From NCBI GenBank assembly GCA_022664555.1, contig GCA_022664555.1_4839.1: a stretch of 23,185 nucleotides of DNA; one strand, written 5' to 3'. Source of the stretch: Escherichia coli (lineage in GTDB: Bacteria; Pseudomonadota; Gammaproteobacteria; Enterobacterales; Enterobacteriaceae). The translations under genes and the position numbers were made by a program. Under the pieces are notes generated by a model. That model searched no databases. It was not told where the DNA came from and was given only the letters and a program-made list of their open reading frames with translations. Below, one piece after another: positions 1 through 23,185 of the stretch (within the stretch, counting starts at the first letter, position 1; the number at the start of each line of letters is the position of its first letter).

Positions 1-28
1 GCCTGAAGGATCTTTCTACAGGCACTCC

Positions 29-148
29 TCACTTACGTTTGCGCTTGTTCTTTCCATAGGTCTTCGCCTTCTTCTTGCGGGTTACAGATGGACGACCATG
101 TCCCGGTTCGCCGGGTGTACCACCCTGAGTGTAACGACGCCCCCACAT
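29..148 (-). CDS. possible small basic protein (39 aa)
   Basis: Hand-translated ORF below the 60-aa track cutoff: ATG at 148-146, TGA at 31-29; weak GGTGA SD about 4 nt upstream. Lys/Arg-rich tail (KKKAKTYGKNKRKRK) resembles the tail of CDS 681..1031. Confidence 0.25.
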   Translation of the reverse strand: MWGRRYTQGGTPGEPGHGRPSVTRKKKAKTYGKNKRKRK

Positions 149-225
149 ATCATCACCACGATGCGAGGCGACTATTTACATTTATGACAGCGCTAGCATA
201 GCAGCAACAGCCGCAGATGATTTCT

Positions 226-681
226 TCATTTCGTTTCCCCCTTGGCAGCATAGGACAGTGCCTTGACGATCATTACAGCCAGATCGATCGGCGAGTAGGT
301 GCTGTTCAGATCTTCTCGAACACTCTGCTCGATTTCTTCATCAGACTGGACCACAGGACAGTTCTTCCCCTGGCGACGGCGTTCTGCGTTGATCATATCA
401 CGCAGGAGCAGATCGGTGAAGGAGTACTCATCAAAGTTCTCCAGGTATTTCTGAATCCCAGTGGATACAGGGGTTGGCTCCGGCTCCTGTGCCCCAGTAT
501 CTTTCAAGGCAGCAACAGTGGCATCAATATCCCACAGAGGGTTCATCAGTAACAGAAGATTAACTGTTTCTCCTGACTCTGAAGTCGGGTTCTTTCCCAG
601 CACCTTGTACAGATTCTTCAGGGTGCTGTCGAAGGTCAGAACGGTCTGCGCCAGTTCTTCATAAGTTGGTTTGGTAGTCAT
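226..681 (-). CDS. hypothetical protein (151 aa)
   Basis: Track ORF; its ATG overlaps the stop of the upstream gene by 1 nt (translational coupling). No recognisable motif. Confidence 0.6.
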   Translation of the reverse strand: MTTKPTYEELAQTVLTFDSTLKNLYKVLGKNPTSESGETVNLLLLMNPLWDIDATVAALKDTGAQEPEPTPVSTGIQKYLENFDEYSFTDLLLRDMINAERRRQGKNCPVVQSDEEIEQSVREDLNSTYSPIDLAVMIVKALSYAAKGETK

Positions 682-1031
682 CAGCGTTTGTTCCGGCGTT
701 TGTTCTTCATCTTCTTGGCCTGACGTTTGTGAGCAGCGGCTCCACGCAGGCGTGTGGGTTCTTGATAGCGGCGGTCGGCATAGAACTCCCGCATATCACA
801 TTCAGTGTCTCGTTGTTTAAGTTTGGCAATCAGAGCCTTGGTGTCCGGCATCTGTTCTAACTCGTCACAGATGATCATGCGCTCACCAGGCTCATTCCGA
901 CGCTTCGGGATATCATCGGGGGTGATGTGCACAACCTCAACTCCCGGCAGCTTCTCTTCCAGTAGAACTTTGATCAACCTATAACCCAGTACGTATACAA
1001 CAATCACAATCTTTCTTGGCTTGTCTGTCAT
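681..1031 (-). CDS. hypothetical protein with basic C-terminal tail (116 aa)
   Basis: Track ORF 681..1061 trimmed to the ATG at 1031, which has GGACAGGAAC (AGGA) 4-5 nt upstream. C-terminus KRQAKKMKNKRRNKR. Confidence 0.6.
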   Translation of the reverse strand: MTDKPRKIVIVVYVLGYRLIKVLLEEKLPGVEVVHITPDDIPKRRNEPGERMIICDELEQMPDTKALIAKLKQRDTECDMREFYADRRYQEPTRLRGAAAHKRQAKKMKNKRRNKR

Positions 1032-1040
1032 GTTCCTGTC

Positions 1041-1080
1041 CACGAAAAAGGGATAGAGCAATAATACCCTATCCCCCTTT
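1041..1080 (-). terminator. intrinsic terminator hairpin, probably bidirectional
   Basis: GGGATAG...CTATCCC stem (about 1050-1075). On the minus strand it is followed by TTTTTCG; on the plus strand by CCTTTATTGAA. Lies between the stop of CDS 1093..1506 and the start of CDS 681..1031. Confidence 0.6.
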
Positions 1081-1092
1081 ATTGAAGAACGA

Positions 1093-1506
1093 TTAGTCTT
1101 CAGATTCTACTTTACCGCCTCGTAGATCCCGAACTGGTTTACCGTCCGGTGTCATCACATAAATGGTGTTGATTGTCTCAAACCAAGACAGCTGGTCAAC
1201 ACCCTCGGTGTATGGAGTCACCGGAACAGAAGTCTTGACCTCTTTGCCTTTCGTGTTCGGATGTTCAACCACATCCAAGAACGCACATTTCCCGCTCGGA
1301 AGGATCACACCATCAGTAAACAGCACGATCTTCTTGCGAGGGTTGCTGGCCTCACCCAGGCACACCACCAGATGATGGATCATCTCGGGGCGGTCAATCA
1401 ACATGTCGTCTTTGATAATCCCTTGCTTGATAGCAGAGATCACCACCTCATCCAACAGAGCCTGCTGTTGGTCCAGTGTCAGGGATTCAGTGAGTTTCAC
1501 GCTCAT
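1093..1506 (-). CDS. hypothetical protein (137 aa)
   Basis: Track ORF 1093..1575 trimmed to the in-frame ATG at 1506 (MSVKLTES...), which sits 5 nt downstream of the LemA-like gene stop and has an AAGG SD. Confidence 0.55.
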   Translation of the reverse strand: MSVKLTESLTLDQQQALLDEVVISAIKQGIIKDDMLIDRPEMIHHLVVCLGEASNPRKKIVLFTDGVILPSGKCAFLDVVEHPNTKGKEVKTSVPVTPYTEGVDQLSWFETINTIYVMTPDGKPVRDLRGGKVESED

Positions 1507-1510
1507 GACA

Positions 1511-2080
1511 TCAGCCTTTGAAGTTAATCGGTTTCTGAATACCAGCGTCGAACGCGGCCTGGGTACGGGTATCACTCACCACTTGGCAGGTCTTGTCAAG
1601 GTCGATGCGCGGGTAGCCGAACATGCCAGCAATCAACGAACCAGGGAACTGAGCCAGCTTGGTTTCGTATATTGTGCAGATATCCAGCTTCTTGGTCTGA
1701 CTGATGCGGAATTCATCACGCCCAGAACTGATCACCACCTGGATCTCTTTGTACAGGCTGGAATCGAACTGAATATTCTGCTCCTGGATCCACTGCATGA
1801 CGGCCTTGGAACCATCAGCGCCATAACGCCCTTCGAACGTGCCTTTGATCACTTCCTTCAGGCCGTCTTTATACATGTCAGGAATCTGCGCCGTCTCTTG
1901 AACTTTGAGCGTATAGTTGCTCAGGTAGTTCTCGGAGTCTTTGTTGAACTTCTTGACCTGCTGCTCAGTGCGGTTGAAGTCGTTGAAGTAGCTGATGACT
2001 GTACCGATGCCGAGAATCACTACACCCAGCAAAGCCAAACCAATTATCCAACCTGTTGCAATACCCTTAGATTGAGACAT
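1511..2080 (-). CDS. LemA-family membrane protein (189 aa)
   Basis: N-terminal transmembrane helix (GIATGWIIGLALLGVVILGIGTVI) followed by a soluble domain whose C-terminal segment YETKLAQFPGSLIAGMFGYP matches the LemA signature (Y-N-x-x-I-x-x-F-P-x-x-L-x-A-G-x-F-G-F) as recalled from the family. AGAGGAAG SD 5 nt before the ATG at 2080. Confidence 0.55.
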   Translation of the reverse strand: MSQSKGIATGWIIGLALLGVVILGIGTVISYFNDFNRTEQQVKKFNKDSENYLSNYTLKVQETAQIPDMYKDGLKEVIKGTFEGRYGADGSKAVMQWIQEQNIQFDSSLYKEIQVVISSGRDEFRISQTKKLDICTIYETKLAQFPGSLIAGMFGYPRIDLDKTCQVVSDTRTQAAFDAGIQKPINFKG

Positions 2081-2098
2081 TCTTACTTCCTCTTTTGA

Positions 2099-3106
2099 TT
2101 AAAAATTAAACGGATAACGACGACGGCCACCATTGTACTCCATTCGCTGCAATATGAAAATTGCGGTGAATGGTAAGCAGCCCAGCAGAACAATAACCAC
2201 AACTTCCCAGGTCTTGAGTTCCCGCCACTTCAGGTACTCCATTTCCTTCATCTCAACGCGGTTGTAGCCTTTGGTGATGTTAGCGACAACATCAGCCATG
2301 ACACCGACGCCCATGTCGTGGCCTGTGAGAGTCATGCCATTGCGAGAGTGTAGTTCACGGTTATGCATACCATCAGCGAACGAAGTGCTCTTACCCCAGT
2401 TGATCTTCAGATCTTTGCTGATGTCGGTCACGACGATAACGTCGTTCTTTTTACCACCATCCCAAGCATAGACCAAGCCCTGGAAGTATTCAACTGGCTG
2501 ACCGGATGTCACAACCCAGACGATATTGACCTGACGTGAAGCACCTAATGTTTTCAGAGTATTGTTCAGATAGTCGTTCCAGTATGTGGTCGGTAACGCC
2601 AGGCCGGACACATTCAACACACGAGTGACACGATAGTAGTCATAGACCTCAGGGTACTTGGGAATCTTGTCTTTGAAGCGTTCAGCAAACTGCTGGTCTG
2701 AGCGGGAGAACAGAGAGTCCTTGTTGCCCAGCACATAGTTCATGTAGTAATGCTCACGGGCGGCAGGTTCACCAATCTGAACCTGTGTCCAGCGCGGCGG
2801 TTGACCAAGACCACGGCGGTCAATGCGGTCAATCGTCAGATTACCAACAGTCGTCAGCACATCCCAGTCCACGTCATACGAATGCTCATAACAGGTGCTG
2901 CAATGGCGGGTACGGGTGCAGGACTTACTACTGCCGGAGCCAGAGCACGATGTGGTGTAGTAACAGTTGCATTCATATGAATGCTCACAGCTCACCTCAT
3001 TCCGCTCCTTTGCAGTGACGTACCCGTTCAGGATCTCAATATCCCCTGAACTGCCAAGGGAGAACGCAGCATAAGTCCCCGCCTGAATCAGACACGATAG
3101 CACCAC
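2099..3106 (-). CDS. membrane protein with Cys-rich N-terminal region and TPM-like domain (335 aa); start uncertain
   Basis: Hydrophobic N-terminus, a run of about 10 Cys in 45 residues (CEHSYECNCYYTTSCSGSGSSKSCTRTRHCSTCYEHSY), a segment W-x-GGKKNDVIVVTDISKDLKINWGKS resembling the TPM-domain core (W-x-G-x-K-x-GVLLLV-x-DR-x-IEVGYG), and a C-terminal TM helix (VVVIVLLGCLPFTAIFIL). The track start is a GTG (3106-3104) with only a weak SD. Confidence 0.45.
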   Translation of the reverse strand: MVLSCLIQAGTYAAFSLGSSGDIEILNGYVTAKERNEVSCEHSYECNCYYTTSCSGSGSSKSCTRTRHCSTCYEHSYDVDWDVLTTVGNLTIDRIDRRGLGQPPRWTQVQIGEPAAREHYYMNYVLGNKDSLFSRSDQQFAERFKDKIPKYPEVYDYYRVTRVLNVSGLALPTTYWNDYLNNTLKTLGASRQVNIVWVVTSGQPVEYFQGLVYAWDGGKKNDVIVVTDISKDLKINWGKSTSFADGMHNRELHSRNGMTLTGHDMGVGVMADVVANITKGYNRVEMKEMEYLKWRELKTWEVVVIVLLGCLPFTAIFILQRMEYNGGRRRYPFNF

Positions 3107-3210
3107 TACAATCTCGGTCGATATCTGAGTGTCTTTATGCTAATTGTTATTGTTTTTGTATATCACATATTGTATAGCAAGTACCAATTTCACACCAAAC
3201 TGGATGTAGA

Positions 3211-3429
3211 TCATTTGGATTCACCGACAAGCTGCGCCTTGGTCATCCCAAGGAGTTGATCTTTATGCTCAGGATTGGCACCGTTCTTTAACAACAAATC
3301 CCAACGCTCTTCATGGTACTGTGGGTCCAGTGCTTCATCAAATGTGATGTGGTGGCGGAACATAATAGTTGCCACTGAATGGACACAGTGAGCGATTGCG
3401 CGCTTCATTGTTCGGGTATTCTTGATCAT
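3211..3429 (-). CDS. hypothetical protein (72 aa)
   Basis: Track ORF 3211..3450 trimmed to the ATG at 3429-3427, which has GGAGGGTG SD 6 nt upstream and forms an ATGA overlap with the stop of CDS 3426..3650. Confidence 0.55.
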   Translation of the reverse strand: MIKNTRTMKRAIAHCVHSVATIMFRHHITFDEALDPQYHEERWDLLLKNGANPEHKDQLLGMTKAQLVGESK

Positions 3430-3650
3430 CTTGTACACCCTCCGACACAAATGATATTCAGTTCGCCACGGACAAACCCATTCTTACCGGAGGATTTGTT
3501 GCCGTTCAGCATTTTCCACAGCCCATCAGCGTCGCCCAATTCCGGCATCTGATACTGTACCACAGGGGTCTTGCGATCTTCTTCGAGCATTACAGACACC
3601 ATAGATTCGATATCCAGGGAGTCCATATCTTCAATTCGTTGCATTGCCAT
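3426..3650 (-). CDS. hypothetical protein (74 aa)
   Basis: Track ORF; ATG at 3650 preceded by AAGAGGA SD (spacing 6). Confidence 0.6.
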   Translation of the reverse strand: MAMQRIEDMDSLDIESMVSVMLEEDRKTPVVQYQMPELGDADGLWKMLNGNKSSGKNGFVRGELNIICVGGCTR

Positions 3651-3662
3651 AGTGAAATCCTC

Positions 3663-3860
3663 TTAATAGAGTTTGGTGTATGTTTGTTTGACACACATAA
3701 AAGTGCTCATATATCTTTGTGATTCCACCAAATGAGCAAACGCCTTTTCTGCCGAACTCTTGTCCTTGAACTCCAGAACGGAAGTGTCTACTGCAATAGA
3801 TTGATTCTTCCCGTCGAAGCCAACGGTTGTCACTAAGATCTTATAATCTTGGGTTTCCAT
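3663..3860 (-). CDS. hypothetical protein (65 aa)
   Basis: Track ORF 3663..3932 trimmed to the ATG at 3860 (METQDYKIL...), preceded by AAGGA SD. The 5' extension in the track would read through the terminator hairpin. Confidence 0.55.
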   Translation of the reverse strand: METQDYKILVTTVGFDGKNQSIAVDTSVLEFKDKSSAEKAFAHLVESQRYMSTFMCVKQTYTKLY

Positions 3861-3871
3861 GATGTATATCC

Positions 3872-3917
3872 TTGCAAAAAAGAAAGGGGAACGGGCTAAT
3901 AATAACCCATTCCCCTT
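3872..3917 (-). terminator. intrinsic terminator, probably bidirectional
   Basis: GGGGAACGGG...CCCATTCCCC stem (3886-3895 / 3906-3915, one mismatch). Minus strand has TTTCTTTTTT after it; plus strand has TTTATTGAAGG. Confidence 0.6.
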
Positions 3918-3943
3918 TATTGAAGGAAGCAACCCCAGTCAGA

Positions 3944-4111
3944 TTACTTTTTCTTCAGCTCGTCCAGTTTGGCTTCGATCTGGTCCAGAATCTCTTTGCC
4001 TTTCTGAACAATCACTTCACCATCTTGCGCGTGTTTACGGAAGACCAGAGCACCAGCGATGAAGCCGACAACCGCGCTAGGAAGCGCATAAACCAGCAGA
4101 TCTTGTAACAT
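3944..4111 (-). CDS. small membrane protein (55 aa)
   Basis: Hand-translated ORF below the track cutoff: MLQDLLVYALPSAVVGFIAGALVFRKHAQDGEVIVQKGKEILDQIEAKLDELKKK. ATG at 4111-4109, TAA at 3946-3944, GAGGA SD about 8 nt upstream. One predicted TM helix. Confidence 0.5.
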   Translation of the reverse strand: MLQDLLVYALPSAVVGFIAGALVFRKHAQDGEVIVQKGKEILDQIEAKLDELKKK

Positions 4112-4116
4112 GATAA

Positions 4117-4141
4117 TATCCTCGCTTTATAGGCGAGGATA
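4117..4141 (-). promoter_or_regulatory. 9-bp hairpin that contains the SD of CDS 3944..4111
   Basis: TATCCTCGC / GCGAGGATA perfect inverted repeat with a 7-nt loop, sitting exactly between the stop of CDS 4148..5383 and the ATG at 4111. The GAGGA of the downstream SD lies inside the stem. Confidence 0.4.
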
Positions 4142-4147
4142 TTTATA

Positions 4148-5383
4148 TCAGCGTTTCAAGAGTGTCATGAGGTTGACGCTGCTGGACTTCGACTTGTCCT
4201 CAACCTTGCGCACAGGCATCTTCAGGTTCGTACATACCTCGGATGGTTCCCAGCGCGTACCCTTTTGCAGGTGCCAGATATGCAGAGGAACACCAGTCTC
4301 AAAGAACACAGGCATCTTCCACTTCTGGACGCCTGGAACGTGCCCTGCAGGAGCCTTTTCGCACAACAGGGTATCTGGCAGCCAGAGCGAACGGGCTTCC
4401 CAGAGCGCTGCGCAGGAGTATTCAGGCCAGACGCGTTCCATGTAGTCTATCTCATCCCAGGTACGCTCTGCGTCCCACCCGATGTAACGGGTATTCTTCA
4501 GTCGGAAGAATTTCTTCAGCCAACAAGCACCGGAGGTTTCAAAGTTCAGACGGTTGATGAACGTCAGATGCCCAAACTCAGCCACACAATCCTGGAACGC
4601 CTGCTCAAGGTCGGCCTCAAGGATGTCACACTCTTCATCCGTGATAGGACAACCGTTGATCTTTTTCTTCCCGTGTTTAGTCACCCAATCGTCACGGTTG
4701 GATAAGAACGCCGCGCCATTACGGTTGGACTCGCTTCCATCACGATCACGCAGCATGAAGCCAGGGACGTCAATGGTGTATTCGTTTCCGAATACCATGT
4801 TCAGGGCTTCCAGGAAGTTCCAGGCGCTCAGGCGACCGAAGTATTTCCAGGACATCGCCGTGTCCCACAGCTGGGTGAATTGTTCTGTCTTATCGATGCA
4901 CACCAACATCCCACGGAAAGCGTCATATTGAGTACGGCCAGCCAGCCAGTCAATATAGGACTGTACACACGGAATCATCTTGGACTTGCGGTAGCGACAG
5001 TCGGTATCGAATCGCATGCGATCAAAGTTCAGATTATACCAATCAGAGAAGCGCTGCATCTCTTCCTTAGACTGAGGCGGCACAGGGAACTCACTGTAGA
5101 TAGTCCACGGTCCGACAGCGTTATAGCAACAACCCCACAGGAATGCCATCCAGATCTTGCGCTCGACTTTCTGTTCGAGGCTGATGCCTTCAGTGGCTTC
5201 GATCGCATAGTCCATCAGACGCATCTGCTGGTTGTGCTCTTCTGTGTAGGACAGCGCCTCCACCCAAGCCTTGAGCAAGTACATGCGATTCTCAGGCTTG
5301 CGATAATCAACAGCTAGGTCAATCGGGTACTTCCATTCAGCCGGAGGCGTATAGCCCGTCGGCATTTTAGATAAATGATGCAT
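4148..5383 (-). CDS. hypothetical protein, Trp/Cys-rich (411 aa)
   Basis: Long uninterrupted track ORF; ATG at 5383 with GAGGAAG SD. No motif I can assign with confidence. Confidence 0.65.
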   Translation of the reverse strand: MHHLSKMPTGYTPPAEWKYPIDLAVDYRKPENRMYLLKAWVEALSYTEEHNQQMRLMDYAIEATEGISLEQKVERKIWMAFLWGCCYNAVGPWTIYSEFPVPPQSKEEMQRFSDWYNLNFDRMRFDTDCRYRKSKMIPCVQSYIDWLAGRTQYDAFRGMLVCIDKTEQFTQLWDTAMSWKYFGRLSAWNFLEALNMVFGNEYTIDVPGFMLRDRDGSESNRNGAAFLSNRDDWVTKHGKKKINGCPITDEECDILEADLEQAFQDCVAEFGHLTFINRLNFETSGACWLKKFFRLKNTRYIGWDAERTWDEIDYMERVWPEYSCAALWEARSLWLPDTLLCEKAPAGHVPGVQKWKMPVFFETGVPLHIWHLQKGTRWEPSEVCTNLKMPVRKVEDKSKSSSVNLMTLLKR

Positions 5384-5744
5384 CTTTCGCTTCCTCTTCA
5401 GGAGCCACAGCTTCAGGCTCAGGAGCCAGCTGAATATCTTCCGGCTTCACGAACCCCATCGGACGTTCCCACATATCGATAAAGCGACGGTCAGCGGTCA
5501 CGAACCACAGACGGGCTGCAGTGTGAGTCTTACCCGAGATGAACATCTGAGCATTCGTCTGGGTACGGAACGGAGCAGCCTGCAACCACTTGCCGAAGTC
5601 TTTGGACGACGGATTGGCATTCAGCTGGAACTGAGGGATGACGCAGTTCTTTTCAGGAATCAGGCGCACGGCAGTAATGTGCTTGGCGTTTCCGGTGTAG
5701 TCAATCGCGACAGCCACAGCATCGCGAGGGATTTGAATTTTCAT
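5367..5744 (-). CDS. hypothetical protein (125 aa)
   Basis: Track ORF 5367..5879 trimmed to the ATG at 5744 (MKIQIPRD...), which has AAGGAA SD 5 nt upstream and an ATGA overlap with the stop of CDS 5741..5938. Confidence 0.55.
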   Translation of the reverse strand: MKIQIPRDAVAVAIDYTGNAKHITAVRLIPEKNCVIPQFQLNANPSSKDFGKWLQAAPFRTQTNAQMFISGKTHTAARLWFVTADRRFIDMWERPMGFVKPEDIQLAPEPEAVAPEEEAKDASFI

Positions 5745-5938
5745 TTTGGTTCCTTGAATATTTTGTAACCAGCAGCGCCGATAGACATCACCGCGCCAAT
5801 ACAGTACATCACAGTCACGTTCAACTTCTCTGAGGTTGTTAAGTCCAGAGGGGTGAAATGATAGGCTAGGGCAGTGCACATTGAAACGGCTGCCATAACC
5901 AGACCAATGAACAACAGATAATTAGACAACCGTTTCAT
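5741..5938 (-). CDS. small membrane protein (65 aa, two hydrophobic helices)
   Basis: Track ORF 5741..5944 (GTG start) trimmed to the ATG at 5938, preceded by AAGGGGTGA SD. Two hydrophobic segments: LLFIGLVMAAVSMCTALAY and VMYCIGAVMSIGAAGY. Confidence 0.55.
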   Translation of the reverse strand: MKRLSNYLLFIGLVMAAVSMCTALAYHFTPLDLTTSEKLNVTVMYCIGAVMSIGAAGYKIFKEPK

Positions 5939-5940
5939 GA

Positions 5941-6846
5941 TCACCCCTTCTTCATCAGGTCAAGGAGAGAGCGCGACGCTGCCTTCGGTGCTTCTGGCTG
6001 GGCGCTCGCCTTGGTTTTAGTTTTGGATGCCTTCTGCGGCTTCTCAGGCACTCTGTGCGCCAAAGGATCATCACCGCCGACCTCACGGGTCATTGGATTG
6101 GTTTCACAGTAGGCATAAAAATCTTTGATGTCAAGGTTAACCGCGCCGATATCCATCTGATAAGCGATAGCATCCCCGACAACCCAAAGAGGGGCATCAA
6201 ACGGCATGACTGCCAGTTCGCTACGTGGATCCATTTCCCACTCATTCTGAGAAGGTTTTGTATACTCAACATCCTGCCCACTGTACACGTCTGCCAAAAC
6301 GTTCCACCCCAGTGCCAACATTTCGGCCTTCGACTTCTCAAACTCCTTGTAGTAAGATTCGTTGCGCGACCAGCCGGAGTTCCCTGCTTCTTTACCAGAG
6401 CGACCACGGATACGAGCATCGTACTGATAGCGGTCGGGGTACGCAAAGTACAGCAGCGCCAATGATTCAATCGGATAGTTCTTGAACATCCATTCAGGAC
6501 GCCATTTGTCCGATAGCATGAGAGGTTCTCCCTCGCACACCAGAGTGTATCCCTGAACCAACCAGCACTTGATTAGATCACGAGCAATATCGCCTGAGCC
6601 TGTAGCAGCATGGATTGCATCCATTGAAGTCCAGGAAGCCAGGCCGGACTTGTTAGACACGGTGTACTGTCCAACGAAGATTAACTTCAGCTCTCCGAAC
6701 TTCAGGCCAAACGGGCGAGTCTTGTCACCAACGGTGTAGGTCAGTTCGGTAGGCTCCAGCTTAGTGCGCAGCCATTCGATGAACTGGACCACTCTCGTAC
6801 CCTTGCCCGTGGCCGAGGTGCCTTTCACTACAATTATTTTAGCCAT
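5941..6846 (-). CDS. P-loop nucleotide kinase-like protein (301 aa)
   Basis: Walker-A motif near the N-terminus (IIVVKGTSATGKGT, GxxxxGKGT type as in guanylate/nucleoside-monophosphate kinases). GGAGAA SD before the ATG at 6846. No HAD DxDxT motif, so not a T4 Pnk-type fused kinase-phosphatase. Confidence 0.5.
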   Translation of the reverse strand: MAKIIVVKGTSATGKGTRVVQFIEWLRTKLEPTELTYTVGDKTRPFGLKFGELKLIFVGQYTVSNKSGLASWTSMDAIHAATGSGDIARDLIKCWLVQGYTLVCEGEPLMLSDKWRPEWMFKNYPIESLALLYFAYPDRYQYDARIRGRSGKEAGNSGWSRNESYYKEFEKSKAEMLALGWNVLADVYSGQDVEYTKPSQNEWEMDPRSELAVMPFDAPLWVVGDAIAYQMDIGAVNLDIKDFYAYCETNPMTREVGGDDPLAHRVPEKPQKASKTKTKASAQPEAPKAASRSLLDLMKKG

Positions 6847-7525
6847 TTAATATTCTCCAACCGAGACATGTTTTAGCCCTACCTTTCAAGAGATTCGTTA
6901 TATTACCGGAAGGGAGGCCATATTGAAGTTCCATGTCGCATCTTCTTAACTCAACGATGCGACCATCTTTGTGCTGCCATTTGTAAATCTTTTCATCGCG
7001 ACCAGGACCAATGTCTATCAGACCAAGAGCATGCAGCCTCTTCCTAGTTTCCCCTCCACGCGTTTGAGATTCAGAGGAAGGTCTTGGTGGTTTGGGGATC
7101 TTCCCTTCTGACATCAATTTGCTTATAATCTTACCCTTTCTGGCTTGTGCTTCAGGGGTGAGTCTTGGTGGAGGTTTAATCTTACCTTCAGCGATCAAAC
7201 GTTTGCGGGTTGCGGCGCTCTTTGCGGATGACTCTGGCGTGGCCAATGGAGGCTTCCCACCCCCGACGACCATGTTATAACACCACCCAGAGTCAAGGAT
7301 CTCCTGGCAGACCAGTTCAGACTCTATCTGAAGGATAACCGAATCTTTCCCTCGGAACAGAACTTCAAACTTGAACTGGTCTTCACCGTATTTCTTGAAC
7401 GCTCGTTGTAATGCAATGCTCCCCTGACCACACTTATGCTCAGTCAACCGCCTATCCGGTTCTGAGGTGACACCGATATAGAATTTATGATTGACGAGAT
7501 TCGTGATCAGGTAGAGCGACAGCAT
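6839..7525 (-). mobile_element. GIY-YIG homing endonuclease gene (Seg-like, 228 aa)
   Basis: N-terminal LYLITNLVNHKFYIGVTS carries both halves of the GIY-YIG motif, with downstream Arg/Glu catalytic-region residues. The C-terminal half has tandem basic proline-rich repeats (GKIKPPPRLTPEAQARKGK / GKIPKPPRPSSESQTRGGETRKR), consistent with a DNA-binding domain. Overlaps both neighbours (TAATG at 7523-7527; 8 nt with the kinase-like gene). Confidence 0.85.
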
Positions 7526-7830
7526 TACACAGCGTCCTCAATACGCCAGCTCACGCCGCCCAGCCAAGGTGCCCAGAACACAGCAACATGCGGACGACCG
7601 TTTTCTTCAAACTTAACTTTATACTGGTCGTCGAAGTTATAGAAGATTTCATCCGCTTCAGAGCGCTGGCCGATCTTCACCAGTACATCATGAAGAGCCT
7701 TGGCTGCGCCGATAGGAGTCGGAGTCTCCTGCTGGCGAATGAAGTTGTTCACATGGTTAATCACGCCATCCATGTCGCTATCACCGGAACGCTTGTCGGG
7801 GATTTCCCCGAACTTATTCTGATCTTGCAC
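7525..7830 (-). CDS. hypothetical protein (101 aa), GTG start
   Basis: Track ORF; the first codon is GTG with a strong AGGAGGA SD 4 nt upstream. Confidence 0.55.
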   Translation of the reverse strand: MQDQNKFGEIPDKRSGDSDMDGVINHVNNFIRQQETPTPIGAAKALHDVLVKIGQRSEADEIFYNFDDQYKVKFEENGRPHVAVFWAPWLGGVSWRIEDAV

Positions 7831-7839
7831 GATGTCCTC

Positions 7840-8619
7840 CTATCGGACGTATTGATAATGACTAATCAGGCGGTTAACCACTTCAACAATATTGTAATTC
7901 AGGAAGTCGAAGTGATTCTGGCCTTCTACTGGTTTAATATAAAGCATGTCTTCCGAATTCGAAAGATCCAGTTTTTCATAATTGCCCTGAGGAACAAAGA
8001 TGACAAAGATGTTGTTCAGACCACACGGCTCAACATACTTCGGATTGTCATCAATCAGGACATCGCCAGCCAGCATATGCTTTTCGTCGGTGCTGACAAA
8101 CCCGTTGAAGATACCAGGGAACTTATCATAGACAAACTGACGCTTGCTGCGCTCGTGTTCCGGCTCGCACTTCGACACCGCGATGAATTCAACATTGTCG
8201 AAATCTTCAAGCAAGATATCCTTCAGATTTACCAGGAACTCGTAAGCGCCGGGGAGCGGGTTCATCTTGGCGTACAAGTCAGGGCGACGCCACCAGTCCA
8301 TAGGATCGTTACCGCTTGGCACGCGTTGTTTGTGCATCCCCAATTGGACTTCATGGTATAGCCACGCCGGATGCGCACGTTCACGCATCAGAATAGCCAG
8401 GTCGCCAGCATGGGACATATAACACTCTTTGGTAATCGGCTGGAACTGGTATGACTTATGTTCCCCCGTAGCGATAGCAGCGGCGGCGATGTTCTCTTCG
8501 TTGAACCACTGCACCCAAGGGGAGAGGCTGTCGACCAACGTCAGGTCAACATCCACGAGGACGCGATACAGGCCACCGACCTTTGATTTCATATCATAGA
8601 TACAAACCAGGTTGTTCAT
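7840..8619 (-). CDS. 5'(3')-deoxyribonucleotidase-like HAD-family hydrolase (NT5C-like, 259 aa)
   Basis: HAD motif I (VLVDVDLTLVDS), a middle segment (LPGAYEFLV...FIAVSKCEP) and C-terminal AGDVLIDDNPKYVE resembling the NT5C family pattern (VLVDMDGVLAD ... GDLLIDD) as recalled. GAGGAAG SD; ATGA overlap with the downstream gene. Confidence 0.65.
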   Translation of the reverse strand: MNNLVCIYDMKSKVGGLYRVLVDVDLTLVDSLSPWVQWFNEENIAAAAIATGEHKSYQFQPITKECYMSHAGDLAILMRERAHPAWLYHEVQLGMHKQRVPSGNDPMDWWRRPDLYAKMNPLPGAYEFLVNLKDILLEDFDNVEFIAVSKCEPEHERSKRQFVYDKFPGIFNGFVSTDEKHMLAGDVLIDDNPKYVEPCGLNNIFVIFVPQGNYEKLDLSNSEDMLYIKPVEGQNHFDFLNYNIVEVVNRLISHYQYVR

Positions 8620-8957
8620 TTGTCTTCCTCAACTTTATCATAGCCTGTAGCAACACACTGTTCTTCGGTACAATCTGCATACAGAACGACGGAGGCCTGC
8701 TTCACGTAGGTGATGCAGTGGTAAGTTTCGTCTTCCTGGATGGAATCGTCATAGTTGCAGACAGTTTGGAGCGGACCTGGGGTGGCGTTATCCAACGCCG
8801 CATGCGCCTTAATGGTGTCTTCCATCTTGGACACAGCCTGCTCATTGGTGAACGTCGGCGCGTCAAGGTCTACAGTAGAAGCAACGTCCAGAAGGGTGGA
8901 ACACGCAGTGGTAGAGAAAGCCAGAGCGCACACCAGAAGAATCTTATTGAGTTTCAT
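8616..8957 (-). CDS. secreted or lipoprotein-like small Cys-containing protein (113 aa)
   Basis: Track ORF 8616..8966 trimmed to the ATG at 8957 with AGGTGA SD. Signal peptide MKLNKILLVCALAFSTTA followed by Cys; further Cys residues downstream suggest a periplasmic disulfide-bonded protein. Confidence 0.55.
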   Translation of the reverse strand: MKLNKILLVCALAFSTTACSTLLDVASTVDLDAPTFTNEQAVSKMEDTIKAHAALDNATPGPLQTVCNYDDSIQEDETYHCITYVKQASVVLYADCTEEQCVATGYDKVEEDK

Positions 8958-8986
8958 TTCAATCACCTGTTTGTCAAAGGGTTAAC

Positions 8987-9019
8987 AGGGGGAATTATAT
9001 CCCCCTTTGGTTTATTGAA
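8987..9019. terminator. GC hairpin between the DNA polymerase stop and the next gene (terminator or attenuator)
   Basis: AGGGGGA / TCCCCCT stem (8987-8993 / 9000-9006), followed on the plus strand by TTGGTTTATTGAA. The minus-strand U-tract is poor. Confidence 0.4.
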
Positions 9020-12019
9020 TCAACCTTTCTTCTTTTGCATCATGGCAAGAAGGTTCACACGGCGCTTGTGTGACCAGCCGACCACGTCGAGGATAGACTG
9101 AATCGGATCAATGAAGGACTTCTCAAAGGCCGCCTGATAATCCACCCATTTGCCCAGACCAAGCTCCTCGGGGAAGAACTCAGGATATGCAAAGTAATTC
9201 TGGCCGAATGGGTTGCCCGGCTTCAACAACACCATCTGTACCTTATCACCCGACTCGATCATCGGTAGACCCAGATCTTCGTTCTTCTCAACCAGACGGT
9301 TGTAACCCACACAAGCCTTTGCAGCAAAATGAGCACCAGAGATGAACGATCCGTCAGCAGCCACACACTTCTCTATGTCGGACACGCCTGACGCCTTGGC
9401 GATATCGTCTACAGAGAGTTTCATGTACTCCTCTTTGTACTGGGAGATGAGCGTCTGTACTTCCTCTTCGGTGCCGAGTAGGATCTTCTCATAGCACTTG
9501 ACAAGACGCTCACGACACCATTCCGGCGTGGTGGACTTGCGGGCTTCCAGACCTTTGAACTTGATCTTCGGCTTCTCGTACTTGATACCCTCACTGTCGT
9601 ACACGGCCATGGCATACATCTTCTTGGCTCGCCAGACAGCGGCTGACGCAATGACCTCACGCTCCCACACCATGCGCTGTTCAAATCCGTTCATGGTGTT
9701 ACACAGAAGCTGTGCCCACTCATTGGTCTTCGGCTGGTAGTTGTCTTTGATCCATTGGTCGATATTATCAACCATAGCATGATGGTCAGTAACATCAGGC
9801 CACAACTGCTTGACAAGACGCTCAATGCAGATGTAGTTGGAGTCGGTATCCCCTGCGATGACGAAGTCCTGGCCTGTTGTACCACACAGCTTGTTCAGAT
9901 AATCATCGGTGTAACGCTTGTTCCACTTGTTGATCAGCTGACCGGATGTGGTGATGGCTTCGGCAATGTTGAGGTTGAAGTACTCTTTGAACCAGACGTT
10001 TGAGATCGCGCCATAACCTGCGTTCATCAAGATCTTCAGACCTTGCTGTAGGGTATCTTGAGCGACGCCCAGGTCTTCCCACTTCTTCATCACTTCGGTC
10101 AGGGCATCAAGATCAATGTTCTTGTGCTCTTCATACCACTCTGGGTCATAATAGCGAGACTTCATGGCAGACTCAAGATGGAAGTCACCCTTCGACATCT
10201 CTTTACACCAGCCAGCCCACTGCTCATACTTCAGACCCTTAGCTTTCTCTACTTTACGGTCGCTGTAGATACCACGCATGATTTCAGACAGGAACGACAT
10301 CTTCTCGTTGCTGAAGAATTGAACGTTCGGCGTGAACGACACGTTGTAACGGCGCAGGGTTTCAAAGTGGAACTCACCCAGGGCAACCAACTCATCAACA
10401 ACCTGCAGGCGTTCGTCAACCGCACGCAACAGCTTGTCGTGAAGGGCTTTCATCAACCGACGTTTGTGCATCGGCGTTGCCATGTTATTCATCTGAGCAG
10501 CCAGCTCTTCACACATAGCCTCAATGATCTCGCGGCGCTGGTGTTTGTCGCCAACGATAGTCTCTGGACCGAGGTTGTACTGCTGAATGATGTGAGGATA
10601 CAGGGAGTTCAAATCTTCCGAGAAGACCCAGAAGTAGATTCCTGGTGTCACATCCATGACGTATGCACCCTCAAAGTCGGTCGGACCATCGTATACACGC
10701 TGGATCTTAGGCACTACCCCCTTCTCGTACAGGCGATAATAGCACATCGCCAGCCACGGAGCCACAGTGCCCAGACCGTCTTCATAGTTGGACTTGGTGC
10801 GGTACGCAAGGACGAACATCAGCTGGAGCAGACGCAGCTTATGTTCAAGTCGCCATACCAGCTTAACGTCTTTGATACCATATCGGGTGTGTTTGCAGTA
10901 GTCGTTGAAGTACAGATCAAAGAGCGACTTGCTCTCACTGTAGTCCATCTTCTTCTCACCCAGCTCACAATACGCAATCCAGTCAAGAGAGTAGCGTTCA
11001 CGGGTGGTGTACGTGTGTTTCTTGTAGATCTGCATATAATCGAGCATAGGACAGCCCACGAACTGATACGTCGTGATATCGCCCTTCTTATCGCGAATGA
11101 TACGCTTCTTAATGATACCCCAAGGACTCAGACGCGACGTTTCAGCCTCACCCAGAACCTGATTCATGCGCTCAACAAGATAAGGGCTATCAAACGTCTC
11201 AATGTTCCAGCCAGTCCATCCGTCGAACTGACGCTCCGACCAGAAGTCTAGGAACGAGCGCAGCAGATCTTGTTCGGTGGTGAACTCCTGATAAACAACC
11301 TCAAGGCCGCCGATCTCTTTGTCTTCGGTGTCGTATGCGAATTTGTTACGATCTTTGGCACAGGGCATACCCCAGACCATGAACTTATTGGTCGCCATGT
11401 CCTGAAGCTGGATCAGGGTAATGGGGAACGCCGCATTCATGTCTTGGGTGATCTTACCGTTGCTGTCAATGATAGGGAACTTATCAGTGACGTTGTTGCT
11501 GATAAAGGAACTGGGAAAGTGCTCACGGACAAAATCATGGTTGGCCAGAACTTGTTTATGGAAGCGGCGAATGCGCGCCTCATTTCCTTTGAACGTCTGC
11601 TGCTCAATGGTTGGGTGAGGGAATGGACCTTTGGTCATCTTTCCATCTTTCCACCCGGCGGAGAACACTTCGATATCGAGGTTAGCAATATGGATGTTGG
11701 AATAATCCGGCTCAATCTTTCCGGGAAAGCTATGGGCAATGAACTGGTATGCATAATCGGTCTGCCCGTAAATGGCAGCACCCTGGACTTCCTTGTACTC
11801 TTCAAGATAGTTGTCAGCGTCACGCATGGAAGGGAACTGCTTGGCTACCAGGGGTTCATTGAGAAGGCCGACCTTTTCAACATTTGAATAGTCAGCCGTG
11901 GGTAAATAGAGAGTGGGTTCGAATTTCTTTTTCAACAGACGGCGATTACCCATGTCATCTGCAATTCGAATCAACAGGTCATTGCCCCTGCGGGCAACGT
12001 TCGTATAGAAAACGGTCAT
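9020..12019 (-). CDS. 43: family-B DNA polymerase, T4 gp43-like (999 aa)
   Basis: 3-kb track ORF. Exo I motif (ANLDIEVF), polymerase motif A (SEDLNSLYPHII) and motif C (IAGDTDSNYI). The N-terminus (FY...QFPSMRDA) resembles T4/RB69 gp43 as recalled. GGAG SD 6 nt before the ATG at 12019. Confidence 0.95.
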   Translation of the reverse strand: MTVFYTNVARRGNDLLIRIADDMGNRRLLKKKFEPTLYLPTADYSNVEKVGLLNEPLVAKQFPSMRDADNYLEEYKEVQGAAIYGQTDYAYQFIAHSFPGKIEPDYSNIHIANLDIEVFSAGWKDGKMTKGPFPHPTIEQQTFKGNEARIRRFHKQVLANHDFVREHFPSSFISNNVTDKFPIIDSNGKITQDMNAAFPITLIQLQDMATNKFMVWGMPCAKDRNKFAYDTEDKEIGGLEVVYQEFTTEQDLLRSFLDFWSERQFDGWTGWNIETFDSPYLVERMNQVLGEAETSRLSPWGIIKKRIIRDKKGDITTYQFVGCPMLDYMQIYKKHTYTTRERYSLDWIAYCELGEKKMDYSESKSLFDLYFNDYCKHTRYGIKDVKLVWRLEHKLRLLQLMFVLAYRTKSNYEDGLGTVAPWLAMCYYRLYEKGVVPKIQRVYDGPTDFEGAYVMDVTPGIYFWVFSEDLNSLYPHIIQQYNLGPETIVGDKHQRREIIEAMCEELAAQMNNMATPMHKRRLMKALHDKLLRAVDERLQVVDELVALGEFHFETLRRYNVSFTPNVQFFSNEKMSFLSEIMRGIYSDRKVEKAKGLKYEQWAGWCKEMSKGDFHLESAMKSRYYDPEWYEEHKNIDLDALTEVMKKWEDLGVAQDTLQQGLKILMNAGYGAISNVWFKEYFNLNIAEAITTSGQLINKWNKRYTDDYLNKLCGTTGQDFVIAGDTDSNYICIERLVKQLWPDVTDHHAMVDNIDQWIKDNYQPKTNEWAQLLCNTMNGFEQRMVWEREVIASAAVWRAKKMYAMAVYDSEGIKYEKPKIKFKGLEARKSTTPEWCRERLVKCYEKILLGTEEEVQTLISQYKEEYMKLSVDDIAKASGVSDIEKCVAADGSFISGAHFAAKACVGYNRLVEKNEDLGLPMIESGDKVQMVLLKPGNPFGQNYFAYPEFFPEELGLGKWVDYQAAFEKSFIDPIQSILDVVGWSHKRRVNLLAMMQKKKG

Positions 12020-12037
12020 GTAATTCTCCAGGTTATC

Positions 12038-12052
12038 CGTGCCGTTAGCACG
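12038..12052 (-). promoter_or_regulatory. short hairpin in the DNA polymerase 5' leader (possible translational operator)
   Basis: CGTGC-nnnnn-GCACG 5-bp stem about 15-20 nt upstream of the polymerase SD on the mRNA strand. The position is analogous to the T4 gene 43 autoregulatory operator. Confidence 0.3.
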
Positions 12053-12098
12053 TGGGCATATTTAACCATAGAGCCATTCATTGACCAAGGAGTTTATT

Positions 12099-12671
12099 AT
12101 GGCAATCCCCCTCGTTGGTATGATCCCAGGGGCGCTCAAGCAACTCTGGAACCTCGGGACTGATTTGATACAATATAAGAGGGAAGTTGTACAGGCAAAA
12201 CACGACTTCAAGCTGGAGTACATCAAATACTCATCAGATTGTGAGCTGTCTAAGATCACCGAAGTCGGCGTGTCTTGGAAAGACGAATTCTGGACTATCG
12301 TGTTGGCCATACCCGCCATCCTCGTCATGACTGCTCCGGTTGTGGAACTGATTCTGTTCCCTGGTGAGTATCATAAAGGGGATTTCATCAAAGCAGTAAT
12401 CGGTGGCCTTCAGGCACTAGACACCGCACCTGAATGGTATACCTATTCGTTATTGACAGCAATTAGTGCATCATTCGGTATCAAAGGCTACAACCACTAC
12501 AAAAGCAACAGGCGAAAAGCCCAAGCTATGGATGCTCTCAAGCAATTTGGGGTTCGGGTCGTACAGAAAGATCCCACTGTTGTTACTCAGTCGGGTGCTC
12601 CCGATCTTGAGTCTGCTCCCCCAGCTGGGTCTACTGCGACCTCTGGTGCGTGGCCTGATCTGAAGAAATAA
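12099..12671 (+). CDS. membrane protein (190 aa)
   Basis: Track ORF 12081..12671 (TTG start) trimmed to the ATG at 12099 with a canonical AAGGAG SD 6 nt upstream. Two hydrophobic segments (AIPLVGMIPGAL; FWTIVLAIPAILVMTAPVVELILF). Diverges from the polymerase gene. Confidence 0.6.
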   Translation: MAIPLVGMIPGALKQLWNLGTDLIQYKREVVQAKHDFKLEYIKYSSDCELSKITEVGVSWKDEFWTIVLAIPAILVMTAPVVELILFPGEYHKGDFIKAVIGGLQALDTAPEWYTYSLLTAISASFGIKGYNHYKSNRRKAQAMDALKQFGVRVVQKDPTVVTQSGAPDLESAPPAGSTATSGAWPDLKK

Positions 12672-12677
12672 GTTCAA

Positions 12678-12702
12678 GGGGAGGAAACTCCCCTTTCTTT
12701 TG
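12678..12702 (+). terminator. intrinsic terminator
   Basis: GGGGAG-GAAA-CTCCCC (6-bp stem, GNRA-type tetraloop) followed by TTTCTTTTGG, just after the stop of CDS 12099..12671. Confidence 0.75.
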
Positions 12703-12713
12703 GTGTTTAGGGA

Positions 12714-12926
12714 ATGAATGTGGTAAACAAGAGATTGCTCGTCACCCAAGGCGGGGCGACGATAGTACGCGGAAGGATCTATGAACAAACACAGCTGGGC
12801 GATCATAAGACGCGCCTGACTGTTAAGGCTCCCGATGGTGGTTGGCCGACAAAGGTGATTGTCCCAGACGGTCTCATAGAACGAGGGACGGCGACGTACA
12901 GGGGAGCAGAGTTCAAAATTTATTAA
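12714..12926 (+). CDS. small hypothetical protein (70 aa)
   Basis: Track ORF. Start ambiguous: ATG at 12714 has AGGGA only 1-2 nt upstream; GTG at 12720 would give better spacing. Confidence 0.45.
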   Translation: MNVVNKRLLVTQGGATIVRGRIYEQTQLGDHKTRLTVKAPDGGWPTKVIVPDGLIERGTATYRGAEFKIY

Positions 12927-12943
12927 AATATTTATTGAATAAA

Positions 12944-12972
12944 GTTTACTTCTTCAATAACTGGCGTATACT
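12944..12972 (+). promoter_or_regulatory. sigma70/T4-early-like promoter candidate for CDS 13022..13579
   Basis: GTTTAC (12944-12949), 17-bp spacer, TATACT (12967-12972). AT-rich upstream region containing the palindrome TTTATTGAATAAA (12931-12943). Transcription start would be about 40 nt before the ATG. Confidence 0.4.
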
Positions 12973-13021
12973 TCTAATTGTAGTACGAACAAACAACAAT
13001 CTGAAGAGAAGGAAATACATC

Positions 13022-13579
13022 ATGGCAATCGAAATTATCGCTCAATCCAAATCTGGTAAAACTGTAATGTACGGCACTGAAGAAGGCCGCGCAATCACCA
13101 CTCTGGGCACAATTGACGGTTCCAACCCAGTGAAAGGCGGTCGCTACCTGGTTGAATACGGTTCACACCTGCTGATGGTAAGCAAAGTCGATGGTCGTGA
13201 AATCATGATTCCCCGCAAAGAGTACTTCGACTCGCGCATTGAAGCCATGAACTTCTTCCTTTTCCAGGAACGTCACGAACTGTTCGTTGAAGCGAAAGAC
13301 GCAGGCCTGGACGATGCGACTGCCGAACTGATCGCTGAAGGTAAAATGACTCTTGAGGCTGCTCTGGGTGACATGGATTGCGATGCTGAAGCCCATTACA
13401 TCGAATATTCCGCTTATCAGAATGAATGCGAAGACGATCCTGAAGATGACGGCTTCGACCCTGACCTTCACGGTGGCGAGGATGACAATACTCCTTCCCT
13501 GGAAGTGATCATGGCAGGCGGTCAGGCCGCTTGGGAGTGGCAGAACGAAAAGAACGCCTGGCTGGATTCTCACCTTTAA
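13022..13579 (+). CDS. hypothetical acidic protein (185 aa)
   Basis: Track ORF 12842..13579 trimmed to the ATG at 13022 (AAGGAAA SD, spacing about 8). The 5' extension in the track overlaps the preceding gene and the promoter-like region. Confidence 0.6.
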   Translation: MAIEIIAQSKSGKTVMYGTEEGRAITTLGTIDGSNPVKGGRYLVEYGSHLLMVSKVDGREIMIPRKEYFDSRIEAMNFFLFQERHELFVEAKDAGLDDATAELIAEGKMTLEAALGDMDCDAEAHYIEYSAYQNECEDDPEDDGFDPDLHGGEDDNTPSLEVIMAGGQAAWEWQNEKNAWLDSHL

Positions 13580-13589
13580 TGTGAAGAAA

Positions 13590-13620
13590 TAAAGAAAGGG
13601 GCTTAACGCCCCTTTTCTTA
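13590..13620. terminator. bidirectional intrinsic terminator between convergent genes
   Basis: AAAGGGGC-TTAAC-GCCCCTTT stem (GGGGC 13598-13602 / GCCCC 13608-13612, extended by A-T pairs) with T-tracts on both strands. Confidence 0.7.
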
Positions 13621-14076
13621 TTCTTCCCAGAAGTCTTCGTCGTCCCCGACAGCAGCCAGTTCCGTGTCCAGTTCTTCATCGGTAAACGGTGGCAGCACCC
13701 CGTTCTGAATCAGATAATCCATCTCATCGTCTTCCAGCTGCAGGTCGGTGGCAATATACAGCGCTCCACTGCCTTCTTCGTCCGTCTCGATGCTGTATGA
13801 AGTGTATGGCACTCCATTCACTGTAATGATGATAGAGGTCGGATCCTTGGGATCTACGTGCGCCTCGAACGGCACACCATCAATCGGTGCATCTTCCAGG
13901 AAGGTAGCAAGTGCTACGGCGGCGCGGACAACATCAGTGCCTTCAACGCCCGCATAGATCTCTTCCGCGCCTGTCTCTTCACGATCAAACAGCTCAATCG
14001 TGATACCGTCTTGAACACCAGTCCATACAGGGATGTCATTGGTGTATTCTGATTCAAACAATTTGGAGGTTGGCAT
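13618..14076 (-). CDS. hypothetical acidic protein (152 aa)
   Basis: Track ORF; ATG at 14076 with GAGGAA SD 5 nt upstream. Strongly Asp/Glu-rich. Confidence 0.6.
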   Translation of the reverse strand: MPTSKLFESEYTNDIPVWTGVQDGITIELFDREETGAEEIYAGVEGTDVVRAAVALATFLEDAPIDGVPFEAHVDPKDPTSIIITVNGVPYTSYSIETDEEGSGALYIATDLQLEDDEMDYLIQNGVLPPFTDEELDTELAAVGDDEDFWEE

Positions 14077-14101
14077 GTTGGGTTCCTCAGTGGGTTAGCC
14101 A

Positions 14102-14212
14102 TATGGGGTATTTAGGCTTCCCGCTTGGCGAGGCCTGGTTTGTACAGGGCACCTCTAGGAAATATTGGAGGAAGGTTTTCATAGATACCCCACACGGATT
14201 GTATGGGGTATT
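14102..14212 (-). promoter_or_regulatory. intergenic array of ATACCCC(A) repeats, with a late-promoter-like CTAAATAC
   Basis: On the minus strand AATACCCCATA occurs twice (plus 14102-14113 and 14202-14212), with an inverted copy (plus 14185-14194) that forms an 8-bp hairpin ATACCCCA / TGGGGTAT (14185-14192 / 14203-14210). The proximal copy reads CTAAATACCCCATAT about 30 nt upstream of the ATG at 14076. Confidence 0.35.
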
Positions 14213-14221
14213 CAGGAGGGA

Positions 14222-15415
14222 TCAGGAAGGGGTGAAGTCGTTTACAGGAACTGTTTCAGGGATAGCCAGCTCAGGGCATGCTGCCTTCATCGACTCGATG
14301 TACGGCTTGCTACCCACAATCCAGAACAGAGTGTTCTCATTGAGCAACTCGGGCTTGTGTTGCTGAACCCAGGTCATGACCTTGCCTTCATAGCGAGGAT
14401 GCAACTCAATATCGCCCCACTGATATTCCATCAGGTCATTATAACGAACCCAATTAGTGGTATGAAGATCCCAATGGTGTACCTCAAAGCGAGGAAGCAC
14501 GACCTCTGGCTCTTCCTTCTGCCTGATACCACTTAGGAGGCCAGCCAGCGAAACGCTCTTAGAGGCATGCTGAAGCTCCTTCTTGCCGTGTACATAGTCT
14601 GGGTTGTCGTGATAGCGACGGGTAAAGTCGACAATGTGCGGCAGATTGGCATGTTTGCCGATGATGCGCAGACGACTCTCGATAAAGTCCAGACGGTTCG
14701 GACCGATGCCAATCAGATACACACGCTTCAGATTAGGCTTCGGATGCATTGCCAGCCCGGTCAGGATGCTTGTGCAAGAGTTGCACGATCCGGCTGGGAT
14801 GATCAGGTCAGTAATGTGATCAGGAATGTTGGCAACCTGCTCGCCACCCAACATATGGAACCCAGCAATGCGCTCAGGGGAGTGGGCTGTATGGTCGAGG
14901 GTGATACCATACTCCAGATAATACGCCTTTGGATTCTGTTGTTCGATCAACTTCTTACAGCGCGGCTGGATGGTGCTGTTGTAACCCGAGCCGACGAAGT
15001 TGAACTCACTACCAAACCAGGCTGACATTACCACCATTTCATGGTTCATACAGGTGGTGGGTTTGGTCGCGCCGAGCACAGTAGTTGTCTTGCCGCCGAA
15101 GTGCCGAGAGACTGCTGTCGCCATAGGGGACTGCGGACTACCAACGACAGTACCATGGATGATGTCAGGGGAGCCTCCGGCCTTGAGGTGCTCAACCATC
15201 AACCAGATGGCCTGGCGGAGTTTGCTGCCATTGATGCCCTGCTTGGCGTTGGCATAGTTAGACAGCGGCGCAAAATAATCTTCACGCTTGAACCAGACCT
15301 GCTGGTTGGTTTCGGGATTGACGACAAGTTCGCACGGGGTGTGCTTGTAGAGATAGTCTTCCCAGTGAACCAGATTGCGGTCGAGGGAAAGGGTATCGAA
15401 AATGGTCTTGTTCAT
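14222..15415 (-). CDS. PLP-dependent enzyme, ACC deaminase / D-cysteine desulfhydrase-like fold (397 aa)
   Basis: Track ORF 14222..15436 trimmed to the ATG at 15415 (GGAGA SD, spacing 7). WFKREDY...GINGSKLRQAIWLMVEHLKAGG...IIHGTVVGSPQSPMATAVS matches the pattern YIKRDD...GGNKLRKLEFLV...LIT.GAIQSNH of that family as recalled, including the candidate PLP-binding Lys. Confidence 0.55.
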   Translation of the reverse strand: MNKTIFDTLSLDRNLVHWEDYLYKHTPCELVVNPETNQQVWFKREDYFAPLSNYANAKQGINGSKLRQAIWLMVEHLKAGGSPDIIHGTVVGSPQSPMATAVSRHFGGKTTTVLGATKPTTCMNHEMVVMSAWFGSEFNFVGSGYNSTIQPRCKKLIEQQNPKAYYLEYGITLDHTAHSPERIAGFHMLGGEQVANIPDHITDLIIPAGSCNSCTSILTGLAMHPKPNLKRVYLIGIGPNRLDFIESRLRIIGKHANLPHIVDFTRRYHDNPDYVHGKKELQHASKSVSLAGLLSGIRQKEEPEVVLPRFEVHHWDLHTTNWVRYNDLMEYQWGDIELHPRYEGKVMTWVQQHKPELLNENTLFWIVGSKPYIESMKAACPELAIPETVPVNDFTPS

Positions 15416-15423
15416 TCTATTTT

Positions 15424-15463
15424 CTCCTGTAGACATTGGTTTATCATAGTGTATCTACAGGAG
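15424..15463 (-). promoter_or_regulatory. 10-bp inverted repeat that sequesters the SD of CDS 14222..15415
   Basis: CTCCTGTAGA (15424-15433) and TCTACAGGAG (15454-15463) are perfect reverse complements separated by 20 nt. On the mRNA the 3' arm contains the GGAG SD; the upstream in-frame ATG at 15436 lies in the loop. Confidence 0.45.
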
Positions 15464-15485
15464 TATAGAAAAGGAGAATCTCGGC

Positions 15486-16142
15486 TTATTTCTTGAATAA
15501 ACGAAGGAACTTCATCATGTTTTCCATGAAAGTCGGCTTCTTGACCTTTTGTTTTACCGGAGCGCCCTGATCATTCAGAACACGACTGACCGGAGGAGTA
15601 GGTGGTGTCGGCGCTTTCGTTTCACAGGCCGGAACGATGTTCACGTCATGATGAGAAGACTCAGATGTAGTGTTAACAACATTGTTCTCCTGGACGACAG
15701 GCTTGACGAGATTCTTTTCGTACTCACGCGCCATGGCCTGATACATCAGATTCAAATCCACCAGATCAACAGACTTGACCTTGCGACGACGCCAATTGGC
15801 GCTTTCTTCGCCATAGAAATCATATCCGTTTCTGATCAGCCAGTGTACGGCTTGTTCAAAAGAACCGAAGACCATAAGCGGAGCGCCCTGGCCTTTCTCA
15901 GATTGTTCCAGGCTACTATAACCCATCAATACAACCTGGCCTTTGATACTCAAATCAAACGTCATACCAAGGTTCGGGATGTTTTTATCGCGGCGGAAGA
16001 ACCCGCCATCACGGTAGACGTAAACAGGCGAAAGGAACTCATTCAGAGTACGCTTGACACCCTTGTATTGGAAGAGTCTGACAATTGGAGGGGTGTCATG
16101 GGAAATCACTTCGTTCAATTCCCAGATAGAAACATTACGCAT
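15486..16142 (-). CDS. hypothetical protein (218 aa)
   Basis: Track ORF; ATG at 16142 with GAGGAT SD 6 nt upstream. Proline-rich linker (KAPTPPTPPV) and basic C-terminus. Confidence 0.6.
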   Translation of the reverse strand: MRNVSIWELNEVISHDTPPIVRLFQYKGVKRTLNEFLSPVYVYRDGGFFRRDKNIPNLGMTFDLSIKGQVVLMGYSSLEQSEKGQGAPLMVFGSFEQAVHWLIRNGYDFYGEESANWRRRKVKSVDLVDLNLMYQAMAREYEKNLVKPVVQENNVVNTTSESSHHDVNIVPACETKAPTPPTPPVSRVLNDQGAPVKQKVKKPTFMENMMKFLRLFKK

Positions 16143-16166
16143 TGGTGTATCCTCAAATCTATGATA

Positions 16167-16195
16167 GGGGGTTAACGGTTAAATTTTAAACCCCC
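16167..16195. other. GC-clamped hairpin in the 5' leader of CDS 15486..16142
   Basis: GGGGGTT...AACCCCC 7-bp stem with a 15-nt AT-rich loop, followed on the plus strand by TTTGTAT. Confidence 0.35.
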
Positions 16196-16261
16196 TTTGT
16201 ATCATTGAACAAACTACGATAAAGGAGGACATGCTTGGGTCGATAAGAAGATAATAAGACA

Positions 16262-16295
16262 GGGATAAAAAGAAAGCCGGATAGGATATCCGGCT
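16262..16295 (-). terminator. intrinsic terminator at the downstream (minus-strand) end of the tRNA region
   Basis: AGCCGGATA-GGA-TATCCGGCT perfect 9-bp stem (16275-16295) followed on the minus strand by TTCTTTTTATCCC (plus 16262-16274). Confidence 0.7.
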
Positions 16296-16352
16296 ATACC
16301 ACATCGATGGGATGGGTTGAAAGACTACACGCTTGCACTGGTACTACCCTAT

Positions 16353-16380
16353 GGGAGAGCGCGTCAGGAGTCGAACCTGA
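16353..16380 (-). pseudogene. tRNA 3'-end fragment (T-arm plus acceptor 3' strand), no anticodon arm found
   Basis: Minus strand reads TCAGG-TTCGACT-CCTGA-CGCGCTC-T-CCC: a perfect 5-bp T-stem with canonical T-loop, then a 7-nt acceptor-like strand. I could not find a matching 5' acceptor, D-arm or anticodon arm within tRNA distance. Confidence 0.35.
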
Positions 16381-16512
16381 AGTCGTCGACGTAGAGAAAG
16401 CTATTTGCATTTCACTATCCTCGCCGCGATTTTCTTAACTTCCTAAACACCCCGATTACGAGAGAGTCGACATGCACATCTTCTAACTCTTCAGGAAGTC
16501 ACGCCCGTAATT

Positions 16513-16601
16513 TGGCGGAAGGTGAAGGATTCGAACCTTCGGGGGCTAAAAGCCCCACTCGATTAGCAATCGAGTCCCTTAAACCTCTCGGGCAACCTTC
16601 C
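16513..16601 (-). tRNA. tRNA-Ser (anticodon GCU), class II with long variable arm, CCA encoded
   Basis: Reverse complement folds by hand into a cloverleaf: acceptor GGAAGGT/ACCTTCC (7 bp perfect), anticodon stem CTCGA/TCGAG with loop TTGCTAA, variable arm GGGGC-TTTTA-GCCCC, T-arm GAAGG-TTCGAAT-CCTTC, discriminator G, CCA. Confidence 0.9.
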
Positions 16602-16821
16602 AATTTGGACGGGCTTCGCACCCGATTGAGCATTTGATCTACCGTAGCCCAACTCCCCGCGCTTCTCAGCGCCGATTGGTTAACTGGCGACCAGTGCCTT
16701 CTGGTTCGATCTCCTAGAAGTTTACATGCTTTGCTGCCGACCATTTCTGGTAGTTAGGGCATCGTTTCCGATGTGGAGTCACCCCATTTTATACACAGCT
16801 GGCTGCAATGCTTACTGTGTT

Positions 16822-16898
16822 TGGTGATCCTGGTTGGATTTGAACCAACGACCAATGAATTATGAGTTCACTGCTCTAACCGACTGAGCTACAGGACC
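16822..16898 (-). tRNA. tRNA with CAU anticodon (elongator Met, or Ile2 if lysidine-modified), CCA encoded
   Basis: Reverse complement: acceptor GGTCCTG/CAGGATC, D-arm GCTC-AGTCGGTTA-GAGC, anticodon stem GTGAA/TTCAT with loop CTCATAA, T-arm GTTGG-TTCAAAT-CCAAC, discriminator A, CCA. G1-C72 pair argues against an initiator. Confidence 0.88.
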
Positions 16899-17802
16899 AA
16901 ATTATTGTGTGACCAACCAAGGACTGTCAACCCTTTATCCCGTTTGTGCATGATCAGTTCATGCAGGCCTCTTTGTGCTGCCTCACGGCATGCGCTTCTG
17001 TTGGTCATTGGCTTACACTGTGGCCTCACAACAGGCGTTTATTTTTCCAGGGCTTTCCACTTGCAAGTCTTGACCATACAGGGATACGGGCTTACAAGAT
17101 CGGGTTGGACACAACTTTGATGGCTCTGGTATTAAAGATCCCGCGTCACCCATAGACATGGTTTATAAATCCAGAGCCATCAAAGTTGCAACCAATGTCG
17201 CAACTCGCAGCTTCCATGCAGAAGAAACTTGTCCTCTAACGCTCGGACCAAACGAGGCTGGCTGGTTGATTCAGAGCCGCTGGTTGCTCCAGCAAGCATG
17301 GGTTGATAGCCCGGCAACATAGAATCACCCAAAGTTGAAGAACACTCAGTGGTACAAGCCAGGGATACCAATTTCAGGTCCTTTGCGAGTTCTTTAAATG
17401 CTCTTCATTTTGTGAACTTGAGAATACTACGCCTGTCTCGGGTTTCCCCTTAGTTCGGCCTCCCAGTCCTCGCCGCGCCGGGTAGCTAACCCTGATGGCT
17501 CGTCTGCTACTGAGTTCTTCTTGGTGCCCACCAGTGTCCGGAATGTGTAGGCATCGCAATCTGCAAGGCATGGTCTATTTCACCCAATGCTCTCTCAAGT
17601 TCACAAATCGAAGTGCCCTGACTCAACAGTATAGCCCAATATGCTGTTATCGTCCACCGGATTGGCCACCCACTTCGTAGATCAACCTTTGGGTTTAAGA
17701 TAAATTGTCAAGGCACTTCGATTTGTGTGCCCTTCACCTGCCAGGGATCAGGGCTGATGGCAAGACTTCGCTCACATCTTTCAAGATACTCGTGAGAATA
17801 TC

Positions 17803-17830
17803 CTCAAAGATGTGGGGCCGTTTTTAGGAG
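17803..17830 (-). pseudogene. tRNA 3'-end fragment (T-arm + acceptor 3' strand + CCA), no anticodon arm found
   Basis: Minus strand reads TTGGG-TTCGACT-CCTAA-AAACGGC-C-CCA, the same layout as the two intact tRNAs. No complementary 5' acceptor (GCCGTTT-like) or anticodon stem-loop could be found 60-100 nt upstream. Confidence 0.35.
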
Positions 17831-18803
17831 TCGAACCCAAATGCTTGGCCAGCGCTGACCTTACATCCCATCTGACTTAGGCAACCCACTCCCAGCCCCA
17901 CAACACTCACTACGGTTAAGATTATTGCGTATGTTGTATGGTCTTGCTGGTCACAACTGAAAGGGCACTTAACAGAAGATAGGTCTGATTGCCTCGGATG
18001 ATTTCTCAGTAGCCTAAATGCCCTTACATGTTGTGTGCCCATTATTAATCACAGCGGGCCACTGCGCCGAATTTGGTGATGAGGAATCGGAAGACCTCAC
18101 TGACTTATAGGCTGTTACGCCGCCATCAGAACTTCGGAATCATTAGCAGTTATTTGCTTGGTCAGTTTCTAAAAACCCGCAAAGTCACGCACAACGAAAA
18201 CGAAAACCTGTTTGAGCACAAGACACCATGTCCTGGGTTCACATCGAAGTGTTTGTCTAATGCCCAAACAGCTTTTCGCTTCAGTGGGTTAACTATACTT
18301 TGTAACCCGTTATTGATAAAACCTTTTATTTTTGTTGGCGAGGGTATCACCATCGATTTACCGGAACTTACGCATCCGGCCTCGCCTGTTGGTGATCCTT
18401 CGAATCCGGGAAGATCAGTAGGAACTATGAATCAAGTTAATTCAACCAACAGGAACCTTGTTGCCCTTTGACGCAACATTATGAACCCTCTATGGAAGAC
18501 TCATAATGTTGTGGCGTGATGGAGATTAGCGCCCCCGACCTCCCCTTATACGTTGGTGTCGACTTGCCAACAGGGTGCTCTCTGATTCTGAGCTAATCAC
18601 GCTACAACAGGGAGTTTCGTTCTCCGACGGTCAGTGCGTCCACCGACACCAGCGAGGTTGATATTACGCCTCTATTCGTCACGGTGCCCTGAGACTGGGC
18701 TTTCCTGGTTTCGGGTTCCAGCCCTACTCCCACCGCGCTATTCGCCTCGTGTTTAATACTTTACTACAGCCCAGCTAATTTGAAAAGTCCTCTCCTCTTT
18801 GAG

Positions 18804-18950
18804 CTACACTGCCCACAGCAGTGCGGGCGAACCTTCGCACAAAACCGGATGCGCCGAAGTGGGCGACTGTTTACCGGACTGATCGGGTAGACCCAGGAGA
18901 GTAAAGGTAATCCCGATCAGGAGGATGAGGAGTAACATCATGTAAAACAT
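18804..18950 (-). CDS. small membrane protein (48 aa)
   Basis: Hand-translated ORF below the track cutoff: MFYMMLLLILLIGITFTLLGLPDQSGKQSPTSAHPVLCEGSPALLWAV. ATG at 18950-18948 with a strong GGAAGGGAGGGAA SD 4 nt upstream; TAG at 18806-18804. One N-terminal TM helix. Confidence 0.45.
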   Translation of the reverse strand: MFYMMLLLILLIGITFTLLGLPDQSGKQSPTSAHPVLCEGSPALLWAV

Positions 18951-19007
18951 AGTGTTCCCTCCCTTCCATGCAACTAACTTTACTGCAATTATTTATTGAA
19001 TAAAGCG

Positions 19008-19577
19008 TTATTTTAACACTTCTAACTTCACAATACGACGCAGAAGGTAAACATATTCGCCAGCAGCTTCATGCGTCATATAATGGGTAGAAGGTGTGGA
19101 ATGAGTGTTCTGGGTTTCTTTTAATCCAACACGTTCTGCCCAACCATTAATAGAGTTCCCATAGAAACCGATAATCGCACCAAAATAAATGCGCCCGCTT
19201 TCTGGCTCTAAAACATAGTTGACAGTGAAGCAAATGTCAGAACGAATAGACTCCAGTTTCATACCAACACGACCTTCAGAGAATTCGTTACGAACATATA
19301 AATGACGGAAGCGATCGCGCCGTGCTTGTGATGATTCTTCCAATTCTTGTCGAAGTGAAGAAGTTATGTCAATATTAAATGAAAATGTTGGATTTCGTAA
19401 ATCAGAACGAGCCAACTCTAAGGCAGATTCAATAACGCGGCGGAAATTGATACTTTTACCTGTCAGGCGTTTCACTTCATCGGTGATTGTTTCAAAAGGG
19501 ATTTTCGTGGCGCGTTCCCCTTCGTATTTTGCTAACAAAGGAATAATGTGTTTCATGATTGCTGTGTTAATGTGCAT
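19008..19577 (-). CDS. hypothetical protein in an AT-rich islet (189 aa)
   Basis: Track ORF; ATG at 19577 with GAGG SD about 7 nt upstream. Visibly lower GC and different codon choice from the surrounding genes. No motif I can assign (no GIY-YIG, HNH, Walker or HAD signature). Confidence 0.6.
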   Translation of the reverse strand: MHINTAIMKHIIPLLAKYEGERATKIPFETITDEVKRLTGKSINFRRVIESALELARSDLRNPTFSFNIDITSSLRQELEESSQARRDRFRHLYVRNEFSEGRVGMKLESIRSDICFTVNYVLEPESGRIYFGAIIGFYGNSINGWAERVGLKETQNTHSTPSTHYMTHEAAGEYVYLLRRIVKLEVLK

Positions 19578-19774
19578 TCCGGAGCCTCACTGGATTGATT
19601 AAATGTCTCCGTTATTATATTGGGAGTATGTTTATTGAATATAAACACAGGAATGGCCAATAAAACAATGACAGTGATTATTAATAGGTAAAAACTACTT
19701 TTCTACAACATCAAGAAACTGTATCCTAACGCAGTGCCCTTCGAGTTGTGAGTGTCAACGAACAACGAGAAGCA

Positions 19775-19852
19775 GCCTCCATGGCTGTGGAATGGTGCTG
19801 CCCGCACAGGGCGGTGTTACGAGCGAGGGCGTCAGCCCCCTCGCGAGTTATA
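19775..19852 (+). other. cluster of three GC-rich hairpins upstream of the baseplate operon
   Basis: CAGCC-TCCAT-GGCTG; CTGCCC-GCACA-GGGCGG (one G-T pair); GCGAGGG-CGTCAGCC-CCCTCGC. All lie within about 80 nt in a non-coding stretch; none has a U-tract. Confidence 0.35.
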
Positions 19853-19895
19853 TTCGAATAAATTAAACGCGCGCGAGCCGTTTTGATTCCCGTTG

Positions 19896-19903
19896 GCTAA
19901 ATA
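19896..19903 (+). promoter_or_regulatory. late-promoter-like CTAAATAT upstream of the gp6-like gene
   Basis: CTAAATAT lies 41 nt upstream of the ATG at 19944 and resembles the T4 late promoter core TATAAATA. The same CTAAATA core precedes CDS 13618..14076 on the minus strand. Confidence 0.3.
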
Positions 19904-19943
19904 TCTTCAACACCATATTCAAACTCAGGTGATGGAGATTATC

Positions 19944-21722
19944 ATGGCCACGCAAACAGTCCCTTCACTCGATGTCAGGGCTTTCGAGTATCTTATCAAG
20001 AAGCGCATGAAAGCTGATCCAACTTTCAAGGATTATGACTTTGAAGGTTCTGGTCTCAGTGCAATCGTGCGTATCTTGGCCTCGGATGCCAACTCTATCG
20101 GGTTCATGCAGAACATGCTGAATGGCGAAAGCCATCTTCACTCTGCTCAACAGCGTTCTAATGTCGGTCTTGCGGCCGGGTTCTTGTCGTACACCCCTCA
20201 TAACTACCAGGCGGCGTACCTGTACGCAAACGTCACAGTCACTCCATATGACGCCAGCACGGCTCCGGACACGATTATAATGGATCGCCGCGCGATGTTC
20301 ATTGGGGCGAAGGATGGCAAATCCTACAACTTCACGGTTGAACAACCTGTGAGTGCCTCTCTTGTAGACGGCTCTTACAAGTTCGAGAACATCAAACTCA
20401 TACAGGGTAACTGGCTGTACAAGTCCTATGATGTGGAAGGCAGCGCGATCTCTACCTATGTGATCCCATCTTCTTCCGTGGACATCGACCATATGGTGGT
20501 GCAGGTGCAGGAATCTGAGACATCTGACGTGCGGTCTACCTTCTCACGATACGTAAGCCCGTTCGATTTGAGCCAGTATGCGCAACTTTACTTCGTTGAG
20601 CTGGGGTTGGACGGGATGTACACGTTCGAATTCGGTGATGGGTATATCTGTAAGCGAGTAGAAGACGGGAACGTCGTGTACCTCCAGTATCTGGAGACAG
20701 CTGGTGCAGACGGCAATGACATCACTGCCTTGTCCTCCGCGTCTTCCATCGGGGGATTCAACCTTGTAGAAGTTGAGCTGGTCTCAGAACGTTCTTCCTG
20801 TGGTGCGGACCCAGAGAGCATTGAGGACATCAAGCGCCTTGCTCCGCTGGCTTATCAGGCTGAGGGTGCGGCAGTGGCCGAAGTCGATTATGCTGTGTTG
20901 ACCGAGCGTCTGTTCTCCAACGTCTCCCGCGCCAAAGCATATGGCGGCGACACGCTCTCTCCGCCCGACTCCGGATACGTTTACATTGCTGTGATACCTT
21001 CTGTTGGTGAGGCGCTCTCGGACGCTGAGAAGGCAGATATCGTGGCGACGTTGGACAAGTATAATGTGGGCACGATCACACCCAAGATTGTCGACGCTGA
21101 ACTGACTTATGTTGATGTCACCACCCGCGTGTTCTGGGATCCGACTTCCACGACCTACACCGAAGAGCAGTTGAAGACAGTCGTGAAGAACGGTGTTGTC
21201 AACTGGGGCTTGGGGAACCTAGAAGGATTCGACGAACTGTTCGATAAAGAGCAGTTACAGTCGGACATCACAGACATGGACAGATCGATAGTGTCAAACA
21301 TCACTTCTGTGAAGTATAAGCGCCATTTCAAGCCAGACTATGGGGTACTGGACAGCTTCACGTTCGATTATGGGCGCTCGATTGCATCTGGTTCTGTGCG
21401 TATCAGTGGGTTTAAGCCGCTTCCGGCCGAGGTCGAATTCACTTACTACATACGCGACGTCAGTGGTGTCCTGAATATGTACAAGGTGAGTACAACAGAC
21501 ACGACCAAGGAATATCTGGTACAAGCTGTTGGAACGGTTGAATATGTGAATGGCGTTGTTGAACTCCAGCGCATCACAGTATCCAACAACAACACCCAGG
21601 GAGAGAAAATAATCGAGTCTCCAGACGGTCTTGACCAGAACATTCAGGCCACACAGAATCAGGTGCTCCGCATTGGTGCTGTAACTGTGGAGCCGGAGGT
21701 GCGTTATGTCCAAAGATCTTAA
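19944..21722 (+). CDS. 6: baseplate wedge protein, T4 gp6-like / P2 gpJ-like (592 aa)
   Basis: Track ORF 19893..21722 (TTG start) trimmed to the ATG at 19944 with GGAGA SD 5 nt upstream. The N-terminal region DPTFKDYDFEGSGLSAIVRILASDANSIGFMQNM resembles T4 gp6 (EFLDYDFEGSRLNVLCDLLAYNTLYIQQFGN) as recalled. Confidence 0.8.
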   Translation: MATQTVPSLDVRAFEYLIKKRMKADPTFKDYDFEGSGLSAIVRILASDANSIGFMQNMLNGESHLHSAQQRSNVGLAAGFLSYTPHNYQAAYLYANVTVTPYDASTAPDTIIMDRRAMFIGAKDGKSYNFTVEQPVSASLVDGSYKFENIKLIQGNWLYKSYDVEGSAISTYVIPSSSVDIDHMVVQVQESETSDVRSTFSRYVSPFDLSQYAQLYFVELGLDGMYTFEFGDGYICKRVEDGNVVYLQYLETAGADGNDITALSSASSIGGFNLVEVELVSERSSCGADPESIEDIKRLAPLAYQAEGAAVAEVDYAVLTERLFSNVSRAKAYGGDTLSPPDSGYVYIAVIPSVGEALSDAEKADIVATLDKYNVGTITPKIVDAELTYVDVTTRVFWDPTSTTYTEEQLKTVVKNGVVNWGLGNLEGFDELFDKEQLQSDITDMDRSIVSNITSVKYKRHFKPDYGVLDSFTFDYGRSIASGSVRISGFKPLPAEVEFTYYIRDVSGVLNMYKVSTTDTTKEYLVQAVGTVEYVNGVVELQRITVSNNNTQGEKIIESPDGLDQNIQATQNQVLRIGAVTVEPEVRYVQRS

Positions 21723-22560
21723 TAACGGACACAATGGGGTGAAATATGAAACCCCATTGTTTTACCAGAATGAATTCCCAGTATTCATCGAGTTTATGGA
21801 TACGTTCTTCAACTGGTTGTATCGCCAGCAGGGATTCACCGAAGAGGAGATCTTGGCGTATCTGGCAGACACTGGTGGTTGGGTGAACCCAAATACGGAT
21901 CAGTCTCCTATTGAGCAGTTGATTGACATCAAGAAGCGCAAGACGCCAGGTGCTGAGGCCAAAGACTTCTTGGAAGACAAGTTCCTGACGCGCACGTTTG
22001 AGAACATGATGGCGCTAGACTTCGAAGATTTGCTGGACGTGGACGGTCGGCCATTAATCTCAATGGAAGACAAGAACGAACGCATCGACGATTGGTATGC
22101 TGATTTTGGATTCCAGAGAACGGTTGATAAATCCTTCCTGGAGTTCGGGAAGTTTGTGCCAGTTGGTTCGGACAGTTTGGTGACTTCAGATGGAGACACT
22201 CTCTCTGTGTATGTCGAGGGAACTGAACGCCGGACACTGGACCATGTACGCTGGTTGAAGTTACTTAAACACATTTATCGCATTCGCGGGACGAAGAAAG
22301 CGATTGAATTGTTCTTCTGGATTTACTTTGGTTGCCCAGTGAGTGTGTATTATCCCAAGGAAGCAATTGGTGGCCTGGATGACAACTTTGAATGTGACGG
22401 CGCGACAGGAATGCGTGACGATTACTACTATGATGAATTCACGTATGTGATAAGAGTTCCTGGCAACGTATCTGATTTTGAAGGTGTGTTTGATCGCGTC
22501 TTCCGTCAGCATTTCCATCCTGCTGGGTTTACTGTATTCCTAGAAAGTTCAAGGAGTTAA
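21706..22560 (+). CDS. putative baseplate protein (gpI-like position, 284 aa)
   Basis: ATG at 21706 with GGAGGTG SD 4 nt upstream, overlapping the gp6-like gene by 17 nt. Assigned by position between the gp6/J-like gene and the tail fibre gene; no independent motif. Confidence 0.45.
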   Translation: MSKDLNNGHNGVKYETPLFYQNEFPVFIEFMDTFFNWLYRQQGFTEEEILAYLADTGGWVNPNTDQSPIEQLIDIKKRKTPGAEAKDFLEDKFLTRTFENMMALDFEDLLDVDGRPLISMEDKNERIDDWYADFGFQRTVDKSFLEFGKFVPVGSDSLVTSDGDTLSVYVEGTERRTLDHVRWLKLLKHIYRIRGTKKAIELFFWIYFGCPVSVYYPKEAIGGLDDNFECDGATGMRDDYYYDEFTYVIRVPGNVSDFEGVFDRVFRQHFHPAGFTVFLESSRS

Positions 22561-22562
22561 AA

Positions 22563-23185
22563 ATGGCCGATTTTCTGAGTCGATACACAGGTCAGCAGAT
22601 TGATGCAATCCTTTCTTCTGTTGACGATAAAATAAGCAAGACTGATGTTGTCAACGATTTCGCTGTTGATGATCCGTTGTTCCCTCCTTCAGCTCATTTG
22701 ACATACGAGCTGAAGCGTTCTGTGGATAATATCTACGACACACTGGAAAACAAAGTGATCCGCACCGACGGTGGTGAACAAACGATCAACGGGAACAAGA
22801 CTTTTGCTGCGTTGTTGACAGCCAACGGCGGCCTGGCTGTTCCGGCTGGAAAGAAACTTTCTATCGCGGATGAGCCTACGATAGCGACAGATGGTGTTAA
22901 CCTGAGCATGTTGAGAAAGCATGGTGTCAGTGAAGACACTACCCCACCTGGTTCTGGTTTGGCTGGGGAGTTGTTGACATCCGGATATTACAAATTCAAT
23001 TTGGATTTCACCAAATTGTCTGCGTATACCGGATCAACGCTGCCGACTTCAATCCCAGTACAAACAGATTCTGGAGCGCGTTATTGGACAATGACTGCAT
23101 TTTTTGATGCGTTGTTTGCAGACAACCGATTTGGCGGATATGTGACAACGACAGCGTATGATGCGGATATGCTAAGTTTAGAGTC
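22563..23185 (+). CDS. tail fibre protein, N-terminal part (runs off the window)
   Basis: ATG at 22563 with AAGGAG SD 6 nt upstream; open frame to the window end. Contains a GGEQTINGNKTFAALLTANGGLAV segment resembling the GGQTINGTL...GG motif of T4 gp12 and other fibre proteins. Confidence 0.7.
   Translation, partial: MADFLSRYTGQQIDAILSSVDDKISKTDVVNDFAVDDPLFPPSAHLTYELKRSVDNIYDTLENKVIRTDGGEQTINGNKTFAALLTANGGLAVPAGKKLSIADEPTIATDGVNLSMLRKHGVSEDTTPPGSGLAGELLTSGYYKFNLDFTKLSAYTGSTLPTSIPVQTDSGARYWTMTAFFDALFADNRFGGYVTTTAYDADMLSLE

Follow-up and report, generated by a model that had tools for sequence, protein, structure and literature searches.

A nonamer, TTTATTGAA, that recurs between the genes of the 23,185-nucleotide stretch of DNA analyzed here (the window) is very probably the upstream box of a published promoter motif of ViI-like phages (Ackermannviridae), TTCAAT[N14]TATAAT, read from the opposite strand. 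The nonamer is the reverse complement of TTCAATAA(A), and the window is Ackermannviridae (ViI-like) phage DNA: it matches Escherichia phage A221 (Aglimvirinae) at ~96% identity over 95% of its length, has 348 related records, and shows 79-90% identity to phages Ag3, CBA120, IME250 and Magnus. The motif itself is already known, so that our finding is a re-discovery of a family-specific promoter motif, with little that is new. Its original description is reportedly that of Adriaenssens et al. in Arch Virol in 2012. TTCAAT[N14]TATAAT and CTAAATAcCcc have been presented as "two unique regulatory motifs", both of which are present in an Agtrevirus-like phage (PMC7283392), and the companion CTAAATAcCcc also occurs in the window, at 14115 on the minus strand. 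What this analysis adds is that the conserved box is 8-9 nucleotides long (TTCAATAA[A/C]), that the -10 element is buried in a terminator-like hairpin at about half of the sites, and that the TTCAATAA word recurs in a second promoter architecture.

The preliminary description had reported a plus-strand word expected well under once, and the counts bear this out. Six exact copies of TTTATTGAA are present in the window (positions 1078, 3916, 9011, 12931, 18992 and 19631), all on the plus strand and none on the minus strand, compared with a mean of 0.26 in dinucleotide-preserving shuffles, of which 0 of 100 reached six. All six are intergenic, as had been stated, when realistic gene calls are used; a minus-strand ORF at 12471-12806 in the mechanical ORF list was discounted, as it is annotated in no relative. 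A partial copy, TTGAATAAA, was likewise found at 15493. The bipartite motif TTCAAT-N14-TATAAT, with up to two mismatches, occurs eight times in the window, compared with 1.64 expected.

In the whole A221 genome, the nonamer occurs 14 times (~1.2 expected), and 13 of these copies are in noncoding DNA, in a genome with a coding fraction of 86.6%. Among 8-mers, TTCAATAA ranks first for over-representation in A221 noncoding DNA (25 occurrences versus 1.4 expected; six more are in coding DNA), and the bipartite motif with up to two mismatches is found 47 times genome-wide, compared with 11.6 expected. When exact TTCAAT...TATAAT pairs 6-26 nucleotides apart are considered, the spacing is N14 in five of 11 pairs in A221 and in eight of nine in four relatives. 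Some A221 boxes have no recognizable -10 element. Plus-strand copies of the nonamer in A221 reside mainly in plus-strand gene blocks, and copies in minus-strand blocks are all on the minus strand; three copies that face the opposite way are inverted upstream boxes of the class (b) promoters described below. A genome-wide count had been named beforehand as the observation that could overturn the pattern. It instead favors a motif that is real and intergenic, and copies of the promoter type share their direction with the gene that follows them.

Local gene orientation accounts for the strand bias in the window. That the copies are all on the plus strand was correctly observed, but the paradox drawn from it, given the minus-strand genes nearby, does not hold: five of the six copies make sense as minus-strand elements that stand upstream of minus-strand genes, and the plus-strand position of the nonamer follows simply from the local predominance of genes in that orientation.

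Four copies (1078, 3916, 9011 and 19631) share, on the minus strand, the arrangement TTCAATAA-N12-TAT(A/T)AT, which we call class (a). The distance from box to minus-strand ATG is 55-64 nucleotides, and every downstream ORF matches a PHROG family. The site at 1061..1086 (TTCAATAA-AGGGGGATAGGG-TATTAT; box at 1078-1086) lies between a stop codon at 1093 and the ATG at 1031 of a 116-amino-acid gene that extends to 681 (phrog_4130). The site at 3899..3924 (TTCAATAA-AGGGGAATGGGT-TATTAT; box at 3916-3924) follows a small membrane-protein gene and precedes a 65-amino-acid gene (ATG 3860 to 3663; phrog_7747). At 8994..9019 (TTCAATAA-ACCAAAGGGGGA-TATAAT; box at 9011-9019), the copy adjoins the DNA polymerase stop codon at 9020 and precedes a 113-amino-acid gene (ATG 8957 to 8616; phrog_3748). 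The fourth site, 19614..19639 (TTCAATAA-ACATACTCCCAA-TATAAT; its box is copy 19631), precedes a 189-amino-acid gene (19577 to 19008; phrog_3788). The TTCAAT-N14-TATAAT rule is thus exact at 8994-9019 and 19614-19639 and has one mismatch (TATTAT) at the other two sites, all on the minus strand.

Conservation in six genomes of three lineages follows the same outline. All eight box positions are invariant at four sites, and both box and -10 element are invariant at 1061..1086. The pattern is sharpest at 19614..19639, where invariant positions number eight of eight in the box and six of six in the -10 element, but one of 12 in the spacer and one of 15 and one of 34 in the flanks; the 12-nucleotide spacing is itself invariant, and the spacer is unstructured. 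Orthologous sites are syntenic in the three lineages. On the basis of this conservation and of sequence logic, class (a) elements are in all likelihood promoters.

Copies 12931 and 18992 break the N12/-10 rule, and each has its own explanation. Both are within the palindrome TTTATTGAATAAA, as noted previously, and the reported proximity of copy 12931 to a -35 element is also correct. This copy (12931..12939, plus strand) is located between two plus-strand genes and is an inverted box in an A/T-rich region, 5 nucleotides upstream of the -35 of a promoter-like element, TTTACT-N16-TATACT (12945..12972, plus strand). We call this putative sigma-70- or T4-early-like promoter class (b). Its spacer contains a second TTCAATAA at 12953-12960 that forms an inverted repeat with the box at 12931, and it is followed by a 185-amino-acid gene (13022-13579, plus strand; phrog_4823). 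The whole intergenic cassette of ~110 bp differs hardly at all between the six genomes, and similar cassettes occur in A221 at 21.6, 33.1, 53.6, 66.7 and 72.6 kb. Copy 18992 (18992..19000, minus strand) is an atypical copy in a near-palindrome, TTTATTCAATAAA, that is conserved in six genomes, with the eighth base varying between A and C. It lies between a stop codon at 19008 and an ATG at 18950, 50 nucleotides upstream of a 48-amino-acid membrane ORF (18950 to 18804, minus strand; phrog_8415). No -10 element is present at the N12 position; TTTATT-N16-TAAAGT and TTCAAT-N12-TAAAGT are possible readings.

A variant member of this promoter family, ATCAATAA-N12-TATAGT, is located at 18292..18317 on the minus strand and is conserved in six genomes. 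It has no ORF downstream, and the conserved core of a tmRNA-like RNA (18216-18017) begins ~76 nucleotides further on. This RNA, which is unannotated and has the tag ANDSEVLMAA, occurs in many unrelated phages, and this by-product of the analysis may matter more than the motif itself.

The first three copies directly follow GC hairpins on the plus strand, as the preliminary description had stated. The hairpin at 1045..1080 (minus strand) surrounds the -10 element and is followed by TTTTT; its predicted stability is -27.4 kcal/mol (z = -5.65), and 0 of 200 shuffled sequences fold as well. It is likely, judging from its sequence, to be the intrinsic terminator of the upstream gene (stop codon at 1093), overlapping the promoter. 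The hairpin at 3873..3918 (minus strand; 16 pairs, -31.3 kcal/mol, z = -5.92) carries the -10 element in its loop, continues into the tail CTTTTTTGCA, and is the top-ranked terminator-like site of the window. At 8987..9006, a short hairpin, GGGGGA-TATAAT-TCCCCC, has the -10 hexamer as its loop (z = -1.55 in a 61-nucleotide context), and is a weak or doubtful terminator because no clear T-run is present on the minus strand. A GC hairpin with a T-run on the transcribed strand, as expected of intrinsic terminators, is thus found at 1045-1080 and 3883-3918. In A221, about half of the 14 class (a) candidates have a stable hairpin around the -10 element (-11 kcal/mol or lower).

The proposal that the nonamer is the conserved U-tract of terminators, or more generally a T/A-rich tract beside the GC hairpin of intrinsic and possibly bidirectional terminators, draws on these strong hairpins: on the plus strand the nonamer trails the hairpin as a U-tract would, and on the minus strand it provides an A-rich tract ahead of the hairpin, as in bidirectional terminators. 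However, hairpins 1 and 2 have their actual T-runs on the minus strand, on the far side of the stem, and on that strand the nonamer is upstream; it is therefore not their U-tract. These two hairpins resemble Rho-independent terminators in that T-runs follow their GC-rich stems on the coding (minus) strand, but on the transcribed strand the nonamer is 5' of the hairpin, and hairpin-free copies also exist: copies 12931, 18992 and 19631 lack a hairpin, as do most copies genome-wide. A fixed 12-nucleotide distance to TATAAT is also not expected of a terminator tract, nor is an invariant box beside an unconserved, unstructured spacer such as that at 19614..19639. The U-tract proposal is not supported on these grounds, and we regard the broader terminator explanation as very unlikely. 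Spread by recombination is still harder to credit as the main explanation. According to that hypothesis, the repeats are chiefly recombination substrates, similar to the mobile PeSL cassettes of T4-type phages, and are conserved by recombination and not by selection on promoters. Class (b) sites do have ~80-100 nucleotides of promoter and leader in common, and the window and A221 cease to be homologous 9 nucleotides into the gene that follows the 12931 cassette and become so again at a terminator at 13586, a gene-content swap of the kind that PeSLs mediate in T4-type phages (Arbiol 2010; Comeau 2014). A 286-bp indel is also present near promoter 1 in this single window-A221 comparison. However, only one swap is seen, and its link to the cassette is positional; orthologous sites are syntenic across lineages; and copy-and-paste cannot produce a site such as 19614..19639, at which the two boxes are kept and all else has diverged. 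The earlier suggestion of a mobile regulatory cassette was partly apt, as regards the layout of hairpin and promoter, which resembles composite PeSL cassettes, and the repeated promoter-leader cassette beside a gene-content swap.

A more substantial alternative, although still an improbable one, is that TTCAATAA serves mainly as the operator of a DNA-binding regulator, of phage or host origin (a repressor or nucleoid-type protein), and not as an element read by RNA polymerase. Boxes are paired, inverted or direct, around the -35 of class (b) promoters (for example, TTATTGAA-N12/13-TTCAATAA at the 12931 site and at 21.6 and 72.6 kb in A221), two window copies are near-palindromic, and A221 encodes HU-like and histone-like proteins. 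However, each class (a) site has just one box, set at an unvarying distance from a near-consensus -10 element, and no other -35 candidate; such a layout is characteristic of core promoter elements or class II-type activator sites and not of a free-standing operator. Operator and promoter roles of the box are not mutually exclusive. The earlier notion of a regulator-binding site was right in spirit, in that the box is in all likelihood a promoter recognition element fixed 12 nucleotides from a -10 hexamer.

In the promoter model that we favor, the -10 hexamer would be read by host sigma-70 RNA polymerase, and the box, at about -32 to -25, would take the place of the -35 contact. To our knowledge, a 14-nucleotide spacer is not functional in ordinary sigma-70 -35/-10 recognition, and the box is too close to the -10 element to be a normal -35. 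Its reader could be a phage factor, or else sigma region 4 in an atypical register. At copies 1-3, the GC hairpins would act as minus-strand terminators or attenuators of the upstream gene that enclose the -10 element. Transcripts from the embedded promoter would begin in the 3' arm of the hairpin, and would thus lack the hairpin and escape termination, and the whole would form a compact PeSL-type unit of terminator and promoter. More tentatively, TTCAATAA might be the site of an early Ackermannviridae protein that re-programs host sigma-70 polymerase as a non-homologous analogue of MotA/AsiA, with the single box (-32 to -25) activating class (a) "middle" promoters and paired boxes flanking the -35 shutting off class (b). 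If so, one protein and one word would drive the early-to-middle switch.

Ackermannviridae phages serve as biocontrol agents and as reporter phages, and promoter features are missing from most of the deposited genomes. The motif should be useful for the annotation of such genomes, besides explaining the apparent strand paradox. Box plus hairpin constitutes a compact terminator/promoter part, and the box occupies the position of a MotA box where no MotA or AsiA homologue was detected.

Middle promoters of phage T4, which combine a MotA box at -30 with a sigma-70 -10 element and depend on sigma appropriation by AsiA/MotA, also have a phage-specific box in place of the -35. The T4 MotA box is located 12 +/- 1 bp from the -10 element (PMC2988021); similarly, in class (a) 12 bp separate the box from a near-consensus -10, a canonical -35 is absent, and the genes downstream are of a pre-replicative or nucleotide-metabolism kind (for example, nrdA and the ligase operon in A221). 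However, the box is TTCAATAA and not (a/t)(a/t)(a/t)TGCTTtA, and has no TGCTT core. Searches of the whole A221 genome for homologues of T4 MotA and AsiA (tblastn, phmmer) found nothing significant, the best match (E = 0.013) being inside a topoisomerase gene, and the CBA120 paper likewise reported no MotA/AsiA (PMC3184105).

PeSLs are defined by a polyG...polyC stem-loop between the upstream box and the -10 element, or overlapping the latter (PMC2839356). Window copies 1-3 and about half of the A221 class (a) candidates have such a stem-loop and, like the PeSL/PmSL cassettes of T4-type phages, are intergenic and soon followed by a Shine-Dalgarno sequence and ATG. In class (b), the core TTTACT-N16-TATACT agrees with the T4/PST early consensus TTTACW-N17-TAYWAT (Arbiol 2010; Comeau 2014), and class (a) has the N14 box instead. 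The present candidate elements differ from PeSL/PmSL cassettes in virus family and upstream box. The closest counterpart is the Ackermannviridae ("Viunalikevirus") motif TTCAAT[N14]TATAAT, from which nothing essential differs: sequence, spacing and virus family are identical, and the intergenic placement, the shared direction with downstream genes and the presence of the companion motif in the window agree as well.

The 9-mer TTTATTGAA occurs six times in the window (at 1078, 3916, 9011, 12931, 18992 and 19631, numbered here as copies 1 to 6), always on the plus strand, as the preliminary description had it. In 100 dinucleotide-preserving shuffles of the window, the mean count was 0.26, and none reached six. 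When up to one mismatch is allowed, 17 sites are found, versus 5.95 expected. The surroundings that had been described are also present: GC hairpins directly precede copies 1078, 3916 and 9011, copies 12931 and 18992 are contained in TTTATTGAATAAA, and a partial copy, TTGAATAAA, is located at 15493. This partial copy has no associated -10 element and no conservation to argue for a functional site, and it is treated as a chance or degenerate occurrence. The window is approximately 96% identical to Escherichia phage A221 (Ackermannviridae, Aglimvirinae) over approximately 95% of its length; identity is approximately 90% with Shigella phage Ag3 and 79-82% with phages of Kuttervirus and Taipeivirus. 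Its gene content includes two tRNA genes, a DNA polymerase and a gp6 baseplate wedge gene, and from 1 to 19.6 kb the genes are mostly on the minus strand.

On the minus strand, the word reads TTCAATAAA, and at four of the six copies it is followed, after 11 nt, by TATAAT or TATTAT. We refer to this arrangement, an 8-nt box TTCAATAA separated by 12 nt from TAT(A/T)AT, as class (a). The four boxes start at 1086 (TTCAATAA-AGGGGGATAGGG-TATTAT), 3924 (TTCAATAA-AGGGGAATGGGT-TATTAT), 9019 (TTCAATAA-ACCAAAGGGGGA-TATAAT) and 19639 (TTCAATAA-ACATACTCCCAA-TATAAT), all on the minus strand. Each has a minus-strand ATG with a Shine-Dalgarno sequence 55-64 nt downstream, and the ORFs behind them all match PHROG families. 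A report on a related phage gives TTCAAT[N14]TATAAT and CTAAATAcCcc as "two unique regulatory motifs", both located in that phage's genome (PMC7283392). Judged by sequence, the four window sites are instances of this TTCAAT[N14]TATAAT family motif, and the TTCAATAA motif is thus an already known signature of predicted promoters in Ackermannviridae. An earlier paper on phage CBA120 reported eight sigma-70-like promoters only and stated that it could identify no early or middle ones (PMC3184105). Our literature search for Ackermannviridae transcriptome or transcription-start data found nothing relevant. The second published motif is represented in the window by CTAAATACCCC (14105-14115, minus strand), which lies 39 nt upstream of the ATG of the minus-strand gene 14076-13618 (phrog_3852) and is here taken to be a putative late promoter.

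Sites orthologous to these also occur in Ag3, CBA120, Serratia phage IME250 and Klebsiella phage Magnus. For the one that precedes the 19577 gene, compared over six genomes (these four, A221 and the window), all eight box positions and all six -10 positions are invariant, and their spacing is always 12 nt. By comparison, one of 12 spacer positions, one of 15 positions in the upstream flank and one of 34 in the downstream flank are invariant. Two recognition elements held a fixed distance apart would be expected to leave such a footprint, whereas neither a repeat spread by copying nor a terminator would. The suggestion that the 9-mer is the U-tract of terminators is wrong. The two other proposals, a regulator-binding site and the signature of a mobile regulatory cassette, each hold in part only: the box is conserved as one half of a bipartite element, and a repeated cassette does exist around one copy. 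A fifth member of the motif family, ATCAATAA-N12-TATAGT at 18317-18292 (minus strand), is kept in all six genomes.

The genome-wide count proposed in the preliminary description was run on the complete A221 genome, in which TTCAATAAA occurs 14 times, versus approximately 1.2 expected. Thirteen of these copies are noncoding, though 86.6% of the genome is annotated as coding. In an unbiased ranking of 8-mers in A221 noncoding DNA, TTCAATAA comes first (25 occurrences versus 1.4 expected, with six in coding DNA), followed by CTAAATAC, which is the published late motif, and by terminator words. The bipartite pattern TTCAAT[N14]TATAAT, with at most two mismatches, occurs 47 times in the whole genome, versus 11.6 expected. 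Among exact TTCAAT...TATAAT pairs 6-26 nt apart, the spacing is N14 for 5 of the 11 found in A221 and for 8 of the 9 in the relatives. Orientation of TTCAATAAA in A221 largely tracks transcription: of the eight copies within blocks of plus-strand genes (about 21-100 kb), six are plus-strand, and the six within the block of minus-strand genes (129-149 kb) are all minus-strand. Copies at 21592, 53574 and 141511 face away from the downstream gene, and all three are inverted upstream boxes of a second type of promoter-like element, class (b). These orientation and enrichment counts indicate that the plus-strand bias in the window mainly follows local gene direction. The apparent paradox of a plus-strand word among minus-strand genes dissolves once the minus strand is read.

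Class (b), a T4-early-like promoter motif, accounts for copy 12931, which lies between two plus-strand genes and whose minus-strand reading lacks a -10 element. A minus-strand ORF nearby in our mechanical ORF list (12471-12806) is annotated in no relative. On the plus strand, the promoter-like element that had been noticed beside this copy, TTTACT-N16-TATACT, begins 5 nt downstream of it and fits the T4/PST early-promoter consensus TTTACW-N17-TAYWAT. Its spacer contains a second TTCAATAA, which pairs with copy 12931 as an inverted repeat enclosing the -35. The intergenic region, of approximately 110 bp, is almost identical in all six genomes. It belongs to a repeated promoter-plus-leader cassette of approximately 80-110 nt, found at 12890-13025 in the window and at 21.6, 33.1, 53.6, 66.7, 72.6 and 141.5 kb in A221 (L002-L004, handles for A221 sequence). 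Most copies consist of TTCAATAA or its inverse, TTTACT-TC-TTCAATAA-N6-TATACT, a conserved leader and GGAACTATATCATG. The upstream box of the A221 cassettes occurs in either orientation. Given this layout, the TTCAATAA boxes are paired and flank the -35.

Gene content differs between the window (13031-13585) and A221 (13681-14930 of L001) directly behind this cassette. Homology to A221 ends 9 nt into the gene that follows the conserved cassette and resumes at a bidirectional terminator (13594-13616), and the gene sets of Ag3, CBA120 and A221 at this locus differ. Also, a 286-bp segment (723-1008) inside the gene behind the predicted promoter at copy 1 is absent from A221. Together, the swap and the 286-bp difference are suggestive of cassette-bounded modular exchange. 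Copy 18992 fits neither class well. It lies 50 nt upstream of a 48-amino-acid membrane ORF (phrog_8415) and is conserved, with its eighth base variable. The sole -10 candidate is TAAAGT, with TTTATT at N16, and the copy is probably a weak promoter of uncertain class.

The variant promoter motif at 18317-18292 is followed by no ORF. Downstream of it instead lies a candidate for an unannotated, structured and tmRNA-like RNA on the minus strand, with a core of approximately 200 nt (18216-18017) and flanks extending to about 17812 and 18285. The core has blastn matches in 469 GenBank phage records, including the unrelated phages HK620, Pollock, CS01, Akira, Aeromonas phage pIS4-A and Bas81, as well as in at least 120 IMG/VR contigs and in 137 of 5,426 complete E. 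coli genomes. In HK620, it sits between pR'/qut and the late terminator tQ, and in the one E. coli genome examined, a prophage carries it between its genes for the Q antiterminator and the holin. The element often adjoins tRNA genes or lies in the late-gene leader downstream of Q (HK620, E. coli 55989 prophage), and among the matches listed, it is almost always unannotated. The core contains the frame GCU AAU GAU UCC GAA GUU CUG AUG GCG GCG UAA, 10 codons encoding ANDSEVLMAA* in a resume-codon context; the E. coli SsrA tag is ANDENYALAA. A tag-like frame is present in 128 of 130 copies, and 125 are clearly SsrA-like, the commonest variants being ANDDVVLMAA, ANEEMYLAVA, ANDEQFLAVA, ANDDLMLMAA and ANDNTFLAVA. 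By inspection, the stop codon falls in a hairpin loop, as it does in tmRNA helix 5.

Covarying helices flank this frame. Over 22 diverse sequences, pairing is 100% in four helices, one pseudoknot among them, with many compensatory changes, and overall pairing is 91% of cells, versus 33-48% in slid controls. ARAGORN calls no tmRNA for the core at default settings and calls one with the ANDSEVLMAA tag at an 80% threshold. Rfam gives no tmRNA match at gathering thresholds; consistent sub-threshold matches to tmRNA families are found for the window and for all six diverse homologues tested. No tRNA-like domain conserved across the phages was seen. A 2014 survey listed phage ssrA solely for mycobacteriophages and Bacillus phage G (PMC4131195), and our literature search for these tag sequences found no paper containing any of them. 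The element resembles the mRNA-like domain of tmRNA and appears to be a phage RNA not described before; it may represent a new class of phage RNA and is worth study in its own right. A degenerate tRNA-like sequence (17813-17889, minus strand) combines a T-arm, GGGTTCGACTCC, with an acceptor-like stem of 7 bp. It is called tRNA-Leu(cag) by ARAGORN only at the 80% threshold, and is probably the counterpart of the "degenerate tRNA" noted for CBA120 (PMC3184105). A long and highly stable minus-strand hairpin (17095-17209; dG -54 kcal/mol, z -6.6, perfect stem of approximately 19 bp) occupies a gene-free stretch downstream of the tRNA genes. Its only Rfam matches, on both strands, are miRNA-precursor-like and spurious.

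How class (a) would be recognized can be considered from its spacing. With 14 nt separating TTCAAT from the -10, the gap is shorter than normal -35 recognition allows. Under a canonical sigma-70 reading, the copies other than copy 3 have no -35-like hexamer at 16-18 nt, and the one at copy 3 (TTGATT-N18) is fortuitous. Inspection revealed no TGn extended -10. Shifting the -10 three nucleotides downstream (TTCAAT-N17) was rejected because the hexamers at that position are poor. In T4 middle promoters, the MotA box lies 12 +/- 1 bp from the -10, centred at -30, in place of a -35 (PMC2988021). The 8-bp box described here is likewise 12 bp from the -10, but its sequence is unrelated to the TGCTT of the MotA box. 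Moreover, tblastn and phmmer detected no MotA or AsiA homologue in A221, in agreement with the CBA120 paper (PMC3184105). The predicted class (a) geometry is therefore that of a T4 middle promoter, yet the sites do not appear to belong to a MotA/AsiA system. An unrelated phage-encoded activator, possibly acting also on the paired boxes of class (b), is a speculative candidate for the reader of the box.

Several class (a) sites combine the putative promoter with a hairpin. On the minus strand at copies 1 and 2, the box is followed by a 16-bp stem-loop that carries the -10 within its loop and a T-run after the stem. The copy 1 hairpin has a dG of -27.4 kcal/mol (z -5.65) and a TTTTT tail; that of copy 2 (dG -31.3 kcal/mol, z -5.92, tail TTTCTTTTTT) ranks first among the terminator-like sites of the window. 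At copy 3, a stem of 6-7 bp is closed by TATAAT as the loop, and a clear T-run is lacking; folding shows no structure at copy 6. Among the 14 class (a) promoter candidates of A221, about half have a stable hairpin (dG of -11 kcal/mol or lower) enclosing the -10. Such a hairpin would terminate or attenuate read-through out of the upstream gene. Transcripts from the embedded promoter would start within its 3' arm and so could not form it. This layout is the architecture described for PeSLs, the promoter/stem-loop (terminator) cassettes of T4-type phages.

Follow-up and report, generated by a model that had tools for sequence, protein, structure and literature searches.

Genomic context of the gene pair

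The window analysed here, a stretch of 23,185 nucleotides from an Escherichia coli assembly (GenBank GCA_022664555.1, contig GCA_022664555.1_4839.1), contains two adjacent, co-oriented open reading frames that a sequence-only reading had singled out as a LemA/TPM-like membrane pair at 1511..2080 and 2099..3106. These coordinates are exact, and both ORFs are on the minus strand, where the large one (3106..2099) is followed by the small one (2080..1511) after a gap of 18 bp between the stop of the former and the start of the latter; the large gene is therefore the upstream partner. The small gene codes for a protein of 189 aa, in which a single N-terminal transmembrane helix (TM) precedes a helical LemA-like domain. 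In case of the large gene, the longest ORF that is left begins with a GTG, comprises 335 aa that correspond to residues 37-371 of an intact 371-aa orthologue, and lacks TM1 and the first half of TM2. What remains is 96% identical to the intact orthologue P0001 and matches PHROG 2087 (E 2.5e-150), and the small protein, which matches PHROG 1383 (E 6.6e-86), occurs in identical form on at least 23 public contigs. Judged by this sequence conservation, both ORFs are real, strongly conserved genes.

As for the source phage, its nearest relatives are Aglimvirinae phages with about 96% nucleotide identity, and thymidine-hypermodification genes (ADDT, E 1.3e-59) adjoin the pair. At the DNA level, the stretch matches 215 phage records, and such matches span phages of Salmonella, Escherichia, Dickeya, Klebsiella, Shigella, Serratia and Enterobacter. 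By its sequence affinities, the window belongs to a ViI-like phage of the Ackermannviridae (Aglimvirinae) and not to a T4-type phage, as had been supposed earlier.

Occurrence of the pair in phages

For the large protein the searches recovered 290 homologues, for the small one 98; the small family amounts to 1505 clusters at 50% identity, and 267 records share a protein identity of at least 60%. The survey of related phages that the sequence-only reading had called for detected homologues of the pair by tblastn in 484 phage genomes, among them Ackermannviridae, XacN1, CBB, K64-1, Lu11, ICP1, T5-like phages, Aeromonas T4-like phages and Aeh1. Large and small gene lie together on the same strand in 114 of the 123 loci with a large gene, with the small gene immediately downstream in nearly all of these 114 and upstream in a single one (L099); five of the nine exceptions are cut by a contig end. 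A third conserved neighbour gene was not found across the loci examined, where only antisense shadow ORFs appeared. With 209 loci in IMG/VR versus 30 among 185,579 species genomes, and with these 30 being mostly MAG contigs or phage-like regions (in one of them, L096, the neighbours are recA and exonuclease genes), the pair is mostly phage-borne and rare in bacterial genomes.

Within the Ackermannviridae, the order is large to small in every locus examined, and the pair is conserved, core-like and kept in order across genera. The sequence-only reading did not know it as part of a T4-type core genome; it is conserved in the Ackermannviridae relatives examined and far beyond the family, and to a large extent it is a known conserved element, as the phiSboM-AG3 record of 2009 already flagged conserved membrane proteins similar to Aeh1p307/306. 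In the text of a published 114-gene core list (PMC10892097), the numbers 203/204 are absent, and this check was made by gene numbers, which may differ from the Vi01 locus tags. Functional studies of a phage LemA-like/TPM-like pair were not found in the literature; apparent mentions of LemA in Kiwa and Acinetobacter papers turned out to be the names of cited authors. Neither protein scored above threshold when scanned with Pfam, NCBIfam and PADLOC. The only PADLOC hit of the small protein was LeoBC (E 2.4e-4, 18 bits), covering the TM and the adjacent helix, and the PADLOC defence models did not match the large protein at all.

Existing annotations would assign the proteins to the virion: PHROG 1383 is annotated as “virion structural protein”, and phages May, phi 3, MK-13 and vB_CECAV_050 have the small protein recorded under the same label. 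We consider such a structural role very improbable, as both proteins have a classical membrane-anchor topology and their genes have replication and DNA-modification genes as neighbours and are not part of the structural module. Moreover, the mass-spectrometry list of the Kuttervirus Sajous1, compared by name, contains no LemA- or TPM-named protein (PMC10892097). One relative even bears the label “major capsid protein”, which shows how unreliable propagated labels are here.

The altered 5' end of the large gene in the window

In the relatives examined, the large protein has a length of 355-400 aa, and in every one of them the gene starts with an ATG that overlaps the stop of the upstream gene, a position that corresponds to 3214 in the window. 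In the window, this ancestral ATG (3214-3212) still overlaps the TGA of the upstream gene, but the 5' end that follows (3107..3214, minus strand) is damaged, and an in-frame TAG at 3142-3140 breaks the ancestral frame. The damage is concentrated in a patch of 92 bp (3114-3205) with 24 substitutions and no indels. Of these substitutions, 22 are transversions, 19 go from GC to AT and none from AT to GC; 20 codons are changed in the aligned stretch, 17 of them non-synonymously, and the TM1 codons now code for Q, K or N. As the patch creates the stop, the ORF at 2099..3106 is a truncated remnant of the 371-aa protein. The large gene of the window is thus missing its start together with TM1 and half of TM2, and it is either crippled or mis-sequenced.

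Chances are about even that the large gene of the window is a pseudogene, or else an artefact of sequencing or assembly, in which case the pair as drawn would not be a working module. Outside the patch, the window and the closest contig (L007) share about 99.1% identity, inside it only about 73%. A second copy of the patch was not detected among the phage records and contigs examined, and an exact 29-mer of it had no match in IMG/VR. A TAG-suppressor tRNA was not present in the window, the GTG at 3106 is preceded by only a weak GAG motif, and no new sigma-70-type promoter was found to arise from the patch. On the other hand, the 335 codons left over are undamaged, as is the small gene, and both share about 99% identity with relatives; whatever happened concerns one copy and leaves the nature of the family unchanged. 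An origin of the patch by a DGR was considered and rejected, because the relatives agree with each other, the window represents the derived state, and its changes run towards A, which is the opposite of the A-to-N mutagenesis of DGRs.

Domain structure of the large protein

In the AF2 model of the large protein (pLDDT 93.7, pTM 0.85), TM2 is separated from the TPM domain by a predicted periplasmic, beta-rich domain of about 140 residues, which spans residues 57-195 of the intact protein (2630..3046, minus strand). This domain had no match in Pfam, among PDB sequences or among PDB folds, and it holds the family-invariant residues K69, W117, G135, P139, R141 and D192. Inside it lies a Cys/His block (2891..2989, minus strand) with the pattern C-x-H-S-Y-x-C-N-C...C-S-G-S-G...S-C...C-x-T-C-Y-E-H-x-Y-D-x-D-W. 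The sequence-only reading had described about 10 cysteines in 45 residues and taken them for an N-terminal extension; we count seven in 33 residues (C40, 46, 48, 54, 63, 69 and 72 of the 335-aa ORF), and they belong to an internal domain that is found family-wide, as all seven are kept in 85 of 112 family members, and two His are near-invariant in the family as well. It was correct that the cluster is not part of the TPM fold.

The beta-rich domain is followed by the alpha/beta domain of TPM fold (2267..2620, minus strand; residues 199-316 of the intact protein), in which the motif W-x-G-G-K-K-N-D is conserved, and then by a C-terminal TM helix (2144..2212, minus strand) and a basic tail (RRR) that is predicted to be cytoplasmic. 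The TPM alpha/beta fold is present by fold homology, although the Pfam TPM model (PF04536) matches neither the window ORF nor the intact P0001 and gives weak matches in only eight of 112 family members, the best with an E-value of 1.8e-4. The TPM-like assignment holds, as remote homology only.

The small protein as a remote LemA relative

In case of the small protein, the Pfam LemA model (PF04011) reaches 13.7 bits (E 0.056) with the window protein, which is below the gathering threshold of 26.2 bits. At E <= 0.01 it matches four of 85 family members, the best with 0.0016, and LemA is the most frequent weak Pfam match among members of the small family. An assignment at significant Pfam E-values therefore fails for the small protein, as it does for the large one; more sensitive profile tests nonetheless support the LemA idea. 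The small-family profile matches 2etd, the crystal structure of LemA from T. maritima, with an E-value of 9.4e-4 in two collinear segments, and hhalign of the small family against LemA gives a probability of 85.9% and an E-value of 5.2e-6 over 64 columns, with a LemA alignment that consists of 43 PF04011-annotated C-terminal fragments and spans only the C-terminal 80 residues. This latter test is limited to the C-terminal LemA core because the search with a 52-aa LemA fragment yielded only short LemA fragments. The segment aligned with the LemA core by hhalign corresponds to residues 97-160 (1601..1792, minus strand), and residues 105-156 of 2etd are its counterpart.

The architecture agrees with that of LemA proteins, which have an N-terminal TM helix followed by a helical bundle of about 150 aa: one TM is predicted in 85 of 85 members, and the AF2 model (pLDDT 85.1) shows a helix from residue 5 to 63 plus further helices. 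Foldseek against the PDB gave 2etd with an E-value of 0.88 and TM-scores of 0.32-0.38, which does not separate LemA from other helical bundles, and helical bundles usually give uninformative Foldseek results. When the LemA core motif ENYP-LK ... GTENR ... YN ... FP is compared with the aligned phage consensus WIQEQN..FDSS ... GR.EF ... YE ... F..G ... GYPK, the positions match, while most residues differ. In an exhaustive search with the small-family profile, the best 150 of 1505 matches were all family members. The small protein is best described as a very distant LemA homologue below the Pfam threshold, and the LemA/TPM assignment of the pair stands as remote homology and not at the level of Pfam thresholds.

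Membrane topology

TM helices are predicted in both proteins, as had been expected, and in the large family they number three in 105 of 112 members. On average, the loop between TM1 and TM2 of the large protein contains 2.0 K+R and the C-tail 4.0, and the small protein has a net charge of +1.4 in its N-tail versus -0.5 directly after the TM. By the positive-inside rule, the large protein would be an inner-membrane protein with three TMs and a periplasmic part of about 280 residues, and these TM counts and K+R enrichments predict an extracytoplasmic, TM-tethered TPM domain. The small protein would be a single-pass protein with a cytoplasmic N-terminus and a periplasmic helical domain. One metagenome contig contains a continuous fused ORF of large and then small protein, in which the TM of the small protein comes after the C-tail that is cytoplasmic by the charge rule, and therefore the LemA-like domain should be periplasmic too; the fusion was seen in one metagenomic ORF only, and a lost stop codon could account for it.

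A proposed membrane module acting on the host envelope

The pair is best explained as a form of the bacterial LemA/TPM envelope pair that is peculiar to phages and has diverged strongly, has its gene order reversed and carries an additional domain. The locus is a membrane module of two genes that is complete in itself and common among large virulent phages, and we lean towards the view that its products form an inner-membrane, periplasm-facing complex that acts on the host envelope. During infection, probably in its early or middle phase, the two proteins would come together in the inner membrane of the host, and they would not be part of the virion. By analogy with TPM proteins, they may then act extracytoplasmically as an accessory, stabilising or modifying factor of a membrane or envelope component, with the conserved cluster of charged, His and Cys residues in the beta domain as a likely binding, metal or catalytic site, and the net effect would be a host envelope that is kept or reshaped to the benefit of the phage. 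The analogy with the bacterial LemA/TPM pairs provides the location and the style of action, not the mechanism.

What alternatives exist for such an accessory role? The sequence-only reading had suggested superinfection exclusion, lysis timing or a stress response, and all three are guesses so far. A periplasm-facing complex could in principle block the genome injection or cell-wall penetration of later phages, like Imm and Sp of T4. The predicted inner-membrane location with periplasmic domains would be compatible with such a superinfection exclusion or immunity, and the pair is encoded among small non-structural genes beside DNA-metabolism genes, as is usual for early genes, with low gene numbers in T5-like phages and S13 (VPG01_022, KIT04_028, gp025). 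However, exclusion proteins are usually lineage-specific and fast-evolving, whereas the pair, compared between unrelated phage families and their hosts, retains 30-45% identity and many residues that do not vary, and we regard exclusion as unlikely. The conservation across unrelated phages rather suggests a universal target or a chemistry.

Even less probable, in our opinion, is a function in lysis timing, in which the small N-in/C-out protein would act like a holin or antiholin and the large protein as its periplasmic regulator. The T4 holin T resembles the small protein in size and type II topology, one family member has a weak Pfam match to LydA holins (E 0.007), and the Vi01 record labels Vi01_203 as “host lysis protein”. 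This label, however, stands beside the product name “conserved uncharacterised protein” and is given with no evidence, and the window proteins received no holin assignment from Pfam or PHROG. In none of the lineages examined do endolysin or spanin genes adjoin the pair, which has no third conserved neighbour anyway. Moreover, the pair occurs also in T5-like phages and in ICP1, which have separate lysis genes, namely the T5-type lysis cassette and, in ICP1, teaA/arrA.

A bolder and rather doubtful reading would take the Cys/His beta domain as the functional core, that is, as a metal- or redox-dependent enzyme or sensor of a previously unrecognised periplasmic machine common to large virulent phages of many families; the TPM- and LemA-like parts would dock this domain to the membrane. 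Its target might be a universal envelope component, e.g. a lipid carrier, peptidoglycan, or a respiratory or translocation complex. This idea builds on the lack of any PDB sequence or fold match of the domain, on its seven conserved Cys and two conserved His, and on the acidic cluster E-H-x-Y-D-x-D-W. If true, it would reveal a general phage strategy to control the host envelope and offer a first handle on the bacterial LemA/TPM pairs.

Irrespective of its exact role, the pair is among the more widespread uncharacterised modules of large virulent phages. It occurs in 484 sequenced phages; Kuttervirus and Agtrevirus phages, which are of interest for therapy, are among them, and so are ICP1 of Vibrio cholerae and numerous jumbo phages. 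The products are confidently modelled membrane proteins that are predicted to be exposed to the periplasm, the compartment from which phages control superinfection, the timing of lysis and the integrity of the envelope. Once their role is defined, hundreds of genomes could be annotated at once, and it might become apparent what the bacterial LemA/TPM pairs do. For the window itself, the result is a ViI-like phage with a conserved rather than exotic pair, in which the 5' end of the large gene is damaged or mis-sequenced.

Comparison with known systems

The Imm/Sp and the lysis-inhibition proteins T/RI of T4 are small phage inner-membrane proteins with periplasmic domains that alter the envelope in infection. 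They are lineage-restricted, whereas the LemA-like/TPM-like pair spans many phage families, and with no sequence or fold relationship found, the likeness is a functional analogy only.

Closer in fold are TLP18.3, Psb32, LMTP1, MOLO-1 and the TPM-like subunit of the mycobacterial CIII2CIV2 supercomplex (6adq_J), which all have TM-tethered extracytoplasmic or lumenal domains. TLP18.3/Psb32 at photosystem II, MOLO-1 at a receptor channel and the supercomplex subunit are accessory factors of membrane complexes. For LMTP1, an accessory-factor role at a membrane complex has been stated as well (bioRxiv 10.1101/2024.10.28.620569). The phage TPM domain shares 12-17% sequence identity with these proteins and has no photosystem or receptor context, and the phage pair adds the beta domain and an obligatory LemA-like partner.

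True orthologues or homologues with the same order and architecture are Aeh1p307/Aeh1p306, Vi01_203/204, orf00251/252 of phiSboM-AG3 and 2017DRC48_0195/0190 of ICP1, and the large genes of these phages are intact and code for about 340-371 aa, in contrast to the 5'-truncated copy of the window. The bacterial LemA (PF04011) and TPM (PF04536, YgcG-like) pairs have the same layout, with a single-pass LemA-type protein beside a membrane-anchored extracytoplasmic protein of TPM fold. Unlike these, the phage family is almost confined to phages, and neither of its proteins passes the Pfam thresholds. The order is TPM-like to LemA-like in phages, whereas it is LemA to TPM in the one bacterial contig examined, and only the phage TPM protein carries two N-terminal TM helices and the Cys/His beta domain of about 140 residues.

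The gene pair and its phage

The pair lies on the minus strand, where a large ORF of 335 aa with a GTG start (3106..2099) is followed after 18 bp by a small ORF of 189 aa (2080..1511), and each falls into a phage protein family with many members (PHROG 2087, E 2.5e-150, and PHROG 1383, E 6.6e-86, respectively). The window shares ~95-96% nucleotide identity with the Aglimvirinae (Ackermannviridae) phages PC3, PH4, A221 and their relatives. On the minus strand, it also encodes an amino-acid:DNA transferase (ADDT; 4148-5383, E 1.3e-59) and, as annotated in a relative, a putative P-loop nucleotide kinase 2 (5941-6846); a relative's annotation names the genes next to ADDT as aGPT-pyrophosphorylase and P-loop kinase. 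These three are the thymidine-hypermodification genes that ViI-like phages typically carry, and in view of these genes and the Aglimvirinae identity the phage is not of T4 type, as a sequence-only reading had assumed, but a ViI-like member of the Ackermannviridae, despite its T4-like gp6 and gp43 homologues.

Just downstream of the pair, a DUF7231 gene (681-1061, minus strand, E 1.1e-58) is shared with some relatives (the compared locus L008 and phage ZQ1) and missing in others, which constitutes a presence/absence polymorphism; positions 720-1008 have no counterpart in A221 or PC3. Upstream of the cluster of small genes leading into the pair, a strong terminator-like hairpin (3918-3883, minus strand) has 16 pairs and a T run behind it, and a transcription unit may begin there. 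The DNA polymerase gene (~9000-12700; compare L003:9205-12669 in a related contig), annotated in relatives as two CDSs with an intervening sequence, appears to be split or invaded; PC3 carries the homing endonuclease F-LimXI near its DNA polymerase. Relative to A221, three segments have no counterpart (13031-13585, 15600-15764, 17890-18062) and two diverge strongly with balanced substitution spectra (7001-7250, 18601-18800); these five look like ordinary mosaic or variable regions.

Distribution and pairing

By tblastn, the large protein was detected in 484 phage records, among them Ackermannviridae of Salmonella, Escherichia, Klebsiella, Dickeya, Serratia and Erwinia, the jumbo phages XacN1, CBB, K64-1, Lu11 and Desertfox, ICP1 and T5-like Vibrio, Providencia and Aeromonas phages, as well as ~105-kb Acinetobacter phages and Aeromonas T4-like phages. 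The small family comprises 1505 clusters (50% identity, E <= 1e-3). A small gene is present on the same strand in 114 of the 123 loci with a large gene, almost always directly downstream, with L099 as the only locus where it lies upstream, and five of the nine loci without it reach a contig edge. A third conserved gene around the pair was sought across the loci and not found. A pattern scan recovered 209 loci in IMG/VR, and only 30 loci, mostly on MAG contigs, in 185,579 prokaryotic species represented by one genome each; L096, an isolate locus among these 30, has recA-like and exonuclease-like genes on its flanks.

In the phiSboM-AG3 record, the pair already appears as conserved hypothetical membrane proteins, one having three TM helices and the other a single one, similar to Aeh1p307/306. 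The small gene is labelled 'LemA' in one relative, and UniRef uses the names 'LemA family protein' and 'TPM domain-containing protein'. A literature search for the function of the phage pair found no report.

Domain architecture

The large protein has no match in Pfam, NCBIfam or PADLOC, and its family profile has none among PDB sequences. The very confident AF2 model of the intact orthologue (pLDDT 93.7, pTM 0.85) contains TM1 (residues 2-20) and TM2 (26-55), a beta-rich domain (57 to ~195), an alpha/beta domain with TPM fold (199-316) and a C-terminal TM helix (335-357), so that the initial assignment as TPM-like holds for the modelled fold but not as a Pfam match. A structural search with the beta-rich domain gave no convincing match. 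Within this domain lies a Cys block, which in the window copy packs 7 Cys into 33 residues; 85 of 112 family members have 7 Cys there, and the block further contains an E-H-x-Y-D-x-D-W cluster and two His that are near-invariant. Outside the block, the ectodomain is free of Cys in 109 of the 112 members, and the beta-rich domain holds the majority of the residues invariant in the family (K69, W117, G135, P139, R141, D192). This conservation identifies the Cys block as a defining internal domain of the family; a cluster had been correctly noticed, but as an N-terminal extension with about 10 Cys in 45 residues.

The small protein scores 13.7 bits against Pfam LemA (cut-off 26.2), and this model recovers only 4 of 85 small-family members at E <= 0.01. 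The top PDB match of the small-family profile is nevertheless the sequence of the T. maritima LemA structure 2etd (E 9.4e-4, two collinear segments), and hhalign against an alignment of 43 PF04011-annotated LemA C-terminal fragments gave 85.9% probability (E 5.2e-6, 64 columns). In the AF2 model (pLDDT 85), one long helix forms both the TM segment and a stalk and leads into a helical bundle, for which Foldseek ranks 2etd fourth (E 0.88), not separable from other helical bundles. Judged by these profiles, the small protein is a remote LemA homologue, which retains the proposed LemA likeness at a level below Pfam membership.

A damaged 5' end in the window copy

Apart from two short fragments, large-protein homologues have 349-402 aa, and the closest, P0001 (371 aa), is 96% identical. 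Its N-terminus reads MIYLLFGVPLVLAILFVTYHRKTHEPKETLMATAIVVVLSCL..., and its start is an ATG that is still kept in the window at 3214-3212, overlapping the TGA of the upstream gene. From there, the window frame reads MIYIQFGVKLVLAIQYVIYKNNNN and then meets a TAG at 3142-3140. Due to this stop in the ancestral frame, 2099..3106, initially taken for the gene, is an ORF but only the longest remnant of the full gene, without TM1 and half of TM2; its GTG is preceded by a merely weak GAG motif.

The TAG was created by a 92-bp patch (3114-3205) in which 24 substitutions, without any indel, separate the window from A221. Transversions account for 22 of them; 19 are GC->AT and none AT->GC, and on the coding (minus) strand 18 are changes to A. 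Substitution spectra are balanced in the window's other divergent patches. Against the closest contig, L007, 25 of 46 differences in 1009-3433 fall within the patch (~27% divergence versus ~0.9% outside). No phage record matches the patch at >81.5% identity over its length, none of eight contigs encoding an identical small protein shares it, and an exact 29-mer of it does not occur in IMG/VR. No suppressor tRNA was found in the window, where the tRNA-Ser (GCT; 16513-16601) and tRNA-Met (CAT; 16822-16898) genes, both on the minus strand, do not decode TAG, nor was a new promoter made by the patch. As 21 of the 24 changes are G->T, A->T or C->A, they would fit an A insertion opposite lost purines. 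The patch may represent a genuine knock-out allele or an artefact in the sequence.

Topology and proposed role

In the large family, mean K+R is 2.0 in the TM1-TM2 loop and 4.0 in the C-tail, which predicts a periplasmic ectodomain. For the small family, net charge is +1.4 in the 7-residue N-tail and -0.5 after the TM helix, which likewise predicts a periplasmic LemA-like domain. In a single case, a continuous 553-aa ORF (L124:1012-2673, JGI metagenome 3300014198, contig Ga0181608_113487) joins the large to the small protein. There, the large protein's C-tail, for which the charge rule predicts a cytoplasmic position, leads into the TM of the small protein, and this order again predicts a periplasmic LemA-like domain. 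The ORF hints at a physical partnership, and could be a Rosetta-stone fusion or the result of a lost stop codon.

What could such a pair do? We lean towards a periplasm-facing two-protein complex that acts on an envelope or membrane component during infection. Large and small proteins would associate in the host inner membrane, their soluble parts would face the periplasm, and by analogy to TPM proteins the complex might bind or modify its target there. Superinfection exclusion, suggested at first, is unlikely, since sequences so well conserved between unrelated phages and hosts speak for a universal target or a chemistry rather than for lineage-specific exclusion. Labels given to these proteins elsewhere are 'host lysis protein', 'virion structural protein' and 'major capsid protein', each without evidence. 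The pair is located among non-structural genes without lysis neighbours, which makes a holin-like role in lysis timing rather improbable and a virion component most improbable; a Kuttervirus virion mass-spectrometry list contains no such proteins in a comparison by protein name (PMC10892097).

The two phage-borne membrane proteins are conserved and obligatorily paired, and between them they carry a TPM fold, a novel Cys/His beta domain and a LemA-like domain. The pair is common, structurally well defined and no surprise in this phage group, and its window copy is damaged; the sequence-only observation was confirmed in part, and its interpretation finds partial support. The TPM proteins that have been characterised serve membrane complexes as accessory factors on the extracytoplasmic side. 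LMTP1 is one example (bioRxiv 10.1101/2024.10.28.620569). In one contig with canonical genes, the bacterial pair has the order LemA -> TPM, whereas the phage order is reversed, and the phage pair represents a phage-specific version of a module whose kind is known but whose function is obscure.

Follow-up and report, generated by a model that had tools for sequence, protein, structure and literature searches.

The 36-nt gap between two minus-strand genes of an Ackermannviridae phage holds a hairpin that pairs the ribosome binding site (RBS) of a 55-aa protein gene, and the 5' arm of this hairpin overlaps an exact match to the T4 late-promoter consensus. It is probable, in our view, that a late promoter is here built into a hairpin that masks the RBS, an element which would work as a temporal translational gate of the type found at the e, soc, 49 and I-TevI genes of T4. 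The window, that is, the whole stretch of 23,185 nt analysed here, belongs to an Ackermannviridae (ViI-like) phage according to sequence matches. It is matched by 271 phage records, the closest being Enterobacter phage fGh-Ecl02 (ON212266.1), with 98% identity to the window, and this closest relative (153,282 bp, 192 CDS) was used for the whole-genome scans.

Upstream of the gap lies a 411-aa gene (5383..4148, minus strand) for an amino acid:DNA transferase/aGPT-PPlase clade 2 protein of thymidine hypermodification. Its product matches Pfam PF18724 (ADDT) with an E value of 1.3e-59 and also phrog_3271, and the records of relatives label the orthologue aGPT-PPlase clade 2. This PPlase gene is the last enzyme gene in a tightly packed minus-strand run of thymidine-hypermodification and nucleotide-metabolism genes, and it ends with the stop codon TGA at 4150..4148 (-). 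The gap separates this stop from the ATG, at 4111 (-), of the small gene (4111..3944, -), which encodes a 55-aa protein with an N-terminal transmembrane helix and a charged helical C-terminus. The small ORF is a real gene, since it matches phrog_3879 (E 4e-31; a family of unknown function in PHROGs) and its differences among relatives are biased to the third codon position (133:24:14 at codon positions 3:1:2). A tblastn search with the 55-aa protein returned 227 phage records; the comparison with Pfam gave a sub-threshold DUF883_C match and nothing else, and a large protein search retrieved nine close relatives, none with an informative name. The transcription unit is closed by an intrinsic terminator at 3918..3883 (-), made of a 16-pair stem followed by a T run, whose orthologue is annotated in phages Marshall and LIMEstone1. 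A terminator scan over 3700-5600 called this as the sole terminator-like site, 190 nt downstream of the hairpin, and called none between the upstream operon and the 55-aa gene. The DNA-modification function of the upstream operon and the absence of such a terminator are the grounds on which we presume its expression to be early or middle.

On the minus strand, the sequence across the gap is TGA-TATAAATATCCTCGC-CTATAAA-GCGAGGATATT-ATC-ATG. A first-pass annotation of the window had described a perfect 9-bp stem (4141..4133 / 4125..4117) in the gap between the two minus-strand genes, with the Shine-Dalgarno (SD) sequence of the 55-aa gene in its 3' arm. Each of these points was borne out, and the stem proved to be longer, with 11 perfect Watson-Crick pairs (AATATCCTCGC/GCGAGGATATT, 4115-4143) with a loop of 7 nt. 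More specifically, the 5' arm AAUAUCCUCGC occupies 4143..4133 (-), the loop CUAUAAA 4132..4126 (-) and the 3' arm GCGAGGAUAUU 4125..4115 (-), the latter containing the SD GAGGA at 4123..4119 (-), 7 nt ahead of the ATG. When folded in an 81-nt context, the 11-bp stem forms the core of a longer, imperfect helix on the read-through mRNA (4161..4101, -), in which the stop codon region pairs with the AUG region and the AUG is also paired. The minimum free energy of this context is -25.9 kcal/mol, with a z-score of -5.0, and none of 200 dinucleotide shuffles folds as well. The computed probability that the SD is unpaired, P(unpaired), is 0.000 on the read-through mRNA and rises to 0.54-0.61 when the RNA starts at 4136..4134.

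A chance inverted repeat without function would have to account for several coincidences. Perfect stems of at least 11 bp occur twice in the window, against 0.17 expected from shuffles (for stems of at least 9 bp, seven against 1.4), the fold z-score is -5, and the site coincides with the single late-promoter consensus of the window. In addition, the arrangement is conserved across genera, and a Tevenvirinae homologue carries it with a different stem. The orthologous sequences are too alike to reveal covariation, which leaves some room for chance, but we regard this explanation as extremely improbable. A search of the whole window against Rfam, together with a permissive scan of the locus, found two tRNAs only, and the hairpin gave no match to Rfam covariance models at gathering score or at E values up to 1. 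We also set aside an RNase III site at the hairpin, as its stem is just 11 bp, which we take to be short for a substrate of this enzyme. Other perfect 9-11-bp inverted repeats of the window lie at 18474-18511, 21731-21760, 22687-22715 and 16275-16295.

The first 8 nt of the gap (4147..4140, -) are TATAAATA, the exact T4 late-promoter consensus, located 28 nt ahead of the ATG. The box shares 4 nt with the hairpin, its last four being the first four of the 5' arm. A search of both strands of the window finds it once, where 0.25 copies are expected, and that one copy lies in sense orientation within the 36-nt gap; its TAAATA core is the Ackermannviridae late box. Since the T4 late box spans positions -13..-6 (PMC2988020), late transcription would by analogy start inside the 5' arm, the predicted start being the G at 4134 (-), 6 nt past the box, with 4136..4132 as the plausible range. 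The promoter is already predicted in the annotation of a relative: the orthologous TAAATA of Dickeya phage LIMEstone1 (HE600015.1), at ORF190-ORF191, is annotated as 'minus_10_signal, putative late promoter'. The first interpretation of the locus is thus partly supported, being right about the masking of the SD and having missed the T4 late promoter that overlaps the 5' arm. As for earlier work, a 2011 paper stated that the late consensus of the ViI family had not been identified, and another paper searched for promoters with TATAAATA, allowing one mismatch. In the literature that we searched, we did not find a description of the link between the hairpin and the late box or of its frequency in Ackermannviridae; for transcript 5' ends or expression at this locus or in this phage family, the same search returned in-silico predictions only.

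Taken together, the box and the stem suggest the following mechanism. Because no terminator precedes it, the 55-aa gene, at the 3' end of the presumed early/middle operon, would be carried on read-through mRNA. On this RNA, the 11-bp stem and the outer helix would pair the SD and the AUG and so exclude 30S subunits. Late in infection, RNA polymerase with a gp55-type sigma factor, gp33 and the gp45 clamp would recognise TATAAATA and initiate about 6 nt past it, around 4134; the late transcript, lacking the 5' arm, would leave the SD single-stranded, and the 55-aa protein would be made only late. Homologues of gp55, gp33 and gp45 are annotated in ON212266.1 and LIMEstone1, outside the window itself. 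From the folding model, we infer that masking of the SD would control translation of the 55-aa gene.

A structured RBS close to an upstream stop codon is also the setting of translational coupling, known from the RNA phage MS2, in which a ribosome unmasks the RBS. Here, the small gene would be silent until a ribosome finishing the PPlase ORF melts the hairpin, and its product would always be made in fixed proportion to PPlase. The MS2-type arrangement is indeed present, with the SD in a stem near the upstream stop codon. As the PPlase stop ends only 4 nt ahead of the 11-bp stem, some ribosome-mediated opening is possible; the outer helix contains the stop codon itself, and the SD is freed (P 0.57) once 11 nt or more beyond the stop are kept single-stranded. 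However, with 5-7 nt held open, as far as a terminating ribosome may realistically reach, the GC-rich core persists and SD accessibility is at most 0.004, while 9 nt give 0.19. Freeing the SD thus takes an opening of at least 9-11 nt, and by this computation the reach would probably be insufficient. In contrast to MS2-type coupling, the stem here also contains a promoter, and coupling leaves the invariant TATAAATA box unexplained. Moreover, the same geometry is present at genes with no nearby upstream ORF, such as the endolysin (184-nt gap) and tailspike genes (78-79-nt gaps), at gp14, whose upstream neighbour is on the opposite strand, and at a homologue of the small gene that follows a tRNA gene in phage FBB1. 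Coupling is therefore unlikely to be what the hairpin is for.

Another reading is that the hairpin serves to attenuate or terminate transcription of the PPlase operon, or to stabilise the 3' end of its mRNA, and that it masks the SD incidentally. An A/U-rich stretch does follow the 3' arm, and in LIMEstone1 two paralogous late-box hairpins, 54223-54250 and 92858-92885 of HE600015.1, were annotated by the authors as factor-independent terminators. These two overlap the starts of the endolysin gene and of ORF129, each lies directly after an annotated late promoter, and both resemble stems that mask an SD more than they resemble terminators. At the locus studied here, the scan that called the strong terminator at 3918..3883 does not call the 4115-4143 hairpin, whose tail is AUAUUAUCAUG, with no T run. 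In phages without the small gene, the PPlase gene uses the 3918..3883-type terminator directly, and the 3' arm coincides with the SD throughout the late-box class. We consider a primary role in termination or 3'-end stability very unlikely.

Terminator-like hairpins drew attention to a further repeated sequence. The window contains eight copies of TTCAATAA (1079, 3917, 9012, 12932, 12953, 18993, 19428 and 19632), against 0.78 expected, and none of 100 shuffles reaches eight. In the window and in the relative, the copies are typically intergenic and lie just 5' of terminator-like hairpins, which often have a TATAAT-like hexamer in the loop (as at 3924..3883); LIMEstone1 annotations likewise overlap promoters with terminators. 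These sites look like combined terminator/promoter modules. Separately, at the DNA ligase start of ON212266.1 (129083), an 11-bp perfect stem (CCAGGGTTATA/TATAACCCTGG) lies upstream of the gene with its 3' arm ending 9 nt before the ATG, and TATAAT spans the junction of 5' arm and loop, placing a promoter-like hexamer in a stem near the RBS.

We then compared the gap among phages that carry the small gene. The box TATAAATA is invariant in 15 related loci, and the only changes in the stem are from G:C to G:U, at two pairs, so that in many relatives the stem is weaker than in the window. Such changes are compatible with the structure but are not evidence of covariation; in the orthologous alignment, no pair changed on both sides, and shuffles gave the observed values. 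Klebsiella Taipeivirus phages lack the small gene, the box and the hairpin together, and their PPlase gene abuts the terminator, so that gene, box and hairpin behave as an indel cassette. Outside the family, Erwinia phage FBB1 (Tevenvirinae) encodes a homologue of the 55-aa protein (46% identity), located after a tRNA cluster and preceded by TATAAATA and a different 8-bp SD-masking stem, CUCUUGUU/AACAGGAG, for which the computed SD accessibility switches from 0.17 to 0.94. A tblastn search with this homologue returned itself and no other match. The homologue of Serratia phage phiMAM1 has CTAAATAA at the site, and accessibility goes from 0.003 to 0.19.

A further idea is that the repeat is a protein-binding site, either a palindromic operator in the DNA or a RegA-type repressor site in the RNA at the AU-rich AUG region. 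A RegA homologue is encoded in this phage family, and the sequence around the AUG is AU-rich. Nevertheless, we found no repeated operator sequence, and the paralogous stems are wholly different in sequence while their complementarity is kept, which favours an RNA structure. A protein-binding site is, in our judgement, highly improbable.

The frequency of late boxes was examined over the whole genome of the relative. Exact TATAAATA is present in five copies in ON212266.1, four of which are intergenic, in sense orientation and 24-35 nt before a start codon; these belong to the present locus, gp54 and the orthologues of LIMEstone1 ORF080 and ORF093, both MS-confirmed virion proteins. The shorter TAAATA occurs at 56 sites. 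Nearly half of them (26/56) are non-coding, in sense orientation and located 23-42 nt ahead of a start codon, where the 7.9% non-coding fraction of the genome would lead one to expect about two, and 14 of these 26 start-proximal boxes precede annotated structural genes. The commonest late-type box in Ackermannviridae is (A/G)CTAAATA(C), not TATAAATA; with five copies per genome and (A/G)CTAAATA as the common box, exact TATAAATA was rejected as the general late consensus of the family. The authors of the LIMEstone1 record annotated 33 putative late promoters (PMC3296691). Two more boxes of the window may be recorded here. TAAATA at 14109-14114 (-) lies before gene 13618..14076, the LIMEstone1 orthologue of which, ORF174, is an MS-confirmed virion protein, and has no strong stem, and TAAATA at 19898-19903 (+) precedes the baseplate gene gp6, whose leader is weakly masked in the relative (0.08 to 0.34).

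Masked ribosome binding sites proved to be associated with these boxes, as seen by partition-function folding of the starts of ON212266.1 genes. An SD with P(unpaired) below 0.05 was found at 11 of 191 genes, eight of which have a late-type TAAATA box; in other words, 8/28 box genes are masked to this degree vs 3/163 others (Mann-Whitney p 1.3e-5). This genome-wide check shows that the SD-in-stem arrangement reported by the first-pass annotation is not a chance feature. At the genes concerned, the 5' arm is the box or the bases directly after it and the SD is in the 3' arm, and about one third of the start-proximal boxes provide the 5' arm for a stem that masks the SD. When the RNA is made to start 6 nt past the box, the median SD accessibility of box genes, otherwise 0.18, reaches the 0.42 of ordinary genes. 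The genes with both box and SD-masking stem are the present one, three tailspike genes, the neck protein gene gp14, the endolysin gene, a RuvC-like resolvase gene and a structural-protein gene at 17146, the LIMEstone1 orthologue of which, ORF173, is an MS-confirmed virion protein. Their stems are unlike in sequence and alike in geometry, as illustrated by CCCCAU/AUGGGG, CCUCUGCA/UGUGGAGG and GCCCAUA/UAUGGGC, and the RuvC stem differs between ON212266.1 and LIMEstone1 by an inserted G:C pair, a compensatory change. The same box-stem arrangement is present at 12 of the 33 late promoters annotated in LIMEstone1, including those of the endolysin gene, the RuvC gene and the gene for an intron homing endonuclease. 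The latter, I-LimII (139325-139362), belongs to an intron in the DNA polymerase gene and has a late box and a 9-bp stem (AUACUCUUU/AAGGAGUAU) over its SD. Since the tailspike genes with hairpins are downstream of other late genes, the class as a whole cannot be explained solely by a block on early read-through.

A second stem of the window, at 15424-15463 (-), had been put forward in the first reading as another case of an RBS locked in secondary structure, with a suggested shared control mechanism. It is a real SD-masking stem, with 10 perfect pairs (12 with one G:U) that mask AGGAG (P(unpaired) 0.001), but it is not the same element, as no TAAATA box is present there. The stem is part of an intergenic stretch of about 60 nt before a PLP-dependent enzyme gene; between Kuttervirus, Taipeivirus and Limestonevirus this stretch hardly varies, while the coding sequence on its flanks diverges. 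A sigma70-like TATACT (15467..15462) abuts its 5' arm, and in our computation a start 5-9 nt past TATACT frees AGGAG (0.75-0.87). With its different class of promoter, the 15424-15463 stem can at best be an analogue, perhaps an RBS mask in which a non-late promoter is embedded; the true relatives of the 4115-4143 hairpin lie elsewhere in the genome, at the genes for the endolysin, the RuvC-like resolvase, the tailspikes and the neck protein.

Two points of gene annotation emerged alongside. In the ORF list, the PLP-enzyme ORF begins at an ATG (15436) that falls inside the hairpin. The likelier start is the ATG at 15415..15413 (-), in frame and seven codons downstream, which is preceded by an SD and matches the start annotated in the relative (397 aa). 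The other point concerns 5941-7525, where the window has two ORFs, of 228 aa and 301 aa, and the corresponding region of ON212266.1 (8964-10562) is annotated with just one, a 532-aa 'putative homing endonuclease'. For the 301-aa ORF, the matches were to a 'guanylate kinase' PHROG and to an 'endonuclease' PHROG, in the latter case to its C-terminal part. The discrepancy could reflect a fusion or split, or a difference of annotation.

The nearest known parallel is found in phage T4, where long early transcripts of e, soc, 49 and I-TevI form a helix that sequesters the SD (PMC3014915). In the leader of gene e, which codes for lysozyme, late promoters lie inside the SD-sequestering hairpin (McPheeters et al. 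1986, reviewed in PMC3014915). As at the locus described here, the TATAAATA late promoter of gene e specifies the helix's 5' strand, the SD is in the 3' strand, and the gene is a late one downstream of earlier-transcribed genes, a position that is presumed in our case. The long early transcripts of gene e are untranslatable and the late ones, starting inside the helix, are translated; the folding computations predict the same behaviour here. The two loci differ in that gene e has two promoters and the present gene one, in the families concerned (Straboviridae and Ackermannviridae) and in the product, here a 55-aa membrane protein, and the endolysin gene of Ackermannviridae carries the same architecture.

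The same logic applies to T4 soc, gene 49 (endonuclease VII) and intron-encoded I-TevI, and to mobE of Aeromonas phage Aeh1, which are late genes of small size or accessory role in early/middle units. Gene 49 has its parallel in the Ackermannviridae RuvC-like resolvase gene, a functional analogue of gp49 with late box and SD-masking stem, and I-TevI in the intron endonuclease I-LimII of LIMEstone1, similarly equipped. The genes and stems of soc, 49, I-TevI and mobE are not homologous to those of the present locus, and the architecture alone is common to them. The late variant of Aeh1, with (a/g)C at -13/-12, gives (A/G)CTAAATA, the same as the commonest Ackermannviridae box, whereas the present site has T4's canonical form, TATAAATA.

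Extending the late-promoter gate from this locus to the whole family is a possibility that we put forward tentatively and with some doubt: the -10 element of the late box might serve systematically as the 5' arm of RBS masks in Ackermannviridae, as a genome-wide insulation scheme. Such use is seen at about one third of late promoters, among them those of late genes that follow other late genes, and many late cistrons may be translatable only from transcripts of their own promoter. The same hairpins may also act as weak terminators or as 3'-end protectors of upstream RNA, and the 55-aa gene may be a portable late-only cassette that uses the resident terminator, present also in a Tevenvirinae phage. 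If true, this would go beyond the handful of special cases known in T4.

In conclusion, reading the hairpin as a late gate accounts for an oddly structured RBS and would place the 55-aa protein in the late class. The results suggest that Ackermannviridae, phages employed in biocontrol and reporter-phage engineering, make heavy use of promoter-embedded RBS masks, and such masks matter for the insertion of payload genes and for the prediction of expression timing. Some of the hairpins that published genomes list as terminators overlapping gene starts are probably translational gates.

Follow-up and report, generated by a model that had tools for sequence, protein, structure and literature searches.

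The best-described relatives of the enzyme treated here are I-TevI and the T4 proteins SegA to SegG, which combine an N-terminal GIY-YIG domain of about 90 aa, carrying a Tyr/Tyr/Arg/His/Glu/Asn set, with a modular, extended DNA-binding tail that ends in a helix-turn-helix. Their genes lie between conserved phage genes, are patchily distributed and co-convert their flanks, all of which they have in common with the element described below. For the genes around that element, the closest described system is the thymidine-hypermodification pathway of Salmonella phage ViI, which has been reconstituted in vitro (PMC5889632, PMC8989533); gp243 has been reported as the kinase for the 5-hydroxymethyl group of hmdU in DNA and gp247 as a serine:DNA transferase (PMC8989533). 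Another GIY-YIG endonuclease, F-LimXI of Dickeya phage LIMEstone1, has been listed as free-standing (PMC3296691).

The window (the whole stretch of DNA analysed, 23,185 nt) comes from the genome of an Agtrevirus-like phage of the Ackermannviridae. It includes a minus-strand gene block that is conserved across the family: DNA polymerase, DUF7292, an NT5C-like HAD phosphatase, DUF7254, a 5-hmdU DNA kinase, two small genes and a serine:DNA transferase. The features referred to in the text are the following:

4148..5383, minus strand: amino acid:DNA transferase (ADDT / aGPT-Pplase2), orthologue of ViI gp247 (Pfam ADDT, E 1.3e-59)
5941..6846, minus strand: 5-hmdU DNA kinase (HMUD2), orthologue of ViI gp243 (Pfam PF18747)
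6784..6846, minus strand: kinase nt 1-63, recoded tract, with the P-loop codons at 6796-6825 (junction alignment, 30-nt windows, Fisher tests)
6839..7525, minus strand: free-standing GIY-YIG homing endonuclease gene, 228 aa, ATG start (Pfam, PHROG, AF2)
6842..7000, minus strand: C-terminal beta-beta-helix-turn-helix domain of the endonuclease, aa 176-228 (AF2 secondary structure)
6847..7522, minus strand: segment inserted relative to endonuclease-less relatives, 679 bp, with a 4-nt AATG ambiguity at its ends (blastn)
7010..7255, minus strand: three tandem basic helix/Pro-linker repeats of the endonuclease, aa 91-172 (AF2 helices 97-112, 124-139 and 151-166)
7262..7525, minus strand: GIY-YIG catalytic domain, aa 1-88 (aligned with I-TevI residues 5-60; Foldseek, 1mk0/1ln0)
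7525..7830, minus strand: DUF7254 gene (Pfam DUF7254, E 5e-51)
7840..8619, minus strand: NT5C-like HAD phosphatase with an inserted cap region (Pfam PF06941, NT5C)
9020..12019, minus strand: family B DNA polymerase, first gene of the conserved block (Pfam DNA_pol_B plus exonuclease domain)
14222..15436, minus strand: PLP-dependent enzyme, orthologue of the ViI gp226 decarboxylase (91% identity to orf00226)

As judged by homology, three genes of the hypermodification pathway are present in the window, the kinase, the transferase and the PLP enzyme, which share 82%, 89% (over 317 aa of orf00247) and 91% identity with ViI gp243 (orf00243), gp247 and gp226, respectively, as well as their gene order. 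The PLP-enzyme gene scored 28.3 bits against the PALP profile, which is under the cutoff. The kinase aligns end to end with the Pfam family "5-hmdU DNA kinase 2" (PF18747; 501.8 bits, E 7.8e-151, aa 1-300 on profile positions 1-298 of 298) and keeps an intact Walker A P-loop (GTSATGKGT, aa 9-17; GTSGTGKGT in ViI). ATP-dependent phosphorylation of 5-hmdU in DNA is predicted from the ViI orthologue. An identity as a dNMP, guanylate or polynucleotide kinase was rejected, given the end-to-end HMUD2 match and the absence of any Pnk or dNMP-kinase family at E <= 0.1. The window differs from ViI at the kinase start, where the ViI junction is empty and the window carries the endonuclease, and in its recoded kinase 5' end, from which the altered P-loop results.

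The endonuclease matches the Pfam GIY-YIG family (PF01541) with 33.4 bits (cutoff, 22.6; E 5.8e-8) and, over its full length, the "homing endonuclease" family PHROG 19446 (E 1e-103); against the group I intron endonuclease profile TIGR01453 it reached 48 bits, under the family cutoff of 56. Its AlphaFold model (pLDDT 79.6) found I-TevI as its best PDB structural match, with Foldseek placing it on the catalytic domain (1mk0/1ln0) at a probability of 1.0, a target TM of 0.67-0.72 and an rmsd of 2.7-3.0 Å. Sequence identity to I-TevI and the Seg proteins is about 26-40% and restricted to this domain, in which Y5, Y16, R26, H30, E68 and N84 are invariant among 12 homologues. The dN/dS values against orthologues (0.05-0.17), together with the invariant catalytic residues, show that the gene is under purifying selection. 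The ORF at 6839-7525 encodes an intact GIY-YIG endonuclease whose fold resembles that of I-TevI, and it is an ordinary homing element, which unlike I-TevI is not intron encoded and whose putative target gene is a DNA-hypermodification kinase. Its orthologues, Shigella phage Ag3 orf00242 ("SegD-like protein") and those of AV101, ChubbyThor, pertopsoe, PWKp5 and XF4, are 88-99% identical, have the same 228 aa and also lie between DUF7254 and the kinase. The name "SegD-like" is used for this endonuclease in public annotations.

The region that follows the catalytic domain had been singled out by the sequence-only reading as an unusual set of basic, proline-rich tandem repeats. The repeats are there, at about aa 91-172, but they are conserved helix/Pro-linker modules and not a peculiarity of this protein. 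Each is about 27 aa long and rich in Lys/Arg and Pro, and mutual identity is 41-48% (counted from the sequence); Tandem Repeats Finder detected no repeat at the DNA level, so they exist at the protein level only. The motif is conserved among the endonuclease homologues, one of which has a fourth copy, and we can assume that the three repeats are putative DNA-binding modules. For NUMOD3 (PF07460) no match to the repeats was listed at E <= 10, a search in which HMMER filters drop most weak matches. They share S-x-E-x-x-x-K/R with what we take to be the NUMOD3 motif, with a helix about 5 residues longer, and are described here as NUMOD3-like and not as NUMOD3 members. An I-TevI-type Zn-finger linker is not evident in model or sequence, and a PDB sequence search with aa 88-228 gave no match. 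The terminal domain has a weak Pfam match of the I-HmuI_NUMOD-like type (aa 203-223, E 0.059), and the Foldseek search also matched the model to I-HmuI (1u3e, probability 0.94). The model thus predicts a separate C-terminal DNA-binding region made of three helices and the beta-beta-helix-turn-helix, and repeats placed ahead of a helix-turn-helix are the modular layout of I-TevI/I-HmuI type enzymes, which is not unusual for the class.

The insertion point can be placed precisely. In a blastn comparison of the window with the endonuclease-less phage LHE287, homology stops at 6847 and restarts at 7523, which defines an insertion of 679 bp at the TAATG in which the DUF7254 stop and the kinase start overlap. 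The same two genes abut directly in SW16-7, EspM4VN, SKML-39, MK-13, ViI and Menlow. As the sequence-only reading had it, the endonuclease gene overlaps both neighbors, with the P-loop gene (5941-6846) adjoining and the NT5C-like HAD gene (7840-8619; 35.5 bits in Pfam) one gene further. The overlap amounts to 1 nt with DUF7254 and 8 nt with the P-loop gene. One base is common to the endonuclease ATG (7525-7523) and the DUF7254 stop, which in phages lacking the insertion overlaps the kinase start, and the endonuclease stop (6841-6839) lies within kinase codons 2-3 (ATGGCTAA), where GCT AAA provides the TAA. The endonuclease gene now uses what was the kinase ribosome-binding site (GAGGA, 9 nt upstream), and its own 3' end provides the kinase with a replacement (GGAG, 8 nt ahead of the ATG). 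Searches gave no promoter, terminator or regulatory hairpin dedicated to the gene, which counts against a homing explanation.

The distribution is that of an insertion hotspot, which had also been anticipated. Presence varies among close relatives, and an unrelated second GIY-YIG gene occupies the same junction in other phages. Among 350 phage records that bear the kinase, about 40 bear the endonuclease (at least 50% identity), in one place per record; all but one of the 40 rows are annotated beside the kinase, and adjacency and ORF intactness were confirmed directly in nine fetched carrier loci. In all 40 records, tblastn aligned at least 99% of the protein in one piece, without interruption. 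Carriers are scattered over Agtrevirus, Limestonevirus, Kuttervirus, Taipeivirus and Vibrio phages. The endonucleases of the window and Kuttervirus pertopsoe share 95.6% identity, compared with 78% for DUF7254 and 82% for the kinase; because the synonymous distance between the two endonuclease genes is about 0.30, transfer between the subfamilies was not very recent. A Vibrio relative has, in addition, an HNH endonuclease gene one gene upstream. Presence or absence at one fixed site among relatives, accompanied by flanks that appear to be co-converted, is the signature of a mobile gene.

In the flanks, a tract linked to the endonuclease lies at the 5' end of the kinase. When carriers and noncarriers of one genus are compared, 15-19 of the first 63 nt differ with only 1-2 amino acid changes, whereas nt 64-540 diverge by 1-14% (Fisher tests, p 1.6e-3 to 1e-12). 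Across subfamilies, on the other hand, noncarriers differ at 2-3 of these 63 nt and carriers at 0-1. In the Taipeivirus pair PWKp5 and Menlow, divergence is limited to about 90 nt upstream and about 60 nt downstream of the insertion point. In Vibrio phage D503, a piece of the former kinase 5' end (LKGTCGTGKI*) persists, out of frame, upstream of the endonuclease gene, and therefore its recombination joint lies just past the P-loop codons. We infer from these comparisons that kinase nt 1-63 are a co-conversion tract.

Putting these observations together, we consider it very probable that the gene is a free-standing homing endonuclease, a passenger at the DUF7254/kinase overlap that homes with co-conversion of the kinase 5' end and takes no part in hypermodification. 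The 679-bp gene has inserted precisely at the TAATG overlap. On coinfection with an endonuclease-less relative, the empty allele would be cut where DUF7254 meets the kinase or close by, with the P-loop-encoding first ~60 nt of the kinase gene as the most probable place. The break would then be repaired from the endonuclease-carrying genome, copying the endonuclease gene together with ~30-90 nt of upstream sequence and 63 nt or more of the recoded kinase 5' end. Carriers would be immune, as their site is split and its downstream half synonymously recoded. The kinase, transferase and PLP enzyme would make the 5-NeOmdU thymidine hypermodification, and the endonuclease would have no role in that chemistry. 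Cleavage activity, target site and immunity are all deduced here from sequence comparison. The DNA of the phage is hypermodified in vivo, a caveat to the cleavage proposal.

The recoded tract is probably the cleavage-immune half of the target site, as suggested by its alleles. Three distinct DNA alleles differ in kinase nt 24-42, the P-loop codons, with the protein barely changed, and the two carrier alleles are each paired with one variant of the DNA-binding repeats. These variants are separated by a hypervariable stretch (7006-7205) with 67-69% identity between the window and the A221/Ag3 variant, compared with 93-100% in the rest of the gene. The window combines AV101/ChubbyThor-type repeats with an A221/RPN242-type kinase backbone and is thus a recombinant locus. 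The linkage between allele and endonuclease is imperfect, because SW16-7 and SKML-39 have no endonuclease and yet a carrier-type kinase 5' end; we read these two ends as footprints of endonuclease loss or of co-conversion without the gene.

A bolder version, which we offer only as a tentative possibility, is that the 20-60 nt encoding the P-loop are the recognition and cleavage site and the object of a three-way contest. Of the three DNA alleles, the conserved one would be the sensitive one, and each of the two recoded ones would be linked to a different DNA-binding-repeat variant. In addition, there is an unrelated rival, F-LimXI (with homologues in PC3, YX22 and KpS110), which lies at the same junction, starts on the DUF7254 stop and is likewise patchy across genera (29 records at >= 60% identity). 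It belongs to a different, SegB-like lineage that is only 26% identical, over 77 aa, to the endonuclease of the window, and an in-frame fusion joins it to the kinase in an ORF of 531-532 aa, whose kinase part is about 50% identical to that of the window. Such a fusion to a 50%-diverged kinase could solve the same problem by moving the whole gene. If this were true, homing endonucleases would drive allelic replacement and horizontal exchange of a hypermodification gene between Ackermannviridae subfamilies, and the fused protein might even work as both nuclease and kinase.

The recoded tract could also be only hitchhiking, without being the recognition site. The recoded nt 1-63 would then be a neutral passenger or an adaptation of translation initiation, and the putative cleavage site would be elsewhere, for instance hundreds of bp away. 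Free-standing T4 endonucleases often cut far from their own gene, SegF and SegG at hundreds of bp. The first codons of a gene influence initiation, GCT AAA is required simply as the source of the endonuclease stop, and the tract occurs without the endonuclease in SW16-7 and SKML-39. We nevertheless find this alternative rather unlikely, as the three alleles differ in nt 24-42 while the protein is nearly constant, each carrier allele is tied to one repeat variant, the Vibrio joint falls directly after the P-loop codons, and the noncarrier allele is unusually conserved across subfamilies (2-3/63), as expected for a recognized site.

Some T4 seg and mob genes are reported to act by exclusion without copying themselves. 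The endonuclease could similarly be a domesticated resident, kept for the benefit of the phage, e.g., by excluding or degrading the DNA of coinfecting relatives without self-copying. The low dN/dS, the uninterrupted tblastn alignment in 40 of 40 records and the sizeable inter-subfamily synonymous distance are what such a gene would show, but purifying selection is likewise expected for active homing elements. Besides, the gene is patchy across five genera or more and absent from close relatives, its 63-nt flanking tract is identical across subfamilies, and endonuclease similarity is discordant with flank similarity. Domestication therefore appears very improbable.

The idea that the flanking kinase and phosphatase are the two activities of T4 Pnk, an end-healing enzyme made up of a P-loop kinase and a DxDxT HAD phosphatase, split into two genes with the endonuclease wedged between them is extremely improbable: the resemblance is at the superfamily level, two intact motif sets encoded near each other, whereas the kinase matched HMUD2, a family unrelated to Pnk (E 7.8e-151; 82% identity to ViI gp243), whose substrate is a nucleobase hydroxymethyl group in DNA and not a 5'-OH end, the phosphatase belongs with NT5C deoxyribonucleotidases instead of a PNK 3'-phosphatase family, and the two activities, joined in one polypeptide in T4, are in every relative examined coded by separate genes with DUF7254 between them. 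In Pfam searches at E <= 0.1 to 10, the kinase matched no family but HMUD2 and the phosphatase none but NT5C, and the NCBIfam profile search gave no matches for either gene. A kinase match to an unrelated family is the outcome that the sequence-only reading had itself named as its refutation. The neighbors of the endonuclease are a conserved replication and DNA-modification block, not a split T4-style end-repair enzyme.

The NT5C/HAD assignment made in the sequence-only reading is correct. The phosphatase scores 35.5 bits against PF06941 (cutoff, 24.8), an alignment that covers only aa 109-198. It retains the HAD motifs D23-x-D25-x-T27 (D23-V-D25-L-T27) and D190-D191 (L-I-D190-D191-N-P). In phmmer, it matches 3bwv and the mitochondrial dNT-2, with the motif regions aligned (DMD; LIDD(N/R)P); motif I (DxDxT/V) and LIDD(N/R)P are thus common to both, and the differences are a significant alignment restricted to aa 106-199 and an insertion of about 60 aa after motif I. 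This gene adjoins the module in all Ackermannviridae loci examined, Vibrio phages included. The two papers on the ViI pathway (PMC5889632 and PMC8989533) do not mention a nucleotidase, and their single use of "phosphatase" is in a methods passage on another matter.

The element is an ordinary one, and the general picture of homing endonucleases is unchanged by it. The value of the locus is as a clean natural series (empty allele, two endonuclease variants, a rival fused endonuclease and apparent loss footprints) for site choice and flank movement by free-standing GIY-YIG endonucleases, and as a case in which a DNA-modification gene would be shuffled between phage genera by homing. There is also a consequence for annotation: the kinase gene, labeled "guanylate kinase" or "hypothetical" here and in many related records, is predicted to be the 5-hmdU DNA kinase of hypermodification, and several records mislabel it "homing endonuclease F-LimXI," an annotation transferred from the fused allele.

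The minus strand of the window holds every gene across 4148-12019 in the ORF listing, in the following coding order.

Genes of the block, in coding order
9020-12019, minus strand: family B DNA polymerase
8616-8966, minus strand: DUF7292 (profile assignment)
7840-8619, minus strand: NT5C-like HAD protein (profile assignment)
7525-7830, minus strand: DUF7254 (profile assignment)
6839-7525, minus strand: GIY-YIG ORF, the endonuclease (profile assignment)
5941-6846, minus strand: P-loop protein, the kinase (profile assignment)
5741-5944, minus strand: small membrane protein
no coordinates given, minus strand: PHROG 4163 protein
4148-5383, minus strand: 411-aa protein, ADDT (profile assignment)

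The window is lytic-phage DNA within a bacterial assembly. In a nucleotide search, the Escherichia phages A221, AV101 and vB_EcoM-RPN242 were 96-97% identical to the 5-kb region, and 283 phage records matched it more weakly, with hosts that include Salmonella, Klebsiella, Escherichia, Dickeya, Serratia and Shigella. All of the relatives inspected by record were Ackermannviridae by classification or shared the gene block. Neither Pfam nor PHROGs identified further endonuclease genes among the remaining ORFs of the window. The best sigma-70-like match of the region (10/12) lies at 9023-8994 on the minus strand, between the DNA polymerase gene and DUF7292, and is a candidate promoter for all genes of the block from DUF7292 to ADDT, the kinase among them.

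What this analysis adds is modest, namely the insertion site to the base pair, a recoded P-loop tract linked to the endonuclease gene across subfamilies, two endonuclease variants and a rival in-frame fusion. We found no description of any of them in the literature searched on these phages and the hypermodification pathway (including PMC8989533, PMC5889632 and PMC3296691).

The sequence-only reading had likened the kinase and the phosphatase to the two activities of T4 polynucleotide kinase, split into separate genes. This speculation was wrong, and the identity of the kinase, which is already known, is more interesting. The profile search proposed for it against dNMP kinase, Pnk and guanylate kinase families led end to end to an unrelated one, Pfam HMUD2 ("5-hmdU DNA kinase 2"; E 7.8e-151, residues 1-300 on 1-298 of 298 profile positions), with no match to polynucleotide-kinase or dNMP-kinase families, and the protein is 82% identical to ViI orf00243. 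Lee et al. showed that ViI gp243 moves the ATP phosphate onto the 5-hydroxymethyl group of hmdU in DNA, and that its activity, together with those of gp247, a serine:DNA transferase, and gp226, a PLP-dependent decarboxylase, yields 5-NeOmdU (PMC8989533, PMC5889632). The full-length HMUD2 match and this literature rule out a T4 Pnk, a dNMP kinase or a guanylate kinase. A match to an unrelated family was what the sequence-only reading had named as refuting its proposal, so that the T4 Pnk analogy is refuted on its own terms. The label "guanylate kinase" of PHROG 4409 and RefSeq is a misnomer, an annotation artefact. The 411-aa protein matches Pfam ADDT (E 1.3e-59) and is 89% identical to gp247, while an ORF at 14222-15436 (minus strand) is 91% identical to gp226, with a Pfam PALP match under the cutoff. 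As orthologues of gp243, gp247 and gp226 are all present, the window holds three genes of the thymidine-hypermodification pathway.

The NT5C assignment of the phosphatase was correct, with a Pfam score over the cutoff and aligned HAD motifs: D23-x-D25-x-T27, the nucleophile motif, and LIDD190-191NP align to PDB 3bwv and human mitochondrial dNT-2, and motif I is followed by an insertion of ~60 residues. The gene lies upstream of DUF7254 and the kinase in all Ackermannviridae loci examined, including those of Vibrio phages, whose proteins are 29-30% identical to that of the window (E 1e-16 to 1e-18). PMC8989533 and PMC5889632 make no mention of a nucleotidase, and their single use of "phosphatase" belongs to methods and concerns no phage gene. 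One might speculate that this protein biases dTMP/dUMP pools towards hmdU incorporation.

The GIY-YIG gene does overlap both neighbours, as had been read from the sequence. Its start shares one base with the DUF7254 stop (TAATG), and its stop TAA is built from kinase codons 2-3 (ATGGCTAA), giving an overlap of 8 nt with the kinase. In LHE287, SW16-7, EspM4VN, SKML-39, MK-13, ViI and Menlow the junction is empty, and the DUF7254 stop lies over the kinase ATG as the same TAATG. Homology between the window and LHE287 stops at 6847 and restarts at 7523, so that the insertion is 679 bp with a 4-nt AATG ambiguity; the proposed comparison with relatives lacking the gene thus defined both its polymorphism and its insertion point. 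Expression signals, read from the sequence, are kept across the insertion: GAGGA, 9 nt upstream of the endonuclease ATG, is a ribosome-binding sequence taken over from the kinase, and GGAG from the endonuclease 3' end lies 8 nt upstream of the kinase ATG. Sigma-70-like and terminator-like sites were not above shuffle frequency and none flanks the gene as a promoter or terminator of its own. A regulatory hairpin over the endonuclease start was discarded, as the fold does not exceed shuffled sequence in stability (z = +1.0).

When a concatenation of DUF7254 and the kinase served as tblastn query, 350 records turned out to bear the kinase; the spans in an evenly spread sample of 60 of them were mostly 1.1-1.2 kb, that is, empty junctions. 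At a threshold of at least 50% identity, 40 records, among them a few RefSeq/GenBank duplicates, have the endonuclease family, with one copy each. All listed carriers but one (Vibrio phage 207E48.1) have an annotated kinase neighbour, and the adjacency was confirmed directly in the carrier loci fetched.

Phages carrying the endonuclease gene
Agtrevirus group: six phages
Limestonevirus: XF4 and Coodle
Kuttervirus: five phages
Taipeivirus: four phages
Vibrio phages: 18

Compared with Kuttervirus pertopsoe, the window has an endonuclease of 95.6% identity and flanking genes of only 78% and 82%. The dN/dS of the endonuclease (0.05-0.17) indicates purifying selection, and the catalytic Tyr, Tyr, Arg, His, Glu and Asn do not vary among the homologues aligned. 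The gene is a real, polymorphic and mobile insertion, and an ordinary free-standing GIY-YIG homing endonuclease gene. Annotations of relatives, from the description of phage Ag3 onwards, call it "SegD-like"; we know of no characterisation to date of this enzyme from Ag3 or its relatives. At 2694-3425 of the A221 locus it is unannotated and the kinase CDS is shortened to 852 nt, though the DNA is 96.6% identical to the window.

The idea that the endonuclease marks an insertion hotspot is well supported by other elements at or near this site. In PC3, YX22, vB_CECAV_050, KpS110 (Klebsiella) and PMBT18 (Salmonella), as well as in most Dickeya Limestoneviruses, the DUF7254/kinase junction is occupied by a SegB-like GIY-YIG domain of ~235 aa, whose identity to T4 SegB is 35% over ~126 residues, and to the window endonuclease only 26% over 77 aa. 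This element begins on the DUF7254 stop (TAATG) and continues in frame into the kinase, making an ORF of 531-532 aa that we saw in Escherichia phage PC3 (coding strand the reverse complement of the locus) and Dickeya phage Kamild (1802-3398 of the locus), with a kinase only ~50% identical to that of the window. The gene known as F-LimXI, listed as free-standing in the LIMEstone paper (PMC3296691), is by its reading frame an in-frame fusion of a SegB-like GIY-YIG domain to the 5-hmdU DNA kinase. In public annotations the ORF begins at an internal ATG and lacks the GIY motif. Shortly before the P-loop there is an internal Met with GAGGA 10 nt upstream of it, so that a kinase on its own could be made as well. 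Outside the locus PC3 matches the window at 96-99% identity on either side, with no detectable DNA similarity at 6067-7522, and thus the whole cassette was swapped. Both states occur within one species, Limestonevirus limestone, with the SegD-like gene in XF4 and Coodle and the fusion in Kamild and LIMEstone1. In Vibrio phage K356 an HNH endonuclease gene (1673-2227 of the locus) lies one gene upstream, between the NT5C-like and DUF7254-like genes, a third endonuclease insertion type ~300 bp upstream of the GIY-YIG site. The more distant Ackermannviridae CRW-SP2 and Erwinia phage Bue1 have an unrelated ORF of ~105 aa in the usual position of the endonuclease, between DUF7254 and the kinase (1749-2066 and 1732-2083, locus coordinates); these longer junctions were considered as endonuclease remnants, and no similarity was found.

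The first 63 nt of the kinase behave unlike the remainder of the gene (junction alignment, 30-nt windows, Fisher tests).

Differences within the kinase gene, nt 1-63 and nt 64-540
Carrier vs non-carrier, same genus (pertopsoe/ViI, PWKp5/Menlow, ChubbyThor/MK-13, window/LHE287): 15-19/63 with only 1-2 amino-acid changes; 1-14% (Fisher p 1.6e-3 to 1e-12)
Non-carriers across subfamilies (ViI vs MK-13 or EspM4VN): 2-3/63; ~12%
Carriers across subfamilies (pertopsoe vs window, ChubbyThor, XF4): 0-1/63; 9-26%

In the Taipeivirus pair PWKp5/Menlow, divergence is limited to ~90 nt upstream and ~60 nt downstream of the insertion. The P-loop codons come in three DNA alleles.

DNA alleles of the kinase P-loop codons
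S, conserved: AAAGGAACCAGCGGCACGGGTAAA
R1, window type: AAAGGCACCTCGGCCACGGGCAAG
R2, A221/Ag3 type: AAGGGAACAAGTGGCGTGGGTAAG

R1 and R2 are each paired with one of two endonuclease variants, whose differences lie mostly in DNA-binding repeats 2-3 (67-69% identity at 7006-7205 between the window and the A221/RPN242/Ag3 variant, 93-100% elsewhere). The window is itself recombinant, with an AV101/ChubbyThor-type endonuclease and R1 tract on an A221-type kinase backbone. We infer that the mobile unit would be the endonuclease gene plus ~60 nt of recoded kinase. Vibrio phage D503 has, between the endonuclease gene and the gene upstream of it, the decayed remains of a kinase 5' end, out of frame (LKGTCGTGKI*; 1761-1793 of the locus). 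This puts the recombination joint immediately downstream of the P-loop codons, and the remnant seems to be the former P-loop segment, which stayed behind when a cassette of the endonuclease and a kinase 5' end of its own came in. SW16-7 and SKML-39 are without the endonuclease gene, but their kinase gene begins with ~50 nt of R-type sequence, among it the GCT AAA from which the endonuclease stop is built, which suggests footprints of precise gene loss or co-conversion without the gene.

As the predicted recognition target of the endonuclease, we lean with modest confidence towards the junction plus the P-loop segment of the S allele; carriers would be immune because this site is split and recoded. 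Kinase codons 2-3 of some empty alleles match the I-TevI-type cleavage motif CNNNG (as CAAAG), but LHE287 lacks it, and it was not used as evidence. The P-loop codons of Salmonella phage P46FS4 have a one-base deletion (kinase codons 15-18; GGGAAAGG-TACG), and the kinase ORF is cut short by it, with an annotated CDS of 693 nt; the deletion may be a sequencing error or a true lesion of the suspected target. A paralogous kinase exists in ViI (gp67), so that loss might be tolerated.

The C-terminal repeats of the endonuclease, thought unusual at first sight, turned out to have the helix and linker layout that is standard for such homing enzymes.

AlphaFold model of the endonuclease (12-sequence alignment, pLDDT 79.6)
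aa 1-85: GIY-YIG domain
aa 97-112, 124-139 and 151-166: three helices with KPPP-type linkers between them
aa 180-225: beta-beta-helix-turn-helix

After I-TevI, the next PDB match of the model is I-HmuI bound to DNA (1u3e; probability 0.94), and modular DNA-binding tails of this kind are usual among the HNH and GIY-YIG homing enzymes of phages. The repeats gave no NUMOD3 profile match, and we call them "NUMOD3-like" rather than formal members of that family; the C-terminal 141 aa had no PDB sequence match, and no DNA-level tandem repeats were found within the gene. The motif P-P-x-x-S/T-x-E-x-x-x-K/R-x-G/A-x-T-R-K-x-L-x-x-x-G is kept in homologues down to 50% identity, one of which has four repeat copies.

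Follow-up and report, generated by a model that had tools for sequence, protein, structure and literature searches.

A 23-kb sequence carrying a T4-type DNA polymerase, a reduced baseplate module and a tmRNA-like RNA is very probably a typical piece of an Ackermannviridae genome

We analysed a stretch of 23,185 nucleotides (the window) and conclude, with a probability of about 0.95, that it represents a typical part of an Ackermannviridae genome (Aglimvirinae, Agtrevirus-like), and that the layout noted in a first-pass annotation is this family's conserved, published one. Escherichia phages A221 and vB_EcoM-RPN242 (each classified in Ackermannviridae, subfamily Aglimvirinae) matched the window at ~96% nucleotide identity over 92-95% of its length, Shigella phage Ag3 matched it at ~90% and Enterobacter phage EspM4VN at 87%. 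These four phages (Aglimvirinae/Agtrevirus) have the same genes and orientation as the whole window, with gene order identical in RPN242, A221 and EspM4VN, whereas Salmonella phage ViI (Kuttervirus) is a more distant relative. The high nucleotide identity and a gene order in common with classified members place the window in Ackermannviridae (Aglimvirinae-like), and there is no evidence against this assignment; the genus of the phage cannot be fixed because just 23 kb of sequence is at hand. The window differs from its relatives by small indels and by the replacement of one segment (13030-13586). The features are collected in Table 1.

The first-pass annotation was partly confirmed in its observations and partly supported in its interpretation. 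It had described the T4 neighbourhoods correctly: on NC_000866, which we used to check the T4 gene order and compared with EspM4VN, regA-62-44-45 and imm-42-b-gt lie around gene 43, and a 1032-aa gp7 follows gp6. It was also right that the order around the window's polymerase differs from this. Its suggestion of a distant or mosaic lineage was not supported, since the same order occurs across a well-characterised family and is described in the literature, which is the kind of finding that the annotation itself had named as refuting it. Close sequenced relatives with this order number in the hundreds (348 records match at the nucleotide level, 30 of them spanning at least 80% of the window), the layout is already known and published for ViI/Ag3-like phages, and Ackermannviridae are described as having a 'scattered' genome organisation and a reduced baseplate without gp9-gp12 (PMC11721090).

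Table 1. Positions of features in the window, with the evidence for each.
Feature	Position	Strand	Evidence
aG/PT-pyrophosphorylase clade 2 / amino acid:DNA transferase (ViI gp247 type)	4148..5383	-	Pfam ADDT 202 bits, RPN242 annotation, Lee 2018 Table 3
5-hmdU DNA kinase 2 (ViI gp243 type)	5941..6846	-	Pfam HMUD2 502 bits, full length; RPN242 annotation
Free-standing GIY-YIG (SegD-like) homing endonuclease	6839..7525	-	Pfam GIY-YIG 33 bits; RPN242 annotation
5'(3')-deoxyribonucleotidase-like protein	7840..8619	-	Pfam NT5C 35.5 bits; RPN242 annotation
DNA polymerase, gp43 type, 999 aa, single uninterrupted ORF	9020..12019	-	Pfam, phmmer, AF2, Foldseek
Polymerase insertion 2, residues 513-558 (46 aa), after T4 residue 449	10346..10483	-	MAFFT vs T4 gp43, AF2
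Empty homing site, polymerase codon 473 in motif A	10600..10602	-	blastn junctions, codon mapping
Polymerase insertion 1, residues 137-193 (57 aa), after T4 residue 123	11441..11611	-	MAFFT vs T4 gp43, phmmer gap
Conserved protein, PHROG 2524	12099..12671	+	Orthologue annotated in relatives
Conserved protein, PHROG 4823; stretch unlike A221/RPN242	13022..13579	+	
Conserved protein, PHROG 3852	13618..14076	-	
PLP-dependent enzyme, probable 5-NeOmdU pathway (ViI gp226 type)	14222..15436	-	PHROG 3650 791 bits, relatives' annotation, Lee 2018
Conserved protein, PHROG 4050	15486..16142	-	
tRNA-Ser (GCU)	16513..16601	-	ARAGORN; Rfam 55 bits
tRNA-Met (CAU), sigma70-like promoter at 16930-16901	16822..16898	-	ARAGORN, Rfam
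Conserved long hairpin, 30-nt arms, z -5.67	17105..17195	-	Compensatory changes between genera
T-loop-containing block, GGGUUCGACUCC ... CGGCCCC-A	17811..17887	-	
tmRNA-like RNA	18037..18290	-	Covariation, tag frame, weak Rfam matches
Conserved protein, PHROG 3788	19008..19577	-	Annotated in all relatives
Baseplate wedge protein gp6 homologue, 592 aa from ATG 19944	19944..21722	+	Pfam, PHROG 219 615 bits, BLASTP
Putative 284-aa baseplate wedge subunit (PF23786), in gp7 position	21706..22560	+	Pfam 490 bits, Foldseek, LIMEstone1 orthologue
Third baseplate-associated gene, 5' part, 207/~396 codons	22563..23185	+	PHROG 3838 378 bits, relatives

The polymerase is indeed T4-type, belonging to family B of the T4/RB69 gp43 type (Pfam DNA_pol_B_exo1 and DNA_pol_B). 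RB69 gp43 matched it end to end, from residue 2 to 993 (phmmer E 6e-110), and its AF2 model (pLDDT 90) reached a Foldseek TM of 0.90 to RB69 (7f4y_A). The exonuclease and polymerase motifs were in place (ExoI DIE at 115, motif A DLNSLYPH at 469-476, motif B NAGYG at 666 and motif C DTDS at 724), so that both the motifs and the fold are those of gp43. The roughly 100 residues by which it had been said to exceed T4 gp43 (898 aa) were real and, upon alignment to that protein, proved to be internal rather than terminal, forming two insertions (+57 and +46 aa) that the T4/RB69 enzymes lack. According to AF2 secondary structure, insertion 1 consists of a helix (146-166) and a loop in the N-terminal/exonuclease region; insertion 2, which lies between the fingers and motif A, is made up of three helices (pLDDT 92-97). 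Throughout the lineage, to as little as 42% identity, both have kept their length, and the lengths of the homologues are graded (n=1673 homologues). We predict that they are helical additions on the gp43 scaffold; a role in docking accessory proteins would be a guess.

The relatives' polymerase gene does hold a mobile element, a group I intron inside motif A at the site that is empty in the window (466 nt in A221, with an Rfam RF00028 score of 58.8 bits, and 1184 nt in RPN242), which might suggest that the extra residues are an intein, an intein remnant or translated intron sequence. We regard this as extremely improbable. The residues form two separate blocks, each below even mini-intein size and at least 40 codons away from the intron site, and AF2 gives them as confidently predicted helices that pack against the enzyme; the ORF is continuous, and Rfam found no group I intron (RF00028) in the window. 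The proposed check for an intein or inserted domain returned two small insertions instead: an intein would be an unbroken insert of ~130 aa or more that begins with Cys/Ser and ends in His-Asn ahead of a Cys/Ser/Thr, the polymerase has no such insert, and the insertions, which start TIEQQ... and MATPM..., both lack splice-junction residues.

None of the T4 genes regA/62/44/45 adjoins the window's polymerase. In both phages the polymerase adjoins DNA-modification genes, which are gene 42 and beta-gt in T4 and the 5-hmdU hypermodification genes in the window, and thymidine hypermodification genes are often found near phage polymerases (Lee 2018). Such a set is present here, with matches to a kinase, an aG/PT-PPlase and a PLP enzyme; the PLP call is weak in Pfam (PALP E 1.4e-6, under the curated cut-off), and several relatives annotate a PLP enzyme. 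The polymerase is embedded not among replisome genes but among genes converting 5-hydroxymethyl-dU in new DNA to 5-(2-aminoethoxy)methyl-dU, with kinase 2, aG/PT-pyrophosphorylase 2 and the PLP enzyme as the conversion set and the deoxyribonucleotidase-like gene and free-standing homing endonuclease alongside. The aG/PT-pyrophosphorylase gene lies to the left of the part under study and is given as context. Two plus-strand genes (PHROG 2524 and PHROG 4823) occur between the polymerase and the tRNAs.

The gp6-like gene, placed about 8 kb from the polymerase by the first-pass annotation, lies ~7.9 kb away; its ORF spans 19893-21722, and the true start is probably the ATG given in Table 1. Its product matched T4 gp6 over 498 aa (BLASTP E 3e-30), with Pfam scores of 28.5 bits for Gp6-like_1st (cut-off 27) and 25.9 bits for Gp6_C-I (just under 27), and it belongs to the T4 gp6 baseplate wedge family. 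As had been observed, a 284-aa protein is encoded directly 3' of it, in an overlapping gene, and is far shorter than T4 gp7. This protein showed no sequence similarity to gp7, with no Gp7 Pfam domains (helical, domain V or domain VI) and an hhalign probability of 0.5%. From a low-confidence model (pLDDT 60), Foldseek matched it to baseplate wedge/triplex chains at low TM (for 5iv5_BJ, E 0.12 and TM 0.21), and its orthologue in LIMEstone1 is a 33-kDa virion protein, found by mass spectrometry and annotated 'gp7' (PMC3296691). Gene position together with these low-TM matches suggests that it may have a gp7-like role.

The gene that follows is not the tail fibre it had been taken for. Its ORF is the 5' half of a conserved ~396-aa PHROG 3838 protein, in which we found no Pfam or PDB match and no recognisable tail fibre; the LIMEstone1 orthologue is annotated 'fibritin (T4 Wac)' (PMC3296691), and BLASTP of the window's product against T4 wac gave E 0.13. 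Another feature of Ackermannviridae that we looked for was a tailspike (tsp) cluster with vriC and three baseplate genes at its sides, and three such genes are reported to flank this cluster in the family (PMC11721090). Two of the baseplate genes are complete in the window and a third begins in it; the tailspike genes lie beyond its right edge and were seen in the relatives only. There, the late module runs from gp6 through the short wedge protein, a ~400-aa protein, four tailspikes and a giant protein to gp14-15-16-17-18-19-20-21-22-23, and from gp6 to gp23 this is the T4 order. Likewise, the LIMEstone1 virion contains gp6, 'gp7' and 'Wac'-like proteins, and its gp6-gp23 region is collinear with T4 (PMC3296691).

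These comparisons bear on the possibility of a distant or mosaic lineage in which recombination brought together a T4-type replication gene and a baseplate module of the simple P2/Mu type (J-I-fibre). The P2 V-W-J-I-H-G operon follows the same generic minimal logic of a contractile-tail wedge (wedge protein, small partner, receptor-binding proteins), the protein after gp6 is nearer in length to P2 gpI (176 aa) than to gp7, its best Foldseek matches include small wedge/triplex proteins of diffocin, P1 and phiCD508, and T4 replisome genes do not flank the polymerase. We nevertheless consider this origin very unlikely. The sequence of the gp6 homologue is of the T4 type and has Gp6 domains, with only E 0.04 to P2 gpJ in BLASTP, and the profile of the 284-aa protein matched neither Tail_P2_I nor P2 gpI (hhalign probability 0.25%). 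Neither Baseplate_J (PF04865) nor Tail_P2_I (PF09684) was found in the window's baseplate proteins, and neither the gp6-like nor the 284-aa protein has significant sequence similarity to P2, their Pfam families being different. In addition, the relatives' downstream genes keep the T4 order, GC content (~50%) is uniform along the window, and the arrangement is fixed across the whole family, unlike a recent mosaic. In the typical Ackermannviridae layout, the late structural module opens with gp6, on the strand opposite to the preceding minus-strand RNA block, and differs from that of T4 in having a minimal 284-aa protein at the gp7 position and in carrying tailspikes where T4 has short fibres and peripheral baseplate proteins; gp8-gp12 of T4 are absent from the Ackermannviridae relatives, with tailspikes in their place.

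The tRNA island of the first-pass annotation comprises two genes only, Ser-GCU and Met-CAU, compared to 4-5 in EspM4VN. Adjoining them is a stretch of ~2 kb that is rich in RNA and essentially without annotation, and the minus-strand block after the polymerase region holds two tRNA genes and ~2 kb of structured non-coding RNA. The T-loop-containing block in this stretch resembles a tmRNA 3' end and has no conserved acceptor partner. The tmRNA-like RNA itself combines a core of ~175 nt (18210-18037) with a 5' extension (18290-18207) that is specific to Ackermannviridae; a promoter-like TTATCA-16-TATAGT lies at 18319-18292. The core contains a GCU resume codon at 18147, a frame for the tag ANDSEVLMAA*, a variant distinct from those of the relatives, with its stop at 18117-18115, a hairpin H2 at 18100-18079, an invariant AAAUUCGGCGCA at 18074-18063 and an H-type pseudoknot at 18066-18037.

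The tag frame has the hallmarks of a tmRNA, as it lacks a start codon, resumes at Ala and ends in a hydrophobic-Ala-Ala degron. Across the copies, 17 nucleotide variants encode tags of the AND/ANE...(M/V/A)AA type, and the ratio of synonymous to non-synonymous variation was 246:106 in this frame vs 40:428 and 54:378 when the other frames were read, suggesting selection at the peptide level. Pseudoknots appear to flank the frame. The downstream pseudoknot and H2 were 95% paired vs 86.7% in shuffles (0/500), with 24 double-sided cells vs 4.9 and with S2 in at least 8 compensatory versions; for the upstream stem, covariation was seen by inspection only. Like bacterial tmRNA (SsrA), the phage RNA has a start-codon-less frame of 10 codons, which begins GCN-AAY-GAY and ends with a hydrophobic residue and Ala-Ala before the stop, a stem or pseudoknot just upstream, a hairpin that contains the stop codon and, further downstream, an H-type pseudoknot; it also has A-U-A at -6 to -4, as in A84-U85-A86 of E. 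coli tmRNA.

The phage RNA differs from both bacterial and two-piece tmRNA in that we found no canonical tRNA-like domain (acceptor stem with G3:U70, T-arm and 3' CCA, joined to the 5' end). ARAGORN, applied to the window and to more than 60 loci, called no tmRNA, the RF00023 match was limited to an 11-nt T-loop, and the acceptor-like strand had no pairing partner in Vi01 or IME250; in some copies protein genes follow directly. Matches to the tmRNA models of Rfam were weak but consistent, none reaching the gathering score (best RF04321, 20-31 bits vs 47). The lack of a tRNA-like domain makes this RNA the converse of the TLD-only tmRNA of mycobacteriophage DS6A (PMC4131195). It also differs from bacterial tmRNA in that its conserved unit is just ~175 nt and moves between phage families. 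We detected it in 671 phage records, which represent at least five families of Enterobacteriaceae phages and in which it is almost never annotated, and it looks undescribed so far.

It could be argued, from the missing tRNA-like domain and the low Rfam scores, that the element is a functionless, decaying fragment of a captured host ssrA or an attP-type remnant. This is improbable given its distribution, with 2 matches among 185,579 bacterial species genomes against its frequency in phages, the compensatory changes in three helices and the mostly synonymous variation of the tag frame; in addition, Sf11-like copies have their own sigma70 promoter, and the phage tags are unlike the hosts' ANDENYALAA. 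We tentatively propose, at a little under even odds, that the RNA represents an undescribed, horizontally mobile phage class, a tmRNA-like module of ~175 nt with a tag frame, pseudoknots and possibly a mimic of the SmpB elbow, without a tRNA-like domain. The codon pattern suggests that the tag is translated, and if so, the RNA must reach stalled ribosomes non-canonically. It might place its Ala resume codon in the empty A site, to be read by an ordinary Ala-tRNA, or it might cooperate with an acceptor piece that is encoded separately or is lineage-specific. Either route, if true, would give these phages their own system of ribosome rescue and protein tagging.

Compared by megablast with 50,697 phage records, the whole window matched 348 records, 30 of which covered at least 80% of it. 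Escherichia phage A221 was the best match (96.4% identity over 95% of the window), and vB_EcoM-RPN242 (96.0% identity), Salmonella phage vB_CECAV_050 and Enterobacter phage fGh-Ecl02 were also among the best; Shigella phage Ag3 and phage EspM4VN showed ~90% and 87% identity, respectively. The matching records are classified in the Ackermannviridae, with A221 and RPN242 in Aglimvirinae and EspM4VN in Agtrevirus. The gene set and order of the window are the same in annotated relatives, and its GC content is even along its length (45-53%). The first-pass annotation had proposed a distant or mosaic lineage, a proposal overturned by these close sequenced relatives with the same gene order. The layout is the known genome plan of ViI/Ag3-like phages and has already been described; this finding itself changes nothing, and its value is the correct filing of the window. 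Segments at 13030-13586, 722-1009, 3407-3854, 15602-15765 and 17889-18063 have no counterpart at the homologous place in A221/RPN242; they represent gene replacement or indels, and the DNA around them is 94-97% identical.

In Salmonella phage ViI, gp247 (aG/PT-PPlase2), gp243 (kinase 2) and gp226 (PLP enzyme) are among the genes for synthesis of 5-(2-aminoethoxy)methyl-dU, and hypermodification genes frequently sit close to the polymerase gene of the phage (Lee et al. 2018, PMC5889632). As genes of the window match this ViI set, the neighbours of its polymerase are DNA-modification genes, a loose parallel to T4, in which gene 43 is near gene 42 and beta-gt. The T4 neighbourhood was checked on NC_000866 and is as had been stated, gene 43 being flanked by regA-62-44-45 and imm-42-b-gt. 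The free-standing GIY-YIG gene sits between the kinase-2 gene, whose start it overlaps, and the next gene; it is also present in A221, where it is unannotated.

Genes and non-coding features of the window, in map order
Feature	Position (nt)	Strand	Basis
aG/PT-pyrophosphorylase-2 / amino-acid:DNA transferase	4148-5383	(-)	Pfam
5-hmdU DNA kinase 2	5941-6846	(-)	Pfam
GIY-YIG SegD-like homing endonuclease	6839-7525	(-)	Pfam
NT5C-type deoxyribonucleotidase	7840-8619	(-)	Pfam
DNA polymerase	9020-12019	(-)	
Two genes, function not assigned	12099-12671, 13022-13579	(+)	
Three genes, including PLP-type enzyme at 14222-15436	after the plus-strand pair	(-)	
tRNA-Ser(GCU), tRNA-Met(CAU)	after the three minus-strand genes		
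~2.1 kb without credible ORFs	after the tRNAs		
Hairpin with 30-nt arms	17105-17195		
15-nt motif, four copies	17602-17616, 17713-17727, 17952-17966, 19736-19750		
Palindrome with 19-nt arms	17773-17814		
T-loop block	17887-17811	(-)	
tmRNA-like tag RNA	18037-18290	(-)	
Segment upstream of tag RNA	18360-19010	(-)	
Conserved 189-aa gene	19008-19577	(-)	
gp6 homologue	19944-21722	(+)	
284-aa PF23786 protein	21706-22560	(+)	
~396-aa conserved protein, first 207 codons only	right end of window	(+)	

The 999-aa polymerase aligned with RB69 gp43 over residues 2-993 (E 6e-110) and has the motifs Exo I (DIE at 115), A (DLNSLYPH, 469-476), B (NAGYG at 666) and C (DTDS at 724). An alignment to T4 gp43 had been proposed for its extra length; MAFFT placed this length inside the protein, one block at residues 137-193 (following T4 residue 123) and another at 513-558 (following T4 residue 449), and all gaps together come to +132 and -32, giving the observed +101. 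Of 1673 homologues, those as distant as 42-50% identity, Vibrio phages VAP7 and YC among them, still have ~1000 aa; lineages in between have ~965 aa and T4-like and cyanophage enzymes 830-910 aa, and both insertion segments get shorter stepwise across lineages (106/90/51 and 132/110/85 residues). The AF2 model was confident (pLDDT 90, pTM 0.84) and matched RB69 gp43 with a TM of up to 0.90; in this model insertion 1 forms a long helix (146-166) and a loop, and insertion 2 three helices (pLDDT 92-97). An intein was rejected as the source of the extra residues, as the insertions are too short and lack splice-junction residues. The extra residues are lineage-typical internal insertions, which might serve as docking surfaces for lineage-specific replisome partners. 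A precise map of them is modestly useful, as this polymerase must cope with 5-hmdU-containing DNA.

The annotations of A221 and RPN242 split the polymerase into two CDSs, and inserts of 466 nt (A221) and 1184 nt (RPN242) map to window 10600-10602, which is codon 473, inside motif A. Both relatives carry a group I intron here: Rfam identified the A221 insert as one (RF00028, 58.8 bits vs a gathering score of 50), and the 1184-nt insert contains a 292-aa ORF; the corresponding coordinates in the relatives' records are 11352-11739 in L002 and ~10800-11985 in L001. An intron was likewise rejected as the origin of the extra polymerase residues, as the insertions lie away from this site. The allele of the window is uninterrupted, with the homing site intact at 10600-10602(-). 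Because it is an intron-free allele of a gene invaded at motif A in the closest relatives, the isolate is a natural homing recipient, a second modestly useful detail. Polymerase introns in Ackermannviridae were reported earlier for LIMEstone1 (PMC3296691).

The baseplate genes had been likened to the J-I-fibre module of P2 and Mu, a likeness that direct comparison did not sustain. The gp6 homologue is T4-type: it matched T4 gp6 by BLASTP (E 3e-30, 24% over 498 aa) and P2 gpJ at E 0.04 only, and has the Gp6 Pfam domains and no Baseplate_J. The profile of the 284-aa family did not match P2 gpI (probability 0.25%) or T4 gp7 (probability 0.5%). A P2-type ancestry was rejected on the negative gpJ and gpI comparisons, as was homology of the 284-aa protein to T4 gp7 on the negative profile comparison. 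The AF2 model of the 284-aa protein was weak (pLDDT 60.5); its best Foldseek matches were nearly all baseplate wedge or 'triplex' chains (phi812, phiCD508, diffocin, P1 and KP1), with T4 5iv5_BJ also matched, lower in the list. Because this model is poor, these matches are suggestive only, and a role of the protein as a putative minimal wedge partner in the gp7 position is plausible. The gene that follows, which had been called a tail fibre, has no significant similarity to T4 wac (BLASTP E 0.13) and no Pfam or PDB match, and neither that name nor 'fibritin' was retained.

NC_000866 also bore out the description of the T4 baseplate genes: after gp6 (660 aa) come gp7 (1032 aa), gp8-12, wac and 13-23. 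Downstream of gp6, EspM4VN has the 284-aa protein, one of 403 aa, four tailspike genes and then a protein of 1586 aa; its annotation continues with head closure (gp14-type), tail sheath stabiliser (gp15-type), small and large terminase, gp18, gp19, portal, scaffold, protease, gp22 and gp23. The EspM4VN late genes follow the order of T4, with gp8-gp12 replaced. The LIMEstone1 orthologues are virion proteins by mass spectrometry (gp6 64.8 kDa, 'gp7' 33.4 kDa and 'fibritin' 42.7 kDa; PMC3296691). A 2024 review describes for Ackermannviridae a 'more scattered genomic organization' than in Tevenviruses, without gp9-gp12, and places the tsp cluster with vriC on one side and three baseplate genes on the other (PMC11721090).

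The tRNA island named in the first-pass annotation has two tRNAs only; ARAGORN and Rfam found no further tRNAs or pseudo-tRNAs in 16-20 kb. The 2.1 kb at 16900-19000 (minus strand) carry little or no annotation in A221, RPN242, Vi01, KpS110 and IME250, and yet a large part is strongly conserved from genus to genus. In 50-nt bins across five genomes, the share of invariant positions was 54-90% for 19010-18030 and, with the exception of one bin at 42%, 58-84% for most of 17310-16910; the stretch from 18010 to 17360 was variable. A sensitive BLAST search with the 2.1 kb picked out ~185 nt (18017-18201) that are 73-83% identical to unannotated DNA of unrelated phages, including Cedarrivervirus Sf11, a Schitoviridae podophage, the Chaseviridae phage Faunus and others, often beside tRNA genes.

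On the tRNA strand this core reads GCU AAU GAU UCC GAA GUU CUG AUG GCG GCG UAA (ANDSEVLMAA*), and its counterparts in other phages encode ANDDVVLMAA, ANDDLMLMAA, ANDSEMRMVA, ANDSEMRVAA, ANDSEIRVAA, ANDNEMRAAA, ANDNYALAAA, ANEERFLMAA and ANDNTFLAVA; the E. coli SsrA tag is ANDENYALAA. This 10-codon frame has no in-frame start codon or Shine-Dalgarno sequence, and the bases at -6 to -4 before it are A-U-A, which we liken to A84-U85-A86 of E. coli tmRNA. Among 17 distinct nucleotide versions, single-site codon differences in the tag frame were 246 synonymous vs 106 non-synonymous, compared with 40:428 and 54:378 in the other two frames, which have stops in 14-16 of the 17 versions; the pairs are phylogenetically non-independent, and the contrast between frames is still large. 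The absence of a start codon and Shine-Dalgarno sequence, the A-U-A and the synonymous bias point to translation of the tag frame, and this peptide-level constraint suggests that a start-less frame is translated on already elongating ribosomes.

The core is also constrained as a structure. One hairpin (H2) keeps the same loop throughout (UCUUCCGAUU) and occurs in at least seven compensatory versions. The invariant AAAUUCGRCGCA comes next, and then an H-type pseudoknot. The middle pair of pseudoknot stem S1, never broken in these distinct variants, is C-G in 23 of them, G-C in 11 and U-A in 4; stem S2 occurs as GCCCG/UGGGC, UCCCUGA/UCAGGGA, AUCCCGU/ACGGGGU, GUUCCGU/ACGGAAC, GACGGGAG/CUCCCGUC and others. 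In a formal count of H2 and S1, from which S2 was left out because MAFFT misaligns it, 95% of cells were paired vs 86.7% in shuffles (0/500 reached 95%) and 31-58% in slid controls, with 24 double-sided changes vs 4.9 in shuffles (0/500). Immediately before the resume codon is a further stem that on inspection covaries (CUUUG/CAAAG, UUAUG/CAUAA, GUCU/AGAC, UAGU/ACUA) and may, with an invariant 5' GUUUU, form a PK1-like pseudoknot. Sf11-like copies have a consensus sigma70 promoter (TTGACA-17-TAGATT) directly upstream, and Ackermannviridae copies a promoter-like TTRTCA-16-TATAGT (18319-18292) and a near-invariant ~80-nt 5' extension. By BLAST the core is in 671 of the 50,697 phage records, which span several families, almost always without an annotated feature, and homologues were collected at loci L006-L009 and L011-L094. 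An exact degenerate pattern was found at 79 loci in IMG/VR vs 2 of 185,579 bacterial species genomes, a count on which a host origin was rejected. We have high confidence that this tmRNA-like RNA is real.

Neither the window nor any of more than 60 further loci gave a tmRNA prediction with ARAGORN. Rfam tmRNA models scored below gathering (RF04321, 20-31 bits vs 47; E 0.005 if only 521 nt are searched), and the RF00023 match was to an 11-nt T-loop only. An acceptor stem was sought between the 5' extension and a T-loop block, and in 'domain A' (AAGAGCAU/GUGCUCUU-UCC) and 'domain B' (GUUGUGGU/CCACAAC-A). The T-loop block, which lies ~300 nt downstream of the tag in the window, Vi01 and IME250 and ends in CGGC(C/U)CC-A, resembles the 3' end of bacterial tmRNA: in the window it combines the perfect T-loop GGGUUCGACUCC with GGAUGUAAGG and the acceptor-like 3' strand CGGCCCC-A (CGGCUCC-A in Vi01 and IME250). 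No 7-bp partner for this strand was found anywhere in the region in Vi01 or IME250, and the partner in the window is local and not conserved. We rejected the canonical tmRNA topology, as there is no universal acceptor stem, none with G3:U70, and no partner in Vi01 and IME250; the block may be a remnant of the tag RNA or a non-canonical partner for it.

In other lineages the core is followed by stem-bounded variable domains (AAGAGCAU...GUGCUCUU-UCC and GUUGUGGU...CCACAAC-A). These stems occur in many copies, a few of which enclose true T-arms, and could be lineage-specific tRNA-like domains, processing signals, or cassette-bounding repeat elements. In several loci a protein gene begins 30-100 nt from the pseudoknot; an HNH_3+AP2 homing endonuclease gene starts 27 nt after it in L019, L076 and L084, and a Phd/YefM antitoxin gene directly after the core in L018. 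Because the T-loop and stem domains are not universal and protein genes follow closely, the conserved functional unit is the tag-encoding core alone.

Elsewhere in the island, the hairpin with 30-nt arms folds far better than shuffles (RNA MFE z -5.67) and is kept in Ackermannviridae with compensatory changes between genera (AUGGCUCUGG/CCAGAGCCAU vs AGGAUACUGG/CCAGUGUCCU); it is probably another structured RNA or processing site. The ~650 nt upstream of the tag RNA have no credible ORF, with 54-88% of positions invariant across three genera, and hold long-range stems with perfect pairing (CCUGUUGG/CCAACAGG) as well as a hairpin with ACCA after it; they may be one or more additional non-coding RNAs. 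The 15-nt motif CACAAnTCGAAGkGC occurs four times vs 0.33 expected, its copies forming nested inverted-repeat pairs, one pair 1.76 kb apart. In the window the palindrome is 'empty'; in EspM4VN, IME250 and Vi01 it surrounds inserts of 110-190 nt, and in EspM4VN and IME250 these include a tRNA-like element. Related stems (AAGAGCAU/GUGCUCUU and GUUGUGG/CCACAAC) flank variable inserts in other phage families, and all of these look like cassette-bounding or RNA-processing stems. Short pieces at 17054-17102, 17252-17332 and 17951-18036 are 85-90% identical to DNA of unrelated phages (Klebsiella KP13-26, 144 kb; pKP-BM327-1.2, 77 kb; Escherichia phiWec188, 150 kb), and the island looks like a mosaic of RNA modules that can be exchanged. 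One HDV-family ribozyme that has been crystallised comes from an Ackermannviridae phage (PMC13635239); the window has no HDV-like match at E <= 0.05, so that ribozyme must lie elsewhere in such genomes or in another lineage.

How the tag RNA might act can be proposed with low confidence by three routes. On a non-stop ribosome it could fill the vacant A site and the mRNA channel with its Ala resume codon, helped by H2 and the AAAUUCGRCG segment as an SmpB-binding elbow mimic, with ordinary Ala-tRNA decoding the codon. Alternatively, a non-canonical acceptor piece particular to each lineage could be supplied in cis or in trans, by analogy with two-piece tmRNAs. Finally, the RNA could act as a decoy, for SmpB or for the ribosome, in which case the codon pattern would have another cause. 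Phage-induced mRNA decay or RNA-targeting defence could generate stalled ribosomes that such an RNA could clear. The neighbouring homing endonucleases and bounding repeat stems suggest a route by which the module spread between families.

Phage ssrA has been reported in eight mycobacteriophages and Bacillus phage G only, with a TLD-only form in DS6A (Hudson, Lau and Williams, PMC4131195). We found no description of the present tag RNA in the openly searchable literature, and tmRNA occurs in Ackermannviridae papers only within the title of the ARAGORN reference; the RNA is probably undescribed. It is the part of the window that could be of consequence: a tag RNA that lacks a tRNA-like domain and is shared by unrelated virulent phages would open ribosome stalling and proteolytic tagging in infection to new tests, and would flag a blind spot of ARAGORN- and Rfam-based annotation.

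Follow-up and report, generated by a model that had tools for sequence, protein, structure and literature searches.

A near-invariant hairpin in the DNA polymerase leader of enterobacterial Ackermannviridae: a candidate RNA operator

Autogenous translational control of a replicative DNA polymerase is, to our knowledge, established experimentally in only a few T4-like phages, and a short hairpin in the polymerase leader of a phage of the Ackermannviridae raises the question of whether control of that type may operate there. The operator to which T4 gp43 binds consists of a hairpin together with a stretch overlapping the ribosome-binding site (PMC3014915). The DNA analysed, a stretch of 23,185 nucleotides called the window here, is from an Agtrevirus-like phage of the Ackermannviridae, as judged by its sequence; its nearest relatives, at about 97% identity, are Enterobacter phage fGh-Ecl02 and Salmonella phage vB_CECAV_050, and identity to the Agtrevirus phages SKML-39 and Ag3 is about 92%. 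In INPHARED, 279 records have a match to the region. Its polymerase aligns end to end with T4 gp43 (25% identity, E 2e-93), and the homologue is labelled DNA polymerase in the records of the relatives. The gene is one of a divergent pair:

9020-12019, minus strand: gene for the family-B DNA polymerase (gp43 homologue) of 999 amino acids, an ORF with the Pfam domains DNA_pol_B_exo1 and DNA_pol_B, ATG at 12017-12019
12026-12029, minus strand: polymerase Shine-Dalgarno GGAG, read from the sequence, 6 nt 5′ of the ATG
12087-12092, plus strand: Shine-Dalgarno AAGGAG of the divergent gene, read from the sequence, with CTCCTT invariant in all relatives
12099-12671, plus strand: divergent gene of 190 amino acids, whose only match is PHROG 2524 (unknown function)

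Because the polymerase ATG ends at 12019 and the divergent ORF starts at 12099, positions 12020-12098 are exactly the intergenic spacer, 79 nt in length. The initial annotation thus had the bounds of this region right, but the divergent ORF starts at 12099 and not at 12100. Of the signals for the divergent gene, which it also assigned to the spacer, the Shine-Dalgarno AAGGAG is there, and a promoter could not be convincingly placed. Calling the divergent product a membrane protein is a guess; a Pfam search with it returned no matches, and it has no match to a DNA-binding domain. The polymerase Shine-Dalgarno is present as GGAG or GAGG in all relatives aligned.

The end of the hairpin is 9 nt upstream of this GGAG, and the element is just as first described: a stem of five perfectly matched pairs and a loop of five nucleotides at 12038-12052 (cgtgc/cgtta/gcacg, read from the sequence). 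In the sense of the polymerase mRNA the leader runs TGGTCA-N17-TAAATA-TGCCC-A-CGUGC-UAACG-GCACG-GAUAACCU-GGAG-AAUUAC-AUG, and its central elements are:

12037-12053, minus strand: conserved 17-nt block A-CGUGC-UAACG-GCACG-G, the exact match being unique in the window
12053, minus strand: A of the block, the predicted +1
12052-12048, minus strand: 5′ arm of the stem
12047-12043, minus strand: loop
12042-12038, minus strand: 3′ arm of the stem
12037, minus strand: G that closes the block
12030-12036, minus strand: 3′ flank AUAACCU between block and Shine-Dalgarno, of which (A/U)UAA is kept across genera

The hairpin occupies -33 to -19 with respect to the polymerase AUG, with 18 nt from stem to AUG. 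Its stem has 5 bp, or 6 bp if a U-G pair in the loop is counted, and the loop is then of 3 nt, otherwise of 5. The predicted energy is about -6.4 to -7.9 kcal/mol, and in the transcript from the predicted +1 the hairpin is the only consistently folded part. In a single sequence this is only mildly unusual, since some 5-bp Watson-Crick hairpin turns up in 30% of the sequences made by shuffling the 79-nt spacer, and one with at least 4 G-C pairs in 2.8% of these and in 7.5% of tiles of 79 nt from the window; what makes it significant is its conservation. An Rfam search gave two sub-threshold chance matches (E 3.6 and 4.5) and no family. An intrinsic terminator or attenuator is not apparent, as the U-run is missing, the hairpin being followed by GAUAACCU, and a terminator scan of the spacer was empty.

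The leaders compared were from LIMEstone1 (Limestonevirus), Vi01 and other Kuttervirus phages, Magnus and other Taipeivirus phages, Serratia phage 2050H1 (Miltonvirus), phiEa2809 and Bue1 (Nezavisimistyvirus) and IMG/VR contigs, the latter including a metagenomic lineage (L091) with a polymerase 57-62% identical. The consensus A-CGTGC-T[A/G]ACG-G[C/T]ACG-G is nearly invariant in 25 distinct leaders, and the adjacent bases of the spacer vary freely. Conservation in the polymerase leaders of related phages had been proposed as the check on the element, and its absence as the refutation; on this count the element is clearly not refuted: the hairpin is found in six genera, Agtrevirus-like, Limestonevirus, Kuttervirus, Taipeivirus, Miltonvirus and Nezavisimistyvirus, and also in the one metagenomic lineage. 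When each lineage is represented once, pairwise identity averages 0.96 in the block and 0.55 in the remainder of the spacer, and the block is the most conserved 17-column stretch in a 230-column alignment that includes the coding flanks. The distance from stem to AUG in the other Ackermannviridae genera is 18-21 nt.

In IMG/VR each Ackermannviridae contig carries a single exact 17-mer, always just 5′ of the polymerase gene; about 20 other matches in IMG/VR, roughly the chance level, are in unrelated contigs with no polymerase nearby. The 153,282-bp genome of a close relative, ON212266.1, has one exact 17-mer, and its sites with up to 5 mismatches are not above the number in shuffles. One genomic target is likewise what characterizes gp43-type operators. 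A single near-copy with 3 mismatches, ACGTGGTGACGTCACGG, is at ON212266.1 position 41798 on the minus strand (L142), with about 0.35 expected by chance; it is still hairpin-capable, with the loop UGACG, and lies antisense within a VriC-like ‘virulence-associated protein’ gene.

In the Vibrio Ackermannviridae D494, K469 and VAP7, where the N-terminus of the polymerase is about 45% identical, the hairpin is missing and a TTGTCA-16-TATAAT promoter is retained; the hairpin is also missing from PhiW-14, Xanthomonas phage BUDD, Stenotrophomonas phage Ps15, Acinetobacter phage PhT2 and marine T4-like contigs. Two metagenome scans for diverged relatives gave nothing useful, and a viral-contig scan anchored on the -35/Shine-Dalgarno block found, beyond the known contigs, only chance matches. 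Among the distant T4-like polymerase leaders surveyed there are no UAAC hairpins outside Tevenvirinae and RB49. A hairpin with a UAACG loop in Vibrio phage D494 is weak and absent from K469. The annotated polymerase starts of D494 (L068, 384-440) and K469 (L069), given as ATG 440, are apparently too far downstream, as the SVFYTNV motif is encoded upstream of ATG 440, which implies a GTG start near 384, preceded by AAGAGGG.

All five stem pairs form in 12 of the 12 distinct sequences. Covariation, for which the stem had also been proposed to be checked, did not materialize: there are no compensatory changes, four pairs are invariant and one goes from G-C to G-U, a pattern that weighs neither for nor against the structure. 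This single stem substitution, C to U (C to T in DNA), is in two Erwinia phages and represents one event, though one with a direction: the polymerase-sense RNA has G-U as a result, the antisense RNA would have an A-C mismatch, and the palindrome in the DNA is lost. The loop has only one variant, UAACG to UGACG in some Kuttervirus phages, with AC retained. That the loop bases are conserved as strongly as the stem bases argues for sequence-specific recognition over mere structure.

The spacer has two more conserved blocks, ACTCCTT(G/T)GTCA(A/T)TGA, which holds the divergent Shine-Dalgarno on one strand and the -35-like hexamer on the other, and, 16-18 nt downstream of it, an A+T-rich box. The features that bear on transcription are:

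12082-12087, minus strand: -35-like TGGTCA, which shares one base with the divergent Shine-Dalgarno on the opposite strand
12058-12065, minus strand: -10-like box TTAAATAT, readable as TAAATA (12064-12059) or AAATAT (12063-12058), conserved in position
12676-12695, either strand: bidirectional terminator-like G+C hairpin directly after the divergent gene

The -35-like hexamer is TTGTCA in Miltonvirus, Nezavisimistyvirus, L091 and the Vibrio relatives. Scores of the pair of boxes against the sigma-70 consensus are 10-11/12 in Bue1, L091 and the Vibrio relatives and 7-8/12 in the window and Kuttervirus, and a stricter consensus sigma-70 scan called no promoter in the spacer at its threshold, so that the promoter reading is based on positional conservation and on the better-scoring relatives. 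TTAAATAT is compatible both with a (C/T)TAAATA late-type motif and with a weak sigma-70 -10. In the LIMEstone1 record the hexamer at this place is labelled ‘putative late promoter’, a call made in silico from consensus matching only. In the genome of the relative ON212266.1, 25 of 56 TAAATA sites are 15-78 nt upstream of a Shine-Dalgarno and ATG (45%, against 8-30% for ten control hexamers), and the genes behind them are mostly structural, including baseplate, sheath and scaffold.

The invariant A at 12053 is 5-8 nt downstream of the -10 element, under either the sigma-70 or the late-type reading, so that the hairpin would start 0-3 nt from the 5′ end of an mRNA predicted, from sequence, to begin at or near 12053. 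The terminator-like hairpin at 12676-12695 and a second bidirectional one at 13594-13616, between convergent genes at 13579 and 13618, should block minus-strand read-through from upstream, which supports a promoter inside the spacer. Of the 20 TAAATA-proximal leaders in the relative’s genome, the polymerase leader alone folds stably at its 5′ end, with -7.9 kcal/mol where the others have 0 to -3.6. The motif (C/T)TAAATA(C/T), which resembles a late-promoter-type motif of Ackermannviridae, is in the window at 12058-12067 on the minus strand and at 19895-19904 on the plus strand; the latter, GGCTAAATAT, is 40 nt upstream of the ATG, at 19944, of the baseplate wedge (gp6) gene. The canonical T4 TATAAATA has a single occurrence in the window, at 4140-4147.

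The explanation that best accommodates these features, and which is put forward tentatively from sequence and from analogy with T4, is that the hairpin may be a 5′-terminal RNA operator through which translation is repressed, the polymerase itself being the probable repressor. The 17-mer would act as a cis-acting RNA hairpin with a UAAC loop, at, or within about 3 nt of, the 5′ end of the polymerase mRNA; polymerase in surplus over its DNA substrates would bind the hairpin along with the 3′ flank, which is single-stranded and leads into the ribosome-binding site; and the bound polymerase would block the 30S subunit and so hold polymerase synthesis at a set level, as gp43 does in T4, RB69 and RB49. 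A UAAC loop core is common to the T4 and RB69 operators and was selected in the original SELEX, and the loop bases most important in the operator are the 3′ AC or AA (PMC3014915). The gene 43 leaders of T4, RB69 and RB49 were read directly for comparison and, with the T4-like phage VR7, are set out here beside that of the window:

T4: TATAAT, 8 nt; stem AGCCU/GGGCU with loop AAUAACUC; AUAAACUAAGGAAUAUCU, then AUG (18 nt)
Window: TAAATA, 5 nt, A; stem CGUGC/GCACG with loop UAACG; GAUAACCUGGAGAAUUAC, then AUG (18 nt)
RB69: TATAAT about 24 nt upstream; stem AGAC/GUCU with loop AAUAACUC; 12 nt to AUG
RB49: TTGACA-17-TATAAT directly upstream; stem CUUUC/GAAGG with loop GUAAAU; overlaps the Shine-Dalgarno
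VR7: loop AAUCACUC, with UCAC

The window and T4 have in common the leader of an orthologous family-B polymerase gene, a stem of 5 bp, a loop that contains UAAC, a distance of 18 nt between stem and AUG, the Shine-Dalgarno in a single-stranded 3′ flank (GAUAAC here, AUAAAC in T4), and a -10 box a few nucleotides upstream, which would put the hairpin at the 5′ end of the proximal transcript; the UAAC, 18-nt and AUAAC resemblances are post hoc observations. They differ in the loop, which is UAACG, of 5 nt, here and AAUAACUC, of 8 nt, in T4, in the stem (CGUGC/GCACG versus AGCCU/GGGCU), in the polymerase, which is 25% identical, and in that the polymerase gene here heads its own divergent unit and is not beside regA-62-44-45. 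The eight-nucleotide AAUAACUC loop is thus not found in the window hairpin, but that length is a feature of the T-even subgroup and not of the class, because the accepted member RB49 has GUAAAU. What is found of gp43-type features is the leader position, a short hairpin with a single-stranded 3′ extension that holds the Shine-Dalgarno, and the UAAC core, in place of which the class also has UAAA or CAAC. With a 4-bp stem and 8-nt loop in RB69 and a 5-bp stem in RB49, the window element is within the range of the class in stem length and position; compared with RB69, RB49 and VR7 the xAAC core is kept and the stem sequence is unrelated, those phages being Straboviridae and this one of the Ackermannviridae. 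The analogy drawn in the initial annotation with the T4 operator is closer than was stated there, through the UAAC loop, the 18 nt to the AUG and the 3′ flank; against it are a loop of 5 nt instead of 8, the lack of covariation and the Vibrio members of the family that have no hairpin. As intermediate lineages are without the hairpin, homology with the T4 operator is doubtful and convergence equally possible. Gene 43 directly follows regA in T4, RB69 and RB49; the gp45-gp44-gp62-RegA cluster of Ackermannviridae is at 68-71 kb in ON212266.1 (L142 40917-43576), about 55 kb from the polymerase gene.

Several features favor this operator explanation: the near-invariance across six genera with polymerase identity down to 57-62%, the UAAC loop core and T4-like geometry, an RB49 hairpin that also immediately follows a TTGACA-17-TATAAT promoter, a stem whose one change keeps pairing in the polymerase-sense RNA only, one copy per genome combined with a stable 5′ hairpin unique among 20 leaders, and a full-length gp43 homologue in a family that keeps T4-type RegA, gp55 and gp33. 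Counting against it are the absence of any compensatory change, with four of five pairs never varying, the loop of 5 (or 3) nt versus 8, the unrelated stem and the 25% polymerase identity, and the lack of the hairpin in Vibrio and distant T4-like phages. Some T4-related polymerases are also without autoregulation (PMC3014915). Half-sites that are 10 bp apart, centre to centre, count against it too, as they suit a dimeric DNA-binding protein.

That last consideration leads to a double-stranded DNA operator, in which CGTGC-N5-GCACG would be bound by a dimeric transcription factor of phage or host, overlapping the polymerase +1 in a divergent control region and repressing or timing one or both genes. 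In its favor, the inverted repeat has no mismatch, its centre is at the predicted +1, its half-sites are separated by one helical turn and the divergent spacer around it is short; invariance without covariation is what a DNA site contacted by protein would show, and the flanking GGWTAA can be read on the other strand as a -35-like TTATCC or TTAACC. This explanation is a real rival but an unlikely one. The five central bases are conserved like the arms, which is unusual between half-sites, and the one arm substitution breaks the DNA symmetry while keeping G-U pairing in the polymerase-sense RNA. There is, moreover, a single site in 153 kb, no obvious neighbouring regulator gene and a divergent product without a DNA-binding match, and the plus-strand promoter reading has poor hexamers, with an overlong spacer in Kuttervirus.

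Quite unlikely, too, is that the hairpin is a plain 5′-terminal stabilizer of the mRNA against attack by RNase E or RppH, or a processing site, with no specific repressor involved. Protective 5′ hairpins, such as that of the ompA leader, require a geometry close to the 5′ end, and the 0-3 nt from the predicted 5′ end seen in every lineage, under either promoter reading, is in keeping with this. A stabilizer needs only its stem, so that drift and free loop variation would be expected; while sequence is unconstrained in ompA-type stem-loops a few nucleotides from a 5′ end, stem and loop are both nearly frozen here, and none of the relative’s other promoter-proximal leaders has a comparable hairpin.

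An RNA operator read by another protein, for which the RegA homologue, some other RNA-binding protein of the phage and host factors are among the candidates, is very improbable: evidence for sequence-specific RNA does not by itself name the binder, and Ackermannviridae do encode, beside gp45-gp44-gp62, a homologue of RegA, which exerts translational control on replication-gene mRNAs in T4-type phages, but in T4 RegA has about 30 targets, with sites that are A+U-rich, lack structure and overlap the AUG, whereas this is a structured, G+C-rich, genome-unique hairpin upstream of the Shine-Dalgarno and 18 nt from the AUG, with a UAAC loop that points to gp43-type recognition (PMC3014915).

Other features of the leader were considered and set aside. 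An extended fold that takes in the entire spacer, with GGUUA paired to UAACC and CUCUA to UGGAG so that the Shine-Dalgarno is masked (z = -2.6), was rejected as the main feature because the -10 box makes up its 5′ half, which thus lies upstream of where the mRNA is predicted to start, and because the outer pairing is lost in Miltonvirus and Nezavisimistyvirus. Pairing of the Shine-Dalgarno UGGAGAAU with GUUUUCUA of codons 3-5 (Val-Phe-Tyr), 12006-12013 with 12023-12030 on the minus strand, appears incidental: z is -1.9 to -0.4, the pairing is present in Vi01 and absent from the Serratia and Erwinia phages (two genera), and its 3′ half is fixed by the VFY codons. A CACGTG palindrome is GACGTG in Kuttervirus and hence unconserved. 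Hidden coding does not explain the block either, the overlapping ORFs being an antisense one of 54 aa and a four-codon uORF only, unconserved among genera. The mini-ORF AUG CCC ACG UGC UAA (12045-12059, minus strand) covers the 5′ arm and loop, with its AUG upstream of the predicted start; LIMEstone1 and Taipeivirus have the equivalent AUG GGA ACG UGC UAA, and Kuttervirus, Miltonvirus and Nezavisimistyvirus have none.

That the enterobacterial Ackermannviridae have a polymerase-mRNA operator pair of their own, with the same UAAC determinant as T4 and RB69, is rather doubtful but merits attention for what would follow. Recognition of UAAC hairpins by the nucleic-acid cleft of gp43-type polymerases would then be either ancient or evolved more than once, and a second, divergent system would be at hand for solving the complex of a polymerase with its operator RNA, of which there was no solved structure according to a 2010 review (PMC3014915). 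A second, sequence-divergent operator candidate makes testable both the generality of this control and the RNA features that the polymerase reads. The literature searched on regulation of the polymerase leader in Ackermannviridae yielded nothing, a review of the family being silent on promoters and operators, and the hairpin appears to be undescribed in that literature. Ackermannviridae are widely used in biocontrol and phage therapy, with phages of Salmonella, E. coli O157, Klebsiella and Dickeya, and the hairpin leader would be a compact regulatory part for engineering them. For annotation, the leader offers two additions that current Ackermannviridae records lack, a non-coding element that is conserved and a site where transcription probably starts.

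A few other features of the window and of its relatives were seen along the way. Directly after the polymerase stop, at 8987-9023, is a G+C hairpin, AGGGGGAATTATATCCCCCT, whose loop holds a TATAAT -10; the minus-strand promoter-like TTGATT-18-TATAAT there scores 10/12 and resembles a terminator-promoter junction before the next gene. In marine T4-like IMG/VR contigs (L096-L127) a G-rich/C-rich terminator-like hairpin recurs about 60-75 nt upstream of the polymerase start, with a -35 TTGACA in its loop, then a T-run and TATAAT or TATACT, and it also reads as a terminator-promoter unit. On the minus strand at 5941-7525 are overlapping ORFs, 5941-6846 (301 aa) and 6839-7525 (228 aa), where fGh-Ecl02 has one 1599-nt ‘putative homing endonuclease’; the split may come from a frameshift or a sequencing error, or mark a pseudogene. 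With ARAGORN the window yields just two tRNAs, tRNA-Ser(GCT) and tRNA-Met(CAT), at 16513-16601 and 16822-16898 on the minus strand, and the equivalent region of a close relative has four annotated tRNAs (Ser, Tyr, Asn and Ile), so that the tRNA cluster differs between near-identical phages. This relative also has a DUF3990-like gene at about 14.1-14.6 kb. The gene at 4148-5383 on the minus strand is the counterpart of a relative’s homologue of alpha-glutamyl/putrescinyl thymine pyrophosphorylase, of thymidine hypermodification, and the minus-strand block to which it belongs also holds the polymerase gene, two deoxyribonucleotidase-like genes and a thioredoxin-like gene.

Follow-up and report, generated by a model that had tools for sequence, protein, structure and literature searches.

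Late genes of phage T4 are transcribed from promoters of the form TATAAATA, with gp55, gp33 and the gp45 clamp. For the T4 genes e, soc, 49, I-TevI and segB, and for mobE of Aeromonas phage Aeh1, early or middle read-through RNA forms a helix that sequesters the ribosome-binding site; a late promoter lies in the 5′ strand of that helix and gives transcripts that lack the helix and are translated (PMC3014915, PMC2988022). For Aeh1 itself, CTAAATA has been deduced as the late box (PMC1524935). The ViI-like phages (Ackermannviridae) are distant relatives of T4. In this family, the paper on phiSboM-AG3 (Ag3) describes a late promoter before gp6 and homologues of gp55, gp33 and gp45 (PMC3121705), and the products of ORF173 and ORF174 of LIMEstone1 were identified as virion proteins by mass spectrometry (PMC3296691; ORF174 in its Table 2). 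Our literature search found no transcript 5′-end or timing data for Ackermannviridae, and no published CTAAATACCCC consensus.

Here we analyse a stretch of 23,185 nucleotides, hereafter the window, in which a 145-nt spacer carries a puzzling cluster of ATACCCC(A) repeats. We read this cluster as two T4-type late promoters, the distal one joined to a hairpin that would occlude the ribosome-binding site of a now-deleted gene, and put the probability of this reading at roughly 65%.

Layout of the locus and the deleted gene

A megablast search with positions 12000-17000 of the window found Escherichia phage AV101 at 96.6% identity over 100% of the query, other phages of Aglimvirinae/Agtrevirus at 91-96% identity, and weaker matches in Limestonevirus, Kuttervirus and Taipeivirus. 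Judged from these sequence matches, the source of the window is a ViI-like Ackermannviridae phage of the Agtrevirus type. The minus-strand unit runs from tRNAs through a 218-aa ORF, a 404-aa PLP-dependent enzyme, the 145-nt spacer and a 152-aa ORF to a terminator-like hairpin. Its features around the spacer are as follows:

14222-15436, minus strand: PLP-dependent enzyme, 404 aa (PHROG 3650; Pfam PALP below the cut-off)
14209-14215, minus strand: putative distal late-promoter box CTGAATA, with A-to-G at 14213 (alignment with relatives)
14185-14211, minus strand: predicted RNA hairpin AUACCCCAUAC-AAUCC-GUGUGGGGUAU, 11 pairs, one of them G·U
14087-14182, minus strand: remnant of an ADP-ribosyltransferase gene (alignment with relatives)
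14102-14116, minus strand: putative proximal late promoter CCTAAATACCCCATA, with its core CTAAATA at 14115-14109 (putative late promoter in the LIMEstone1 record; consensus)
13618-14076, minus strand: 152-aa gene with no assigned function, homologue of LIMEstone1 ORF174 (PHROG 3852)
13594-13616, both strands: hairpin resembling a bidirectional intrinsic terminator, at the end of the minus-strand unit just after the 152-aa gene (terminator scan)

The PLP-dependent enzyme is a homologue of ViI gp226 (the note in the Vi01_182 record reads orf00226), and its homologues in relatives are annotated as threonine ammonia lyase/dehydratase. ViI gp226 is among the five proteins that reconstitute the 5-NeOmdU hypermodification of thymidine (PMC5889632). 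Upstream, on the minus strand, TTGACA-18-AATAAT at 16930-16901 matches the sigma-70 consensus, as a consensus match only. The 152-aa gene has a Shine–Dalgarno sequence, GAGGA, at 14088-14084, and the LIMEstone1 record annotates a terminator at the equivalent of 13594-13616. Rfam returned two tRNAs and no other match in the window, which rules out a known RNA family for the hairpin.

The preliminary description of this DNA took the 145 nt for a simple intergenic region and overlooked what it contains, namely both ends of a deleted gene. In AV101, LIMEstone1, Vi01, CBA120 and Menlow an intact gene of 150-154 aa lies between the two direct copies of the repeat, which are about 490 nt apart in such relatives, and in most of the 278 matching records the flanks of the query are about 900 nt apart, compared with 520 here. 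The intact AV101 protein matches the Pfam family ART-PolyVal (PF18760) above the cut-off, with E = 2.7e-10. Its intact homologue in LIMEstone1 is ORF173, entered as a virion protein in the record of that phage. Alignment with the intact relatives indicates a deletion of about 390 nt with its junction near 14151/14150, and what is left is the upstream region, the ATG (14182-14180), roughly 10 5′-terminal codons and roughly 13 3′-terminal ones. The remnant has not kept its reading frame. A frameshift here leaves a 31-codon ORF that ends at the TGA at 14089-14087, and the original stop codon of the lost gene, TAA at 14114-14112, falls inside the proximal CTAAATA. PC3, CECAV_050, MK-13 and SP-9-14, all sequenced independently, share this deletion, as do IMG/VR genomes, so that it is a trait of the lineage rather than an error of assembly. 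Indels in the remnant vary among the carriers and put it in different frames; in SP-9-14 it forms an in-frame fusion of 23 codons, and in another carrier (L014) it has suffered a further deletion. The remnant is decaying across the deletion carriers. Part of Agtrevirus has thus lost a virion-packaged ADP-ribosyltransferase, a kind of protein that recalls T4 Alt.

Putative late promoters of the T4 type

On the minus strand, ATACCCCATA occurs as exact copies at 14111-14102 and 14211-14202, and the inverted copy, ATACCCCACA, lies on the plus strand at 14185-14194, just as the preliminary description had it with its two direct copies and one inverted copy of ATACCCC(A). With up to one mismatch, ATACCCCATA has 5 matches in the window where 0.93 are expected, a number reached in 0 of 100 shuffles. 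The direct repeat is longer than the shared motif: it covers 15 nt with one mismatch at a spacing of 100 nt (CCTAAATACCCCATA and CCTGAATACCCCATA), and because it extends that far the distal copy is itself a promoter-like box, with A-to-G at 14213. Tandem gene duplication is ruled out as the origin of the repeat, as the ADP-ribosyltransferase and the 152-aa protein have no similarity; since the flanking genes are not paralogues, the direct repeat is not a duplication scar. Rather, ATACCCCATA corresponds to the downstream half of a late promoter close to consensus, C-TAAATA-CCCC-ATA, and comprises the 3′ end of a -10-like box (ATA), a pyrimidine-rich spacer (CCCC) and what is likely an A-rich initiation site (ATA).

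The core CTAAATA occurs in the window at 14115-14109 (minus strand) and at 19897-19903 (plus strand). The former ends 32 nt before the ATG at 14076, in line with the earlier placement of the proximal copy about 30 nt before CDS 13618..14076, and the latter ends 40 nt before the ATG at 19944 of the gp6-like gene, upstream of which the core had also been reported. Within the window alone these two occurrences are not an enrichment (1.44 expected; 40 of 100 shuffles reach 2). Promoter statistics were obtained from both strands of the complete annotated genome of LIMEstone1, which shares about 92% identity with the window at this locus:

TAAATA: 54 occurrences, 32 of which end 11-60 nt upstream of a same-strand CDS start (expected 1.8)
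CTAAATA: 20 occurrences, 15 of which end 11-60 nt upstream of a same-strand CDS start (expected 0.66)
TATAAATA: 7 occurrences, 5 of which end 11-60 nt upstream of a same-strand CDS start (expected 0.23)

The upstream enrichment of TAAATA has p ~1e-33, A/T-rich control hexamers are far more weakly concentrated upstream of starts, and TGAATA is not enriched there, with 1 of 90 occurrences upstream of LIMEstone1 genes against 2.4 expected. Among the genes headed by these sites are ORF173, ORF174, gp6 and those for the tail sheath, tailspikes and endolysin. The 32 sites yield the consensus C(>A)-TAAATA-Y-C-Y-Y, with A-rich positions 5-7 nt beyond the box; in their position matrix nothing is conserved further upstream, with no -35-like positions and only the C at -1.

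Comparison between genera singles out the same core. Both sites keep CTAAATA unchanged in Agtrevirus, Limestonevirus, Kuttervirus and Taipeivirus, apart from the distal site of the present phage and of PC3. The distal box reads CTAAATA in AV101, LIMEstone1, Vi01, CBA120, Menlow, CECAV_050, MK-13 and SP-9-14, and CTGAATA in PC3 as it does here. At the proximal site the CCCCATA tail is replaced by TCCCATAA in Vi01 and by GTCCAAAG in CBA120. The LIMEstone1 record (NC_019925) carries a ‘putative late promoter’ at both orthologous sites and before gp6, and annotates ORF091, ORF053 and ORF120 as gp55, gp33 and gp45, respectively. The present phage presumably has these three proteins as well, going by relatives that are 92-97% identical to it, with the genes lying outside the 23-kb window.

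The preliminary description had proposed CTAAATA as a variant T4 late promoter and a genome-wide search for it upstream of structural genes. Run in the relative LIMEstone1, that search places 15 of the 20 copies upstream of starts, and together with the invariance of CTAAATA across genera, the public annotations and the gp55, gp33 and gp45 homologues it supports the identification of the CTAAATA boxes as putative promoters of the T4 late type. On these grounds CTAAATACCCCATA at 14115-14102 on the minus strand, with a predicted start at about 14104-14102, would serve the 152-aa virion-protein gene as its late promoter; RNA folding at this proximal site is not significant (z = 0.26). The start is placed 5-7 nt after the box because of the analogy with T4 and the A-rich positions found there. 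By the same comparisons the distal box would be the promoter of the lost ADP-ribosyltransferase gene. It is probably inactive in the present phage, since it reads CTGAATA and TGAATA is not enriched upstream of genes.

A putative promoter within a predicted hairpin

In RNA of the minus strand, the distal direct copy and the inverted copy belong to opposite arms of a predicted hairpin (5′ arm 14211-14201, loop 14200-14196, 3′ arm 14195-14185). What had been described as an 8-bp hairpin is a helix of 11 pairs, one of them G·U, with a 5-nt loop. Its folding energy in a 48-nt segment is -17.8 kcal/mol (z = -4.4), a stability matched by 0 of 200 shuffles. The 5′ arm overlaps the distal box (14215-14209) and the predicted start, and the 3′ arm covers the G-rich ribosome-binding region and stops 2 nt before the remnant ATG at 14182. 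RNA beginning at the predicted start, 14204, would have -3.4 kcal/mol, compared with -17.8 for the read-through RNA, the former value depending on the assumed T4-like spacing of the start site.

Every relative shows the arrangement TGA(stop)-N10-CCTAAATACCCCATAC-loop-GTGTGGGGTAT-N2/3-ATG; a search for related loci with the 152-aa protein gave 8 loci. The loops vary in sequence and measure 5-6 nt (AATCC, AACCA, AACCC, AGCAA, GACCA and AAACCA). The arms are invariant across four genera, the sole change being G·U to A-U in one genome (L018), and with stems this invariant the distal hairpin shows no true covariation among the four genera. In the deletion carriers, the box and arms vary in 1 of 26 columns, compared with 16 of 70 in the remnant (p = 0.035), and such conservation of the relic arms after gene loss could mean that they have another function.

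Two further observations at the distal site weigh against control by this hairpin. The G-rich tract, UGGGGU, is a weak match to a Shine–Dalgarno sequence. A stop codon lies 10 nt before the hairpin, and terminating ribosomes might open the latter. A scan of IMG/VR with TAAATACCCC-N(5-25)-GGGGTAT returned at least 120 matches in unrelated contigs, a number close, by a rough estimate, to chance for 17 specified bases, and was uninformative.

The same design is found at other late promoters, two of them within the window:

19897-19946, plus strand: putative late promoter CTAAATA (19897-19903) of the gene for gp6 (baseplate wedge), with a leader hairpin and the ATG at 19944 (folding)
4109-4147, minus strand: third module, with TATAAATA at 4147-4140 and a hairpin AUAUCCUCGC-loop-GCGAGGAUAU (folding)

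In the gp6 leader, 19903-19914 pairs with 19928-19939, joining the promoter and start region to the GGAG Shine–Dalgarno sequence, and an outer helix reaches the AUG. The leader folds with -19.4 kcal/mol (z = -5.0), compared with -7.2 for the predicted late transcript. This leader hairpin persists in other genera, with compensatory changes in Bue1, 3M and IME250/Madison: Erwinia phage Bue1 has double changes (U-A to A-U and C-G to A-U), and G·U and C-G variants occur in Serratia phage 3M and in Taipeivirus. The hairpin of the third module sequesters GAGGA ahead of an ATG at 4111 that opens a 55-aa ORF, and has -17.7 kcal/mol (z = -5.8), compared with -1.7 for RNA from the late start; the orthologous site in LIMEstone1, 147905, is annotated as a late promoter. 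In an IME250-like phage a different helix, of 15 bp and -25.3 kcal/mol, occludes the Shine–Dalgarno sequence of the orthologous 152-aa gene, with its 5′ arm upstream of the promoter, so that the promoter is in the loop.

Across LIMEstone1 a hairpin was counted when at least 7 nt of the Shine–Dalgarno/AUG region paired with pre-start sequence and at least 7 kcal/mol was lost on moving the 5′ end to the predicted start. Such hairpins are present at 9 of 31 TAAATA-headed starts and at 12 of 169 other starts (Fisher p = 0.0013), and in 200 dinucleotide shuffles the number averaged 1.45 and never exceeded 6, compared with the 9 observed. The set includes the endolysin gene, whose arms are AUACCUUCGC/GCGGAGGUAU. 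Further arm pairs are AUAUCCUCGC/GUGAGGAUAU, AAAUACCCCUAAAUG/CAUUUAGGGGUAUUU and AUACUCUUUAACC/GGUGAAGGAGUAU; the arms are gene-specific, yet each is complementary to its own Shine–Dalgarno region. Over the 31 modules sense RNA folds better than antisense (p = 0.019), as expected for a feature that acts at the RNA level. Some LIMEstone1 modules lie between two late genes, where a block on early translation is not obviously needed.

We propose that late genes of this phage would be transcribed by a T4-type system of gp55, gp33 and gp45, with the proximal copy driving late transcription of the 152-aa virion-protein gene and the distal and inverted copies together forming the promoter-in-hairpin module of the virion ADP-ribosyltransferase gene. 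In relatives in which this gene is intact, the PLP-enzyme gene would be transcribed before late times and then read through, and the read-through transcripts, carrying both arms, would form the 11-bp hairpin, bury the ribosome-binding region just before the AUG and block binding of the 30S subunit. Late transcripts would start inside the 5′ arm, could not form the hairpin and so would be translatable. The pre-late transcription of the PLP-enzyme gene is suggested, circumstantially, by its function in DNA modification and the sigma-70-like match at 16930-16901; the start site, the early or middle read-through and the translational effect are ones that we infer, whereas the layout of the sequence, the deletion, its conserved elements, the enrichment of the box across LIMEstone1, the predicted stability and the repeated use of the hairpin, with covariation at gp6, are what the analysis shows. 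In the present phage the module is a relic, with its target gene lost and its box changed to CTGAATA, although there is room for a residual role. It is possible, though we would not count on it, that the design is a grammar shared by the whole of Ackermannviridae, in which the pyrimidine tract after the box doubles as an anti-Shine–Dalgarno sequence and about a third of late genes stay silent on transcripts that do not come from their own late promoter, the hairpins perhaps serving also as leaky terminators or protectors of RNA ends. Such a second function would explain why the relic is conserved after the loss of its gene.

Alternative readings and known systems

The distal hairpin could instead be mainly a terminator, or a 3′-end stabiliser, of the PLP-enzyme mRNA, with the overlap with promoter and ribosome-binding site incidental or the functions combined. 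It begins 10 nt after the PLP-enzyme stop codon, the Menlow record labels the orthologous hairpin a terminator, as the LIMEstone1 record does the analogous hairpin of the endolysin gene, the Taipeivirus stem is followed by UUUUAUG, and the relic arms are still conserved although the downstream gene has gone; AAAUA in the 5′ arm also puts UAUUU in the 3′ arm, a terminator-like layout. Yet the tail is CUAUGAAAACC here and in Agtrevirus, Limestonevirus and Kuttervirus, with no U-tract, and the terminator scan reports nothing at 14185-14211. The gp6 and ORF55-type hairpins likewise lack a U-tract and always end at the Shine–Dalgarno/AUG region. Termination of the whole unit is ruled out as the role of the distal hairpin by the terminator-like hairpin at 13594-13616, which is the real one of the unit. 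We therefore consider a mainly terminating or stabilising hairpin unlikely, if well worth bearing in mind, and termination or 3′-end protection plausible as a secondary role.

Two other readings concern the repeats themselves. The distal box might still fire, in which case the 152-aa gene would have two tandem late promoters and the remnant would be a long leader; T4 gene e does have two late promoters (PMC3014915), several deletion carriers keep a perfect distal CTAAATA, and conservation is higher in the box and arms than in the remnant. Here and in PC3, however, the box is CTGAATA, and TGAATA shows no enrichment upstream of LIMEstone1 genes (1/90 against 2.4). Most single changes in the T4 late box strongly reduce activity, which also counts against this reading, and we find it quite improbable. 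The preliminary description saw the promoter as fused to an operator-like repeat, and ATACCCC(A) might accordingly be a site for a phage repressor or activator of late transcription, or for an RNA-binding translational repressor. Three copies within 110 nt are above chance, the arms are invariant in all genera examined, and T4 I-TevI uses an operator that overlaps its late promoter (PMC2988022). This part of the description is not supported, however: the proximal CCCCATA is altered in Vi01 and CBA120, where CTAAATA is kept, the spacing of the inverted arms varies between 5 and 6 nt, and the inverted copy serves in RNA as the 3′ arm of a hairpin. Nor do the remaining observations suit a bound site, as the arms at other genes are unrelated in sequence and complementary to their own Shine–Dalgarno regions, the G·U of the stem would be an A·C mismatch on the other strand and the sense RNA folds better, the direct copies are about 490 nt apart in relatives with an intact gene, and the CCCCATA tail fits the general consensus of TAAATA-Y-C-Y-Y with an A-rich start region. 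An operator is, in our view, highly improbable.

With two late promoters and the hairpin of a deleted gene as the preferred reading, the puzzling repeat cluster is explained by ordinary phage biology: late promoters, a hairpin that occludes a ribosome-binding site, and a gene deletion. None of these results overturns current understanding. Public annotation has contained the promoter calls since 2011-2012, and the hairpin logic is textbook T4. We did not find described in the literature a wide use of this hairpin logic in Ackermannviridae, an extended late-promoter consensus for the family, or the disappearance of the ADP-ribosyltransferase gene from part of Agtrevirus. The analysis provides a usable late-promoter consensus, C-TAAATA-YCYY-A, for ViI-like phages, which are widely used in biocontrol and therapy, and suggests that the T4 trick of placing a late promoter in a hairpin recurs in a distant T4 relative at many genes, including those for endolysin and gp6.

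As in T4 late promoters (TATAAATA), the promoters have one -10-like A/T box and lack a -35 element, the TAAATA core is invariant and lies 24-52 nt before the starts of late (virion) genes, and the phage family encodes homologues of gp55, gp33 and gp45. The preference for C is shared with the late box of Aeh1, at the same position (PMC1524935). Unlike in T4 TATAAATA, the first two positions are relaxed in the Ackermannviridae boxes, where C is commonest and then A, and the box is followed by a pyrimidine-rich YCYY, often CCCC, the start sites here being predicted ones. The late promoters of LIMEstone1 and phiSboM-AG3, predicted in 2011-2012 by similarity to T4, occupy the orthologous positions of both boxes and of the gp6 box; the records of these phages mark a 6-nt -10 signal only and say nothing of a coupling to hairpins, of an extended consensus or of the ORF173 homologue being deleted in part of Agtrevirus.

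The distal module here, without its gene and with its box mutated, differs from the e-type modules of T4, and hairpins at about 29% of the late-promoter-headed genes of LIMEstone1, some of them flanked by late genes, are unlike e-type control. In other respects the resemblance to T4 e, soc, 49 and I-TevI is close: a hairpin is predicted to bury the Shine–Dalgarno/AUG region, the late box lies in or just upstream of the 5′ arm so that late transcripts would lack that arm, and an upstream same-strand gene of pre-late function is predicted to feed read-through transcripts into the module. The endolysin gene of LIMEstone1 has the same layout as T4 gene e.

Deletion of an ADP-ribosyltransferase gene

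A single internal deletion of about 390 nt removed the virion-packaged ART-PolyVal ADP-ribosyltransferase from one Agtrevirus subclade, which includes the phage of the window, the independently sequenced phages PC3, CECAV_050, MK-13 and SP-9-14, and two IMG/VR genomes. The gene is retained in AV101 and in the other genera, and the decay of its remnant differs from genome to genome.
Window 14087-14182, minus strand: ART-PolyVal ADP-ribosyltransferase locus
L001 (a relative's locus) 8114-8578, minus strand: ART-PolyVal ADP-ribosyltransferase locus

Other elements in the window

Directly upstream of the second of two tRNA genes lies a near-consensus sigma-70-like promoter, TTGACA-18-AATAAT. Judged from sequence, it is a candidate for an early promoter from which the minus-strand unit with the late-promoter copies and hairpin at 14077-14221 would be transcribed.
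Window 16516-16601, minus strand: tRNA gene
Window 16825-16898, minus strand: tRNA gene
Window 16901-16930, minus strand: sigma-70-like promoter

The DNA polymerase gene is intact in the window, whereas that of the related phage LIMEstone1 is in three pieces, split by homing-endonuclease genes (ORF178-182).
Window 9020-12019, minus strand: DNA polymerase, uninterrupted 999-aa ORF
Window 12065-12059: TTAAATA box, 39 nt upstream of the polymerase ATG

Two copies of the 16-mer CTTTATTCAATAAATA are present, and the sequences upstream of them are alike (TTAGAAGT...). One lies 3′ of the stop codon of ORF 19008-19577 and the other upstream of 12471-12806. The repeat, which is absent from LIMEstone1, may be a promoter/terminator cassette or a mobile-element boundary.
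Window 12942-12927, minus strand: 16-mer copy
Window 19003-18988, minus strand: 16-mer copy

Late boxes and hairpins

The late box may have a second accepted form, TAAGTA. In the LIMEstone1 genome (L003-L006), 7 of the 17 occurrences of this hexamer lie upstream of genes, an enrichment with p = 1.4e-7, and CTAAGTA precedes gp6 in the Ackermannviridae-like Vibrio phage D493 (L027).

The window's cleanest case of the promoter-in-hairpin design is a perfect late box, TATAAATA, with a 10-bp hairpin directly after it in which GAGGA is sequestered ahead of a 55-aa ORF (3944-4111). An alternative solution to the same problem is found at the orthologue of the 152-aa gene in an IME250-like Serratia phage, where a perfect 15-bp helix (GGTTCTCAGTGTGG...CCACACTGAGGATC) carries a CTAAATA box in its loop and buries the Shine-Dalgarno sequence. 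At the LIMEstone1 endolysin gene, a 13-bp hairpin (-18 kcal/mol), labelled a terminator in the LIMEstone1 record, contains the late box and buries GGAGG.
Window 4109-4147, minus strand: perfect late box and 10-bp hairpin
L020 (IME250-like phage) 1125-1203: helix of the orthologous 152-aa gene
L004 (LIMEstone1 record 54246-54282), minus strand: endolysin-gene module

The layout of late box and hairpin at the LIMEstone1 endolysin gene matches that of the T4 lysozyme gene e.

Follow-up and report, generated by a model that had tools for sequence, protein, structure and literature searches.

A known DNA-hypermodification decarboxylase gene in a ViI-like phage and its conserved leader cassette, a candidate promoter nested in a hairpin that occludes the ribosome-binding site

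The presence in a phage genome of a PLP-dependent enzyme gene whose Shine-Dalgarno (SD) sequence lies inside a perfect inverted repeat raises two questions, namely what the enzyme does there and what the repeat does to the expression of the gene. Both are addressed here for a minus-strand locus in a stretch of 23,185 nucleotides (hereafter the window, meaning the whole DNA analysed). The gene is a known one, and the cassette in front of it adds a further case to a known kind of device; as a lead, the regulatory cassette is more useful than the enzyme.

The enzyme and its pathway

The source phage of the window is ViI-like (Ackermannviridae, Agtrevirus-like) and not T4 proper, which corrects the T4-type context implied by the sequence-only reading of the locus. 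The following genes bear on the function of the enzyme:

14222-15415, minus strand: decarboxylase coding sequence, 397 amino acids plus stop, assigned as ortholog of ViI gp226
15486-16142, minus strand: upstream gene, an open reading frame of no assigned function; a Pfam search gave no match
5941-6846, minus strand: 5-hmdU DNA kinase of the hypermodification pathway (Pfam HMUD2 PF18747, 501.8 bits)
4148-5383, minus strand: amino acid:DNA transferase of the hypermodification pathway (Pfam ADDT PF18724, 202.2 bits)

In the list of open reading frames, the longest frame from the first ATG covers 14222-15436 on the minus strand and encodes 404 amino acids. The conserved start codon of the gene is the ATG at 15415-15413, from which a protein of 397 amino acids beginning with MNKTIF is read; in most relatives the ATG further upstream (15436) does not share this reading frame, as they carry AAA where the window has AAAA.

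The protein is 91.4% identical over residues 3-396 to ViI YP_004327553.1 (NC_015296, orf00226), and the window gene and ViI gp226 share genome position, flanking genes and the upstream cassette. ViI gp226 acts on O-serinyl-thymidine in DNA, which this PLP-dependent decarboxylase converts into 5-(2-aminoethoxy)methyluridine (5-NeOmdU) (Lee et al. 2018 PNAS; Lee et al. 2021 NAR; PMC5889632, PMC8989533). When gp226 is left out, a nucleoside heavier by 44 u is obtained, and reconstitution of the pathway with pure enzymes has been reported (PMC8989533, PMC5889632). On the strength of this orthology and of the published biochemistry of the ViI enzyme, the frame 14222-15415 almost certainly encodes the Ackermannviridae PLP-dependent decarboxylase.

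The gene neighborhood points in the same direction. ViI gp247 is a member of the Pfam family matched by the window transferase (ADDT), and distant homologs of the decarboxylase adjoin genes for ADDT, Tet_JBP and P-loop kinase proteins. The window phage would carry out the pathway as follows. After DNA replication, the 5-hmdU DNA kinase would phosphorylate 5-hmdU, and the amino acid:DNA transferase would then join serine to the DNA. The free alpha-amine of the O-linked serine would take the place of the internal-aldimine lysine (K65; K92 in ViI) in a Schiff base with PLP, and loss of CO2 would yield 5-(2-aminoethoxy)methyluridine, shielding phage DNA against host nucleases.

The structural evidence agrees with the earlier suggestion of an enzyme resembling ACC deaminase (ACCD) and D-cysteine desulfhydrase (DCyD), at the level of fold and nearest solved relatives. 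The AF2 model of the protein (pLDDT 89.6, pTM 0.89) finds D-cysteine desulfhydrase 4d8t as its best match in a Foldseek search against the PDB (E = 5.8e-12, probability 1.00), followed by ACC deaminases and then by serine and threonine dehydratases, OASS and TrpB. A search of PDB sequences with the single protein gave no match, and a homolog profile was required to reach ACC deaminase (E = 1.2e-5). The predicted structure is that of a PLP enzyme of fold type II, with DCyD and ACCD as the closest relatives of known structure. The match to the PALP family (PF00291), proposed as a check of the assignment, is real but weak: it covers residues 26-249 with E = 1.3e-6, and for this sequence alone its 28.4 bits stay below the gathering score of 35. 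A precomputed PF00291 match exists for about one quarter of the homologs listed, the eight closest among them. The lysine predicted to bind PLP, whose conservation had been named as a check, is present: K65 (INGSK) is invariant in the 25 homologs compared, with identities down to 41%, aligns with the catalytic lysine of ACC deaminase 1rqx (motif GGNKTRK) and, with an offset of 27 residues, corresponds to the published K92 of gp226, the predicted Schiff-base lysine. PHROGs was uninformative, placing the decarboxylase in family 3650, 'unknown function'.

Decarboxylation is unusual among fold-type II PLP enzymes, and the fold could be taken to indicate an auxiliary metabolic gene acting on free metabolites as ACC deaminase, D-cysteine desulfhydrase or threonine deaminase, as several GenBank records are annotated (under names such as 'threonine dehydratase' or 'threonine ammonia lyase'). 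We consider this extremely improbable. The window protein shares its fold with DCyD and ACCD (PDB 4d8t, 1rqx, 1tzk, 1j0a; Foldseek probability 1.00, E to 6e-12), their lysine motif GNK (GGNKTRK) aligns with its GSK, and a C-terminal YEGK occurs in both, but identity is just ~14% and the window protein carries at 278-302 an additional insertion that is modelled with low confidence. While DCyD and ACCD act on free amino acids, its ortholog, at 91% identity, has been shown experimentally to decarboxylate serine tethered to DNA (PMC8989533), and the kinase and transferase genes co-occur with it both in the window and in distant relatives. Judged from its sequence relationships, the protein would act neither as a deaminase nor as a desulfhydrase. 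Of the two roles first offered for the gene, auxiliary metabolism or nucleotide modification, it is the second that holds; as the function is already known from gp226, the gene is no new candidate.

ViI gp226 carries an N-terminal extension of 27 residues that the window protein lacks, MNKTIF following directly on the conserved ATGAAC. The idea that the N-terminal extensions of relatives are homing-endonuclease remnants was rejected, as they show no similarity to F-LimX. Pseudomonas phage M6 gp52 has an equal role and belongs to the same class, being the PLP-dependent decarboxylase of a sister hypermodification pathway in which C-alpha-glycinylthymidine is converted into 5-NedU, the C-linked glycine being made by a radical-SAM isomerase (PMC8989533). 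Its substrate, a C-linked glycine, differs from the O-linked serine of the gp226 type, and a tblastn search of the phage collection with the window protein (E <= 1e-3) did not detect gp52, so that the two are only distantly related.

With regard to the enzyme, these results add nothing new and confirm that the phage carries the known 5-NeOmdU pathway. This modification guards DNA against many restriction enzymes and bears on phage biocontrol and therapy.

The leader cassette

The region between the upstream gene and the decarboxylase gene contains the following elements:

15411-15484, minus strand: ultra-conserved intergenic cassette of ~70 nt, from just past the upstream stop codon to ATGAA
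15472-15477, minus strand: distal anti-SD UCUCCU, conserved in the ViI-like, phiMAM1-like and Bue1-like clades (UUCCU in one lineage)
15465-15470, minus strand: 5' strand of the lower stem, UUCUAU, pairing with AUAGAA at 15420-15415, which ends at the A of AUG
15454-15463, minus strand: 5' arm CUCCUGUAGA, an anti-SD that falls within the spacer of a putative promoter
15443-15448, minus strand: TATGAT, a hexamer resembling a -10 element, located in the loop of the hairpin at 27 nt upstream of the ATG and part of a putative nested promoter
15424-15433, minus strand: 3' arm UCUACAGGAG, holding the Shine-Dalgarno GGAG (15427-15424)

The inverted repeat was found exactly where it had been described, at 15424-15433 / 15454-15463, with the SD enclosed. 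The repeat is perfect over 10 bp (CTCCTGTAGA / TCTACAGGAG in the RNA), its arms enclose a loop of 20 nt, and the GGAG within its 3' arm stands 8 nt 5' of the ATG. Folding of the leader, which had been suggested as a check, predicts a stable structure. The core hairpin comprises 12 bp (-15.5 kcal/mol, z = -5.3), and together with the lower stem, which reaches the A of the AUG, it attains -20.6 kcal/mol (z = -5.75). For a leader that begins in the loop, no structure is predicted (-6.6 kcal/mol, z = -0.2), and the probability that the SD is paired falls from 1.00 in the long form of the window leader to 0.29 in this truncated form. The SD of the decarboxylase gene thus sits in a stable predicted hairpin.

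The repeat by itself is not beyond chance, since 42% of shuffled windows contain at least one perfect 10-bp repeat with a loop of up to 30 nt (0.7 expected). The case for a real element rests instead on the conservation of the cassette. Among 22 related genomes, 7 of its 70 columns are variable. In the adjacent enzyme gene, the corresponding figures are 64 of 70 for four-fold degenerate sites and 20-22% for codon positions 1 and 2, both higher than in the cassette. The cassette is present as one copy per genome in 268 of 268 phage records, and no second copy was found in the window. A scan of 14000-17200 against Rfam at a permissive threshold returned no match at the cassette; the genuine matches in this interval are tRNAs, none of which overlaps it, and the remainder are spurious.

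Conservation is as strong in the loop as in the arms, so that an RNA hairpin alone is insufficient to account for the cassette. Scans of IMG/VR and metagenome contigs in which the arms were left free brought no new diversity for the ViI-like clade, recovering only three arm variants, all of a single base, and no compensatory double change. Two of these substitutions preserve pairing as G.U, and one common variant (T to C) disrupts the top of the stem. In other clades the arm sequences are quite different and still complementary to the SD region, the 3' arm always lying over the SD. Across seven lineages, among which two or more unrelated arm sequences occur, the predicted probability of SD pairing is 0.88-1.00 in long leaders versus 0.20-0.59 in truncated ones. 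When the 5' regions were shuffled, no more than 1% of the shuffles reached the observed pairing in five of the seven lineages; shuffled pyrimidine-rich 5' regions also pair with the SD frequently (baseline 0.25-0.74). The other genes of the window gave too coarse a measure of the SD-pairing background to be of use. The hairpin is kept in one leader (L036) despite a terminator just upstream, and the SD is not occluded in L034 and in Vibrio phages.

A putative promoter in the loop and the alternatives

A second component of the cassette lies in its loop. The hexamer TATGAT is invariant in the 22 genomes. Of ten leaders, drawn from clades that have otherwise diverged, nine carry a hexamer of the form TAnnAT (TATGAT, TACAAT or TATAAT) 24-27 nt before the ATG; the tenth (L034) has TAAAAT 37 nt before it. 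The phiMAM1/Bue1 group retains TTGGGT-N17-TACAAT, with a variable spacer. The match to the sigma-70 consensus is 8/12 in the cassette, with a poor -35 in this clade, and lies below the threshold of the promoter scan. Upstream of the gene at 15486-16142, the same scans reported a site resembling a promoter (16190-16161) and a terminator (16295-16275); between that gene and the cassette they gave no terminator-like site.

The model that best interconnects these observations is that the cassette would combine a weak sigma-70-type promoter with a hairpin that occludes the ribosome-binding site, the 5' arm lying in the promoter spacer, the -10-like TATGAT in the loop and the SD on the 3' arm. Messages reading through from the upstream gene would contain both arms, and their ribosome-binding site would be closed; messages begun a few bases past the -10 would lack the 5' arm and would be translatable. 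Translation of the decarboxylase would in this manner be coupled to the use of its own promoter, as for T4 e, soc, 49 and I-TevI. We hold this nested promoter to be a serious candidate, at slightly less than even confidence; the gene identity and the nested-promoter explanation, taken together, we regard as fairly probable. There is no evident reason why read-through translation of an enzyme acting at replication time should be blocked.

An alternative proposal is that the hairpin is a plain leader element of all mRNAs of the gene, which would start upstream of 15463 with no nested promoter; it could operate as a constitutive translational throttle, or be opened or closed by a trans factor such as a phage repressor or a helicase. 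The stability of the hairpin, the full occlusion of the SD and the weakness of the promoter match in the loop are all consistent with this proposal, and the near-invariant loop and flanks would suit an RNA-binding protein, as in the operators of T4 gp43 and RegA (PMC3014915). It leaves unexplained, however, why TAnnAT is kept 24-27 nt before the ATG despite differing arms and spacers, and why TTGGGT-N17-TACAAT is conserved with a varying spacer. We therefore judge it unlikely, and a promoter nested in the occluding hairpin is more likely than a plain leader hairpin because the loop holds a positionally conserved -10-like hexamer. Control by RNA structure, as first proposed, stands insofar as the SD lies in a stable hairpin; the hexamer in the loop favors the nested promoter over RNA structure as the whole account.

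The repeat may also be viewed as an operator at the DNA level, with half-sites for a dimeric phage or host regulator flanking the -10 and the RNA hairpin as a by-product. The arms do stand on either side of the -10-like hexamer, centre-to-centre ~30 bp apart, the sequence itself is conserved, loop included, rather than pairing alone, and compensatory changes are absent within the clade. Nevertheless, complementarity to the SD region is maintained with different arms, the 3' arm always falling on the SD, which argues for RNA pairing, and two single arm changes produce G.U pairs that RNA tolerates whereas the symmetry of the DNA is broken. No candidate regulator is known, and we consider this reading rather improbable. 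As for the nuclease site that had also been suggested at the inverted repeat, nothing in the analysis supports it.

That the hairpin serves chiefly the upstream gene, as an mRNA 3'-end stabilizer or weak terminator, is very improbable: it begins 23 nt past the upstream stop codon, and composite terminator/promoter stem-loops (PeSLs) are known in T4-like phages (PMC4122927), but the stem is followed by AAAAUAGAAUG, without a U-tract, the terminator scan gave no call, the 3' arm coincides exactly with the SD of the next gene and the cassette is single-copy, which PeSLs are not. For the same reasons, an intrinsic (rho-independent) terminator (no U-tract in AAAAUAGAAUG, scan silent) and a PeSL-like repeated mobile cassette (a single copy per genome) were both rejected. 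A late promoter of the T4 or ViI type was likewise discarded for the loop, whose sequence CTATGATAAACC is unlike CTAAATACCCC. The late-promoter motif CTAAATACCCC is present just 3' of the decarboxylase gene.

Known devices and the reach of the cassette

The preferred reading, a promoter nested in the occluding hairpin, has its closest precedent in the initiation-region hairpins with nested promoters of T4 e, soc, 49 and I-TevI (Uzan & Miller 2010, PMC3014915). In these genes and in the cassette, a complementary strand further upstream sequesters the SD, and read-through from the upstream gene is possible. Between or within the arms lies a promoter element, which is putative in the cassette, so that proximal transcripts are devoid of the 5' strand. 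The T4 nested promoters, on the other hand, are late (TATAAATA) and belong to genes of late function, while the putative element of the cassette looks sigma-70-like and precedes a DNA-modification gene. PeSLs (Arbiol 2010; Comeau 2014, PMC4122927) resemble the cassette in joining a short conserved stem-loop to a sigma-70-like promoter amid hypervariable flanks. They are terminator and promoter motifs present in multiple copies across hyperplastic regions (PMC4122927), whereas the cassette is single-copy and tied to one conserved gene, whose SD forms its 3' arm.

More tentatively, the cassette might be a family-wide nested-promoter switch of enterobacterial Ackermannviridae, perhaps also read by a phage or host factor. 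The latter is suggested by the constraint on the cassette, loop included, which exceeds that on the non-synonymous sites of the enzyme. In a search of the literature on Ackermannviridae transcriptomes and promoters, no mapped start sites were found; Kutter et al. could not identify any early promoters in ViI-like phages (PMC3184105), and promoters are nowhere mentioned in a 2024 review of the family. If the proposal is true, no non-late regulatory element would have been defined before the cassette in this family, which lacks identified early or middle promoters. As a likely combination of promoter and occluding hairpin, it offers a testable entry to the timing of expression and of DNA modification. 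In LIMEstone-type phages, a homing endonuclease has inserted itself where the cassette would directly control it.

Identity of the decarboxylase

A megablast search with 14100-15700 matched 266 phage records, nearly all of them ViI-like (Ackermannviridae), the best matches (95% identity) being Escherichia phage ZQ1 and the Agtrevirus Salmonella phage vB_CECAV_050. The minus-strand gene studied here encodes a protein 91.4% identical to YP_004327553.1 of Salmonella phage ViI (orf00226 = gp226), whose genomic position is the same. It has been demonstrated that gp226 is required for making 5-(2-aminoethoxy)methyluridine, that a nucleoside of +44 u accumulates in its absence, and that, with pure enzymes, O-serinyl-thymidine in DNA is decarboxylated by gp226, for which K92 is the predicted aldimine lysine (Lee et al., PMC5889632, PMC8989533). 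As ViI gp226 bears 27 additional N-terminal residues, K92 corresponds to K65 in the window. Judged by this homology, the enzyme is a DNA-hypermodification decarboxylase of already known function, not a new auxiliary metabolic gene. The thymidine hypermodification pathway is further represented in the window by:

5941-6846, minus strand, 5-hmdU DNA kinase (Pfam HMUD2, 502 bits)
4148-5383, minus strand, amino acid:DNA transferase (Pfam ADDT, 202 bits)

More distant homologs adjoin ADDT, P-loop kinase and Tet/JBP genes. Homologs of 43-48% identity lie in compact clusters with ADDT and a P-loop kinase (Ploopntkinase3) in two lineages, L031 (ENA k141_1693436) and L032 (GCA_964402715.1), the former also with a Tet/JBP dioxygenase; these clusters suggest further thymidine hypermodification pathways in uncultured phages of ~160-180 kb.

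The earlier assignment to PLP-dependent enzymes resembling ACC deaminase or D-cysteine desulfhydrase holds as to fold. The AlphaFold model (pLDDT 89.6) is nearest to D-cysteine desulfhydrase (E = 6e-12), then to ACC deaminases, and a profile of 25 homologs matches both enzymes in a PDB search. The Pfam PALP family is matched at E = 1.3e-6, but with 28.4 bits this match is sub-threshold (gathering score 35). The INGSK motif aligns with GGNKTRK of ACC deaminase, the stretch bearing its Schiff-base lysine, and K65, the predicted PLP-binding residue, is invariant among homologs down to 41% identity. GenBank labels such as 'threonine dehydratase' are misnomers derived from homology.

The first-ATG ORF spans 14222..15436. 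Since the ATG at 15436 is out of frame in most relatives (GGAGAAATAGAATG there versus GGAGAAAATAGAATG in the window) and protein conservation begins at MNKTIF, the true start is the 15415 ATG, for a protein of 397 aa. In most relatives the ATG in the loop of the leader hairpin (AATGTCT) opens a 7-codon mini-ORF whose TGA overlaps the gene's ATG (ATGA); an extra A in the window and vB_CECAV_050 brings it in frame with the gene.

A conserved hairpin over the ribosome-binding site

The modest interest of the locus is due to the intergenic cassette ahead of the gene, not to the enzyme. Across 22 aligned genomes of several genera (Kuttervirus, Agtrevirus, Taipeivirus, others), the block between the upstream gene's stop codon and ATGAA is near-invariant, and its flanks, the upstream gene's C-terminal coding part and the enzyme N-terminus, diverge sharply. 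Variable columns amount to 7/70 in the cassette versus 64/70 at four-fold degenerate sites and 20-22% at codon positions 1/2. In 268 records the cassette has a single copy per genome.

The perfect 10-bp inverted repeat (15454-15463 / 15424-15433) was located precisely where the sequence-only reading had put it, with the SD GGAG (15427-15424) within the 3' arm, 8 nt ahead of the ATG. Shuffling the window yields 0.7 such short-loop repeats on average, so that the repeat by itself is no proof. The core RNA hairpin has a 12-bp stem (-15.5 kcal/mol, z = -5.3), and adding the lower stem UUCUAU/AUAGAA, which ends at the A of AUG, yields -20.6 kcal/mol (z = -5.75), so the leader does fold stably. Conservation is equally high in loop and arms. 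The arm variants are a C to U and an A to G, which leave U.G and G.U pairs, respectively, and a common U to C by which the stem top is unpaired; no double compensatory changes occur in the window's clade. Selection therefore acts on sequence and not on pairing alone. The hairpin is real and conserved, and probably regulatory. As a single-copy element it is not a PeSL, nor is it an intrinsic terminator, as it has no U-tract; no Rfam family matches the cassette.

SD occlusion is also predicted in diverged leaders. The 5' strand CUCCUUGGGUAUUGAG of phiMAM1-like phages pairs with CUCAAU..CUCAAGGAG, that of Bue1 (GAUUCUCCU) with AGGAGAUUC, and those of lineages L035 (UAUUCUCCUUGG) and L029 (AUUCUCCUUGG) with CCAAGGAGAAUA and CCAAGGAGAAU, respectively; all of these 5' strands precede a -10-like hexamer, and all of the 3' strands span the SD. 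In seven lineages the SD was computed to be paired with a probability of 0.88-1.00 in long leaders and of 0.20-0.59 in leaders begun ~7 nt past the hexamer. When the 5' region was shuffled, the observed value was reached in <=1% of cases in 5/7 lineages, against a baseline that is high because this region is pyrimidine-rich. Computed pairing revealed no occlusion in lineage L034 or the Vibrio phages. By these predictions, SD occlusion is conserved though the arm sequences differ.

That the hairpin is simply a leader element, perhaps with a factor bound to it, is an unlikely but not negligible reading, which would account for this occlusion. A DNA operator on either side of the -10, which would call for conserved sequence, is less probable still, set beside the pairing kept by differing arms. 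That the cassette, which follows the upstream stop codon, is a 3'-end element of the upstream gene's mRNA is very improbable, the hairpin covering the next gene's SD.

A putative promoter nested in the hairpin

The loop contains TATGAT 27 nt ahead of the ATG in the window; the distance is 26 nt in ViI and most of the other relatives. Otherwise diverged leaders carry a TAnnAT hexamer at the equivalent place: TACAAT 25-27 nt before the ATG in phiMAM1-like, Bue1-like and three metagenomic lineages, and TATAAT at 24-26 nt, with a terminator ahead of it, in Vibrio phages; L034 is the exception (TAAAAT at 37 nt). The phiMAM1/Bue1 group has TTGGGT at exactly 17 nt 5' of TACAAT across variable spacers (TCCTGTAAG, CCGCCCCGG, CCGCGCCGG, TCGTGTAAG), and fixed hexamers with a changing spacer are the sequence pattern expected for a promoter. 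The window's clade has a poor -35 (TTTCTA) and a match (8/12) under the promoter scan threshold, so that the loop promoter stays putative. Early promoters of ViI-like phages could not be identified (Kutter et al., PMC3184105), promoters are not mentioned in the 2024 family review, and no description of the cassette element was found in the literature.

The upstream gene is itself preceded by a promoter-like site and a strong terminator, and the terminator scan found none between that gene and the cassette; hence read-through transcripts with both arms are expected. In T4 genes e, soc, 49 and I-TevI, long transcripts fold and hide the ribosome-binding site, while those of a promoter within the structure, missing the 5' strand, are translated (PMC3014915). 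The cassette has the same layout, except that the nested promoter proposed here is sigma-70-like and that of the T4 genes is late. Read-through mRNA would thus fold and hide its ribosome-binding site, and mRNA begun inside the hairpin, without the 5' arm, would be translated. The observation of the sequence-only reading is confirmed and its interpretation partly right. The best reading, favored tentatively and at somewhat under even chances, is an RBS-occluding hairpin with a promoter nested inside it, which would be a further case of a device already known in phages.

In LIMEstone-type phages (L033, Dickeya phage JA15, 913-1000 and 2570-2600), the Hef-like homing endonuclease F-LimX starts at the cassette's ATGAACAAG, indicating that it put itself under the hairpin/promoter cassette, which recalls I-TevI in T4; the decarboxylase gene lies 3' of it, retaining a duplicate GGAAAATAGAATGAA. 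Relatives L002-L028 bear N-terminal extensions of ~5 to 57 residues, unrelated in sequence and without resemblance to F-LimX, immediately 3' of the conserved ATGAAC (window 15405-15415); the window protein (MNKTIF) has none.

Gene neighborhood

On the minus strand, a tRNA cluster and an ORF without known function come before the decarboxylase gene, and after it come a virion-protein gene and the DNA polymerase region. Just 3' of its stop, before the virion-protein gene, are CTAAATACCCC (exact) and CTGAATACCCC, at 14105-14115 and 14205-14215 (minus strand), a motif that presumably corresponds to the one put forward for late promoters of ViI-like phages; its second copy makes up the 5' arm of an 8-bp hairpin (AUACCCCA/UGGGGUAU, 14185-14211). 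Only two tRNA genes, Ser-GCU and Met-CAU, were detected at 16513-16898, and five (Ser, Tyr, Asn, Trp, Met) are annotated in the corresponding cluster of the 95% identical vB_CECAV_050. Beside them, a long inverted repeat (17105-17195; 30-nt arms, 83% complementary, 31-nt loop) produces spurious miRNA-family matches in Rfam on both strands. The SD region of the DNA polymerase leader (12020-12060, minus strand) is also mostly paired in the predicted ensemble (P = 0.85, positions -14 to -5); this intergenic region is common to a divergent gene, with the latter's SD on the opposite strand. Finally, a 228-aa GIY-YIG endonuclease ORF (6839-7525, minus strand) overlaps the kinase gene start by 8 nt, and the matching part of vB_CECAV_050 is annotated as a single 1599-nt 'endonuclease' CDS, which is either a fusion of the two genes or an annotation merging them.
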